Shown: in pieces, positions 1 through 64,000 of the stretch
Position numbering within the stretch: the first letter of the stretch is position 1
Layout of the letters: each line of letters starts with the position of its first letter
Origin: Mytilus edulis
Lineage: Eukaryota
Direction of reading: 5' to 3'
Assembly (NCBI RefSeq): GCF_963676685.1
Contig: NC_092346.1
Coordinates: forward strand, 35,526,001 to 35,590,000
Length of the DNA stretch: 64,000 nucleotides
Program-made: the position numbers and the translations under genes
Notes under the pieces: generated by a model
Seen by the model: the letters and a program-made list of their open reading frames with translations, nothing else
The model's database searches: none
What the model was told of the DNA's origin: nothing

Positions 1-40
1 TTAATAAGATTGTAATGAATATTCATATAAAATCGAAATC

Positions 41-56
41 GAGGCTAAGCTAGGCA
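41..56 (+). repeat. Subterminal inverted repeat, left arm (GAGGCTAAGCTAGGCA)
   Basis: Exact reverse complement of 4518-4533; 16 nt upstream of the exonuclease ATG. Confidence 0.9.
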
Positions 57-72
57 ATTATTTGTAAACAAT

Positions 73-2091
73 ATGGCAGCATCAACAACAAACGGTACCT
101 CATCAAAAGATCTCTCACATTTACCAGATATATCATTTGCTTTTGTGGAAGAATTTATAAGAAAACACAGCCAGAGTTCAGGAAAAGAACAAATGACAAA
201 AGGATTCAAATACTACAGCGAGGAATACGTACATTCTGTGTCAGGTAAGGTCACTTGTTATGTTTGTTTACGAGGTGCACGTGAGAAATATTGTCTTTAC
301 ACAAACCATTATTTTACCAGGAAATTATAACTTTTGACCATTATTTGTGCAGTAAAAATCATTATTCATATTCTTATTGTTTTAGTCTGCAGACTGCTGA
401 TTTATTTAGATAATTAACTCCGTATCTTGATCCTGATAATCACGTATAAATCAGCTGAATAAGTGAAGGGTAGCAATCATGCATGAACCCTCTTTGACAG
501 AAAGTATATTATTATTAGTAACAGATAATTAAACTTGTTTACATAGTTTTATATGTTAAATTTTATAGGTGTTTAGTATAAAAAAATGTATTTTTTTTTA
601 CAGTGCATCCTGATGATACTGGGTGTTTGGTCAAAGGAAAATGTTTTAGATCACAAAGAAAAAACGAGTCTCCACATGATGTCAAGGTAGGCATACATTT
701 TATTTCACTTGTTGTACTAAACATAGAATATAAATATTAACTTTATATCCTCCTCAAAAAATATTTTGCAAATAAACAATTTCATACAATAATAAAGAAC
801 TTTACATATTAATCAATACATGCATATGAATATAATAAAATTAGTAACAAAATATTAAACTAATACATCTCAAATTCTTTCACAGATCATGCTAAATGGA
901 GGGCAGATTGAATATTCATTCTGTACATGTACAATTGGACAAAGTGGTTACTGTGGACATGTGTCAGCCCTTCTTTACCAACTTGCACACTACAAATCCC
1001 TGAAAATGAAGTTAATTCCAACAGATATTGCGAAAACATCTTTACCACAGACGTGGCATGTTCCACGAGGCCAGAAATTACATGGTGAAAAGGCTGATAA
1101 CATCGTTGTGCAGGGTTATGACCGTGAGGATCCCCAACGAGCTACAAAGGGAATAAAGTCTACCCTATATAATCCTATTCCTGGGAACGAAGCTATTAAT
1201 GTCAATGACTTATTGGTCCAGGTTAACGATATGGACATTTTGTTTGACACTGTGGTGACAGAACACAGGACAGAACTAGTTCAAACTGAATTTGGTAAAT
1301 TCCCTAAAGGAAGCATTCTCAGTTATCAACAAAAAATGGCAAGTGACTACCTCCTCAACTTAATGGATAATAATTCATTTCCAGAATTACCATTGAAAAA
1401 TGTCATGATTAACAATTTTGAAACTGTTCTCATGAAAGACCAGTTAAAAAAGTATGACTCCTTGAAGGTTACACTGCTGGAAAGTAAAGAGATTGAGGAA
1501 GGAACACGTCTTCAATCGAATGATCCTAAATGGCATAAAATTAGACGTGATCGTATCACAGCATCACATGCAGGAGAAATAGCCAAGAGAAGAGCTGATG
1601 GGGCTAAACTTGCTGAACGCTTGCAGTCAACTAGACATGTTCAGACAGCAGCTATGAAACGTGGTATAGAATGTGAGGTTACTGCAGCCCAAGCCTATAG
1701 CAAGGTGATGAATGACAATGTCAACTTATATCCATGTGGTGTGATTGTAAATCCCTGGTGTCACTGGCTTGCAGCTACCCCAGACAGAAAAGTATATGCA
1801 CCTGATAGAAATCAACCACATGGTTTGTTGGAAATAAAGTGTCCAAACACTGACCAATTATCAAGCGTCAAATGTCTTCATTTAATTGACGGGGAGCTAA
1901 AATTGAAAAAAAATGATAACTATCATTATCAAATACAAATGCAAATGGCCGTGACAGGATTAGACTGGTGTGACTTTTTTGTTTGGCTTGAAAATGATTC
2001 ACATTTGGAAACAGTTTATTTTGATAGTGAATTTTGGGAAGCTACAAAAGACAAACTTGATTTGTTTTTCAACACTTATTTTTTGAACTAA
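73..2091 (+). CDS. SWIM zinc finger + YqaJ-like (lambda-exonuclease family) protein, ~486 aa, 3 exons
   Basis: Exons 73-244, 604-686 and 886-2091 join in frame across GT-AG introns. SWIM motif CTCTIGQSGYCGH; YqaJ motifs WHKIRRDRITAS, G-x3-E, ATPD, LLEIKCP, YHYQIQMQM. Confidence 0.88.
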
Positions 2092-2151
2092 ATTATGTCA
2101 ATGTATGCATGTATAAATGAAACACTATGCCAACTTTTAATTAGTGATGAT

Positions 2152-4502
2152 TTAGTTTTTTTGCTTAATTAATGGTCTTCTGAACAGAGTCAATAGATTA
2201 GCAACAGTCCATAACTGATTCACAGATCCAGCTAATGAAAGTGGGACTGTATACTGTAAAAGTCTATATTCTTTAGCCCGCTTTATATGCCGCTCAACAT
2301 GTATTCTTAAGGATGCAATTTTTTGATTGTCCTCAATTTGTGACGGTGTAAACTGTCCATCACTGCAAAGGAAGTGTGGCGTAGCTATTGACACACCTGT
2401 ATCTTTAAGTAATTTATTTAAAATAAACCCTTTATCCGCCATTATTTGGTCTCCTGGTTCTAATAAGTCAATAAGTCCACTATGCTTGGTAATTTCTATG
2501 TCAGACATACATCCAGAATATAATGCAGAAATGAAAGTGATAGCACCATGTGGCGATATTCCGACCAGTCCTTTCCAGGTGTTGTGACTTTTGTATGATG
2601 AAAAGGTTTTTGACGCCAAGGCTAAAGAAGAAGGTCTTTCTGTAAAAATTTCGGTACAGTCTATTATCACACGCGTGTTAGGGTACAGAAGTTTGAAGTC
2701 CTGTGGCATATGCTCCATTATTTTACCCCTACTAGGCCAGATATTAATGCCACCCAATATGAAATATAAATAATTTGTCCAAGTTATTATTTTTCTGCTT
2801 ACTGTTGATGCATGAATGTTAAATCTTACTGACAAGTCCTCAGTCAGAAAACCACACCTTAACCTACATAAAAACATAAACAGTTCATCAATAGGATCCA
2901 TTGACTTTGGACGTCCTCTATTGCTGGGTTCCTCAGAAGACTTATAATACACAGTTTTCATTCTTGTTGCAGTAGGCTTGATAGCAGAATAGAAAATTAA
3001 AAATAAATCAAAAGTTGGAAATCCAGTATAAAACTCTATCATTTCATGGTCGTAAGAAAATCTTGTTACTCCAAACCGTTCCATTTGTAATTTCTGGTTT
3101 AAACTTGCCAGCTCATAGGTCTTGTCTTTAAGTTCAGAGTCCTTTTGCTGTACCACATGTTCAAGTTTCTCAATTTTCTCAAGACAGTCAGCATGAATGT
3201 TAGAATCACAACTCCTGTCAATATAAAATAAATGTATTAAGTAATGGTATAATCTCCTTAACATTAAAAAGGGGGAAGTAGTTTTAAAGCACACTGTGTT
3301 TCCTTTTGATTTTATAAAATATTTTTATGTTTTCTTTTCAATTATTTTGAAAATAATTATATACATAAAAAAAACATGCAAGTTCAATTTAAATTTGGGT
3401 TTGTACATTTAATATTTTTTTATTTTGAATTAATACATTCTGATAACTAAACTTACATGTCATTTTCATGATCAACACTTTGTGAATTGTGAACTTCACA
3501 GACACTATCCTCTACAACCATTTCATCTTCATCTTCACGATCGTCAACTTTCATCTTTTTGAAAAGGGACTGTCTTGATGTGGGGGCCTTTCTGCTGCTT
3601 TCATTTAATTTCCAATCAAAGACAGATGGAACAGCTTCTGGTTTGAGACATTTTCTGTTAGGAGTCCAGCGGTAATCTTCCTTCTTGAAATGTTTGGAAC
3701 AAACCACTGTATTTCCTCCAATCTGAAAACAAACACAAATTAATAGGTTTCGTTCTTGTATTTATATAACATTGTTCTTAAGTTATCATATTTATAATGT
3801 AGACCAGTAACATATTTATAAAAAAAATAAGAAGTTTATTCTTTTTATTATTTAATAAATAAAAGTATTTGCAATTTACAAATGTGTTTATAGGTAAATT
3901 ATAATTTTAACAGAATGTTGAGAATGAAATTGTTGGTGTTGTTTACGAATACATCACATTATTTTCATTCTATATGACCATGACGACAGACGTGTTTGAA
4001 GTTCCAAATGCATATTATATTTATAACAGTCTCGTACACACAGTGATAAAAACAACATGGGATAAATTAATTACACATATCTACAGATATGGGATGAAGG
4101 AAAAATCGCTATCAACATGTGGTAACAGTTTGACATGTAACACTTAAACAGATGTTTTACGGCTAAAATAAAAGTATTGTTAAAGAAAAATATTGTTGAA
4201 CAAAATCTTATAGTCTGTCTGAAACTAATTATTGAAAATTGGGACAGGTATTACATATAAAACAACATTATCGGCTTCTATGAAAAGTGTAAACAAATGC
4301 ACGTGTTTCTAGTATTTACCTTGAAAAATTCACCTTCATCTCTACGGATTGCAACAATCCACTGTTTTCTTGTTAGCATTTTCTTTTCTGATGGTATATG
4401 ATGAAAACTCAACTCTTTATTAGTTCTGGCATTGCCGTTACAAAATGGCACACAACAGTATTCATCTCTTTGTTTACTTGTTGATGCTGCTGGAGAAGCC
4501 AT
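2152..4502 (-). CDS. THAP + HTH + DDE (Harbinger/IS5-like) transposase, ~503 aa, 3 exons
   Basis: Exons 4502-4320, 3722-3457 and 3214-2152 join in frame across GT-AG introns. THAP: CCVPFC...FH...W...CSKHF...AVPSVF. HTH: LFMFLCRLR...DLSVRF...STVSR. Catalytic triad in IIDCTE / MADKGF / RIHVER. Confidence 0.9.
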
Positions 4503-4517
4503 TATTGATAATACCGG

Positions 4518-4533
4518 TGCCTAGCTTAGCCTC
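4518..4533 (-). repeat. Subterminal inverted repeat, right arm
   Basis: TGCCTAGCTTAGCCTC, reverse complement of 41-56; 15 nt upstream of the transposase ATG. Confidence 0.9.
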
Positions 4534-4703
4534 ATTTTCGAAAATTGAACTCTGGGTCAATGCATACATGAATAACTTTTAAGAACCGTCTATACCCCTT
4601 TCACACCGGTCAATACATACAAATGATTAACCTGCACTCACTCGTACAGTCATAGCACTTTCTCAAAATGAAGCTGCCTTACAATAAATTATACACAATG
4701 ATC

Positions 4704-4887
4704 TACTGTAAATTCAGAAATTATTGCGTGCGTTAATTATGGCGATTTTGTCTTTTTAAACTAAAACGCAATTTTAATTTTTGTGATATTTTGAAAATTT
4801 CTAATTAATTCATTTTTAAATGTGAGTTTAAAGTATATCGATTATAACTCTGTTGCATTTTTCGCAATAATTTCTGAATTTACAGTA
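4704..4887. mobile_element. MITE with TA target duplication (Tc1/mariner-type), specific to unit A
   Basis: TA|CTGTAAATTCAGAAATTATTGCG ... CGCAATAATTTCTGAATTTACAG|TA; empty site ATCTATAAC at ~20277 and ~39901. Confidence 0.85.
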
Positions 4888-7506
4888 TAACGGACACTAC
4901 CCTTCAGATGTTTACTTGTAAATAGTACTGCATTATCCTATTGAAGGCAATAGATATATTTAGTAATTATTTACACTTGGTTGCAAAAGTGTATGCCATA
5001 ACTTAATACCACAAAAATATCCTTGAAATAATGCATCCGAAATTTAAATATTTGAAGTCATAGTTCAAAAGTGATTGTTGCATGATGTCAGAAAATAATT
5101 CAAAGACCAATCTAAGATTAATTTGAGGCAAATTCAGCAAGTGTAAAAAGTCTATTATATTTGCCAATAAAAACTTTTAACAATCTCATGACAGTACTAA
5201 CTTTTCAATGGTAAGAACACTATTTTCTTGGAACAAATGAGATTCCATGATGAATCAGTGTCTTCATGATTTTTAAGTACAAATTCTAAGTCAGTCATGA
5301 TTTTATGGTGTAAGATGAGTGACTCCCCCTTTTCCTTATTATGAGTCCCTTCCCCCTCACCGATCAGCTTTCCTCATCATCTTCCATTTGTTGTTTCCAT
5401 TTCTTAGCCATAGCTAACAGTTTAAGATTTGGTTGAGAAGCTTCTTCATCAGAGAATATATAATCATGGTATTCTTCCCAGCCTGCATCAGACTGAAATA
5501 AAATGGTGGAAGATGTATTGATAATTTGGGAAAAGTTAATTTCTTCAATTTTAAAGCAATTAGATCATCCAAATGAATGCCATGTGTTTCTTTATGCATT
5601 TCAGATCAATCTTTAAAGACAATATATATGGAAGTTTTTTGGGGGGAAGTTAAAATATCAATGATCCCATGACCAAACTGATTTATTTTGACAATTTTCT
5701 TGACCTTAATTCTGACATTGCCTAAAGTTCAAAGCATACAACAGGATAATTTTAGAATAATTTCTTAATCATTAATAAAACCCTATTTAGAATTTTCCAC
5801 TTAATAATATGTTAAACTGCTTCTTGTCTTCATATGCTTAAAATAACATGTCAGTTTTCAAAAATATGATTGGTTCCCTTTCCCCATTTTATCAAAAATA
5901 TCCAATTCATTATTGTTTATAAAGAACAGGCATGGAAAAATATTGAAATTTTTTACAACACCATATGGAATATATCTTATCCAATAAAAAAAACCAAATT
6001 ATTTGATATGACTTTTTGAACAAGAACATCCCATAAACAAGCAGAGAACAAACCCCATCCTCTGTTTGGATTTTCCTCCTTTTCTTGATTTTCTGTGGCA
6101 TTAACTTGTCTACATGTTTACGTGTCTCTTCATCCCCATTATCTACCTGTAAATAAAAATAATAAGTTAATAGGTGAAACAAATCTTTGAAGTGTTCGAG
6201 TGGTCTAAGTAGTTCACTAGCATTGATCATTAACCTGTCAACACTCAGGTTTTGGAGTTTGAACCCCAGTCATAGCAGATCAAACTGCATAGGTCATTTC
6301 TTTATAAAACTTTAAAGTGAATATCTCTTAGTCCTAAACATTAATATGCGGAATTTGCATTCTAGGCCTAAGCTTTTTCAGAAAAAGCTGAAATTTTTTT
6401 TAGGCATATTTACCTAAATGGTCTTTCAACATAGTATGATTGTAATGTGGACAAAGGAAGATAACTCTGTTTTCAAACTATACTACTTTCACAAAGACAA
6501 TAATTTTAGAACATAACAAGGTGCATGCACCCTTCACATTTTATCTATATTTTTTTTTACATGCATGGTTATATAAATACATATAACTCTGCATATTTAA
6601 TATCTGAATTTATATTTCAATTGTAGATTTCTTGAAATATTAAGGGATATGATGTACAGATCGATCGAGTGTTTATCTCAAAAGTAGTGATAAAGTTTTT
6701 GAAAAATTGATAAGTATCAAGCAAGACATATTAGGGTTTGATACATCTGTGCAATCTTTCTCCCAATACTAGCAAGCATAAAATCTTCATTGAAGGGTAA
6801 TAACTCTCAAAAGGAGTCATTAAACATGTTAAATGGTTACAATCAGATTGGCATTTTGCAAATCTATTTCTATTCATTTTTGCAGTTGTTTCAATAAAGT
6901 TCAGTTAAAATACAAAAGACAAAAGCCATCACTTGAGAGACAATACCTCTGTAAGGATAGACATATATTTTTCTTACTTTTGCAATGCTAATATCAGTTT
7001 TGTAGAAACATAAAAAAGTCTAATTTGAAGGTATAAAAAACTCCTTTTAAAAGGGATTTGAGATGTAGCTCTACTGCTTGTGATCCTTTTAACTTGTACT
7101 GCTTTATTCCATTCCACTTTATTCCACAAATAATCGATTGCTGCATTTTAAGTTGAGATGATCTATTCAATAGATAACTATACCCAACAGTGCATCAATC
7201 AAATGTGTATCAATGTGAAAAATGCATAAGTAAGGTTACAAGGAAGAACAAGTGCCTTTTAAGCATAAAACCAAGGGACATTGTTGTACTTCATTAAAAT
7301 TAGTTCAATGGTTAAACTAACAAAGTAACAGACTGAATTACAATAAGTTGGTGTTGTTTTTAGTCTTTTGATTTATTTTTAAATGTGTAGAACCACAAGG
7401 AAAATTATTACAAATTCTTAATTGAACTGAGTGTTTTGGTAATGATCATAATGTCTATATGTTTTTTGCACCTAGATGTTGTTAAATGAATTGGGTACAC
7501 TCCATT

Positions 7507-7676
7507 TACTGTGGATTCATTTATTTTTGTGGTCATTTAATTTCGTGATTTTGCTGCAGTCATTATACAAGCCTTTATACAATTTGTCATCCATTGAACA
7601 TTTAATTTTGTGGTTCGCCTATAGCCACGAAATCCATGAAATTTGGTATCCAATGAATAATAATGAATCCACAGTA
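7507..7676. mobile_element. Short TA-flanked MITE
   Basis: TACTGTGGATTCATT ... AATGAATCCACAGTA terminal inverted repeats; relatives at ~20543-20751, ~40272-40482 and 60584-60807. Confidence 0.75.
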
Positions 7677-8098
7677 TCTTGCTTTTCAAGAACATTATGA
7701 TCTTGAAAATCGTGAAAAGACCCACTTCTTAATTATTTAAAATTTTGCATTGACAATAATATCTTGGTGTAAACTTGATACACCCATGCGGCTCACACCT
7801 TCAAGGTGTATCTAATAAATAAAAAGGACAATAATGTATTGCAAAAGGTCAGTTGAGGTGAGATTATTAGTAGAAAATGATATAAACCATTCTAAATACA
7901 TAAATTTCAATATCTATTGTATTATAATCGATGTTCTCAAATTTAAATATAAATTTTATACAACCACTGATTTAAATGCTCATTGTTATCATGTTATTAG
8001 TATATTAACTCTAAGTACAAGGGCATTTAACTTGTTGATCTTAACAACCCCAAAATAGATCAAACAAGGAAGTGAATTATCTGACACACCTGACAAAT

Positions 8099-9787
8099 AT
8101 GGCTTCCTCTCAGCCGTTTGGAGGAGGTCAAGTCCCTGTTAACTGTAAATTATGTGAAACAGATAGACCAATACAGTGGAAATGCATAGACTGCAGTATT
8201 CTGATGTGTGGTCATTGCAAGGAGAAGGTACATTCACAATTCAAAAATGCACAAGATCATAAGATCATAAAAAGAGAAGAGATTGGATTACATAGTGAAG
8301 AACTGGATTTTACCAATATCAAGTGTGATGAACATGCTGGACAATCATCATGCCTTTTCTGTAATACCTGTGACGTCCTTGTGTGTCCAACCTGTGTTGC
8401 TAAAGTTCATAAGAAGCATGATTTAATTGAAATTATTGATGAATACAAAATGAAAATTGATAAACTGAAAAAAGGACAAAATAAAATGCAAAAGAACAAC
8501 TTTAACATGAAAGAAAAGAGAAATGAGCTCAATAAACTTATGTCAGCAGAAAACTCAAAGTATTCAAAAGTAAGACAAGATATTCTTAAGCATGAGAAGA
8601 CTGTTAAAGAACAAGTAGACAAATATTTTAAGGAACTCTTAAATAAATTGGATCAAAGTCATGAAACTATTTTAACAACAGTTAAATCGGATCTTAATAC
8701 TATATCAATATTCACAAACCAGACAGAAGACAAAATCAACCAAGTCCAAGATTTTATTGAGATTACCAGTGCTACTGATTTCTTCAAAGGTGTTAAAGAG
8801 ATGGAGAATTCTACTGAAATCCAAAAACCACGAACCAAGCCAAGCTACACTTCTTCACCAAAATTTGTTCCAGGGAATGTTACCCAATCTCACATTGGAT
8901 CATTACAAGATGATTGGAACTTGTTATCAGAAATAAACATCTCCCTAATCATCAATAATCAATATCTGACTGAACTTGAAGCAATATTACATGTAAGTCC
9001 ATGCCTTGACCGGTCAATTTGGATAAGTTCTGGTAAACTTGGAATATTACAGAGAGTAAAACCTGAAGGAACCAATCTGAAGGTGCTGTCTACATTCAAT
9101 ATTGTAGTATATGGAATGGCAATTACCCATTCTTATCAACTGCTTCTGTGTGTTAAAGACAAAACAAGGTTACAACAAATCAGCAGTACTGGTGAACTGA
9201 CTGAATCTGTTTATGATGTAAAACCTTTCTTTCCCATAGCCATACATGTTATCAGTGAAAATAAACTTATAGTTGGAGCTTATGATAGAGAACTAAAAAT
9301 AGGTGCTGTGATAATTATGAACAAGAAAGGAGACAAGGAGGCTGTATATGAACATGATGAACATAATCAACCTTTTTTTAATAACCCTATGAATATAACC
9401 ACTACCTGTAATGGAAATATATATGTATTCGATAAGATTTCAGATGATTGGAATGATAAAGTAGTGGTCTTAGGACCAGGAGGTCATATAATAAACCAAT
9501 ACACAGGTCATTCAACCATTAACAGGCATGTACCATTCAAACCAGTAGACATTGTGAAAACACCAAGTGACAATGTTGTTGTGATAGATCTGAGTACCCA
9601 AATCTTACACATCCTCAATGACAATGGTAATTTTATTTCATATTTCAATACCAAGGACATAGGAATCAAATTTCCATATTCTATTGCTATCAACACAATA
9701 GGACAACTTTATATAGGATGTGGTAGGGCTGCAGGTAGTCAAACTAAAGATGCAAAGCTATATGAAATAAACATTGCAGGATTCTAA
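8099..9787 (+). CDS. RING-less TRIM-like protein copy 1 (B-box1, B-box2, coiled coil, NHL-like beta-propeller), 562 aa, nested antisense in a CRNKL1 intron
   Basis: Uninterrupted ORF from ATG 8099. B-box1 CKLC...CIDC-x4-CGHC...H...H; B-box2 CDEH-x7-CNTC-x4-CPTC...HKKH; K/E/Q-rich helical region; C-terminal beta-strand repeats (P..I.TT.NGNIYV.D, P.DIV.T..DNVVV.D, P.SIA.N..GQLYIGC). Confidence 0.9.
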   Translation: MASSQPFGGGQVPVNCKLCETDRPIQWKCIDCSILMCGHCKEKVHSQFKNAQDHKIIKREEIGLHSEELDFTNIKCDEHAGQSSCLFCNTCDVLVCPTCVAKVHKKHDLIEIIDEYKMKIDKLKKGQNKMQKNNFNMKEKRNELNKLMSAENSKYSKVRQDILKHEKTVKEQVDKYFKELLNKLDQSHETILTTVKSDLNTISIFTNQTEDKINQVQDFIEITSATDFFKGVKEMENSTEIQKPRTKPSYTSSPKFVPGNVTQSHIGSLQDDWNLLSEINISLIINNQYLTELEAILHVSPCLDRSIWISSGKLGILQRVKPEGTNLKVLSTFNIVVYGMAITHSYQLLLCVKDKTRLQQISSTGELTESVYDVKPFFPIAIHVISENKLIVGAYDRELKIGAVIIMNKKGDKEAVYEHDEHNQPFFNNPMNITTTCNGNIYVFDKISDDWNDKVVVLGPGGHIINQYTGHSTINRHVPFKPVDIVKTPSDNVVVIDLSTQILHILNDNGNFISYFNTKDIGIKFPYSIAINTIGQLYIGCGRAAGSQTKDAKLYEINIAGF

Positions 9788-12169
9788 AACATTCAAAACA
9801 CAACTTTGATAGAAGCTTGAAAAAAAAGCAAAAGGTTTTCATGTCATCTGAAAACTGAACCATAAAACTTAAATAAAAAGATAAAAATGAAAACAACACT
9901 TAAAGCATCTTAAACTCTGTTCTTACCGTAGCTACATCAGGAACTCTGAAGTCCAAATGTATGAAAGCCTATGAATCTACTTCAAATTGGGAAATTATAA
10001 CTCATCATTACTCCATTTACCGCTTGTCTTTCCTTTATGATGTCATCTTCTTAAGTTTTGTACATTTTTCTCAGTAGTTAATGGATTTAGAAGATTTCGT
10101 TATGTCTAATGGTAGTGTATGCACCAAATGTTCAATTGAAAAAAGCAACAGAAGAGTTCCTAATTTTTAAGTGCAATCTTACAGATTAGATATACATGTT
10201 TTCACTAAATATGTTATTCATATGGAGAGTATCATAGTGCATTCCAAGCCTTCAAAATAAATTGTCTGATATTCTGTATACAGAGGTATTAACTAAAGTG
10301 CAATTTCATTATCACAGATCTGAATCATTTATTGAAAAATCTGTGAAAATCAAATAAATCCATTTTTAAGGCAAATACTTATGAAATTAATGAAAAGTGA
10401 TTTTTTTCTTCATAAAAATAGTTTCATAGTTAATTTGTGTATGCACATTAAAAACAAAAAATTGGACTGGAAAACTGTAAATAAATGTGACAAACATTTG
10501 AAAAGTTATTGGATGCCTGATGATGATATTTAATGGACACATACAATACTTATATCAAAACACATGTACTAAGATACTGAACTAATAGAATTGTAACTTA
10601 TTTTTACAATCAAGATGAAGAACTATGACACTCGTGTTATCCTATTGGATATATACCTATTTGGAACATGATATTCACAGTGTGCTAGTGGAAACCAGGC
10701 AGAACTATGAAGTATGAACCTTTTGTTGCTTATTACATTTCCGATGATTTGTGAAACAGACTATTTACCAGAACATTAAATTTCTATGAACAATCTATTC
10801 TAATGTCATTTACAGAAATGGAAATTAACTTTGAACATGAAATACAATATGAACATGATGACAGTATGCTGTGTGAAAATTAAATCATTCCCTTTGATTA
10901 TTGTGATGTGTTGAATTATTTTTTTTTTCATTTATTAAGGTTTTATATAATTTATCAAACTATATTTAGCAAGAGGGAAATATAGTAGTGTTGATTTTCA
11001 TAAAAGCTTGAAGTGTTACATTTTGAATAATTTTCAGTATTTTAGATGTAATTATTTTTTTTAAAAATTAGAATTGCATACTTAGAATTTAGCTGTAAAT
11101 AATAGGTGTTGATTTTGATAGCAGTAGTTAAGAAAAGGCATTAATTGTTATTTCACATTACTTGAGATATAAGGGGCATATATACAATACTGTCAGAAGG
11201 GAGTTAATAACTTTGCTAACATAAATGTAGGTTTTTTTGTGACGTTATAATGTGACATATTGGGGAAAATGTGCATGGACCCCTCTTTTGGATTATTAAA
11301 TGTACCATTTTTTATGAACAAATCACAGATAATTTTTTTCAACTTAAACAAATATTCAACGAAAATGCTATTTTTTTCTTAAATCTTGAAAATTTTATTT
11401 TTCCAATTCATTGTTACATAAATTTAGAGCACACTTGTCCACAAAATATTCTTTTTTTCTTCCTTTAAATCATCCACTGATCTTTTGTCACAAAACAGTT
11501 AGAGATGTTTTTAGTAAATGTCTAATATTTCAAATGCATTTATCTCTAATATTAGAAGAACTGAAAGGTATCTTATATTCTATTACATATTGGAATTGAC
11601 TAGGCATGGTAGGTGTAAAATAGCTTGTATGCCATATTTAAAAAAAAGAAAGTTAAACTTAGATATATGTTAGAAACATGCTAGACAGTCAATTTAAATA
11701 TAAAGTTATGTGCAGTAGTTTTAAGCTTTTAGGTTAAGAATGACATTTTATATCTGGAATTGTGTATTATTTTAATCTGTTTCAACTGATCAATTATGAG
11801 CTAACTTGTTGAAATATGAATACTTGTTTAATAAACATATTTTGGAGTACTTTATGCTTGACAAATGACACCCCCCTCCCCCAAGAAGAGAAATCTTTGA
11901 AAAAGTATATATACAACAAAATTAGTAAAAAAAAAGTTGTTTCAGGCTCAGTCATCTATTTTTTTTCAGTTGGTTTGACATTTATGAAAATCTTATTTTG
12001 CTGTTTACAGTTTTTGGGATCTGCTTACCCATCCAGGACACCTGTCGTGAGATCACACCGAGTTTTTGGTGGGGTTTGTGTTGCTTAGTCGTTTTCTAGG
12101 GTATGTCTGTATATCATTGTTTGTCTTTCAGTCATTTTCCTTTTTTGGCAAAAGTGTTGTCAATTTATT

Positions 12170-12300
12170 TTTGACTGTGGTATGGGCTTTGTTCATAGTT
12201 GAAGGTCGTACAGTGACCTTTAGTTGTTAGTGTCTGTGTCATTTTGGTCTTTTGTGGATAATTGTCTCATTGGCAATCATACCTCATCTTTTTTTTTATA
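12170..12300. repeat. Interspersed repeat fragment shared by all units
   Basis: Same sequence at ~28220-28345 and ~52120-52245, and inverted at ~13440-13580 (AAGATGTGGTATGATTGCCAATGAGACAAC...). Confidence 0.6.
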
Positions 12301-12639
12301 TTATTAGTTTGAATGTTACTTTGGTATATTTTGCCTCTCTTTTACCTACACATTATTTTGTTTTTGAATTAAATTAGTCTCATGCAATAACTCATTTAGT
12401 AGTCATCCAATGGTTTTGGTTAAATGGGCATTTTTGTAGATCTTATATTATTGTTCATTTTTGATTAACTAGTTTCTCTCTATCAAATATGATTTTGAGT
12501 TATTAGCCAAAAAGAGGCATACTAGCCTAAAATCGACATCTGAGGGCAATCTGATAATTTTGATGCAAACAGGAAGAAGATAGAGATTGTGGATCCAAGC
12601 ATTTATGTCCCAGTTTGTTTCTTTTTATAACAGTTAAAA

Positions 12640-12944
12640 AAAAAAGAATGTGTTCATAATTCACAGATGTCCCACTGGCACTATCTTTATGATCAGTGGA
12701 CTTTAAATTTAGGTTCACAACTCTCTAATTTGGCATTAAAATAGGAAAGATCATACCATAGGAAACATGTGTACTAAGTTTCAAGTTGATTGAACTTCAA
12801 CTTCATCAAAACTACCTTGACCAATAACTTGAAACAGGACAGACAGATGAATAGACGAGAAAATGAAGAAATGGACAAAGGAACAGAAACAAAGACCAGA
12901 AAACATAATGCCCCACTACTATCTTAGCAGTGGGGGCATAAAAA
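12640..12944 (-). mobile_element. Old HINE/DINE-like element that predates the tandem duplication
   Basis: Decayed relative of the element at 58373-58843, with terminal hairpin ATGCCCC...GGGGCATAAAA; equivalent copies at ~28700-29000 and ~52600-52900. Confidence 0.7.
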
Positions 12945-13135
12945 TAAAACCATTAATGCATTTTATCAATATCTTTTATCTTTAACCAAAGTGACCATGT
13001 TTGTTGACAACAAACTTTATATTATGATCATTCACTTAAGATTGGCTGCAATTAGATCAGTAGTTTCCCATTAGAAGATCTTTGATAAAGTTTACGACAA
13101 TGCACAACCATGATGGAAGCCAAGTAATAGCAATA

Positions 13136-14820
13136 GGTGTGGTCACGTTTCTCCAACATTTGGTAATTAGACTTAAACATCACTAGGGATTATGGGGTCC
13201 TCTTAAGGACTGGATCTTGATATCTACCTGTAATTCACCTGTTCTTGACCAAAATATTGTTAAAAAGGTATATATTTTATAAAGAAATATATATTTTTTA
13301 ATAGTCTCCCAAAATTGTAAAAGTCCATATAGTCTAACACAGTGATGTAATTTTTCATTTTATATGTGCATGGTATGATAGACAATGAGACAACTATCTA
13401 CAAGAGACCAAATGAAATAGAAGTTAACAATTATACATAAAAAAGAAGATGTGGTATGATTGCCAATGAGACAACTATTCACAAGAGACCAAATGACACA
13501 GACATTAACAAATATAGATCACCGTACGGCCTTTAACAATGAGCAAAGTCATACCGCATAGTCAGCTTTAAAAGGACCCAGAAAACAAATGTTTAACAAT
13601 TCAAACGAGAAATATAACGGCCTATTTTATGTACAATATAATGAACGAAAAACGAATATATTACACAGCAACGACAACCACCGAATTACAGGCTCCAACA
13701 CTCCCCCTTATCTTGAGACATTGGTGCAACAGAACAATAAAAGAACTGTACAAAAACATACATAAACAAGCAACAAATAATCTAAGACTAAATTATCAAT
13801 CACTACACATCCAGTATCCGTTACCGTACGGCCGGAAGCAATTTTTTGCTTTTTTTCATAATTTTGTTCTCTATTTTTCATAATAATGTATTATATATTA
13901 CAATGTTGCGATCTTGAATAAAAATTAACATTTAATATTTTGAGAGCTATTAAGAATTTATATATCTTGAGTCATTAATCTTATATAAAAGTACAAAACG
14001 CAGCTTATTATCACCTATACAGTTTAATTCAAAATTCTTAGTAAACTTGTCCAAAGCTTAAGTAACAAATCGAAAATACTAGTAGTGCACAATATTCACC
14101 AAGCCAGTTCCCACAGTTCAACACTATATAGATCATGACGCGACGTGATGTACCCAATTTGTATCAGCTCCGTTTTCGAGGAAAAAGTGAACAGATATAC
14201 GACTGACTATTTCATCTGCCAAGACAGCATACCACGAAAACTGGCTTCGGCTCTAGTGATATACAGACAGAACGACTAGGTAGATATATGGTTCTTCGCA
14301 CTAGAAGACAATCGCTTTTGGTGACTTTTTACATAAATAAAACTTTGCTGTTTTGCATCGGTTTAGATTTTAACATCTACATGTAACAGAAATACAAAAA
14401 TATATCAAGTATTGGAATAAATTACTAAAATGAGGTACAGTCAGTGAACATGTTACTTTCAATGAAAAAAAAAATTTCGAGATTATTTCTTCATAATTTT
14501 TTATGAAATTTTCAGTTTGATTAGAATTTCCCTTGTTTATTTAAGGATTTTTTTGTTGAATAACCTTTTTAATTTTGTAAATCAAATACGGCGGATGAAA
14601 ATAATTACGTAACCGTTTCTGGTTATACTCGACCAAAAATATATGGTTTGTTAATGTTTTGATATAAATATTTTTTATCCCCCTTTTTACAATATTTGAG
14701 TTAAGACCTGATATAGGTGAATTACAGGTAATTATCACGATGCCAGTCCTTATGAGGACCCCCTAATCCCTTATGTTGTTTTAGTCTAATTATCAAATGT
14801 TGGAGAAACGTGACTAAACC
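13136..14820. mobile_element. Non-autonomous Mutator-like element, specific to unit A
   Basis: Imperfect TIRs of ~115 bp (GGTGTGGTCACGTTTCTCCAACATTTG / CAAATGTTGGAGAAACGTGACTAAACC). Perfect 9-bp TSD ATAGCAATA at 13127-13135 and 14821-14829; empty sites at ~29175 and ~53083. Confidence 0.85.
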
Positions 14821-15330
14821 ATAGCAATAGCTCACATAGCCTTTGAGCCAGTTGAGCTTAAAATTAAAGGGCAATCAAGAAGCCATGTAACCTCACAACC
14901 AGACTTTTATTCAGATTTCAAACAAAACAAAAATCTTTTTGCTTCCTGATAGTAGAAGAATTTTATAGTCCTTTGTTTGACCTAGTCAGAGATGGAAGCA
15001 ATCATTACCTGTTTACATATTGTCAAAGAGGGTGTTTAAATCATTAAAAACTTAAAGATGAACAAATGTAAAAGAAGTTATAGCTATTATGGCCTTTGGG
15101 GTCGGTTAGCTTATGATTCATCGATTTTTAATATTAACAACAACTTTCAGCAGACTTCTACATCATTGCCACCAGCTTTTATTGGTAGAGGAAGCAATAT
15201 ATAATGCAATTCCAGGTCAGAGTTCAACACACATTGCACAAGAGTGGTTCAAAACCGAAACCTCAGTGTTGATAGACTGGTGATCACTGTAAATGAAACA
15301 CTAAGACCACTCCATCACAAAGTAGCTGGT

Positions 15331-15480
15331 TAGCTTTAATACGAGTAAATCAGTTTATTAAAGCTTTAGTACGAGTAAATCAGTTTATTAAAGCTTTAAT
15401 ATGAGTAAATCAATTAATTAAAGCTTTAATAAGAGTAAATCAGTGTATTAAAGCTTTAACATGAGTTAATCAATTTTTAA
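15331..15480. repeat. 30-bp minisatellite x5
   Basis: Unit AAGCTTTAATACGAGTAAATCAGTTTATTA; 2 units at ~29694-29752 and 4 units at ~53594-53710. Confidence 0.9.
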
Positions 15481-15770
15481 AATAGAATACTACTGTATGT
15501 CAAATTCAATAATCAAATTTACCTCAAATTCCTGCCAAGATTCCAATAACATAAGTCTCTCTTCTTTTTCTCCAGCATGTTTCATAGCATTATTTGCCTC
15601 TTTGTACACAGTTCTGGCTTTTTCAATACAGCTGTCTTCTCCTGTTGTTTTCTCAAACTGACCAAAACTTATCCAAACCTGCAAAGAACAACCAAGGTCA
15701 AATTCTGATATTTTTAAAAAAAGTTGGATCTAATTATAAAGCTCAACTTTGTAAGACAAGACAGGATACT

Positions 15771-16177
15771 AAAATTGAGAAAGGAAATGGGGAATGTGTC
15801 AAAGCGACAACAACCGACCATAGAGCAGACAACAGCCGAAGGCCACCAATGGGTCTTCAATGTAGTGAGAATTCCCGCACCTGTAGGTGTCCTTCAGCTG
15901 GCCCCTAAAAATATGTTTACTAGTACAGTGATAATGAACCTCATACTAAACTCCAAATTATACACAAGAAACTAAAATTAAAAATCATACAAGACTAACA
16001 AAGGCCAGAGGCTCCTGACTTAGGACAGGCGCAAAATTGCGGAGGGGTTAAACATGTTTATGAGATCTCAACTCTCCCCCTATACCTCTAGCCAATGTAG
16101 AAAAAAGTAAACGCATAACAATACACACATTAAAATTCAGTTCAAGAGAAGTCTGAGTCCGATGTCGAAAGATGTAC
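15771..16177. repeat. GC-richer intronic block, probably an interspersed repeat, shared by all units
   Basis: AAAATTGAGAAAGGAAATGGGGAATGTGTC...CGATGTC; also ~30042-30445 and ~54001-54412. Confidence 0.5.
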
Positions 16178-18064
16178 TGGCTGATTATAACAAAGTCTTT
16201 AAAAGACCAAAGATATATTCTGCTGCTTAATCAAGCATTTTAAATTATGTAAAGAAATCATGGCAGATCAAGTTTTAACTTCAAATACATTTTTGGGTGA
16301 TCTCCCCTTTTTTATATATTATTGTAGGATAAGATAAGACTACAAAAATTAAGGAAGGGATAACTTAAAAAAACTATATGATTTTATAGAACAAAAAATG
16401 TTTTACTTTAAAAAACAAATAAAAAAACCGATTAAAAATCTCTTTGTAGAGATATTAAAGGGTAAGTAAACCCCAAAAAACAAAACTTCATCAAAAGTGT
16501 AAATAAATATAAGAAATAAATCTTGTGATCCTTTGGTTTTGTATGGTGCTTTTTTTCAAACTTGTCTGTCAAAATATTTGTTTCTAATATTCTATATGAG
16601 AAATCATAATAATTATAGAATAACTAATCGAAGAATTCAAATCGAGAAAAATATTCATCTAGTGACTGAAGAACACATTAATTCACGAATGCCATAGCCC
16701 ATGAGTTAATTATCATTATTGTATGACGTCAGAGAGTGAAATAACCACAACAACAGGGGCTGAACCTTTTATATATTCTCATTGTACTTCTTGAGATACT
16801 TGCCTTATGTTCATCCAATCATATCATTTCTTTAAAACAAAATATAGAATAGTATTATATATTACCTTCACATGCTTTGTTCGCTGTAACAAACGTCGGT
16901 ACAGATTTCTCACTTTATCAAATTCCTCCTGTTCTATCTGAAAATCAATGTAAGATTTCCACAAGACTTCAGGCATATCTAGCTGTTGCTGATTTATAGC
17001 AAGTTCATAAATGGCTTCCGTTCTGTCTATATCACCCAATATCGTCTCTAACTCTGCATACTGTAAAAAAATAGAATAAACATGTTCAGTTATATCAAAA
17101 ACTTTTGAAAAAGTTTTTATAAAGAGGAATAAAATCTAAAGATAAGTATTACATTTATATACATAAAGATATTTGATAACACCCTAGCTGTTCTCATATT
17201 TCTTGAGAAACAAGGGCATTAACTGTTGCAAAATTAATGTAAATTCCATAAAAATAAAAATTATGTCATGTCTGGGCTGATTATAAAAATCTAACATATT
17301 AAGTAAATATTAAAATTAATGGACCAACAAAAAAAAATCAATTTGTATGCATAAGTATACACCAATGTTCTAGATTTCATTATTCAGAAAATATCTAGGA
17401 CCATATGTTATTAAAAACATCATGAAATAGCAATTTCAACTAATTTAACACTTCAAATCACTGAATTTGGCACACATGTCTTCATTCTATCTCATTTTTC
17501 CAGGAGCTCTATATCATGAACATAAACTTGGTATTAAAGTTGTCAAAATTATTTTTCCCACCTTGATCCAACTTGTACAATTCTCTGGTTCAAATTCAAG
17601 AAATTTTTCATATAATATCCTACATCTTTCAAATTCTCTCAGCTGTAATTCTAGTTCTATATAGCCTCTGTACAATTTGTTTTTTGGACATTTACCAACA
17701 GCTGTACCCTAAAAAGAAAGTTTACAAGATATATAACGAATATACATTAATAATTTTTTAAAAGTTGATACCTAGTTCTACAGATGCTCTCTCCCCCTTA
17801 TTTCAATTTATTTTCTAGTTTGAATGATTCATAAACATTATGATGTCTTTTTTAAATTTCAGTCTACACCGGTAGCCACTAGTCCAAAGTTATACACTAG
17901 TAATACTTTGTTTGAACTAGTAAGTGCAAAATTTTGTTTTTTGGACTTGAGTGCAGACTGAAATTTTAAAACACACATAAAGTTTCTAAAACAAACATTC
18001 TTTCAAAATGATGTAGTTGATTTTTTAATTAAGCCACTTATAAAACTTAAACAATTTCTATTGT

Positions 18065-19664
18065 AAAACCAGATGCTCCGCAGGGCGCAACTTTATACGA
18101 CCGCAGAGGTTGAATCCTGAACGGTTTGGGCAAGTATGGACACAACATTCAAGCTGGATTCAGCTCTAAATTTGGATTGTGATTAAATAGTTGATACAGC
18201 ATAGGTTTCTGACACAGAATGAATGTGGTCTAATGAACTTAAAATTTTTGTTTTGCCTTTGAGCAATTCACTATGCTGTTGAATATTAATCCTCTCAAAA
18301 AAATGTTTGAAGAAATTTTCTTTTTATTTATGAAATCTAAAATGAGAAAAATTAACCCCCGCCCAATTTTTTTTTCACATCCCCCTTTCCCTTATTCCAA
18401 AATCGATCTCAATTTAAATTTCTAATGGAGTTGCAACAATAACTACTTATTTAAATACATCATAAAATATTAAAATGTAAAAAAAGTGCTTGTTATCACT
18501 GAATGGTAAAGATTGTTTTAATTTATCAGTTGGTAATAAAAGTGAATATACATTGTATATTGTATAAAATTTCTTGCTATTGCACAATATTGTGCAATTA
18601 GATATTTCTTGCTATTGTGCAATACTGTGCAATTGAAATATTTGCTATTGCACAATACTGTGCAATTGAAGATTTCTTGCTATTGCGCAATACTGTGCAA
18701 TTGAAAATTTCTTGCTATTGCACAATACTTAATATAATAATTTTGGATCCTGATTTGAACCAACTTGAAAACTAAGCCCATAATCAAAAATCTAAGTACA
18801 TGTTTAGATTCAGAATATCAAAGAAGCCCAAGAATTCAATCTCTGTTAAAATCAAACTTAGTTTAATTGTGGACCCTTTGGACTTTGAGGTAGACCAATT
18901 TGAAAACGGGACCAAAAATTAAGAATCTACGTACACAGTTAGATTTGGCATATCAAAGAACCCCAATTATTCAATTTTTGATGAAATCAAACAAAGTTTT
19001 ATTTTGACCCCAATTTGGACCAACTTGAAAACTGGGCCATAAATCAAAAATCTAAGTACATTTTTAGATTCAGCATATCAAAGAACCCCATGGATTCAAT
19101 TTTTGTTAAAATCAAATTAAGTTTAATTTGACCCTTTTGACCTTAATGTAGACCAATTTGAAAACGGGACCAAAAATTAAGAATCTACATACACAGTTAG
19201 ATACGGCATATCAAAGAACCCCAATTATTCAATTTTTGATGAAATCAAACAAAGTTTAATTTTGGACCCTTTGGGCCCATTTTTTCCTAAACTGTTGGGA
19301 CCAAAACTCCCAAAAATCAATCCCAACCTTCCTTTTATTGACATAAACCTTGTGTTAAAATTTCATAGATTTTTATTTACTTATACTAAAGTTATGGTGT
19401 GAAAAACCAAGAAAAATGCTAATTTGGGTCATTTTTGGCCCCTAATTCCTAAAATGGTGGGACCAAAACTCCCAAAATCAATCCCAACCTTCCTTTTGTG
19501 GTCATAAACCTTGTGTCAAAATTTCATAGATTTCTATTCACTTTTACTAAAGTTAAAGTGCGAAAACTAAAAGTATTCGGACGACGACGACGACAAGGAC
19601 GACGACGCCATCGTGATACCAATATACGACCAAAAAATTTTCAATTTTTGCGGTCGTATAAAAA
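18065..19664 (-). mobile_element. Helentron-associated non-autonomous element (HINE/DINE-1/pearl-like) at the A/B deletion junction
   Basis: Sub-terminal inverted repeats TTTATACGACCGC (18092-18104) / GCGGTCGTATAAA (19650-19662), (GAC)n microsatellite, internal tandem arrays (~33 bp, ~125 bp and ~165 bp units), short GC-rich terminal stem, ends in A/T runs with no TSD. Confidence 0.82.
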
Positions 19665-21804
19665 TTCTAAAGTTCAGCCTTCTTGCCAATTTTTTTTTCT
19701 CTTTGGTTCAGTTGTCCTTTTAAAATACATTTTTGGTACCTTTTATGCTAATCCTATTGTCTCCAATAAACAATGAAGGTTGTGATGGATAGCGAATTGG
19801 CACCAAAATAAGATCACTAAGTTGGACTACAAACATTTCCGTCAAGTTTCATTTTAAAAAAGCAATTGGGTCATAAAAACTTCATACACTATTATCAAAA
19901 TTCAGACTCAGAAATAAACCTTTCAAATAAACTGTGTGAGTGTTAAAAAAAAATATTGCACCAGTCCCAAAAATGAAACTTTCCGATTGATTTTCCTCTG
20001 AGTTCAGTATTTTTGTGATTTTACTTTTTTTTTTATCTTAATTTTGATGTTAAAAAAGAGAACACAAGTCCAATTTGTTAAAGACTCATTTATTTATAAA
20101 AATCTTGCATCACTTATTTCTCAAGTATAAACTTTCATATCACAATTCTTACAAATGAACCATTGTTCTTTTATATATACCACTTTCACACTGTTCAATA
20201 CATACAAATGATTAACCAGCACTCACTCTTACAGTCATAGCACTTTCTCAAAATGAAGGAAGCCTTCTCACGATGAATCTATAACTGACGCAACCCTTCA
20301 GATGTTTACCTGTAAGTAGTATACCATTATCATATTGAAGAATACAATAGAAGTATTTACATTTGTATGCAAATGTGTCTGCTATTACTTAAATCAATTA
20401 ATGAAGTTATTACCACAAAAGTACCCCTGAAATATTGCATCACAATTTTAAATACATGAAGTCATAATTTAAAAGTGATTGTTGCATAATTTCAGGAGAT
20501 GATTCAGATACCAATCTAACATTAATTTGAGAAATATTCAGCTACTGCGAATTTATTTATTTTCCTGGGTACCAATTTTCGTGGATTGAGGAAAACTTTT
20601 TTTTTTGGATATTTGATTTCATGGTTTACAATAGTCTGCATATAATCATACAGCAAATTTGTGATTCGTTGAACATTTGAATTCATAGTTAACTCGTAAC
20701 CCACAAAATCCAAAAAAATTGGTATCAATCGAATGATAATGAATTCACAGCATATAACAAAAGTGTAAATACGTCGATTGTATGCCAATAGAAACGTTTA
20801 CTAAACTCATGACCGCATTAACATTTCAACGTTAAGAAATCTACTTTCTTAAAACAAATGAGATTCCATGAATTGATGGATCAGTGTCTTCATGATCTTT
20901 AAGTACAAATTCCAATTCAATCATGATTTTACAGTGTAAGATGAGTTACTTCCCTTTACTCTCATTACATGAGTCACTCCCCCCTAACTGATCAGCTTTC
21001 CTCATCATCTTCCATTTGTTGTTTCCATTTCTTAGCCATAGCTAACAGTTTAAGATTTGGTTGAGAAGCTTCTTCATCAGGAAATATATAATCATGGTAC
21101 TCTTCCCAGCCTGCATCAGACTGAAAGAAAAAAGGGGAAAATGTACTGATGATTTGGAAAAAATAACATCTTCAATTCTCTTAAAACAATTCATCCAAAC
21201 GACTGCCCATCGATCATTAATGCATTTCTGATCAATCTTTTACTAAATGGTAGTTTTTTTTGGCAAAATTAAAATTTCATGCTTCCCAATGATTCCTAGT
21301 TCATTTTATTTTTACCATTTCCTTGTCCCTCATTCTGTAAGAGATCAAACACATGCAACAGGATAATTTTAGAATAGTTTCTTAATTATTAATAAAAAAA
21401 AACCTGCATAGAATTCTCCAATTAGGAATATGTTAAACTGCTTTGTGTATTTATATGCTTAGAACAATATGTCAGTTTAAAAAAAAATATGATTGGTTCT
21501 CTTTTCCCTCCTTTATAAAAAATATCCAATTCATTATTAGGCATGAATGAATATTGAAATTTGTCACAACACCATATGGAATATTTGTTATTCTATTGAA
21601 AAAAAACCCAAATTATTTGATATAACTTTTTGAATGAGAACAGCTGATAAACAAGCAGAGAACATACCTCATCCTCTGTTTGGATTTTCCTCCTTTTCTT
21701 GATTTTCTGTGGCATTAATCTATTTACATGTTTACGTGTCTCTTCATCCCCATTATCTGCCTGTAAAAAAAAGTAAGTAGTTAGTTAATAGGTGAAACAA
21801 ATCT

Positions 21805-23045
21805 GCATAGGTCAATTCTGTAAATGACTTTCAAGTGGTTGCATGGTCTAAGTAGTTCACTAACACTGATCATTACAACCTGTCAACACTAAGGTTTTGG
21901 AGTTTGAACCCCATTCATAGCAAACTGCATAGATCATTTCTTTTGTATAACTTTGAAGTGGTCAAGCGGTCTAAACAGTTCACGTACACTAATCAATAAG
22001 CTACCAATACTGAGGTTTTGGAGTTTGAACCCCAGTCATAGCAAATCAAACTGCCTACATGTAGGTCATTTCTATTGCATAACTTTAAAGTGGTCAAGTG
22101 GTGTAAACAGTTCACTTACTCTTATCAATAAGCTACCAATACTGAGGTTTTGGAGCTTGAATCCCAGTCATAGCAAATCAAACTGCAAAGGTCATTTCTC
22201 TTGCATAACTGAAGTGGTCAAGCGTTCTAAATAGTTCACTTACACTAATCAATAAGCTACCAATACTGAGGTTTTGGAGTTTGAACCCCATTCATAGCAA
22301 ATCAAACTGCATAGGTCATTTATTTTGCATAACTTTAAAGTGGTCAAGTGGTCTAAACAGTTCACTTACAGTGATCAATAGGCTACCAATACAGAGGTTT
22401 TGGAGTTTGAACCCCATTCATAGCAAAACAAACTGCATAGGTCATTTCTTTTGCATAACTTTTAAGTAGTCAAGTGGTCTAAACAGTTCACTTATAGTGA
22501 TCAATAAGCTACCAATACAGAGGTTTTGGAGTTTGAACACCAGTCATAGCAAATCGAACTGCATAGGGCATTTCTTTTGCATAACTTTAAAGTGGTCAAG
22601 TGGTCTAAACAGTTCACTTATAGTGATCAATAGGCTACCAATACAGAGGTTTTGGAGTTTGAACACCAGTCATAGCAAATCAAACTGCATAGGGCATTTC
22701 TTTTGCATAACTTTAAAGTGGTCAAGTGGCCTAAACAGTTCACTTACAGTGATCAATAGGCTACCAATACAGAGGTTTTGGAGTTTGAACACCAGTCATA
22801 GCAAATCCAACTGCAAAGGTAATTTTTTTTGCGTATCTTTGAAGTGGTCAGGGGGTCTAAATAGTTCACTTACACTAAACAATAGACTCCCAATACTGAG
22901 GTTTTGGAGTTTGTACCCCAGTCATAGCAAATCCAATTGCATAGGTCATTTCTTTGCATAACTTTGCAGTGGCTGAGTGGTCTAAGCTGTTCACTAACAG
23001 GGATCTCTAACCTGTCAACACTGAGCTTGTGAGTTCTAACCTCAC
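21805..23045 (+). repeat. ~126-bp tandem array x~10, derived from a tRNA-like/SINE head
   Basis: Unit starts at about 21836, 21958, 22090, 22214, 22340, 22466, 22592, 22718, 22844, 22968. Each has A-box-like GTGGTCAAGYGGTCTAA and B-box-like GGAGTTTGAACCC; a single unit lies at ~6188-6310 in copy A. Confidence 0.88.
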
Positions 23046-24132
23046 TCTGGACAGAATTTTTACTGATGAAAAACTGAAGAATTACCAGTTTTCCTTTCCA
23101 TAAAACTTTGGAAAATTCAACATAAGTGTTTTGTTTTGTTGAGACAAAAAAACATGTGAAAGTTATCGTTTTACAATGATGCAACTATGTAAACAGTTTA
23201 AATATACAAGAAGTTGTAAATAAAATAACCAAACTTAAAGGAGAACACACTCTCTCATTTGTCAGTCACCAATGGAACTTATGAAAAGTCATGTTTGATT
23301 CTAACTTTATTCATGTGTAAGAATAAAACATCTTTATATTCAATATAAACAATGTATTTCTCAAAGTCCTCCACATTAAAAGAGAACTATTGGCATTTTA
23401 TGCCTCTGTGTTTTCAGAAAAAATCTCAAAATGATGATTTTTTTTTTATATAGCCTTTTTTACCTAAATGGTCTATCTACATGGTACGATTGTAATTGTG
23501 GACAAGGGAAGATAACTCTGTTTTCAAATAACTACTTTCCCAAAGGCAATAATTTTAGAACCTAACAAGGTACATGTACCCTTCACAGTTAATTTAATTT
23601 TCTTGACATGCATGGTTATACATATACACATAATTCTGTATATTTCAATTGTTGGTATCTTGTAATGTTTAGGAATAGGATGTACAGATTAATCGAATGT
23701 TTATCTCAAAAGTAGTGATAAAGTTTTCGAAAATTGATAAGTATCCAGAAAGCCACATTAGGGTTTGATACATCTGTGCAATCTTTCTCCCAATACTAGC
23801 AAGCACAAAATCTTCATTGAAGGGTAATAACTCTCAAAAGGAGTCATTAAAGGTTCTAATGTCATTGGCATTTTGCAAATCTATTTCTTATCATGTTTGC
23901 AGTTGATATAATGATATAAACCATTCTAAATACATGAATTTCAATATCTATTGTATTATAATCAATGTTCTCAAATTAAAATTAAAATTTTATACAATCA
24001 CTGATTTAAATGCTCATTGTTATCATGTTATCAGTATATTAACTCTATGTACAAGGGCATTTAACTTGTTGATCTTAACAACCCCAAAATAGATCAAACA
24101 AGGAAGTGAAATATCTGACACACCTGACAAAT

Positions 24133-25827
24133 ATGGCTTCCTCTCAGCCGTTTGGAGGAGGTCAAGTCCCTGTTAATTGTAAATTATGTGAAACAGATAG
24201 ACCAATACAGTCGAAATGCATAGACTGCAGTATTCTGATGTGTGGTCATTGCAAGGAGAAGGTACATTCCCAATTCAAAAATGCACAAGATCATAAGATC
24301 ATCAAAAGAGAAGAGATTGGATTGCATACTGAAGAACTGGATTTTACCAATATCAAATGTGATGAACATGCTGGACAATCATCATGTCTTTACTGTAATA
24401 CATGTGAAATCCTTGTGTGTCCAACCTGTATTGCGAAAGTTCATAAAAGGCATGATTTAATTGAAATTAGTGATGGATACAAAACAATAATTGACAAACT
24501 GAAAAAAGGAAAAAGTAAAATGCAGAAGAATCATTCTAACATGAAAGCAAAGAAAGATGAGCTGAATATACTAGTGTCAGCAGAAAATTCAAAATATTCA
24601 AAAGTAAGACAAGATATAGTTAGTCATGAGAAAACTGTAAAAGAGCAAGTAGACAAATATTTTAAGGAACTCCTAAATAAATTGGACCAAAGTCATGAAA
24701 CTGTTTTAAAATCAGTTAAATCTGATCTTAATGCTTTATCATTATTCACAAACCAGACGGATGACAAAATAAATGAAGTCCAAGATTTTATTGACATTTC
24801 CAATGCTACTGAATTCTTCAAAGGCGTCAAAACAATGGAAAAATCCACTGAAATCCAAGAACCACAAACCAAGTCTAGCTATTGTTCATCACCAAAATTT
24901 GTTCCAGAGAATGTTAGCCAATCAAACATTGGATCATTACAAGATGATGGGAACTTGTCAGCAGAAATAAACATCTCCCTAGTCATCAATAATAAATATC
25001 AGACTGAACTTGATGCAATAGCATTTATAAGTCCATGTCATGACCAGTCGATTTGGTTAAGTTCTGGTAATCATGGAATCTTACAGAGAGTAAAACCTGA
25101 AGGAACCAACCTAAAGGTTATATCTAAATTTGACATTACCCGTAATGTATATGGCAAGGCAGTTATCCCATCTAATCACCTCCTTCTGAGTGTTATAGGG
25201 AAAACAAGGTTACAACAAATCAGCAGTAGTGGTGAACTGATGGATTCTATTTATGATCTAACACCTTTCTATCCCAAAGCCGTCCATGTAATCAGTGACA
25301 ATAAACTTATAGTAGCAGCTAGTAATGATAAACTAAAAAGAAGTGCTGTGATCATAATGAACAAAAAAGGAGACAAGGAGACTGTATATGAACATGATGA
25401 ACATAATCAACCTTTATTTAATAAACCTAGGTATATAACAACCACCAGTAATGAAAATATACATGTAGTGGATAAGATTTCAGATGATTGGAGTGGTAAA
25501 GTAGTGATCTTAGGACAAGAAGGAAACATAATAAACCAGTATACAGGTCATCCAACTATCAATAAAAGTGAACCATTCATACCAGTAGACATTGTGACAA
25601 CACCAAGTGACAATGTTGTTGTGATAGATCTGGATACCGAAATCTTACACATCCTCAATGACAATGGTCATTTGATTTCATATTTCAATACAAAGGACAT
25701 AGGAATAGAATTTCCATATTCTCTTGCTTTCAACACAACTGGACAACTTTATATAGGATGCAGTAAGGCTGCAGGTAGTCAAACTAAAGAAGCAAAACTA
25801 TATGTAATAAACATTGCAGGATTCTAA
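24133..25827 (+). CDS. RING-less TRIM-like protein copy 2, 564 aa, nested antisense in a CRNKL1 intron
   Basis: Uninterrupted ORF from ATG 24133; same domain motifs as copy 1. Confidence 0.9.
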   Translation: MASSQPFGGGQVPVNCKLCETDRPIQSKCIDCSILMCGHCKEKVHSQFKNAQDHKIIKREEIGLHTEELDFTNIKCDEHAGQSSCLYCNTCEILVCPTCIAKVHKRHDLIEISDGYKTIIDKLKKGKSKMQKNHSNMKAKKDELNILVSAENSKYSKVRQDIVSHEKTVKEQVDKYFKELLNKLDQSHETVLKSVKSDLNALSLFTNQTDDKINEVQDFIDISNATEFFKGVKTMEKSTEIQEPQTKSSYCSSPKFVPENVSQSNIGSLQDDGNLSAEINISLVINNKYQTELDAIAFISPCHDQSIWLSSGNHGILQRVKPEGTNLKVISKFDITRNVYGKAVIPSNHLLLSVIGKTRLQQISSSGELMDSIYDLTPFYPKAVHVISDNKLIVAASNDKLKRSAVIIMNKKGDKETVYEHDEHNQPLFNKPRYITTTSNENIHVVDKISDDWSGKVVILGQEGNIINQYTGHPTINKSEPFIPVDIVTTPSDNVVVIDLDTEILHILNDNGHLISYFNTKDIGIEFPYSLAFNTTGQLYIGCSKAAGSQTKEAKLYVINIAGF

Positions 25828-28800
25828 AATATTCAAACAAATCTTAAAAAGAAACTTGAGAAAATAGACAAAAAGTTTTCATGTCATCTGAAAACTGAAC
25901 CATAAGACTTAAATAAAAAGATAAAATCAAAACAACACTTAATAAATTTAAAGCATCTGAAACTTTTTTCTTACCGTAGCTACATAAGGAACTCTGAAAG
26001 CCCAGTGTATGAAAGCCCATGAATCTACTTCAAATTAGGAAATAATAACTCATCATTACTCCATTTACCACTTGTCTTTCCTTTATGATGTCATCTTCTT
26101 AAGTTTTGTACATTTTCTCAGTAGTTAATGGATTTAGAAGATTTCGTTATGTCTAATGGTAGTGTATGCACCAAATGTTCAATTGAGAAAAAGCAAAAGA
26201 AGAGTTCATACTTTTTTAGTGCAATCATACAGAGTAGAGATACATGTTTTCACTAAATATGTTATTCATATGGAAAGTATCATTGTGCATTCCAAGCCTT
26301 CAAAATAAATTGTCTGATATTCTGTATACAGAGGTATTAGCTAAAGTGCAATTTCATTATCACAGATCTGAATCATTTATTGAAAAAATCTGTGAAAATC
26401 AAATAAATCCATTTTTAAGGCAAATAATTATGAAATTAATGAAAAGTGATTTTTTTTCTTCATAAAAATAGTTTTATAGTTAATTTGTGCATGCACATTA
26501 AAAAAAATAATTTTGGACTGGAAAACTGTAAATAAATGTGACAAACATTTGAAAAGTTATTGGATGCCTGATGATGATATTTAATGGACACAGACTATAC
26601 TTATATCAAAACACATGAACTAAGATACTGAACTAATAGAATTGTAACTTTTTTCAACAATCAAGATGAAGAACTATGACAATTGTGTTATCCTATTGGA
26701 TATATACCTATTTGGAACATGATATTCACAGTGTGCTAGTGGAAATCAGGCAGAACTATGAAGTATGAACCTTTTGTTGCTTATTACATTTCCGATGATT
26801 TGTGAAACAGACTATTTACCAGAACATTAAATTTCTATGAACAATCTATTCTAATGTCATTTACAGAAATGGAAATTAACTTTGAACATGAAATACAATA
26901 TGACCATGATGACAGTATGCTGTGTGAAAATTAAAACATTCCCTTTGATTATTGTGATTTGTTAATTTTTTTTTTTTCATTTATTAAGGTTTTATATAAT
27001 TTTTCAAACTATATTTAGCAAGAGGGAATATAGTAGTGTTGATTTTCATAAAAGCTTGAAGTGTTACATTTTGAATAATTTCCAGTATTTAAGATGTAAT
27101 TATTTAAAAAAAATAATTAGAATTGCATACTTAGAATTTAGCTGTAAATAATAGGTGTTGATTTTGATAGCAGTAGTTAAGAAAGGGCATTTATTGTTAT
27201 TTCACATTACTTGAGATATAAGGGGCATATATACAATACTGTCAGAAGGGAGTTAATAACTTTGCTAACATAAATGTAGGTTTTTTTGTGACGTTATATA
27301 ATGTGACATATTGGGGAAAATGTGCTTGGACCCCTCTTTTTGATTATTAAATGTACCATTTTTTATGAACAAATCACAGATGATTTTTTTCAACTTAAAC
27401 AAATATTCAACGAAAATGCTATTTTTTTCTTAAATCTTGAAAGTTTTATTTTTCCAATTCATTGTTACATAAATTTATAGCACACTTGTCCACAAAATAT
27501 TCTTTTTTTCTTCCTTTAAATCCACTGATCTTTTGTCACAAAACAGTTAGAGATGTTTTTAGTAAATGTCTAATATTTCAAATGCATTTATCTCTAATAT
27601 TAGAAGAACTGAAAGGTATCTTATTTTCTATTACATATTGGAATTGACTAGGCATGCTAGGTGTATTAAAATAGCTTGTATGCCATATTTAAAAAAAAGA
27701 AAGTTAAACTTAGATATATGTTAAAAACATGCTAGACAGTCAATTTAAATATAAAATTATGTGCAGTAGTTTTAAGCTTTTAGGTTTAGAATGACATTTT
27801 ATATCTGGAATTGTGTATTATTTTAATCTGTTTCAACTGATCAATTATGAGCTAACTTGTTGAAATATGAATACTTGTTTAATAAACATATTTTGGAGTA
27901 CAAATGCTTGACAAATGACCCCCCCCCCAAGAAGATAAATCTTTGAAAAAGTATATATACAAAAAAATTAGTAAAAAAAAAATTTGTTTCAGGCTCAGTC
28001 ATCTATTTTTTTTCAGTTGGTTAGACATTTATGTAAATCTTATTTTGCTGTTTACAGTTTTTTGGATCTGCTTACCCATCCAGGACACCTGTCGTGAGAT
28101 CACGCCCAGTTTTTGGTGGGGTTTGTGTTGCTTAGTCGTTTTCTAGGGTGTGTCTGTATATCATTGTTTGTCTTTCAGTCATTTTTCTTTTTTGGCAAAA
28201 GTGTTGTCAATTTATTTTTGACTGTGGTATGGGCTTTGTTCATAGTTGAAGGTCGTACAGTGACCTTTAGTTGTTAATGTCTGTTTCATTTTGGTCTTTT
28301 GTGGATAATTGTCTCATTGGCAATCATACCACATCTTCTTTTTTATATTATAAGTTTGAATGTTACTTTGGTATATTTTGCCTCTCTTTACCTACACATT
28401 ATTTTGTTTTTGAGTTGATAGTCAAAATTAGCCTCATGCAATAACTCATTTAGTAGTCATCCAATGGTTTTGGTTAAATGGGCATTTTTTTTAAATAGCT
28501 TATATTTCTGTTCATTTTTTATTTACTAGTTTCTCTCTATCAAATATGATTTTGAGTTATTAGCCAAAAAGAGGCAGACTAGCCTAAAATCGACCACTGA
28601 GGGCAATCTGATAATTTTGATTCAAACAGGAAGAAGATAGAGATTGTGGATCCAAGCATTTATGTCCCAGTTTGTTTCTATTTATAACAGTTCTAAAAAA
28701 AAGAATGTGTTCATAATTCACAGATGTCCCACTGGCCCTATCTTTATGTTCAGTGGACCGTAAATTTAGGGTCACAACTCTCTAATTTGGCATTAAAATT

Positions 28801-31448
28801 AGAAAGATCATACCATAGGAAACATGTGTACTAAGTTTCAAGTTGATTGAACTTCAACTTCATCAAAAACTACCTTGACTTAAACCTGAAACAGGACAAA
28901 AAGATGAATAGATGAACAGATGAAGAAATGGACAAAGGAACAGAAACAAAGACCAGAAAACATAATGCCCAACTACTATCTTAGTTGTGGGGGCATAAAA
29001 ATAAAACCATTAATGCATTTTATCAATATCTTTTATCTTTAACCAAAGTGACCATGTTTGTTGACCACAAACTTTATATTATGATCATTCACTTAAGCTT
29101 GGCTGAAATTAGTTCAGTAGTTTCCCATTAGAAGATCTTTGATAAAGTTTACGACAATGCACAACCATGATTGAAGCCAAGTAATAGCAATAGCTCACAT
29201 AGCCTTTGAGCCAGTTGAGCTTAAAATTAAAGGGCAATCAAGAAGCCATGTAACCTCACAACCAGACTTTTATTCAGATTTCAAACTAAAAAAAATCTTT
29301 TTGCTTCCAGAAAGTAGAAGAATTTTATAGTCCTTTGTTTGACCTAGTCAGAGACGGAAGCAATCATTTCCTGTTGACATATGGTCAAAGAGGGTGTTTA
29401 AATCATTAAAAACTTTGAAGATGAACAAATGTAAAAGAAGTTATAGCTCTTATGGCCTTTGGGGTCGGTTAGCTTATGATTCATCGATTTTTAATATTAA
29501 AAACAACTTTCAGCACACTTCTACATTATTGCCACCAGCTTTTATTGGTAGAGGAAGCAATATATAATGCAATTCTAGGCCAGAGTTCAACACACATTGC
29601 ACAAGAGTGGTTCAAAACTGAAACCTCAGTGTTGATAGACTAGTGATCACTGTAAATGAAACACTAAGACCACGCCATCACAAAGTAGCTGGTTAGCTTT
29701 AATACGAGTAAATCCGTTTATTAAAGCTTTAACATGAGTTAATCAATTTTTAAAACAGAATACTACTGTATATCAAATTCTATAAGCAAATTTACCTCAA
29801 ATTCCTGCCAAGATTCCAATACCATAAGTCTCTCTTCTTTTTCTCCAGCACTTTTCATAGCATTATTTGCCTCTTTGTACACAGTTCTGGCTTTTTCAAT
29901 ACACTGTCTTCTCCTGTTGTTTTCTCAAACTGACCAAAACTTATCCAAACCTGCAAAGAACAACCAAAGTCAAAATCTGATGTTTTTTAAAAAGTTGGTT
30001 CTAAGTATAAAGCTCAACTTTGTAAGACAAGACAGGATACTTAAATTGAGAAAGGAAATGGGGAATGTGTCAAAGCGACAACAACCCGACCATAGAGCAG
30101 ACAACAGTCGAAGGCCACCAATGGGTCTTCAATGTAGCGAGAATTCCCACACCCGTAGGTGTCCTTCAGCTGGCCCCTAAAAATATGTATACTAGTACAG
30201 TGATAATGGACGTCATACTAAACTCCGAATTATACACAAGAAACTAAAATTAAAAATCATACAAGACTAACAAAGGCCAGAGGCTCCTGACTTGGGACAG
30301 GCGCAAAATTGCAGCGGGGTTAAACATGTTTATGTGATCTCAACCCTCCCCCTATACCTCTAGCCAATATAGAAAGTAAACGCATAACAATACGCACATT
30401 AAAATTCAGTTCAAGAGAAGTCCGAGTCCGATGTCAAAAGATGTACTGACTGATTATAACAAAGTCTTTAAAAGACCAAACATAAATTCTGCTGCTTAAT
30501 CAAGCATTTTAAATTATGTAAAGAAATCATGGCAGATCTAGTTTTAACTTCAAATACATTTTTGGGTGATCTCCCCTACTTTATATATTATTGTAGGATA
30601 AGATAAGACTACACAAATTAAGGAAGGGATAACTTAAAAAAACTATATGATTTTATAGAACAAAAAATGTTTTACTTTAAAAATCAAATAAAAAAACCCA
30701 TTAAAAATCTTTTTGTAGAGATATTAAAGGGTAAATAAACCCCAAAAAACAAAACTTCATTAAAAATGTAAATAAATATACGAAACAAATCTTGTGATCC
30801 TTTGGTTTTGTATGGTGCTTTTTTTCAAACTTGTCTGTCAAAATATTTGTTTATAATATTCTATATGAGAAATCATAATAATTATGGAATAACTAATCGA
30901 AGAACTTAAATAGAGAAAAATATTCAACTAGTGACCGAAGAACACATTAATTCACGAATGCTATAGCGCATGAGTTAATTATCATTATTGTATGACGTCA
31001 GAGAGTGAAATAACCACAACAACAGGGGCTGAACCTTTTATATATTCTCATGCATCAGTACTTCATGAGATCCTTGACTAATGTTCATCAAATCATATCA
31101 TTTCTTTAAAACAAAATATAGAATAGTATTATGTATTAACTTCACATGCTTTGTACATTGTAACAAACGTCGGTACAGATTTCTCACTTTATCAAATTCC
31201 TCTTGTTCTATCTGAAAATCAATGTAAGATTTCCACAAGACTTCAGGCATATCTAGCTGTTGCTGATTTATAGCAAGTTCATAAATAGCTTCCGCTCTGT
31301 CTATATCACTCAATATCGTCTCCAACTCTGCATACTGTAAAAAAAATAAAATAAACATGTTCAGTTATATCAAAAACTTCTAAAAAAAGTTTTTATAAAA
31401 GAGGAATAAAATCTAAAAATAAGTGTTTCTCCCCTTTTTTAAAATTTA

Positions 31449-32177
31449 CTAGAACACACCCGTGATATCACGGGTCCGTGACTGAATTAAAGTATATAAC
31501 TATGCGCAAGCCTTATTTTAGTATTAGTATTTTCATCTGATAAAGTCATGCCGATTATAAGATACACAGTTTTTCTCTGCTTTCAAGTCTTTCTGTTTGA
31601 ACCAATAATATTAATTATTTGGAAAACAAAAGGTCATGGAATGGAGTATTTCTTAATCAACAGCATTGTCCTATATAAGTTATAAATAAAGTTGAATTCT
31701 TTGCTTCGCTGTTTTACGTCATGCCCACTAACAAATTGAAAACTGTACCTATACACCTTATTTTTAGTCCAGATTTTTAGTATTCGTATTGTTATCTTAG
31801 AAAGTCTTACTGATTAAAATACTACTATAGGTAACAATTTGACAATTTAGTAGTGTCAACCCTGTGGTTAATGACCCGTGTATATAGCATATTAATCCTG
31901 AAAACAACGTTTGGTGGTGCGCCTGTCAGATGCGGAACGTACAGATAAGGTAATAGGTAACAGGTGAATATACTATTGGTATCGGTAGCGGACTCGACCC
32001 GGAACTTCTAATTATTGGCAATATTAATTACGTGGAAAACAAAAGGGCCTGGAGTGGTGTAATTTTTAATCTACACCTTTGTACTATAATAGTTATATAT
32101 AAAGTTGAATTCTGCGATTCGTCGTATTTACGTGATGACGGCTGACAAATTGGACCTCGTAATTTTAGTATTATAGA
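31449..32177 (-). mobile_element. Non-autonomous Helitron, 729 bp, specific to unit B
   Basis: On the minus strand A|TCTATAATACTAAAA ... CCCGTGATATCACGGG (perfect 16-bp palindrome, 31459-31474) TGTGTT CTAG|T. Inserted between A and T with no TSD; internal ~135-bp diverged direct repeat. Confidence 0.9.
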
Positions 32178-35100
32178 TGTTTTAATTTTAATGATTCAAA
32201 AACATTATTATATCTGTCTTTTAAAATTTCATTCTACACCGGTAGCCACTAGTCCAAAGTTATACACTAGTAATACTTTGTTTGAACTAGCTAGTTAGTG
32301 CAAAATTTAGTTTTTTGGATTTTTCAGACAAACATAAACTTTCCAAAACAAACATTCTTTCAAAATAATGTATTTGATTTTTTAATTAAACCACTTATAA
32401 AACTTATACAATTTCTATTGTAAAAAAATACAAGTACACTTTTTACTAATTAAATTCTGTGAATTTTTATTATCAACATGAATAACTCACCATGACTCCT
32501 GGCTCCTTGTAAACTTTTCTGACGAATTTCAAACTGAGCGAATAAAAGACAGATTTTAGCAAATGTAAATGTTTTATGAGGTATCACATCTGAACATGCT
32601 TTAAACACATCTCTGACTTTATCAGGATCATCATTTTCTAATTCTTCATAAACAGCATAATTGATCCATAAATATATATATCTTCTCCAATGACGTTTCT
32701 CCTAAAAAACAGACTTTTTTACATTAAAAATAAATGGATAATGTGTCTATGGAACTCAGATGTTGCCTCTGCTTGCATATATGGTTAAAAAGGGACATAT
32801 CTCAGGAATGGTAAAAGTTAGTTTTGTGGTTACAAACATTGTTAATAAGTTTCATAATATTTGGTCGAGTCAAACTTAAGCTAGAGAAAGAACATGTAAA
32901 ATTTAGCAATTTTTCCTTTTGGATTTCATTTGTAAAGGGGCATAACTCGGCATGTGATGCTTAGCAAATACAAACTTTATCTGTATTTTGTGGTAATAAA
33001 CATTGTGTACAAGTTTCATAGGCAAACTAATTGTAAATAAACTTGTTGAGTAGTGTAAGATGTTTTACTGACTTGTTTTTTTTTCGTGTTACAAATGTAT
33101 TTGGGAAGGTATTAAAGCTACTAAAAGCACATCTTTGGCCCAATTGTATGTTCATGTGCCTGTCCGATGTCAAAACCCTTCAGCAAATGTCTAAGTTAGT
33201 TTGTCCATGAAGGAACTTAGTTGAAGGCAAAGATCTCTCATTGCATTGAAATGCATTCTTTTGCTAAATATTTATCGTACTTGAAACTACATCAATTTCT
33301 AAACTGCAAATTGATCTTAAACCAAGACAGAATTGACTATATTAATACAATAGACTTTACCCTTTCACAATACCAATCACTGTAAACCAACTTGCTTTTT
33401 ATGAATATTTATTTTCACATGATATGCATATAGAAAAATAACATCAATTAAAATTGTAGTGAATTTATTTTCTATTAAAATATATCAACAAATTTTGCTA
33501 GTTTAGCCTGATTACTTGGTTGTTTTGTCATCATAATCTTACTTTAGATGGAGGTACATTTGCTATGGCTCATTCATATGTTTCTCTTATTTGTTCTGTA
33601 TTTCCGTCTGCCTCTAACAACCTCAGGTAATCAAACCAGGCATCATAATTATAGGGATTAGTTTTCACTTCCTGAAAAAAAGAAACTAATATTGTTAATG
33701 TTAGAAATTAAATATAAATTCAGCCAGGATAAATATTACAAAAAAAAATCCATTACAGCTGATTTCCTAATACTTGCAAAGTAAAACTGGTTGGCTTTCT
33801 TGCTTTTTTTTGTATATTTGTTAATACAAGCTTTGTAAATAAGATTGACATCTTTAAACAATTTATATAGGCATAGTTTAACCTGTATATATCATATTTG
33901 AATTCAATTGGGTGTTATCCTAATGATTGTAAAATATACAAACAAAGCAAGCAAGCTAACCAAAGTTTTGTTTTACATGCATTAGGAAATAGCTGTAATG
34001 TAAGTTCAGATTATTGGATGTAATAAATACTGTCAAAATTACAATGAGATAGATTTGCCCCCAAAAATTAGCATTTTATATTTTGATACCATTATTTTGC
34101 ATGCAGTATTTACCAAAATCGATGAATAATCAACATTTGTCCATTTTCCAACAAATATTAAACTAATGCAAAAATTCCTGAATTTACATATATTATAAAG
34201 GCCATTTTTTAATTTGCAAGGTCTTTCTTTCTCACCTTAGTTAAATACAGCTGCTGGTTTAGAAAACCTTAAGCTCCTACATATTCATAAACTTTCATTT
34301 GATATTAAATGAAATATCATGGTAACAATAGAAATTGTCCATAAAAAATCTTCGGCATCTGTGGCAATAAATATTGGTACTTTAAAAAGTTATCTTTTTC
34401 ACCTACTCAGATGTAAACCACTCTAGATCATTTGCTCATTTTGTACATGTTGAAATGGATTTATCTTTCTTACTGCAAATATATTGCATGGAAACAAAAA
34501 TTAGTGGCATTTTGCAGCAAATTGCAAAAGTGTAAAACACACAGGATTTCACAATAAATTGTATAAGTATTGTATAAGTATTGTATAAGCAATGATTTAT
34601 TTTGGAAAATAATATTCCAATCTTTTTTTCTAATAACATAAATTTGAAATCAAAAGAATAAAATGAAATTAACAGTTTGTCAAACAACTAATCATATTTT
34701 GGGGGATGTGAGCATAGATTTTTTTTCTTTTTTTTCTCTATTGATAGAATGCAATCTTTAAGTATAAGTCTAATGTATACTATAATTAAAGCTTATATCA
34801 TTTATACCTCTTCATATTTGAATCTTCTTTTACTGACAATAACATCTATAGCTGCACGACTACCAAACCTCTTCTTATGGACGGTATAATGTTTGTAGAT
34901 TTCTTCACAACTGTATCTTTTGAAAGATGATCTAGAGCATATTTGTATATCAACCTGGCTCTCTCATGCTGGAAATAAAACAACATATAAACAGCTTATA
35001 GGGATGTTGGACAGAGAATTAAAACCATGTCATATGAAAATAGATTGACATTTTGTTCTCTCGCTTCAACAATCCTTGACAAAATAAGGATTAAGTATTT

Positions 35101-35792
35101 GGATTCTATTTTCTATCTATTAGCTCTTATTGTTTTTTTTTCACTTTATTTAAATTTGATTACCTAATGTACAAAATACTACATTAAATTTTATTCTCAT
35201 AGCCTTAATCAGAATTTATTTTATTATACTAACGTTATGATGTTTGAGATCAATTGGCTTTATCATCTTTTTTTCAATTAGTTTTGATTGTTTTCTGTTG
35301 TCAAATTTTGGTGTTTTTACAGTATGCACTATAGATCAACTCTTATTTAAATTCATTCTAAAAAGTAAATAAAGATAAAGTAGATGTGGTATAATCACCA
35401 TGAGACAATTATCAAGCAGAAACCAAAGGACAAAGATGTTTTGGCATTTCTTTCAATAGATATTGAAATATTATATTTTTTTCTCATTTTTTTAATCATT
35501 CATTTCTGTTCTCCTAATTGGAACAGAAGTGACCATGAGCATAACAATTTGAGATGTATACAGTACTCCACAACATTGCTATAAATTCTTTACCTTTATA
35601 AGTCTGATATATAATAAGGGTTGGTTTACCAGTACTTACTTCTTTTTGGCCTTCCTCAAACTTAGCAAAAGCAACAACAAGTCTTTCATCAATATTGTCT
35701 TCACCAAAGAATTCCACAGCTCTCTCATAAACCTGTCTAGCACTACTTAGCATATTTAATCCAGTTTTTCACCTCAGGATGAACAAGGACAA

Positions 35793-35810
35793 GTAAAATA
35801 GTTCAGGAAA
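35793..35810 (-). other. U12-type (AT-AC) intron branch point and acceptor, copy B
   Basis: Minus strand TTTCCTGAACTATTTTAC|TTGTCCTTGTTCATCCTGAG, running into (F)VLVHPEVKNWIKYAK. Confidence 0.7.
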
Positions 35811-36749
35811 ATCAAATAATATATTCAAACTATGATTTTATTTTCACCTTTCGGTAGCTTGTAAATTCTACACACTATTGTTCAGATTTTGTTTTCAACA
35901 TTTGATTTTGGATTCTTAAATCAAGTCTATTTGTAAAATTTCCCCAAACTTTTAATTTTTTAATTTTTATTTGCACATACTCTATTTACCAATAATTTAA
36001 TTAAAATCATAATGGATTTACCTCCCCTTTGGTTTAATAATTCAATGAATACAAAAACAACAGGTTTTCTTAACAGTACCTCTTTTTTAAACATGATTTT
36101 TTTAAAGATAGGTGTAATGCATCATTATAGAAATATACAAACCAGAGACTGTTAATTTAATTCTTTCAGTGAATTGATTTTTAATTTCTCTACTTAATAT
36201 GCATGAAATATTTTCCAGTAGACATTAGTCACACATTAACTATCAAAAATAAGAAAAAAATCAAACAAAAGTTTAATACAAAAGTCGCAGACTCAACAAA
36301 AATGAGGTCAAGGTCGGTTGAACTCTCACAATAAGGCATCTTTATACTTAATACAATTTGTTCAATCTTTCTTCTTTCCTTATGGATTCAAAGCTTTATA
36401 ATGAACACATATGTTGACATAAGCACCCTTATGTCGCATTCTGGTAAGACAAAAATCATTTAAATTTATCATAGGTAGTATCATGAGTCTAAGATGTTCA
36501 ACCAAATTCACTTAATCTATCTTACACCTGGTTTCTTTTTTAAAGTGAAGTTCGATTCCTAAATTCAATTGAAAAGGTCCCCCATACGCATTTCTTCCCT
36601 TTTCGAATCTATAGACTGTAGGTTATGTGAGTGAAACCGTTGCAATTCAGAAAAGAAATCACTTTCAGAAATGTCATGGTAATGATTTTATTGTCTCCAT
36701 TGTCAGAACATTTGTTCTTCCTCATTATTATTCTATACCTCTTTGTAAT

Positions 36750-37125
36750 GTTAGTTGAATGGATTAAGAGATCAGATGTCCAGTTGCAAATATTACATCC
36801 CTATCAGGACAATAACATGTTGTGATGTGAATATGAACTTTGCATTGTACTAGACAGATTCACTTTTTCGGATTTTAAACCTGCTAGTCCACAAGCCAAC
36901 AATCCATAGGAATGCATGTTGCTTAACTCAGACACATTATTTGGATTCTGTGTGAACCAGTCTTGACTCTTACCCCTGGAATACTGTGTGTTTTGTGGAG
37001 ACACAGCTAATACCAAATCTTAGATAACATTGAGAATGGAATGTTCACTTTGACCAAGCATGGGGTCCAACCCAAGGCCTCCAGCACTCTAAGCATGTTC
37101 GCTGTCTCAAGGCCAATAGATAGTG
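36750..37125 (-). mobile_element. Decayed SINE-like element
   Basis: Degenerate tRNA-like head at the right end on the minus strand; paralogous copy ~62610-63115. Recognised by resemblance only. Confidence 0.4.
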
Positions 37126-37402
37126 TTTCATCAAAATGATAAATTATTGAAATATTGCAATTTTCAGGAGGAATGTTATATGAAGCAAAGTGTCTTGACA
37201 TGGTGACAATACACAATTTGTCAACATGACATTGCTGGGTGAAACAGGTCTATTCTAATTTTTGAAGTAGTTCAAATGTCAGCTCTAACATGATTGGTTA
37301 ATCCCCAGAATTGATCTAATCAGAGAATTTTAACATGAATATATCAGTTCAACAGGAACTTGGGTCATGGTCTTCTTCCTTATTTATATCTGTTGGAACA
37401 AA

Positions 37403-37992
37403 GGAGTAGGTCCAGTAAGACCCCTTTTTGGCCCCAAAATATAGCAGTTTTACAAAATTGTTAAAATGTAAACTTTTAGTTATTTATTGGATAGTAGAAT
37501 GGTTCTAGCTTATCGATCTGCTACATAAATATGGGCTGTTTTTGACAATAAAATGCACATATATTGGGAACTAGCACCATTAAGTCATGCTAAATTACTG
37601 AAATCTTTACAATTCCAGCATTTTAGTTAAATTTTAGATGGTTTCCGTGTAAAACGAAAGTGGCCACATTCGTGTTCATCCAAAATATTGAAATGGAAGT
37701 TGTATTTGATGATAATACATAACATATATAAAGATTGAGGATGAACAAGGATGCGGCCACATTCGTTTTTGACAAAAACCATCTGAAAAGTGACATTTTT
37801 CGCATATTTGGTAGATTTTTCATATTTGAGCTTGAATCGGATTGTTTTTAATGATTAAATAAGTTAAAATCTTTCACATAAATTAATTGAATCCTATGAA
37901 ATAGACACTTAAGTGTTTAAAAAGTGGTCAAAATCTTACGTCAGATGAAATTGAAATTTGAGACCAAAATCGGTCCTTACCGGACCTACTCC
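37403..37992. mobile_element. MITE, probably Spy-type, specific to unit B
   Basis: TIRs GGAGTAGGTCCAGTAAG / CTTACCGGACCTACTCC, flanked by AAA on the left and TTT on the right with no TSD; absent at the paralogous site ~63400. Confidence 0.75.
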
Positions 37993-40900
37993 TTTGTTCA
38001 TTTTAATTTTAATTTGCAGAGATAAGCTACAAAACAGAGTGGATTAATTTTTTCAGTGCACAGTTTAATTTACAAAATCATGATTGATTGGTTGTTGCTT
38101 GCGTGCTTAACGTCCAGTGGCATATATTTCATATATAATTTGGGACGACAACTAATAGAAATAAATACAGGTTATGAAAGGTACAGTAATTCAACAGAAA
38201 AGAAAGAAGGAAGTAAGAACTGCCACTGGAAAACGAGGTTATGCTGAGTAGAGGAAATTACGCTTAGCAAAAGGCGATCATAAGAAAGAAGTTGGACTGC
38301 AACTGGAAAACGAGTTTATGTTGGGTAGAGGGGAGATTTTCGCTTAGGAAAATGATACTCCTCACTCAGAAAGATGTTGCAAGGGTCCCTCATTGTGTAG
38401 AGAGCGCAACATATCCATCATGCATGGGTCTTTAAAAGTAACAACATCCCTACAAAATTTGGCCATCAGGATAAGAGAAATATAATGTCATTCTGTCTCT
38501 TCCACGATATATACTTTTCCCCATTGATTTCCAGATCTAAGAAACTGTTTGTTGAACCAGGAAGATCTTTTTCAGTGTGTACAATTTGGATATTGACACA
38601 TAACTACTCATGCAAGACTGGTTAAAATGTTTACAAGTGACTGATCAACAGACAACCGAAAATTATATCTACAATCTTCAGGATATTAGGTTAATATGCA
38701 TGAATTTTTGACTGTAACAACAGAAATAATAAAGTGCCATTCTGTGTTTATTCTTTATTTGTGCCTTTTGTCTTTTGTCTTTTTCTGTCCATTTTCTCTG
38801 TTATTTCTCATTTTAGTCTATTATTCTCTTTTCTGTAAACTCTATTTAGATCATCATAAGAAGAATGTCACTTTATCTATATACCAACACTTAAGTATCT
38901 ACCATTTCATTTTTATAAGGGGGCTATGATGTAAATTTTGTCAAGCTTTTTTTTTAGTTGTAATCTCTGTCTTGTCTTTTTATTTTTCACTCTATTAGGT
39001 TCTTCCTTTTTATATAAGCTTATCCTGACTTTTTTTTTACATAAATTGTCATCCTGCCTTTTTTTTAAATCAAAACTCCTGTCCTGCCTATTTCTTTCAA
39101 ATTTCATCCTAGACCCCTATAAAAATCAAACGGTAGCTTCCTGAAGATGTTTAAGAAAACTGAGTTAAATTTGTGTTGAAATCAAACTCTAAGCAAATTG
39201 TTATAAGAGGAAGGATATTGTGACATCTTCCATGATGATCAATCTGGCCAAAAGATCAGAAAAGAGGGTTAAATACTGGAAAAGTATAAAATAAAATTAA
39301 GCCTTATTGCAAAGTTTTATTTTAATTGGTTAAGTTGTCCGTGTGAAAATACAATTTTGGTACCTTTAAATCCCTTTGACTCAAATGAACATTCAATTTT
39401 ATGATGGTGAGCGAATTGCCACTAAAATAAGATCACTAAGTTGGACTACAAACATTTCCGTCATGTTTCATTTCAAAAAAGCAATTGGGTCATAAAAACT
39501 TCATACACTATTATCAAAATTCAGACTCAGAAATAAACCTTTCAAATAAACTGTGTGAGTGTTAAAAAAAATATTGCACAAGTCCAGAAAATGAAACTTT
39601 CCGATTTGATTCTCCTCTGAGTTCAGTATTTTTGTGATTTTACTTTTAGTTGAGGAAATCTTAATTTTGGTGTTACAAAAGAGAACACAAGTCCAATTTG
39701 CTAAAGACTCATTTATTTATAAAAATCTTGCATCACTTATTTCTCAAATATAAACATTTCATATCACAATCCTTACAAATGAAGCATTGTTCTTATATAT
39801 ATACCACTTTCACACTGTTCAATGTATACAAATGATTAACCAGCACTCACTCTTACAGTCATAGCACTTTTTCAAAATTAAGGAAGCCTTCTCACGATGA
39901 ATCTATAACTGACGCAACCCTTCAGATGTTTACCTGTAAGTAGTATACCATTATCATATTGAAGAATACAATAGAAGTATTTACATTTGTATGCAAATGT
40001 GTCCGCTATAACTTAAATCAATTAATAAAGTTAATACCACAAAAGTACCTCTGAAATATTGCACCCTCTTTTCTTAGATAAAATTTGGCTGCTTATATAG
40101 GGAATCACTGAAGCGGGTCCGGGAGCGGGCCCCAACTTATGAAAATTTCTGGATCCGCCACTGTTGCATCACTATTTTAAATACATAAAGTCATAATTTA
40201 AAAGTGATTGTTGCATAATTTCAGGAGATGATTCAGATACCAATCTAACATTAATTTGAGAAAAATTCAGCTACTGCGGATTAATTTATTTTCCTGTGTA
40301 CCAATTTTCGTGGATTGAGGAAAACTTGCAACTTTTTTGATATTTGATTTCATGGTTCACAATAGTCTGCATGTATTCATATTGCAAATTTGTGATTCGC
40401 TGAACATTTAAATTCATGGCTTACTTGTAACCCACAAAATCCAAGAAAATTGGTATCAATCGAATGATAATGAATTCACAGTTAGTATATAACAAAAGTG
40501 TAAATACGTCGATTGTATGCCAATAGAAACTTTTACTAAACTCATGACTGCATTAACATTTCAACGTTAAGAAATCTACTTTCTTAAAACAAATGAGATT
40601 CCATGAATTGATGGATCAGTGTCTTCATGATCTTTAAGTTCAAATTCTAAGTCAATCATGATTTTACAGTGTAAGATGAGTTACTTCCCCTTACTCTCAT
40701 TACATGAGTCACTCCCCCCTAACTGATCAGCTTTCCTCATCATCTTCCACTTGTTGTTTCCATTTCTTAGCCATAGCTAACAGTTTAAGATTTGGTTGAG
40801 AAGCTTCTTCATCAGGAAATATATAATCATGGTACTCTTCCCAGCCTGCATCAGACTGAAATAAAAAGGGGGAAGATGTATTGATGATTTGGGGAAATTA

Positions 40901-41174
40901 ATTTTTTCAATTTTTAAAGCAATTACATCATCCAAATTATTGCTTTTCATCCATTAATGCATTTCACATCAATCTCTAACTTTATAGTAGTTTTTTTGGC
41001 AATTAGATTAAATTTCATGATCCCAGGACCAAACTAGTTTATTATATTTTTACCATTTACTTGACTCTGATTCTGACCTTGCCTTAACTTTAAAGCAAGC
41101 AACAGAATAATTTTAAAACTATTTCTTAATCATTAAAAATAAAACTATGTGCAGAATTTACCACTTAAGAATAT

Positions 41175-41703
41175 TCCTTTGCAGCTCCAGCTCAATCAAT
41201 TCATTTAATGAATATTAATCATGTACATAAAGTGAAGGAAGATTTTATTTTTGTTTTGATTGAACTGGTTATAAGGAGCCAACTGTAAATATAAATGCTT
41301 ACCCTCCAGATAGGAGGCTTTGTGTGTATACTGTGTATAAAGAATATGTATTTCATACCAAATTGTTTAGAGGGAAACATGAACCATTACTTTTAAGTAA
41401 TGTGAAACCACATCAGCCTGTTTCAAGAGATACAATTTCTAGATGGATAAAAGTAGTAATGGCAAAAGCTAATATTGACAAAGATGAATGCATTACCTAT
41501 TTCTCATATCTTACAAAAAGCAGGATGGTCAGATGCAAAAACATTTGCAAAATTTTATAATAAAAAGATTGAAAAAGATGAATTTTTTTTCAGCTTTAAT
41601 GTGTTGAAGAATTAATCATAAGGTAAGACATAATATATTTCTTATCTTTAGTATTCAGTTTTATCATTATGGCTATAAAGTCTCATTTAAAGACATAATG
41701 ATA
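41175..41703 (+). mobile_element. Fragment of a DIRS1-like tyrosine recombinase, inserted in unit C
   Basis: Translates to ...DRRLCVYTVYKEY...KPHQPVSRDTISRWIKVVMAKANID and, after a frame change, AGWSDAKTFAKFYNKKI. Flanked by direct repeat AAGAATAT (41167-41174, 41704-41711); absent in A and B. Confidence 0.7.
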
Positions 41704-41910
41704 AAGAATATGTTAAACTGTTTTGTTTCTTAATATGCTTAGAACAACATGTCAATTTTTAAAAATATGATCGGTTCTCTTTTCCCCCTATATCAAAAAT
41801 ATTCAATTCATTATTGTTTAATAAATTATGAAGAACAGGCATGGATAAATGCATAATGTATTGAATTTTTTCACAGCACCATATATATTGAATATTTGTT
41901 ATTTTATTGA

Positions 41911-44900
41911 AACTAGAGGCTCTAAAGAGCCTGTGTCGCTCACCTTGGTCTATGTGAATATTAAAGGAAGCAGATGGATTCATGACAAAATTGTGTTTTT
42001 GGTGATGGTGATGTGTTTGTACATCTTACTTTACTGAACATTCTTGCTGCTTAAAATAATCTCTATCTGTAATGAACTTGGCCCATTAGTTTCAGTGGAA
42101 AATGTTAGTAAAAATTTACAAATTTTATGAAAATTGTTAAAAATTGACTATAAAGAACAATAACTCCTAAGGTGGTCAATTGACCATTTCGGTCATGTTG
42201 ACTTATTTGTAAATCTTACTTTGCTGAACATTATTGTTGTTTACAGTTTATCTCTATCAATAATAATATTCAAGATAATGACCAAAAACAGCAAAATTTC
42301 CTTAAAACTAACAATTCAGGGTCAGCAACCCAACAACAGGTTGTCCGATTCATCTAAAAATTTCAGAGCAGATAAATGTTGACCTGATAAACAATTTTAC
42401 CCCATGTCAGATTTGCTCTAAATGCTTTGGGTTTTGAGTTATAAGCCAAAAACTGCATTTTACCCCATGTTCTATTTTTAGCCATGGCGGCCATCTTGGT
42501 TGGATGGCCGGGTCACCGGACACATTTTTCAAACTACTAACCCAAAAGATGATTGTGGCCAAGTTTGGATTAATTTGGCCAAGTAGTTTCAGAGGAGAAG
42601 ATTTTTGTAAAAGATTACTAAGATTTACGAAAAATGGTTAAAAATTGACAATAAAGGGCAATAACTCCTAAAGGGGTCAACTGACCATTTCAGTAATGTT
42701 GACTTATTTGTAAATCTTACTTTGGTGAACATTATTGCTGTTTATAGTTTATCTCTATCTATAATAATATTCAAGATAATAACCCAAAACAGCAAAATTT
42801 CCTTTTAAAAATTACTAATTCAGGGCCAGCAACCCAACAACGGGTTGTCCAATTCATCTGAAAATTTCAGGGCAGATAGATATTGAACTGATAAACAATT
42901 TTACCCATGTCAGATTTGCTCTAAATGCTTTGGGTTTTGAGTTATAAGCCAAAAACTGCATTTTACCCCATGTTCTATTTTTAGCCATGGCGGCCATCTT
43001 GGTTTGATGGCCGGATCACCGGACACATTTTTCAAACTACTAACCCAAAAGATGATTGTGGCCAAGTTTGGATTAATTTGGCCCAGTAGTTTCAGAGGAG
43101 AAGATTTTTGTAAAATATTACTAAGATTTACGAACTAGAGGCTCTAAAGAGCCTGTGTCGCTCACCTTGGTATATGTGAATATTAAACAAAGGACGCAGA
43201 TAGATTCATGACAAAATTATGTTTTGGTGATTGTGATGTGTTTGTACATCTTACTTTACTGAACATTCTTGCTGCTTACAATTATCTCTATTTATAATGA
43301 ACTTGGCCAAGTAGTTTCAGTGGAAAATGTTTGTAAAAATTTACAAATTTTATGAAATTTTTTAAAAATTGACTATAAAGGACATTAACTCCTTAGGGGG
43401 TCAATTGACCATTTCAGTCATGTTGACTTATTTGTAAATCTTACTTTTCTGAACATTATTGCTGTTTACAGGTTATCTCTATCTATAATAGTATTCAAGA
43501 TAATAACCAAAAACAGCAAAATTTCCTTAAAATTACCAATTCAGGGGCAGCAACCTAACAACCAGTTGTCCAATTCATCTGAAAATTTTAGAGCAGATAG
43601 ATCTGGACTTGATAAACAATTTCTCCCACCTGTCAGATTTGCTCTAAATGCTTTGGTTTTTAAGTTCTAAGCCCAAAACTGCATTTTACCCCTATGTTCT
43701 ATTTTTAGCCATGGCGGCCATCTTGGTTGGTTGGCCGGGTGACTGGACACAATTTTTTAAACAAGATACCCCAATGATGATTATGACCAAGTTTGATTTT
43801 ATTTGGCCCAGTAGTTTCAGAGGAGATTTTTGTAAAGTTTACTAATATTTACGAAAAATGGTTAAACATTGACTATAAAGGGCAATTACTCCTAAAGTGG
43901 TCAACTGACCATTTTTGTCTTGTTGACTTATTTGTAGATCTTACTTTGCTGAACATTATTGCTGTTTACAGTTTATCTCTATCTATAATAATATTCAAGA
44001 TAATAACCAAAAACAGCAAAATTTCCTTAAAATTACCATTTCAGGGGCAGCAACCCAACAACGAAATTAAATGTCCGATTCATCTGAAAATTTCAGGGAA
44101 GATAGATCTTGACCTGTTACAATATTACCACACATCAGATTTGCTCTAAATGCTTTGATTTTTGAGTTATAAGCCAAAAACTGCATTTTACCCTTATGTT
44201 CTATTTTTAGCCATGGCGGCCATCTTGGTTGGTTGGCCTGGTCACCGGACACATTTTTTAAACTAGATACCCCAATGATGATTATGGCCAAGTTTGGTTA
44301 AATTTGGCCCAGTAGTTTCAGAGGAGAAGATTTTTCTAAAAGATTACTAAGATTTACGAACTAGAGGCTCTCAAGAGCCTGTGTCGCTCACCTGTTAATG
44401 TGTTTACTGATGTCGGCCATCTTCGTTGGTAGGCGGGGTCATTAGACACTTTTTAAAAAAAATAGATACCCTAGTATTATGAGTGTGGCCAAGTTTGGTT
44501 AAATTTGGCCAAGTCGTTTTAGAAAAGATTTTTATACAAGTTACAAAAATGACGAAAAGTTGTTCAATATTGACTATAAAGGGCAATAACTCCTTAAGGG
44601 GTCCTCTAACAATTTTGATCACGCTGACTTATTTGTAGATCTTACTTTGCTGAACATTATTGCTGTTTACAGTTTATCTCTATCTATAATAGTATTCAAG
44701 ATAATAACCAAAAACTGCAAAATTTCCTTAAAATCACCAATTTTAGGGCAGCAACCCAACAACAGGTTGTCCTATTCGTCTGAAAATTTCAAGGCAGATA
44801 GATCTTGACCTGATCAACCATTTTACCCTTTGTCAGATTTGCTCTAAATGCTTTGGTTTTTGAGTTATTAGCCAAAAACTGCATTTTACCCCTATGTTCT

Positions 44901-45150
44901 ATTTTTAGCCATGGCGGCCATCTTGGTTGGTTTGACGGGTCACGCCACACATTTTTTAAACTAGATACCCCAAGGATGATTGTGGCCAAGTTTGGTAGAA
45001 TTTGGCCCAGTAGTTTCAGAGGAGAAGATTTTTGTAAAAGTTTACGGACGACGGACGACGGACGACAGACGACGGACGCAGGACGACGGACGACGGACGC
45101 CAAGTGATGAGAAAAGCTCACTTGACCTTTCAGGTCAGGTGAGCTAAAAA
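41911..45150 (-). mobile_element. Composite HINE (Helentron-associated), specific to unit C
   Basis: One end TAGCTCACCTGACCTGAAAGGTCAAGTGAGC plus (GAC/GGAC)n microsatellite at 45045-45146; hairpin ends AACTAGAGGCTCTAAAGAGCCTGTGTCGCTCACCT at 41911, 43133 and 44359; internal ~500-bp repeats; sits in an A-run (empty site ~21600). Confidence 0.88.
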
Positions 45151-47123
45151 AAACAAATTATTTGATATAACTTTTTGAATGAGAACAGCTGATAAAAAAG
45201 CAGAGAACATACCCCATCCTCTGTTTGGATTTTCCTCCCTTTCTTGATTTTCTGTGGCATTAATTTGTCCACATATTTACGTGTCTCTTCATCCCCATTA
45301 TCTGCCTGTAAATAAAAATAGTAGGTTAAATTATAGGTGAAACAAACCTGCATAGGTTAATTTTATACATGACTTTGAAGTGGTCGAAATACTTAAATAT
45401 CATTGATCATTAATTAACCTATCAACATTGAGGTTGTGACTTGTGCGTTCTGACAAGCTCTTTTGACAGATCATAATTTCAAAGAATCACCAGTTTTCTT
45501 TCCATTATATGAAATTTAGAAAACCGTTTTGTTTTTTAAAGAGAAAATGAAAAAATTCTTTATTTTGTTTGGACATTAAGTGAGAAGTTACCATCAACAC
45601 TGATGCAACTATGTCAACAGTCCATTAAGGTCAATTTAATTTTAATAAGAATTTGAAAATTACCAAAATTTATATAATGTTCAGTTTACAGGAGACCACA
45701 TGCTATCAATCACCAATGGAACTTTTTACAAGTCATGTTTGGTTCAAACTTTTTCATGCGCAAGAAGAAAAGATCTTTATATATTTTAAAATATAAACAA
45801 CTTATTTCTCAAAGTCCTTCACCTAAAAAGAGCAACATTGACGTTCTAGTCCTCAGTCTTTTCGGAAAAAATGACTTGAATAGTCTTCAATAAGGTATAA
45901 GGATAATTGTGGAAAAGGAAAGATAACTCTGATTTCAAATACTACTTAAACATGTTCAGAACTAAAGCAAGATTCATGCATCATGCACAGTTAATTTAAT
46001 TTTTTTGATATGCATGGCTATATACATACACATTATTTTGTATATTAATAATTTGAGTATATTTTATTAGTAAATTTCTTGAAATGTTTAGTGTTAGGAG
46101 TATAAGGGTTCTTATTGCAAAATAGTACAAAAATCTTTATTGAATGGCAATAACTCTCAGGAGAAGTCATCAAATGGTTACAATCATGAAAAAGACATTA
46201 TGCAAATCTTGTATTTCTGATCATTTTTGCAGTTGTTTCAAATTAGACAAAAGTAATCATTTCAGAGCAATATCTCCTTAATATAAGGATTAGTCATATC
46301 AACATTTTACTGACTTTTGCAATGCTAATATCATTTTGATTTTTGTTATATATATGTTATTAACATTTGCAATATTAAGCAATTTAGGTTGTATATATTT
46401 ATTTAACATAATGATTGTTTACAATCAGTGTACATTATATACCAAGTTCATACCAAATGACAATAAAAATTAAATCAGAATTATCTATTTCTAGTAAAAT
46501 TGCATATATTTGGAATCAGTTTCTACTATCTAAGATTGTACTATTGTGCCAAAACTAAAAAAAAATCATTAAGGCAATTAAAGTAGTCTTCCCATTAAGT
46601 TCATTTATCAGACAGTTTTGTCATTTAAATGTAACACCTCTGATAATGTCCCATTTTTCTATGCTCATGAGGTGCACTTTATATAAGAGGCTACTATATT
46701 TAATTAGTATAATAAAAACTAACATTGTTCCTTTGGGTTAAGGTAGACACTAGGTATGTTCCATGCAGGATAGTCTAATATAGGTGCTATGTTTAACATA
46801 GGTCAACAAGTAATTTTTAGTGGTGAAGATGTCAGTTGATTGTCAAAGTCATGAGACACCTTTCATGTAAAGTTTAAATGGGATATTAAAATTAAGTGAT
46901 TTCAAAACGTCAGTTTAGGTCAGCTTATCTGTGAATATCATGTGATATGTAACAGATATTGTATTTATCTGTGTTCACAATCATAAACTTAAATTTTAAA
47001 CAATCAATAAACTAAATGATCACTCTTATCATGGTATCAGTATGTTAAATTTAACTTATTTATAGTAACAAACTTAAAAATAGATCAAACAAGGAAGTGA
47101 AATACCTGACACACCTAACAAAG

Positions 47124-48818
47124 ATGGCTTCCTCTGAAGTGGTTGGAGGGGGTCAAGTTCCTATTAATTGTAAATTATGCAAAACAGATAGACCAATACA
47201 GTGGAAATGCACAGACTGCATTATTCTGATGTGTGGGTATTGCAAGGACAATGTTCATTCTCAATTCAAAAATGCACTTGATCATAAGATCATCAATAAA
47301 GAAGAGATTGGACTGCATAGTGAAGAACTGGATTTTACCAATATTAAATGTGATGACCACGCTGGACAATCATCATGTCTTTACTGTAATACATGTGACG
47401 TTCTCGTTTGTCCAACCTGTGTTGCTAAAGTTCATAAAAGGCATGATTTAATTGAAATTAGTGACGAATACAAATTGAAAGTTGAGAGACTAAAAAAAGG
47501 ACAAAGTAAAATGCAGAAGAGTAATTCTAACATGAAAGCAAAGAAAGATGAGCTCAATAGACTAGTATCAGCTGAAAATTCAAAGTATTCAAAAGTAAGA
47601 CAAGATATAGTTAGTCATGAGAAAACTGTAAAAGAACAAGTAGAAAAATATTTTAAGGAACTCATAAATAAATTGGATCAAAGCCACGAAACTGTTTTAA
47701 CATCAGTCAAAACAGATTTGAACGCCATATCAGTATTTACCAACCAAACAAATGACAAAATCAAGCAAGTCCAGGATTTTATTGACATTTCCAATGCTTC
47801 TGAATTGTTCAAGGAGGTTAAAACAATGGAGAAATCCACAGAAATCCAAGAACCACAAACCAAGCCAAGCTACAAATCATCACCAAAATTTGTTCCAGGA
47901 AATGTTACCCAATCAAACATTGGATCGCTACAAGATGATGGAAACTTGTCAGCAGAAATAAACATCTCCCTAGTCATCAACGATACATATCAGACTGAAC
48001 TTGAAAGAATAGCATTTGTAAGTCCATGTATTGACCAGTCAATTTGGATAAGTTCTGGTGCTTATAAGGTGTTACAAAGAGTAAAACCTGAAGACATCAA
48101 TCTGAAGGTTATATCTAAATTTGACATTACCCATAATGTATATGGCATGGCAGTTACTCCATCTCATCAACTCCTTCTGAGTGTTATAGGGAAAACAAGG
48201 TTACAACAAATCAGCAGTAGTGGTGAACTGATGGATTCTATTTATGATCTAACACCTTTCTATCCCAAAGCCGTCCATGTAATCAGTGACAATAAACTTA
48301 TAGTAGCAGCTAGTAATAATAAACTAAAAAGAAGTGCTGTGATCATAATGAACAAAAAAGGAGACAAGAAGACTGTATATGAACACGATGAACATAATCA
48401 ACCTTTATTTAATAAACCTAGGTATATAACAACCACCAGTAATGAAAATATACATGTAGTGGATAAGATTTCAGATGATTGGAGTGGTAAAGTAGTGATC
48501 TTAGGACAAGAAGGAAACATAATAAACCAGTATACAGGTCATCCAACTATCAATAAAAGTGAACCATTCATACCAGTAGACATTGTGACAACACCAAGTG
48601 ACAATGTTGTTGTGATAGATCTGGATACCAAAATCTTACACATCCTCAATGACAATGGTCATTTGATTTCATATTTCAATACAAAGGACATAGGAATAGA
48701 ATTTCCATATTCTCTAGCCTTCAACACAACTGGACAACTTTATATAGGATGCAATAAGGCTGCAGGTAGTCAAACTAAAGAAGCAAAACTATATGTAATA
48801 AACATTGCAGGAATCTAA
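47124..48818 (+). CDS. RING-less TRIM-like protein copy 3, 564 aa, nested antisense in a CRNKL1 intron
   Basis: Uninterrupted ORF from ATG 47124; same domain motifs as copies 1 and 2. Confidence 0.9.
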   Translation: MASSEVVGGGQVPINCKLCKTDRPIQWKCTDCIILMCGYCKDNVHSQFKNALDHKIINKEEIGLHSEELDFTNIKCDDHAGQSSCLYCNTCDVLVCPTCVAKVHKRHDLIEISDEYKLKVERLKKGQSKMQKSNSNMKAKKDELNRLVSAENSKYSKVRQDIVSHEKTVKEQVEKYFKELINKLDQSHETVLTSVKTDLNAISVFTNQTNDKIKQVQDFIDISNASELFKEVKTMEKSTEIQEPQTKPSYKSSPKFVPGNVTQSNIGSLQDDGNLSAEINISLVINDTYQTELERIAFVSPCIDQSIWISSGAYKVLQRVKPEDINLKVISKFDITHNVYGMAVTPSHQLLLSVIGKTRLQQISSSGELMDSIYDLTPFYPKAVHVISDNKLIVAASNNKLKRSAVIIMNKKGDKKTVYEHDEHNQPLFNKPRYITTTSNENIHVVDKISDDWSGKVVILGQEGNIINQYTGHPTINKSEPFIPVDIVTTPSDNVVVIDLDTKILHILNDNGHLISYFNTKDIGIEFPYSLAFNTTGQLYIGCNKAAGSQTKEAKLYVINIAGI

Positions 48819-50215
48819 AATATTCAAACAAATCTTAAAAAGAAACTTGAGAAAATAGGCAAAAAGTTTTCATGTCATCTGAAAACTGAACCATAAAACT
48901 TAAATAAAAAGATAAAATCAAAACAACACTTAATAAATTAAAAGCATCTGAAACTCTTTTCTTACCGTAGCTACATAAGGAACTCTGAAAGTCCAGTGTA
49001 TAAAAGCCTATGAATCTACTTCAAATTAGGAAATAATAACTCATCATTACTCCATTTACCACTTGTCTTCCTTTATGATGTCATCTTCTTAAGTTTTGTA
49101 CATTTTTCTCAGTAGTTAATGGATTTAGAAGATTTCGTTATGTCTAATGATAGTGTATGCACCAAATGTTCAATTGAAAAAAGCAACAGAAGAGTTCCTA
49201 ATTTTTAAGTGCAATCATACAGAGCAGATATACATGTTTTCACTAAATATGTTATTCATATGGAGAATATCATAGTGCATTCCAGGCCTTCAAAATAAAA
49301 TGTCTGATATTCTGTATACAGAGGTATTAGCTAAAGTGCAATTTCATTATCACAGATCTGAATCATTTATTGAAAAATCTGTGAAAATCAAATAAATCCA
49401 TTTTTACGGCAAATAATTATGAAATTAATGAAAAGTGATTTTTTTTCTTCATAAAAATAGTTTCATAGTTAATTCGTGCATGCACATTAAAAAAAAATAA
49501 TTTTGGACTGGAAAACTGTAAATAAATGTGACAAACATTTGAAAAGTTATTGGATGCCTGATGATGATCTGTAATGGACACATACAATACTTATATCAAA
49601 ACACATGTACTAATTTACTGATCATGAACTAATAGAATTGTAACTTATTTCTACAATCAAGATGAAGAACTATGACAATTGTGTTATCCTATTGGATATA
49701 TACCTATTTGGAACATGATATTCACAGTGTGCTAGTGGAAATCAGGCAGAACTATGAAGTATGAACCTTTTGTCGCTTATTACATTTCCGATGATTTGTG
49801 AAACAGACTATTTACCAGAACATTAAATTTCTATGAACAATCTATTCTAATGTCATTTACAGAAATGGAAATTAGCTTTGAACATGAAATACAATATGAC
49901 CATGATGACAGTATGCTGTGTGAAAATTAAAACATTCCCTTTGATTATTGTGATTTGTTAAATTATTTTTTTTTCATTTATTAAGGTTTTATATAATTTT
50001 TCAAACTATATTTAGCAAGAGGGAAATATAGTAGTGTTGATTTTCATAAAAGCTTGAAGTGTTACATTTTGAATAATTTTCAGTATTTTACAGTAACTAT
50101 TTTTTTTAAATTAGAATTGCATACTTAGAATTTAGCTTTAAATAATAGGTGTTGATTTTGATAGCAGTAGTTAAGAATGGGCATTTATTGTTATTTCACA
50201 TAACTTGAGAATAAG

Positions 50216-50598
50216 CAATCTAATTAAAAACCAATCTCTCATCGCTCCTGTTTCTGATATGTCGCGTGGGAGATCTAACGAAACCAGCTTTGAGGTCACA
50301 TGTGAGTGAACTAAAAGTCATGAATTTATAAAGATATGCAAATGAGTTGACGACCTATTAATAAGCCAATCAAAAAAGTTTATGAATTATTATGACTGAC
50401 GATTTCGTCGTAAATGAAATGAGTTACATCCCTTTGCCTTACGTTAAACTTCCAAGATCGTGGAAGACTCGATTTCATTGGTCGAAAAAGACACACCTAC
50501 GAGGTCACTCACATGTGACCTCAAAGCCGGTTTCGTTAGATCTCCCACGCGACATATCAGAAACCGGAGCGAATAGAGATCGGTTTTTAATTAGATTG
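50216..50598. mobile_element. MITE with 94-bp TIRs, specific to unit C
   Basis: TIRs 50216-50309 / 50505-50598 (CAATCTAATTAAAAACC...); TSD AGA(T)ATAAG of 8-9 bp; empty site CTTGAGATATAAGGGG at 11161 and ~27210. Confidence 0.88.
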
Positions 50599-51075
50599 AG
50601 ATATAAGGGGCATATATACAATACTGTCAGAAGGGAGTTAATAATTTTGCTAACATAAATGTAGGTTTTTTTGTGACGTTATAATGTGACATATTGGGGA
50701 AAATGTGCATGGACCCCTCTTTTTGATTATTAAATGTACCATTTTTTATGAACAAATCACAGATGATTTTTTTCAACTTAAACAAATATTCAACGAAAAT
50801 GCTATTTTTTTCTTAAATCTTGAAAATTTTATTTTTCCAATTCATTGTTACATAAATTTAGAGCACACTTGTCCACAAAATATTCTTTTTTTCTTCCTTT
50901 AAATCCACTGATCTTTTGTCACAAAACATTTAGAGATGTTTTTAGTAAATGTCTAATATTTCAAATGCATTTATCTCTAATATTAGAAGAACTGAAAGAT
51001 ATCTTATTTTCTATTACATATTGGAATTGACTAGGCATTCTAGATGTAAAATAGCTTGTATGTATTCATATTTAA

Positions 51076-51881
51076 AACTAGAGGCTCTAAAGAGCCTGTG
51101 TCGCTCACCTTGGTCTATGTGAATATTAAAGGAAGCAGATGGATTCATGACAAAATTGTGTTTTGGTGATGGTGATGTGTTTGTACATCTTACTTTACTG
51201 AACATTCTTGCTGCTTAAATTATCTCTATCTATAATGAACTTGGCCCATTAGTTTCAGTGGAAAATGTTAGTAAAAATTTACAAATTTTATGAAAATTGT
51301 TAAAAATTGACTATAAAGAACAATAACTCCTAAGGGGGTCAATTGACCATTTCGGTCATGTTGACTTATTTGTAAATCTTACTTTGCTGAACATTATTGT
51401 TGTTTACAGTTTATCTCTATCAATAATAATATTCAAGATGATGACCAAAAACAGCAAAATTTCCTTAAAATTACCATTTCAGGGGCAGCAACCCAGCAAT
51501 GAAATGTCCGATTCATCTGAAAATTTCAGGGCAGATAGATCTTGACCTGATGAACAATATTACCCCCATGTCAGATTTGCTCTAAATGCTTTGGTTTTTG
51601 AGTTATAAGCCAAAAACTGCATTTTACCCCTATGTTCTTTTTTTAGCCATGGGGGCCATCTTGGTTGGTTGGCCGGGTCACCAGACACATTTTTTAAACT
51701 AGATACCCCAATGAGGATTGTGGCCAAGTTTGGTTACATTTGGCCCAGTAGTTTCAGAGGAGAAGATTTTTGTAAAAGTTAACGCAGGACGTTGACGGAC
51801 GACGACGACAGACGCCGATGACGGACGCCGGACGCCAAGTGATGAGAAAAGCTCACTTGGCCTTTCGGCCAGGTGAGCTAA
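51076..51881 (-). mobile_element. HINE, same family as 41911-45150
   Basis: Same hairpin end, GCTCACCT/AGGTGAGC sub-TIRs and (GAC)n tract; replaces ~295 bp present in A (11641-11935) and in B. Confidence 0.88.
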
Positions 51882-54800
51882 GAAGTTGTTTCAGGCTCAG
51901 TTATCTATTTTTTTTCAGTTGGTTTGACATTTATGTAAATCTTATATTGCTGTTTACAGTTTTTGGGATCTGCTTACCCATCCAGGACACCTGTTGTGAG
52001 ATCACGCCCAGTTTTTGGTGGGGTTTGTGTTGCTTAGTCGTTTTCTAGGGTGTGTCTATATATCATTGTTTGTCTTTCAGTCATTTTCCTTTTTTGGCAA
52101 AAGTGTTGTCAATTTATTTTTGACTGTGGTATGGGCTTTGTTCATTGTTGAAGGTCGTACAGTGACCTTTAGTTGTTAATGTCTGTGTCATTTTGGTCTT
52201 TTGTGGATAATTGTCTCATTGGCAATCATACCACATCTTCTTTTTTGTATTATTAATTTGAATGTTACTTTGGTATATTTTGCTTCTCTTTACCTACACA
52301 TTATTTTGTTTTTGAGTTGATAGTCAAAATTAGCCTCATGCAATGACTCATTTTAGTCATCCAAAGGTTTTGGTTAAATGGGCATTTTTTTTATATATCT
52401 TATAGTTCTGTTCATTTTTTATTTACTAGTTTCTATCTATCAAACATGATTTTGAGTTATTGGCCAAAAAGAGGCATACTAGCCTAAAATTGACATCTGA
52501 AGGCAATCTGGTAATTTTGATGCAAACAGGAAGAAAATAGAGATTGTGGATCCAAGCATTTGTGTCCCAGTTTGTTTCTTTTTAAAACAGTTCTAAAAAA
52601 AAAGAATGTGTTCATAATTCACAGATGTCCCACTGGCGCTATCTTTATGTTTAGTGGACCGTAAATTTAGGGTCACAACTCTCTAATTTGTCATTAAAAT
52701 TAGAAATATCAAACCAAAGGAAACATGTGTACTAAGTTTCAAGTTGATTGGACTTTAACTTCATCAAAAACTACCTTGACCAATAACTTAAACCTGAAAC
52801 AGGACAGACAGATGAATAGATGAACAGATGAAGAAATGGACAAAGGAACAGAAACAAAGACCAGAAAACATAATGCCCCATAGTTGTGGGGGCATAAAAA
52901 TAAAACCATTAATGAATTTTATCAATATCTTTTATCTTTAACCAAAGTGACCATGTTTGTTGACCACAAACTTTATATTATGATCATTCACTTAAGCTTG
53001 GCTGAAATTAGTTCAGTGGTTTCCCATTAGAAGATCTTTGATAAAGTTTACGACAATGCACAACCATGATGGAAGCCAAGTAATAGCAATAGCTCAGATA
53101 GCCTTTGAGCCAGTTGAGCTTAAAATTAAAGGGCAATCAAGAAGCCATGTAACCTCACAACCAGACTTTTATTCAGATTTCAAACTAAAAAAAAATCTTT
53201 TTGCTTCCTGATAGTAGAGGAATTTTATAGTCCTTTGTTTGACCTAGTCAGAGATGGAAGCAATCATTTCCTGTTTACATATTGTCAAAGAGGGTGTTTA
53301 AATCATCAAAAACTTTAAAGATGAACAAATGTAAAAGAAGTTATAGCTCTTATGGCCTTTGGGGTCGGTTAGCTTATGATTCATCGATTTTTAATATTAA
53401 AAACAACTTTCAGCAGACTTCTACTTCATTGCCACCACCTTTTATTGGTGGAGGAAGCAATATATAATGCAATTCTAGGCAAGAGTTCAACACACATTGC
53501 ACAAGAGTGGTTCAAAACCAAAACCTCAGTGTTGATAGACTGGTGATCACTGTAAATGAAACACTAAGACCACTCCATCACAAAGTAGCTGGTTGGCTTT
53601 AATACGAGTAAATCATTTTATTAAAGCTTTAATGAGTTAATCAATTTATTAAAGCTTTAATATGAGTAAATCAGTGTATTAAAGCTTTAACATGAGTTAA
53701 GCAATTTTTAAAACAGAATACTACTGTATGTCAAATTCTATTAGCAAATTTACCTCAAATTCCTGCCAAGATTCCAATAACATAAGTCTCTCTTCTTTTT
53801 CTCCTGTACTTTTCATAGCATTATTTGCCTCTTTGTACACAGTTCTGGCTTTTTCAATACAGCTGTCTTCTCCTGTTGTTTTCTAAAACTGACCAAAACT
53901 TATCAAAACCTGCAAAGAACAACCAAAGTCAAATTCTGATATTTTTTTAAAAGTTGGATCTAATTATAAAGCTCAACTTTGTAAGACAAGACAGGATACT
54001 AAAATTGAGAAAAGAAATTGGGACTGTGTCAAAGTGACAACAACCCTACCATAGAGCAGACAACAGCCAAAGGCCACCAATCGGTCTTCAATGTAGTGAG
54101 AATTCCCGCACCTGTAGGTGTCCTTCAGCTGGCCCCTAAAAATATGTATACTAGTACAGTGATAATGGATGTCATACTTAACACCGAATTATACACAAGA
54201 AACTAAAATTAAAAATCATCAAAATATCAAGACTAATAAAGGCCTGAGGCTCCTGACTTAGGACAGGCGCAAAAACTGTGGCGGGGTTAAACATGTTTAT
54301 GAGATCTCAACCCTCCCCCTATACCTCTAGCCAATGTAGAAAAGTAAACGTATAACAATACGCACATTAAAATTCAGTTCAAGAGAAGTCCGAGTCCGAT
54401 GTCAAAGATGTAATGGCTGATTTTAGCAAAGTCTTTAAAAGACCAAAGATAAATTCTGCTGCTTAAACAAGCATTTTAAATTATGTAAAGAAATCATGGC
54501 AGATCTAGTTTTAACTGCAAATACATGGTGATCTCCCCTCCTTTATATATTATTGTAGGATAAGATAAGACTACACAAATTAAGGAAGGGATAATTTAAA
54601 AAAACTATAAGATTTTATAGAACAAAATATGTTTTTTAGTTTAAAAAACAAATAAAAAACCCCCATTAAAAATCTTTTTGTAGAGATAAAGGGTAAGTAA
54701 ACCCCAAAAAACAAAACTTCATTAAAAATGTAAATAAATATAAGAAACAAATCTTGTGATCCTTTGGTTTGTATGGTGATTTTTCTCAAACTTGTCTGTC

Positions 54801-57800
54801 AAAATATTTGTTTCTAATATTCTAAATGAGAAATCATAATAATTATAGAATAACTAATCGAAAACTTCAAATAGAGAAAAATATTCAACGAGTGACCGAA
54901 GAACACATTCACGAATGCCATAGCGCATGAGTTAAGTATCATTATGGTATGACGTCAGAGAGTGAAATAACCACAACAACAGGGGCTGAACCTTTTATAT
55001 ATTCTCATGCATTAGTACTTCATGAGATCCTTGCCTAATGTTCATCTAATCATATCATTTCTTTTAAACACAATATAGAATAGTAGTATGTATTACCTTC
55101 ACATGCTTTGTTCGTTGTAACAAACGTCGGTACAGATTTCTCACTTTATCAAATTCCTCCTGTTCTATCTGAAAATCAATGTAAGATTTCCACAAGACTT
55201 CAGGCATATCTAACTGCTGCTGATTTATAGCGAGTTCATAAATAGCTTCTGCCCGGTCTATATCACCCAATATCGTCTCTAACTGCATACTGTAAAAAAA
55301 TTAAAATAAACTATGTTCAGTTATATCAAAAACTTTAAAAAAAAAGTTTTTATAAAGAGGAATAAAATCTAAAGATAAGTATTACATTTATATACATTAA
55401 GATATTTGATAATACCCAAACTGTTCTCATATTTCTCGAGAAACAAGGGCATTAACTGTTGCAAAATTAATGTAAATTCCATAAAAATCTAAATTATGTT
55501 ATGTCTATGCTGACAATAAAAATCTAACATAATTAGTAAAAAGAATTAACGGACCAACAGAAAAAGAAAACTCAATTTGAATGCATAAGTATACACCGAA
55601 GTAAAATAAAACATTTTAACTATTCTAGATTTTATCATTAAGAAAATATCTAGGACCAAATGTTATAAAGACATCATGAAATAGCAATTTCAACTAATTT
55701 AACACTTGAAATCACTGAATTTGGCACAAATATCTTCGTTCTATTGTAATTTTCCAGGAGCTCTATATCATGAACATAAACTTGGTATGAAAGTTGTCAA
55801 AATTATACTGCCTACCTTGATCCAACTTGTACAATTTTCTGGTACAAATTCTCGAAATTTTTCATACAATATCCTACATCTTTCGAACTCTCTCAGCTGT
55901 AATTCTAGTTCTATATAGCCTCTGTACAATTTGTTTTTTTGACATTTACCTACAGCTGTACCTTTAAAAGAAAGTTTACAAGATATATAATAAATATATA
56001 TTCTATATTGATACTTTGCTCTACAGATGCTTTTTTTCAATTTTAATTATTCCAAAACATTATTATCTGTCTTTTAAAATTTCAGTCTTCACATGTAGCC
56101 ACTAGTCCAAAAACATACATTAGTAATACTTTTTTTGGACAAGTAAGTGCAAAATTTTGTTAAGATACATTACAAAAATATCAGAATACTAGTCTTCGGA
56201 CTAGTGGTTGGGAAAGATTTTGGTGCAGACTGAAATTTCAGACAAACATAAAGTTTCCAAAACAAACATTCTTTTAAAATGATGTATTTGATTTTTTATC
56301 AAGCTACTTATAAAACTTATACAATTTCTATTATAAAAAAATACAAGTACACTTTCTACTAATTAAATTCTATGAATTTAATATCAATAATAAGATCTTA
56401 CCATCACTCTCCTGGCTCCTTGTAAACTTTTCTGACGAATTTCAAACTGAGCAAATAAAAGCCAGATTTTAGCAAATGTAAATGTTTTATGAGGTATCAC
56501 ATCTGAACATGCTTTAAACACTTCTCTGACTTTATCAGGATCATCATTTTCTAATTCTTCATAAACAGCATAATTGATCCATAAATATATGTATCTTCTC
56601 CAATGGCGTTTCTCCTAGAAAACAGATATTTTTAAATCAAAAATAAATGTAGAATCCGTCTATAGGACCTAGAGATGCCTCTGCTTGCATATAAGGTTAT
56701 AAGGGCACATATCTCAAGAATGAAAAAGTGAGTTTTGTGGTAATAAGCATTGTTAATAAGTTTCATAATATTTGGTTGAGTCAAACTTTAGCTCGAGAAC
56801 AGAAATGTAAAATTCAGAAATTTTTCCTTTAGGAGCATAACTCTACAATGATAAAAGTGACGCCAAGCAAATTCAAACTGGATCTGTGTTTAGTGGGTAT
56901 AAACATTTGGTTGAGGCAAACTAAATGTAATTAATGTATAATAATTAAATTTTGATTGAAACATTTCTTCTGATTGGCTGACGTTTATTAGTTTATCAGC
57001 CCATAGACATAATTTAGTCATGTGAACGTGACGTCATCAACATTTTTTCATGGTTTACTCTGGTTTAAATGAAATTTAGAATTAAATTATAAGAAATAAC
57101 CGAAATATTTTATCTGTCTATCCTAATAACATAGAAAAAATGTGGTGGACACTTTAAAATAACCCGCTACGCACGTTATTCAGTGTGCACCACATTTTTG
57201 ATGTTATTTCTTCATACAGAGTTTACTGACTTTGTTTTTGTTTGTGTTTTTTTCTGGGAGGTAAGCTACTAAAACAGCATATTTGGCCCGACTGTATGGT
57301 CATGTGCCTGTCCAATGTCAATACCATTCAGCAAATGTCTAAGTGATTTTGTTCATGAGGGAACTTAGTTGATGGCAAAGATCTCTAATAGCACTGACAT
57401 GCATTCTTTTGCTGAATATTTACCGTACTTGAAATACAATCTTAAATCAAGATAAAATTTACTATATTTCTACAATAGACTTTATCCTGTCACAATACCA
57501 ATCACTGAAAACCAGCAAGTTCATTTTCACATGGTATGTGCGTAAAAAAAAAAAAAATACATCAACAAATTTTGATTTTGTAGCACAACTTTTTTTTTTT
57601 ATCTTACTTTAGATGGAGGTACATTTGCTATCGCTCTTTCATATGTTTCTCTAATTTGTTCTGTATTTCCATCTGCCTCTAACAACCTCAGATAATCAAA
57701 CCAGGCATCATAATTATAGGGATTAGTTTTCACTTTCTGAAAAATAGAATATTATCTGTAAATTTTACTAACTAAATACACATACAACTTTATAAATAAT

Positions 57801-58257
57801 CAGCTTGAATATTACTGTTATCATATCATTGGTGTAAAGATATAAATCAATTGTAAATTGGTGTTTTAAAGCCACCTTAAAGCACCACTTTTGGCCTATT
57901 TCTTGGCAGTCATTTTATGGGCGGAAGAAACCTGAGTCCCAGAGAAAAAACCCACTGACTTTGTGTAGGAAAACTGACAATCCTACTCAATTTAGTCAAG
58001 TGCACCTGCACAAGCAAGGTTTGAACACACAAACTCAGTGTTAAATTGAGATTTGTTTTGTTTTGTTTTGTATTGACTAAGCTTTAGTTTCTCAACTTAT
58101 TTGTTTCCATATGCTGATATGGCAAACCTAAACCCCTTATATATTCCCTTAGCTTAAAATTTGATATTAAAAAAATATTTCATAATAGCAATATAATTTG
58201 TGCCTATCTCATCATTAATCATCAATGGCGATAAATATTTAAAAAAAAGAGCCTTAA

Positions 58258-59289
58258 GGAGGATCGTGGGTATAAGATTTTCAGAAAAAAATTAAACATT
58301 AATTTTTCATTACAAATTTTATTAACTACCTTAAGTAGTTGTTACTTTATCATATGTTACAAAAATCATTCCAAACAAGAATGTGTCCACAGTACACGGA
58401 TGCCCCACTCGCACTATCATTTTCTATGTTCAGTGGACCGTGAAATTGGGGTCAAAATTATAATTTGGAATTATAGTTAGAAAGATCATATCATAGGGAA
58501 CATGCGTACTAAGTTTCGAGTTGATGTAACTTTAACTTCATTAAAAACTACCTTGACCAAAAACTTTAACCTGAACTTCGCACTATCATTTTCTATGTTC
58601 AGTGGACCATGAAATTGGGGTAAAAACTATAATTTGGCATTAAAATTAGAAAGATCATATCATGGGGAACATGTGTACTAAGTTTCAAGTTGATTGGACT
58701 TCAACTTCTTCAAAAACTACCTTGACCAAAAACTTTAACCTGAAGCGAACGGACGGACGGACGCACAGACGGACGCACAGACGATCGGAGGCACAGACCA
58801 GAAAACATAATGCCCCTCTACTATCGTAGGTGGGGCATAAAAATCAATTCGTGTTGGCCCCAGGTTACTTTTAAAATGTAGATATCATTGAAAAAGCTCT
58901 AAATTATCTCCCTTTGGTGCAAAAATGCCACTTTTTGGCATTAAAATTGTAACATCTTTTTTAACTCATCGGTGACCGATATTTTTTATTGTTGTTTTTG
59001 AAAAAGCTGTACACAAGCTAAATAATTGAAAAATTTTAGCGATTTCTGTAATTTAGTTCTTTTTTTATTTTGATATTACTGCTTTTTCTCCTACTAGTTC
59101 AACAGAAAAAAAAAGACATAAACAAAAATGTATGCTTCTTTCGAAGGCAGATTGTGAGCCTAAATGAACGGTGACTCCATTTTTTTATTTCATTTTTCTA
59201 TTAAGTATAAGATTAAGTTCATTTATAGAAAAATATAGAGAAATCCTATATTGGATAAAAAAAAAATTGATTTAGACCCGTGAGCCCCC
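58258..59289. mobile_element. Non-autonomous TIR element, possibly Kolobok-like, interrupted by a HINE
   Basis: TTAA|GGAGGATCGTGGGTATAA ... TTAGACCCGTGAGCCCCC imperfect TIRs; the right-hand TTAA is not preserved. Confidence 0.45.
58373..58843 (-). mobile_element. Young HINE nested in another element
   Basis: Two ~169-bp internal repeats, (GGAC)n tract, ATGCCCC...GGGGCATAAAA hairpin end and matching sub-TIR ATGCCCCAC near the other end; lies in an A-run. Confidence 0.82.
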
Positions 59290-59347
59290 TCCCTCTATAT
59301 TTTGTATTCAAAACTAAAATGTAAAATGAAATATTTTGGTTGTCACT

Positions 59348-60165
59348 ATTATAGCGAACCCTACGATAGTTTTCCATAGATTCACCTGCAAGTTACCTGT
59401 CGATTTAAACTTTTGGCAGTTCTATTGTCCCATCTAACAAATACAACAGGTATTGTTCTCTGTATAGTTTATTCACCAGGACCTTTAAATTTCTTCTAGG
59501 AGAAATATATCACTCATTGATTAATTTACCTGAACAAAAAATTGAACTGTCAATGATGGAAAAATACTTATACCAATACTAAGAAAGGACTCACAAAACT
59601 GCATGTGGTGTTATTTATTCAATACCAAAAACTCGTTTTTAATGTGTTCAATATTAATAATGAGTTAAAAATTAAAAGTTGATTTCTGATCAAATATTCA
59701 ATAAATATTGTTGTGTGTTTGATAAATAAAAATTTGAATATTATTATTTTTAAATTAAGGTCTTCATAAACATAGTCAATAAATTAACAACAAAAAAAAC
59801 ATGCAAATTCATTGGAAAATACTAAAAAATGTGTCTAAAATAAACTTTTTATTATTAAATCAGATTTTATATTGAACAGATTGAAAATATATTAATGATA
59901 TATTGAATAAATACAATATTGCATACAGTTTATGTGAGTTTATAGAAGTATTTCAATAAAAAAACAGATAATTTTTTGGTCAGGTAAATTAATCAATGAG
60001 TGATATATTTCTCCTAGAAGAAATTTAAAGGTCCTGGTGAATGAACTATACAGAGAACAATACCTGTTGTATTTGTTAGATGGGACAATAGAACTTACAA
60101 AAGTTTAAATCGACAGGTAACTTGCAGGTGAATCTATGGAAAACTATCATAGGGTTCGCAATAAT
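59348..60165. mobile_element. Foldback/MITE with ~195-bp near-perfect TIRs
   Basis: 59348-~59542 is the reverse complement of ~59970-60165 with few mismatches; very AT-rich core. Confidence 0.88.
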
Positions 60166-60583
60166 TATAATTTTCAGGAAACATTCTTGACAGTTAAAAG
60201 ATAGAGGACGCAATGTTTAAATCTATAAATATAATTTTTACATATACTGAGTATTTCTATAAATCCATACCTCTTCATATTTAAATTTTCTTTTACTGAC
60301 AATAAAATCCTCTATAGCTGCACGACTACCAAATTTCTTCTCATGGACGGTATAATGTTTGTATATTTCTTGACAACTATCTTTTGGAAGATGATCTAAA
60401 GCATATTTGTAAATCAACCTGGCTCTCTCATGCTGAAAATAAAACAACATTTAATATGCTGAACAGTGATGTTGGCCAGAGAATAAAAACATCATAGTCA
60501 TATGAAAATAGAGTGCCATGTTTTTCTCTCAGTTCAAAAACCCTAAAAAAAAAGGTCCAAATATTTGGCTGCTATTTTCTATC

Positions 60584-60807
60584 TACTGTGGATTCATTAT
60601 TATTCATTGTATACCAATTTTTTTGTGGTTTTCATGGGTTCAGGTGAACCACCAATTTGAATGTTCAACGAATTACAAATTTTCTATCACTATGTATACA
60701 GACTTTGGCAAAACCCCTAAATTAAATATCCACTAAATGAATATAAATGGCAAGTTTACTGCAATCCACCAAAATTGGTACCCATGAAAATAAATGGATC
60801 CACAGTA
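60584..60807. mobile_element. TA-flanked MITE of the 7507-7676 family
   Basis: TACTGTGGATTCATT ... AATGGATCCACAGTA; absent at the paralogous site in B. Confidence 0.75.
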
Positions 60808-61503
60808 TTTAAAATTTTATTCTTATAGCCTCAATCAGCATTTCTTTTATTCAACATTAATTTATGATGTTTGGGTTCAATTGACTTTATAAAGTTCTCA
60901 TTGAATCAGTTCAAATGGTTTTCTGTTTTTTAAATTTTGGTATTCCTTACCTGATGCACTATAAAGACCAATTCTCATTTTGAAACTTATTCTTAGAAAC
61001 AAAACTAAATAAAGTGTGGTTTAATCGCCAATAAGACGTTTAATCACCAATAAGACGTTTAATCACCAATAAGACATCTATCCACCAGAAACAAAAGTAC
61101 AAAGATGTATCTATTTTGATCATTTCTTGAATTTTGATATTTTTTTTATTTCTTTTGATTCATTAATTTCAGTTCTCTCAATTGGAACGTCTGTCTTCTC
61201 ACTATATGTGAGAACAGAAGTGACCATGAGCATGAAAAGATTTTTGCAGTTTAGCAAAATTACTATAAAATCTTTACCCTTTTAAGTCTGATATATCATT
61301 AGTGTTGGTTTAACAGTACTTACTTCTTTTTGGCCTTCCTCAAACTTAGCAAAAGCAACAACAAGTCTTTCATCAATGTTATCTTCACCAAAGAATTCCA
61401 CATCTCTCTCATAAACTCGTCTAGCACTACTGATATAACTGTTTTTTCTCTTCAAACTTAGCATATTTGATCCAGTTCTTCACCTCATGATGTACTAGGA
61501 CAA

Positions 61504-61522
61504 GTAATATAGTCAAGGAAAA
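61504..61522 (-). other. U12-type (AT-AC) intron branch point and acceptor, copy C
   Basis: Minus strand TTTTCCTTGACTATATTAC|TTGTCCTAGTACAT: matches the TTCCTTRAC consensus, ends in AC, and no AG is available at the homology boundary. Confidence 0.82.
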
Positions 61523-62817
61523 CTAACATTTTCTATATTCTAACTACAGATTTTATTTTCAGCTATCTTTAGTAAGTTTGAAATATATTACTTAAATTCC
61601 TACAAATTTTTACTCAGATTTTCATTTGAACATTTGCTTTTGGATTCTTAAGTCCAGTCTATTTGTAAAATTCCTAAACTTAAAGTAAGATTTTTATTTC
61701 CACATATTCTTTTTACCAATAATTTTCTTATAATCATAATGGATTTACCTCCCCTTTGTTTTAATAATTCAATGGATACAAAAAAAAACACCCCAGATTT
61801 TCTTAACAGTACCACACAATTTTTTTAAGATAGGTTTAATGCTTCATTATAAAAATATACAAATCAGAGACTATTAATTTCATTCTTCCATTCAATAATT
61901 CAATGAATACAAAAACAAAAACGAGGTTTTCTAAACAGTACCAACTTTTTTAAACTTGATTTTTTAAAGATAGGTGTAATGCTTCATTATAAAAGTATAC
62001 AAACCAGAGACTGTTAATTTCATTCTTTCATTCAACATAAGATTGAATTGATTTTTAATTTTTCTACCTTAAATGCATGAAATATTTTCCATTAGACATT
62101 AGTGACGCATCAACTATCAAAAATAAGAAAAAAATCAAACAAAAAGTTATATACAAAAGTCACAGACAAAAAAATGAAGTTAAGGTCAGTTGAACTCTCA
62201 CAATAAGGCATCTGTATACCCAATACAATTTATCCAATCGTTCTTCTTTCCTTCTTGATTAAAAGCTTTATAACAAACACATACGTTGATGATGCTGGTT
62301 TAGCACCCTTATGTCGCACTGACAAAAATCACGTATCATAGGTAGTATCATGTGTCCAAGATGTTCAACCAAATTCACTTAATCTATCTTACACCTGGTG
62401 TCTTTTTAAAAGTGTAGTTTGATTCCTAAATTTAATTGAAAAAGTCCTCCCTTAAGCATTTCCTCCCTTTTTGGAACTATAGACTGTGGGTTACGTGAGT
62501 GAAACCGTTGCAATTCAGAAAAGAAATCACTTTCAGAAATGCCATGGTAAAGATTTTATTTTCTATAGTGTCAGAACATTTGTACTTCCTCATTATTATT
62601 CTATACCCCTCTTTGTAATGTTAGTTGAATGGATTAAGAGATCAGAGGTCCAGTTGCAAATATTACATTTGTATCAGAACAATATATAACGTGTTGTGAT
62701 ATGAATATGAAGTTTGCATTGTACTAGACGGATACACTTTTTTCGGATGTTGAACCTGCTAGTTCATAAGACAACAATCCACAGCAAGGTATGTTTCTTC
62801 ACCCAGACACATGATTT

Positions 62818-62949
62818 GGGTGCGTATATATACCCAATCTGATTGAGGAACTCTGAGGTCTTCAGTGTGTTGTATCTAGCCGGTCCCATAAGTCAACCAG
62901 TTTATCCTGCATCTGGCGATAGATCTCTCGTTGGTACCGGGTCACTTGC
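62818..62949 (-). mobile_element. ~130-bp insert resembling the C-terminal tail of a Mutator-like transposase
   Basis: Absent in B (~36940). Minus-strand translation QVTRYQREIYRQMQDKLVDLWDRLD, then shifted LKTSEFLNQIGYIYAP; TTGG on both flanks. Confidence 0.4.
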
Positions 62950-64000
62950 TTGGATTCTGTGTGGACCTGTCGTGACTTTTACCCCTCGAATGCCGAGTGT
63001 TTTGTGGAGAAACAGCTAATGCAAATTCTTAAATTTTCACTTTGACCAAGCAGTGGGTCCAACTTAAGGCCTTCTGCTCTCTATGCAAGTTCGCTGTCAA
63101 AAAGCCACTAGATAGTGTTTCATCAAAATGGTAAAATACAAATATATTCCCATTTTCTGAGGAATGTGCTATTAAGCAAATTTTCTTCTGACATAGTGAC
63201 AATACACAATTTGTCAACATGACATCGCTGGGTGAAACAGGTATATTGTAATTTTTGAAGTAGTTCCCAGAGAGAAAGAAAACGTCAGCTCTAACATGAT
63301 TGGTTAATCCCCAGAGTCGTTCTAATCAGAGAATTTTATACTGTTCTTTAACATAAAGGAACTTGGGTCTAGGATTCTTCCTTATTTATATTTGTTGGAA
63401 CAGTTTTTTTTTAAATTTTATTTTTAATTTGCACAGATTAGCTTGAGACATAGTGGATTGATTTTTTCTTTCACAGAAATTAATCTGAAAAATCATGATT
63501 GATTGGTAATTGCTTGCTTGCTTAAAGTTCAGTGGCAAATATTCCATATATAATTAGGGACGAGAACAAATAGAAAATTCATACAATTAGTAGGTTCTGA
63601 AAGGTACTTCAACAGGGAAAAAAAGAAGGAAATTAGGACTGCCACTGGAAAACGAGGTTATGTTGGGTAGAGGAAATTTCCCTTTACTAATTGCCACTCC
63701 TAAGAAAGATGTTGGACAGCAACTGAAAATGAGGTTATGTTGGGTAGATCAGGAAATTTCACCTAGCAAAAGGCTACTCCTCAGAAAGACATTGCATGGG
63801 TACCTCAGTGTGCAGATAGTGCAACATATCCATCATGGGTCTTTAATAGAAGTAATAAGGTCCATACAAAATTGGGTCATTAGGATAAGAGACATATACT
63901 GTCATTACGTCTCTTCTTAATATATATTTTCCCTTGATTTCCAGATCTAAGCAACTGTTTGTTGAACCAGAAAGATTTTTTTAGTGAAGACATTTAGTTA

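Follow-up and report, generated by a model that had tools for sequence, protein, structure and literature searches.

Why should the 3' end of a splicing-factor gene recur along a mussel chromosome, each time enclosing a second gene on the opposite strand, and which of the two partners is being kept? The window analysed here (64,000 nucleotides of Mytilus edulis, C3:35.526-35.590 Mb) contains three of the six units of such a tandem array. Every unit in the window carries the 3' exons of CRNKL1 on the minus strand and, in the penultimate intron, a TRIM-like open reading frame (ORF) on the plus strand. We consider it probable that the array is the product of tandem segmental duplication, in which the TRIM frames have been under selection and the CRNKL1 pieces have travelled as passengers.

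Organization of the array

Direct repeats spaced 16.0 and 23.0 kb apart divide the window into three units, here called A, B and C. The repeats, the ORFs and the exon alignments agree with one another and bear out the arrangement given in the preliminary description of this DNA, namely three tandem units with CRNKL1 exons on the minus and TRIM-like ORFs on the plus strand. Position 5364 is the end of the stop codon of unit A and position 61503 is the first base of unit C exon 7. That description had also proposed extending the contig to count the units and to find a full-length CRNKL1. The extension gave six units, including the intact gene past the window end, with a present spacing of 16-29 kb. 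Coordinates marked "ext" refer to the window plus the adjoining DNA, where ext x is chromosome position 35526000+x; no runs of N were encountered. The TRIM site lies between exons 13 and 14 of the 15-exon CRNKL1, in intron 13. Genome-wide, exon 15 occurs six times, exon 13 five times, exon 10 four times and exons 5 and 6 once each; all genomic copies of the exons counted fall within the array.

The units are separated by spacers, one of which is contained entirely in the window:

36253..40726, minus strand: spacer between units B and C, from the junction at the start of unit B intron 6 to the distal end of the unit C copy of the CRNKL1 3' flank

This spacer is homologous to those between units C and D, D and F, and F and the parent gene. 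Units A, B and C have a common interspersed-repeat insertion at an identical site, which suggests that they form a later subgroup. An Rfam search with a repeat of high coverage at 28.0-29.2 kb gave no match. At ext 65661-67272 there is a stretch similar to the fifth intron of the intact gene, but it recurs inside unit D; it was rejected as part of a unit and is more likely a mobile element.

The intact CRNKL1 gene

The sole intact CRNKL1 has 15 coding exons and lies 55-77 kb past the window end (ext 116949-141169, minus strand). It holds a TRIM of its own, again in intron 13, which answers the question raised earlier of whether the full-length gene bears the nested gene in the same intron:

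ext 121459-123147: TRIM of the intact gene, between exon 14 (117576-117668) and exon 13 (128398-128553)

The exons were mapped with bee Crn (P0124) as the reference; they were searched singly, and the spliced model was translated to check the reading phases. A protein search with the same bee sequence for a mussel CRNKL1 protein returned matches almost all from insects. The exons of the intact copy align to residues 12-673 of the 688-residue insect Crn, and an exon-10 query matches residues 526-596 of human CRNKL1 from spliceosome structures (E 5e-35). Orthology to the HAT-repeat protein CRNKL1 is found for the intact copy alone. Exon 6 of the gene lies at C3:35662065-35662187. Its intron 6 is of the U12 type (AT-AC) with the donor ATATCCTT, and both human and mouse CRNKL1 have an AT-AC U12 intron with the donor ATATCCTT (MIDB supplement, PMC6717393). 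The exon 6/7 junction was considered as a possible defect of the intact gene and rejected as such, the seemingly non-canonical sites being those of the AT-AC U12 intron. In its alignments and in this intron the mussel gene is like CRNKL1/crooked neck/Clf1, the NineTeen-complex-associated HAT-repeat splicing factor, but it differs in having five downstream 3' fragments and a TRIM nested in intron 13. The substitutions on the branch of the intact gene are 19 synonymous to 4 nonsynonymous, distributed 1:0:22 over the three codon positions.

The truncated CRNKL1 copies

The truncated copies, which we call shells, were aligned exon by exon to the intact gene, and all lesion calls derive from these alignments. 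The shell exons in the window are as follows:

5364-5492 and 6054-6146, minus strand: unit A exons 15 (including the stop codon) and 14, intact, with AG/GT sites; 97.7% and 99% identity, no indels
15523-15678, 16866-17060 and 17562-17708, minus strand: unit A exons 13, 12 and 11, intact
20992-21120 and 21668-21760, minus strand: unit B exons 15 and 14; 98.5% and 92.8% identity to the intact gene, no indels
29796..35792, minus strand: unit B exons 13, 12, 10, 9, 8 and 7, with seven lesions
40727-40855 and 45213-45305, minus strand: unit C exons 15 and 14, placed by alignment to the intact gene
53754..61503, minus strand: unit C exons 13-7, with four lesions

Unit A consists of exons 11-15 only, all of them lesion-free, and its exon 15 belongs to the set of exactly six found genome-wide. 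Its homology to the gene ends at about 18068 in intron 10, with exons 7-10 gone; about 3 kb of the spacer that precedes unit B has also been lost to a deletion. In unit B, exon 7 has a 26-nt deletion, exon 8 carries +2/-3 changes, exon 9 contains a TGA at 33570-33572, exon 10 has lost 2 nt, exon 11 is missing, the donor of exon 12 reads TT, and exon 13 has lost 1 nt. The U12 intron of this unit retains the AC acceptor and has one change in the branch site. In unit C, the intron between exons 15 and 14 has grown to 4.4 kb by repeats at 42055-45058. Exon 13 contains a TAG at 53883-53885, exon 12 has lost 2 nt, the acceptor of exon 11 reads AA, and exon 7 has gained 1 nt within a run of A, a homopolymer change that is possibly an assembly error. 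Both the U12 branch site and the AC acceptor of unit C are intact.

The alignments reproduced every lesion listed previously, as well as the loss of the upstream exons from unit A. Units B, C, D and F have 3-7 disabling lesions apiece, lost exons among them, and none of the three copies in the window has complete CRNKL1 coding capacity. Both splice sites are retained in 33 of the 35 shell exons, and introns 7-14 are present and partly alignable. The possibility that the shells are retrocopies was rejected because the introns are retained. With introns and splice sites kept, the 5' end lacking, independent lesions gained and the parent gene adjacent, the shells are truncated, disabled copies of the kind known as unprocessed pseudogenes.

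Origin of the shells

All five copies are downstream of the intact gene, and all are without exons 1-6. Their shared breakpoint coincides, to about 5 nt, with the 5' end of the U12 intron 6. Exons 5 and 6 are single-copy in the genome, and the 5' end of intron 6 is where all the copies begin; each would therefore have been a 3' fragment lacking a promoter ever since the first duplication. The shells, judged from these junctions, are incomplete from birth and are not degraded whole genes, and the original proposal that the host shell had decayed from a whole gene has to be given up.

By combining these observations, it is possible to describe how the array may have formed. The rightmost unit would represent the starting state: an intact CRNKL1 of 15 exons on the minus strand, whose intron 13 houses a TRIM-NHL-like gene that lies on the other strand and has neither introns nor a RING. 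Five head-to-tail duplications, all placed 3' of the intact gene, would then have copied a block that extends from about 3.3 kb past the CRNKL1 stop codon as far as the opening bases of the U12-type intron 6. Because all introns are kept, this was most probably a segmental duplication at the DNA level rather than retrocopying, and it would have produced the six-unit tandem array. Each copy would have received a complete TRIM gene preceded by a conserved stretch of about 200 nt, and CRNKL1 exons 7-15 only, without the promoter, the start codon or exons 1-6. The TRIM frames would then be held open by selection for an intact protein, acting weakly on the amino-acid sequence and most weakly on the propeller. 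The CRNKL1 pieces, as unprocessed truncated pseudogenes, would each gather their own stops, frameshifts, deletions and losses of splice sites. At a later stage, tracts may have been shuffled among the units, the intact gene included, by non-allelic gene conversion or by unequal crossing-over.

The nested TRIM-like proteins

The TRIM ORFs of the array encode 561-565 residues with the order B-box, B-box, coiled coil and NHL propeller, and no RING. The three ORFs in the window, earlier reported to be open, are indeed so, each with an ATG start:

8099..9787 (frame open 8072-9787), plus strand: ORF A, 562 aa, identical to the annotated protein P0006
24133..25827 (frame open 24106-25827), plus strand: ORF B, 564 aa, identical to P0001; the copy that was modelled and checked against RNA runs
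47124..48818 (frame open 47097-48818), plus strand: ORF C, 564 aa, in the same 90% cluster as P0002

Pfam places two B-boxes in each window copy, PF22586 at residues 25-65 and PF00643 at residues 82-120. PF00643 is above the gathering score in A, B and C, and PF22586 in A and B, with C scoring 26.4 against a cutoff of 27. The Cys/His zinc ligands of the B-boxes are invariant among 53 relatives. Pfam detected no RING in the window copies, whose ORF starts 15 residues before the first B-box, and the annotated relatives of 557-564 aa match B-box families only. The missing RING argues against autonomous E3 activity of the encoded proteins.

The AlphaFold model of ORF B (mean pLDDT 84) predicts a C-terminal beta-propeller preceded by a coiled-coil region with an unbroken helix at residues 112-220 and a further one at 225-238 (pLDDT 84-90). 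In a Foldseek search the best PDB matches of the propeller were the NHL domains of TRIM3, TRIM2 and TRIM71 (E 3e-14, TM normalized to the target 0.73-0.75). The Pfam NHL model stays below threshold in the window copies; PF01436 matches some relatives (P0060, P0067 and others), and several relatives are labelled "TRIM71-like" by RefSeq. The mussel copies thus resemble the TRIM-NHL proteins (TRIM2, TRIM3, TRIM71/LIN-41, Brat, Mei-P26) in their B-boxes, long coiled coil and six-bladed NHL-type propeller, but lack a RING, and hence an evident E3 ligase module, and also lack a filamin domain. Canonical TRIM-NHL genes are conserved and single-copy, whereas the mussel gene is intronless, has a fast-evolving propeller, and is one of dozens to hundreds of family members in Mytilus.

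Selection on the two partners

The two partners of the array differ most clearly in the integrity of their frames. There are no disabling lesions in 8.4 kb of TRIM ORF and 17 in 5.2 kb of shell exons (Fisher P 8e-8); at the shell rate, the five TRIM ORFs should together show 27.5 lesions. All six TRIM ORFs of the array (about 10 kb) are free of stops and frameshifts, and every indel in them is in frame. The joint probability of seeing no stop among the 307 terminal-branch substitutions of the TRIM genes under neutrality is 3e-6. Pairwise omega of the TRIM genes is lowest in the B-boxes (0.16-0.42) and highest in the propeller (0.32-0.69), with an overall value of 0.30-0.46.

The substitution ratios tell a different story. 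On terminal branches, synonymous and nonsynonymous changes number 108:199 in the TRIM genes and 35:66 in the shells (Fisher P = 1), so that the dN/dS contrast between nested and host exons that had been suggested as a check is absent. The shell changes comprise 35 synonymous and 62 nonsynonymous substitutions and 4 stops, spread 37:22:42 over the codon positions, and the shells are, from these sequence counts, under relaxed constraint. With dN/dS alike on the terminal branches, the case for selection on the TRIM genes rests on frame integrity and on the expression of one copy. The earlier statement that selection retains the nested gene while the host exons are passengers is accordingly borne out by the lesion counts, the in-frame indels and the presence of TRIM B in RNA-type libraries, but not by dN/dS. 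Open TRIM frames beside broken host exons, in-frame indels and TRIM B RNA together suggest that the host exons are passengers.

The equal ratios could also mean that the TRIM copies are unselected as well, being young or refreshed by conversion, with frames open by chance and both partners drifting. Copies A and F, taken singly, fail to reject neutrality on the synonymous fraction (P 0.25 and 0.12), and recent conversion tracts exist. Nevertheless, dS among the TRIM copies (0.19-0.37) equals or exceeds that of the host, and stops and frameshifts are still confined to the shells; TRIM indels are always multiples of three, and the B-box ligands and B-box omega speak of constraint. What drift does to this ORF can be seen in a copy relocated to 37.8 Mb, which has gained a stop. 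We therefore regard drift of both partners as very unlikely.

Expression

The RNA evidence for TRIM B consists of unstranded Logan contigs and concerns this one copy. In three RNA-type runs from three studies (X1, X6 and X4), contigs span about 24200-26270 with about 98-99% identity to TRIM B. They cover the ORF and about 300-450 nt downstream of it, and the flanking intron is uncovered. Unit B exon 13 is essentially uncovered in the same three runs. The raw RNA run X21, which bears another species label, has no TRIM B reads at a likeness of at least 97% and about three reads on unit B exon 13, on the side expected for minus-strand RNA, which are too few to carry weight.

Mosaic structure and possible functions of the shells

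Divergence among the shells is lower in the exons than in the introns. Shell exons are 3-8% apart and the introns 5-30%; shell-to-shell omega is 0.14-0.34 with dS near the intron divergence, and the terminal shell branches show a synonymous excess over the neutral expectation (P = 0.003). The units themselves are uneven. Intron distances within a given unit pair range by segment from 4% to more than 30%, sliding windows reveal tracts of 97-99% identity adjoining tracts of 80-88%, and some sites are shared in patterns such as BD|CP. The units are most likely mosaics made by conversion or unequal crossing-over, which would be the cause of the low divergence of shell exons relative to introns. 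Gene conversion is also a plausible source of the synonymous excess, and an earlier function of the CRNKL1 fragments may be an alternative source of the constraint.

It has to be asked whether the fragments are functional now, or were so recently. Read-through transcripts might be spliced from the exon 6 U12 donor to the AC acceptor of a shell exon 7, giving "poison" or alternative C-terminal halves, or the shells might encode short HAT-repeat proteins. Of the shells, four include exon 7; in each of them the U12 branch site and the AC acceptor have been retained in an otherwise diverging intron, and the low shell omega points the same way. The survival of splice sites in most shell exons might be added, but it agrees with a terminal divergence as low as about 2-3%, and the five clean exons of unit A have a probability of about 0.1 under the shells' own lesion rate. 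Gene models P0121 and P0122 in older M. edulis and M. galloprovincialis annotations are predictions, not transcripts. The few raw minus-side reads on unit B exon 13 are set against its lack of coverage in the runs that do cover TRIM B. The units have no promoter or start codon, and four of them bear multiple disabling lesions. Functional fragments are, on this evidence, improbable.

Similarly improbable is a pair of proposals in which the shells are not mere debris, each having retained a U12 intron 6 that is nearly complete. Splicing of exon 6 to a shell could yield frameshifted "poison" isoforms and thereby a minor-spliceosome-dependent brake on CRNKL1 output; or the shells could be under indirect purifying selection, as conversion would threaten the essential parent in a very large population. 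If true, either would explain why shell exons are 3- to 6-fold less diverged at nonsynonymous than at synonymous or intronic sites, and the poison-isoform proposal might also bear on the position of the breakpoint at the U12 5' splice site. The reading of the shells as passengers of a selected TRIM gene is preferred here.

The array as a genomic structure

Mussel genomes are highly heterozygous, with presence/absence variation, and an array such as this could in principle result from divergent haplotypes, or collapsed or expanded repeats, wrongly joined in tandem. Units A, B and C are just about 5% apart in some introns, and one lesion, the extra base in unit C exon 7, lies in a homopolymer. 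Most segments, however, are 10-30% apart, and unit length, repeat insertions and lost exons vary by unit. Among the six copies of exon 15 and the six TRIM ORFs, the one identical pair is exon 15 of B and of F. The closest protein elsewhere to ORF C is LOC143069828 of M. galloprovincialis, which a quick tree joins to C as its sister, leaving B outside. In M. galloprovincialis, two TRIMs of the array clade and a model of a crooked-neck fragment are each found on a contig of 495,008 bp, and array-clade TRIMs are multiple in two other species. An assembly artefact is thus extremely improbable; given the sister of ORF C and the gene models on M. galloprovincialis contigs of that one length, the array is not an assembly slip.

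The wider TRIM family

The array TRIM has at least 77 full-length relatives in the genome. About 30 of them lie at C3:31.8-33.0 Mb in clusters without CRNKL1 exons, and a genome-wide search found no CRNKL1 exon 10, 13 or 15 outside the array. The copies at C3:31.8-33.0 Mb share with the array copies only the ORF, about 170-190 nt upstream and 60 nt downstream. The suggestion that the CRNKL1 intron was the cradle of the whole family was therefore rejected.

Genes nested in introns are known, for example in NF1 intron 27b, and the mussel TRIM is likewise antisense to its host. The mussel locus differs from known partial-duplication pseudogenes and nested genes in that a nested gene and a host fragment were co-amplified six-fold, leaving a retained gene beside a built-in pseudogene control. 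Literature searches found no paper on such co-amplification for CRNKL1 or mussel TRIMs, and nothing specific on mussel or oyster TRIM expansions or nested-gene duplication. Tandem arrays of fast-evolving TRIM genes, namely the teleost finTRIM genes and the primate TRIM5/6/22/34 cluster (PMC3137616, PMC2533329), are comparable: they too show local tandem duplication and mosaic conversion, and their constraint is weak mainly in the C-terminal domain that binds the ligand. In the mussel proteins, by contrast, the C-terminus is an NHL propeller instead of B30.2/SPRY, there is no RING, and the duplicated block is set by a host intron, with host exons dragged along.

The locus can be regarded as a natural paired experiment, in which two parts of one block, of equal age and in an equal mutational environment, have fared differently, the gene being open six times and the fragment broken five times. 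Ordinary dN/dS is uninformative for this fast-evolving TRIM-NHL family of the mussel, and the shells can serve as a neutral standard within the array itself; the array is also a concrete case of a bivalve TRIM-like repertoire growing through local segmental duplication and conversion. What is known of TRIM and CRNKL1 function is unchanged; tandem duplication with truncated passengers is a standard mechanism, and in this respect the case is fairly ordinary. Its practical consequence is for annotation: such fragments are the source of the Mytilus "CLF1/crooked neck" models of 153 and 308 aa.

The CRNKL1 array

The minus-strand stop-free segments flanking each nested TRIM ORF translate as crooked neck/CRNKL1, and one of them corresponds to residues 526-596 of human CRNKL1 in spliceosome structures (E 5e-35). 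The window corresponds to C3:35526001-35590000 of Mytilus edulis. The 120 kb past the end of the window was added to the analysis, giving 184 kb in total with the window (ext x below is chromosome position 35526000+x). This extension contains the full-length gene for which the preliminary description had proposed to search. The complete CRNKL1 occupies ext 116949-141169 on the minus strand, and its 15 coding exons cover residues 12-673 of a 688-aa insect Crn in the alignment. The intact gene has its own nested TRIM ORF (ext 121459-123147, plus strand) between exons 14 and 13, which is the penultimate intron and the same position as in the units of the window.

Alignment of the intact locus to the 184 kb maps five copies of the gene, every one of them 3' of the gene and in identical orientation:

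ext 89.8-113.6 kb, unit F
ext 67.3-87.0 kb, unit D
ext 39.4-61.8 kb, unit C
ext 19.7-36.3 kb, unit B
ext 4.9-18.1 kb, unit A

Genome-wide searches, in which the exons were queried one at a time, find exon 15 six times, exon 13 five times, exon 10 four times and exons 5 and 6 once each. All these matches lie inside the array, and M. edulis thus has a single complete CRNKL1 alongside five 3' fragments.

The duplicated block and its boundary

In units B, D and F, the likeness to the gene stops no more than about 5 nt from where intron 6 begins, and gives way to the 3' flank of the next unit, joined at its distal end. The shared breakpoint lies at:

window 36190-36260, unit B
ext 86977 (locus L003), unit D
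ext 113595 (locus L005), unit F

The spacers between the units are mutually homologous. Together with the breakpoint at intron 6, this defines the amplified block, with one boundary about 3.3 kb beyond the stop codon and the other at the 5' end of intron 6, so that no copy ever carried exons 1-6, the promoter or the start codon. The shells (the CRNKL1 3' exons of each copy) were incomplete at birth and are not whole genes that later decayed. Every intron is kept, which identifies the copies as DNA duplications and rules out a retrocopy origin. The mechanism is tandem segmental duplication, probably with gene conversion.

The splice sites of CRNKL1 are canonical in every intron but intron 6, which is a U12-type AT-AC intron (L008:1587-2064, C3:35661587-35662064, minus strand) with the donor ATATCCTT and the branch site TTCCTTGAC 11 nt upstream of the AC acceptor. 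When it is read as AT-AC, the CRNKL1 protein runs ...IYERFVLVHPEVKNW..., matching other animals. Entries in the MIDB supplement of PMC6717393 list a minor intron of the same kind in human and mouse CRNKL1. The U12 branch site and the AC are kept in shells B, C, D and F (for B and C, upstream of window 35792 and 61503), and the remainder of intron 6 has diverged. The chance of a random breakpoint falling this near a junction is about 1% for a 24-kb gene with 28 exon-intron junctions, an estimate made post hoc; we know of no mechanism that would place a breakpoint at a U12 5' splice site.

An interspersed repeat of about 190 nt occupies an identical site in A, B and C only (12723-12913, 28200-28400 / 28600-29000 and 52681-52878), which makes these three units a later subgroup. 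The repeat has at least 3,854 first-look candidates genome-wide and no match in Rfam; its depth in RNA runs is very high, from thousands up to tens of thousands, and chimeric joints are numerous. Unit A is without exons 7-10 and without about 3 kb of the next spacer, consistent with a single later deletion.

Lesions in the shells

Exon-by-exon alignment of the shells to the intact gene gives the following lesions:

Unit B: exon 7, -26 nt; exon 8, +2/-3; exon 9, TGA at 33570-33572; exon 10, -2; exon 11 absent; exon 12, donor TT; exon 13, -1
Unit C: exon 7, +1 (in a run of A; possible assembly error); exon 11, acceptor AA; exon 12, -2; exon 13, TAG at 53883-53885
Unit D: exon 9, -4 and TGA; exon 10, TGA; exon 11, -38; exon 13, -7
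Unit F: exons 8 and 10-13 absent; exon 7, three indels
Unit A: none in exons 11-15

The lesions and coordinates of the preliminary description are reproduced. Its picture of a decaying host shell holds for the lesions but not for decay from whole genes, since all copies were truncated from birth.

The nested TRIM ORFs

Direct-repeat analysis of the window bears out three tandem units in the same orientation, spaced about 16.0 and 23.0 kb from start to start, each with an open nested ORF:

8072-9787, plus strand, open TRIM ORF A (ATG 8099)
24106-25827, plus strand, open TRIM ORF B (ATG 24133)
47097-48818, plus strand, open TRIM ORF C (ATG 47124)

The three proteins have 562-564 aa. Pfam assigns residues 25-65 to an ANCHR-like B-box and residues 82-120 to a classical B-box, and detects no RING in the TRIM ORFs. 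An AlphaFold model, made for copy B only from an alignment of 53 relatives (mean pLDDT 84), is helical at residues 112-220 and ends in an all-beta propeller, whose top Foldseek matches are the NHL domains of TRIM3, TRIM2 and TRIM71 (E ~3e-14, TM 0.73-0.75). The RING-less order of B-box, B-box, coiled coil and propeller read from the sequence alone was thus correct.

Tests for selection in the TRIMs and the shells

The reading frame is open in each of the six TRIM ORFs, and the length of every one of the few indels is a multiple of three. The shells carry 17 stops or frame-breaking indels per 5,222 aligned nt. At that rate about 27 lesions would be expected in the five co-duplicated TRIM ORFs (8,450 nt), and none is observed (Poisson 1e-12, Fisher 8e-8). 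The contrast holds even with an inter-copy dS of the TRIMs (0.19-0.37) that equals or exceeds that of the host exons. Pairwise omega of the TRIMs is 0.30-0.46 overall, with 0.16-0.42 in the B-boxes, 0.17-0.42 in the coiled coil and 0.32-0.69 in the propeller.

The dN/dS contrast between nested and host exons that had been proposed is absent: synonymous and nonsynonymous copy-unique changes number 108:199 in the TRIMs and 35:66 (four stops included) in the shells (Fisher P = 1). On the branch of the intact gene the ratio is 19:4, with 22 of 23 changes at third positions, and the shells are therefore clearly relaxed relative to their parent. Synonymous change in the shells nevertheless lies above the strict-neutral prediction (P = 0.003), and shell-to-shell omega is 0.14-0.34. 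The shell exons are 3-8% apart in a star-like pattern, and the introns of the same units 5-30%. The probable explanation is patchy gene conversion, partly from the constrained parent, which would bring in synonymous-only differences and refresh the exons; a period of past function of the CRNKL1 fragments is an unlikely alternative. Frame integrity and, in part, RNA support the view that the nested TRIM is kept by selection with the host exons as passengers, but dN/dS does not discriminate. The value of the array is that of an internally controlled example.

Mosaic structure of the units

The units of the array are mosaics. Within one pair of units the intron distances vary several-fold among segments, and site patterns such as BD|CP (P, the parent) recur. 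Around the TRIMs, tracts of 97-99% identity adjoin tracts of 80-88%. TRIM B (23900-26300) matches A (7900-10200) at 94-98% between -217 and +195 and again over the 3' flank, and matches C (46900-49300) at 97-99% from +1095 through the 3' flank; unit C upstream of its TRIM resembles the intact unit. In the A-B comparison, identity over the propeller-coding part is 82-91% (82-88% for the most part), lower than in the adjoining 3' flank, where it is up to 97-99% in places. Synonymous sites of the A-B propeller have diverged as well (dS 0.23), which points to different histories and not to positive selection alone.

RNA coverage of TRIM B

Logan contigs from three RNA-type runs of three studies, one a PacBio transcriptomic library, cover copy B between about 24.2 kb and 26.1-26.3 kb, with about 98-99% identity to B where the paralogues differ by at least 10%. 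The contigs of these runs have no internal joints and cover neither the surrounding intron nor exon 13 of B. This indicates that TRIM B, the one copy examined, gives an mRNA without introns whose 3' UTR is about 300-450 nt long, the contigs being strandless. A raw-read RNA run with the other species label gave no signal on TRIM B.

The TRIM family beyond the array

At least 77 TRIM relatives were scored as matches among 2,237 first-look candidates. About 30 copies, 74-80% identical, lie at C3:31.8-33.0 Mb, where genome-wide searches with exons 10, 13 and 15 find no CRNKL1 exons. For two of these members, likeness to the array copies is confined to the ORF with about 170-190 nt before it and about 60 nt after it. 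A quick tree places the six array copies with proteins of M. galloprovincialis and M. trossulus in a clade apart from the 32-Mb cluster (SH-aLRT 92), with copy C sister to a M. galloprovincialis protein. The intron is thus the site of one six-member sub-cluster and not, as had been proposed, the cradle of the family.

Two TRIMs of the array clade and a fragment model of 308 aa named "crooked neck" come from M. galloprovincialis contigs of identical size (495,008 bp), which suggests that the shell/TRIM arrangement is present in that species too. A separate locus 2.2 Mb away (L013:1762-6242, C3:37804261-37808741) holds a 4.5-kb piece of intron 13, with the TRIM and about 2.4 kb of downstream intron but without host exons; its identity to units A, B and C is about 86-88%, and its ORF has one TAG.

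Gene models and repeats around the units

Two public gene models are built of shell exons with the broken ones skipped: P0121 (CAG2248373.1, M. edulis "CLF1", 153 aa) and P0122 (VDI25570.1, M. galloprovincialis "crooked neck", 308 aa). In P0121, exons 7-8 are unit B-like and exon 10 has the parent's sequence, suggesting allelic or conversion differences among individuals.

Transposon genes lie to the left of unit A, and likeness to the CRNKL1 3' flank starts only at 4886:

889-2091, plus strand, YqaJ-type exonuclease ORF
2152-3294, minus strand, DDE_Tnp_4/HTH_Tnp_4 (PIF/Harbinger-type) transposase ORF
3456-3761 and 4281-4520, putative THAP-like segments, from translated sequence alone

Intron 13 of unit B contains a 126-nt tandem repeat of at least six copies (22086-23015). 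In unit C, a periodic repeat family of 500-700 nt (42055-45058) expands intron 14 to 4.4 kb and occurs again in intron 13 (51218-51796). A 1.6-kb part of the intact gene's intron 5 (L008:2280-3902) recurs with 95.5% identity between C and D (ext 65661-67272) and in part inside unit D (ext 78444-78854; loci L001 and L002). It is probably a young mobile element and not part of the duplication unit.
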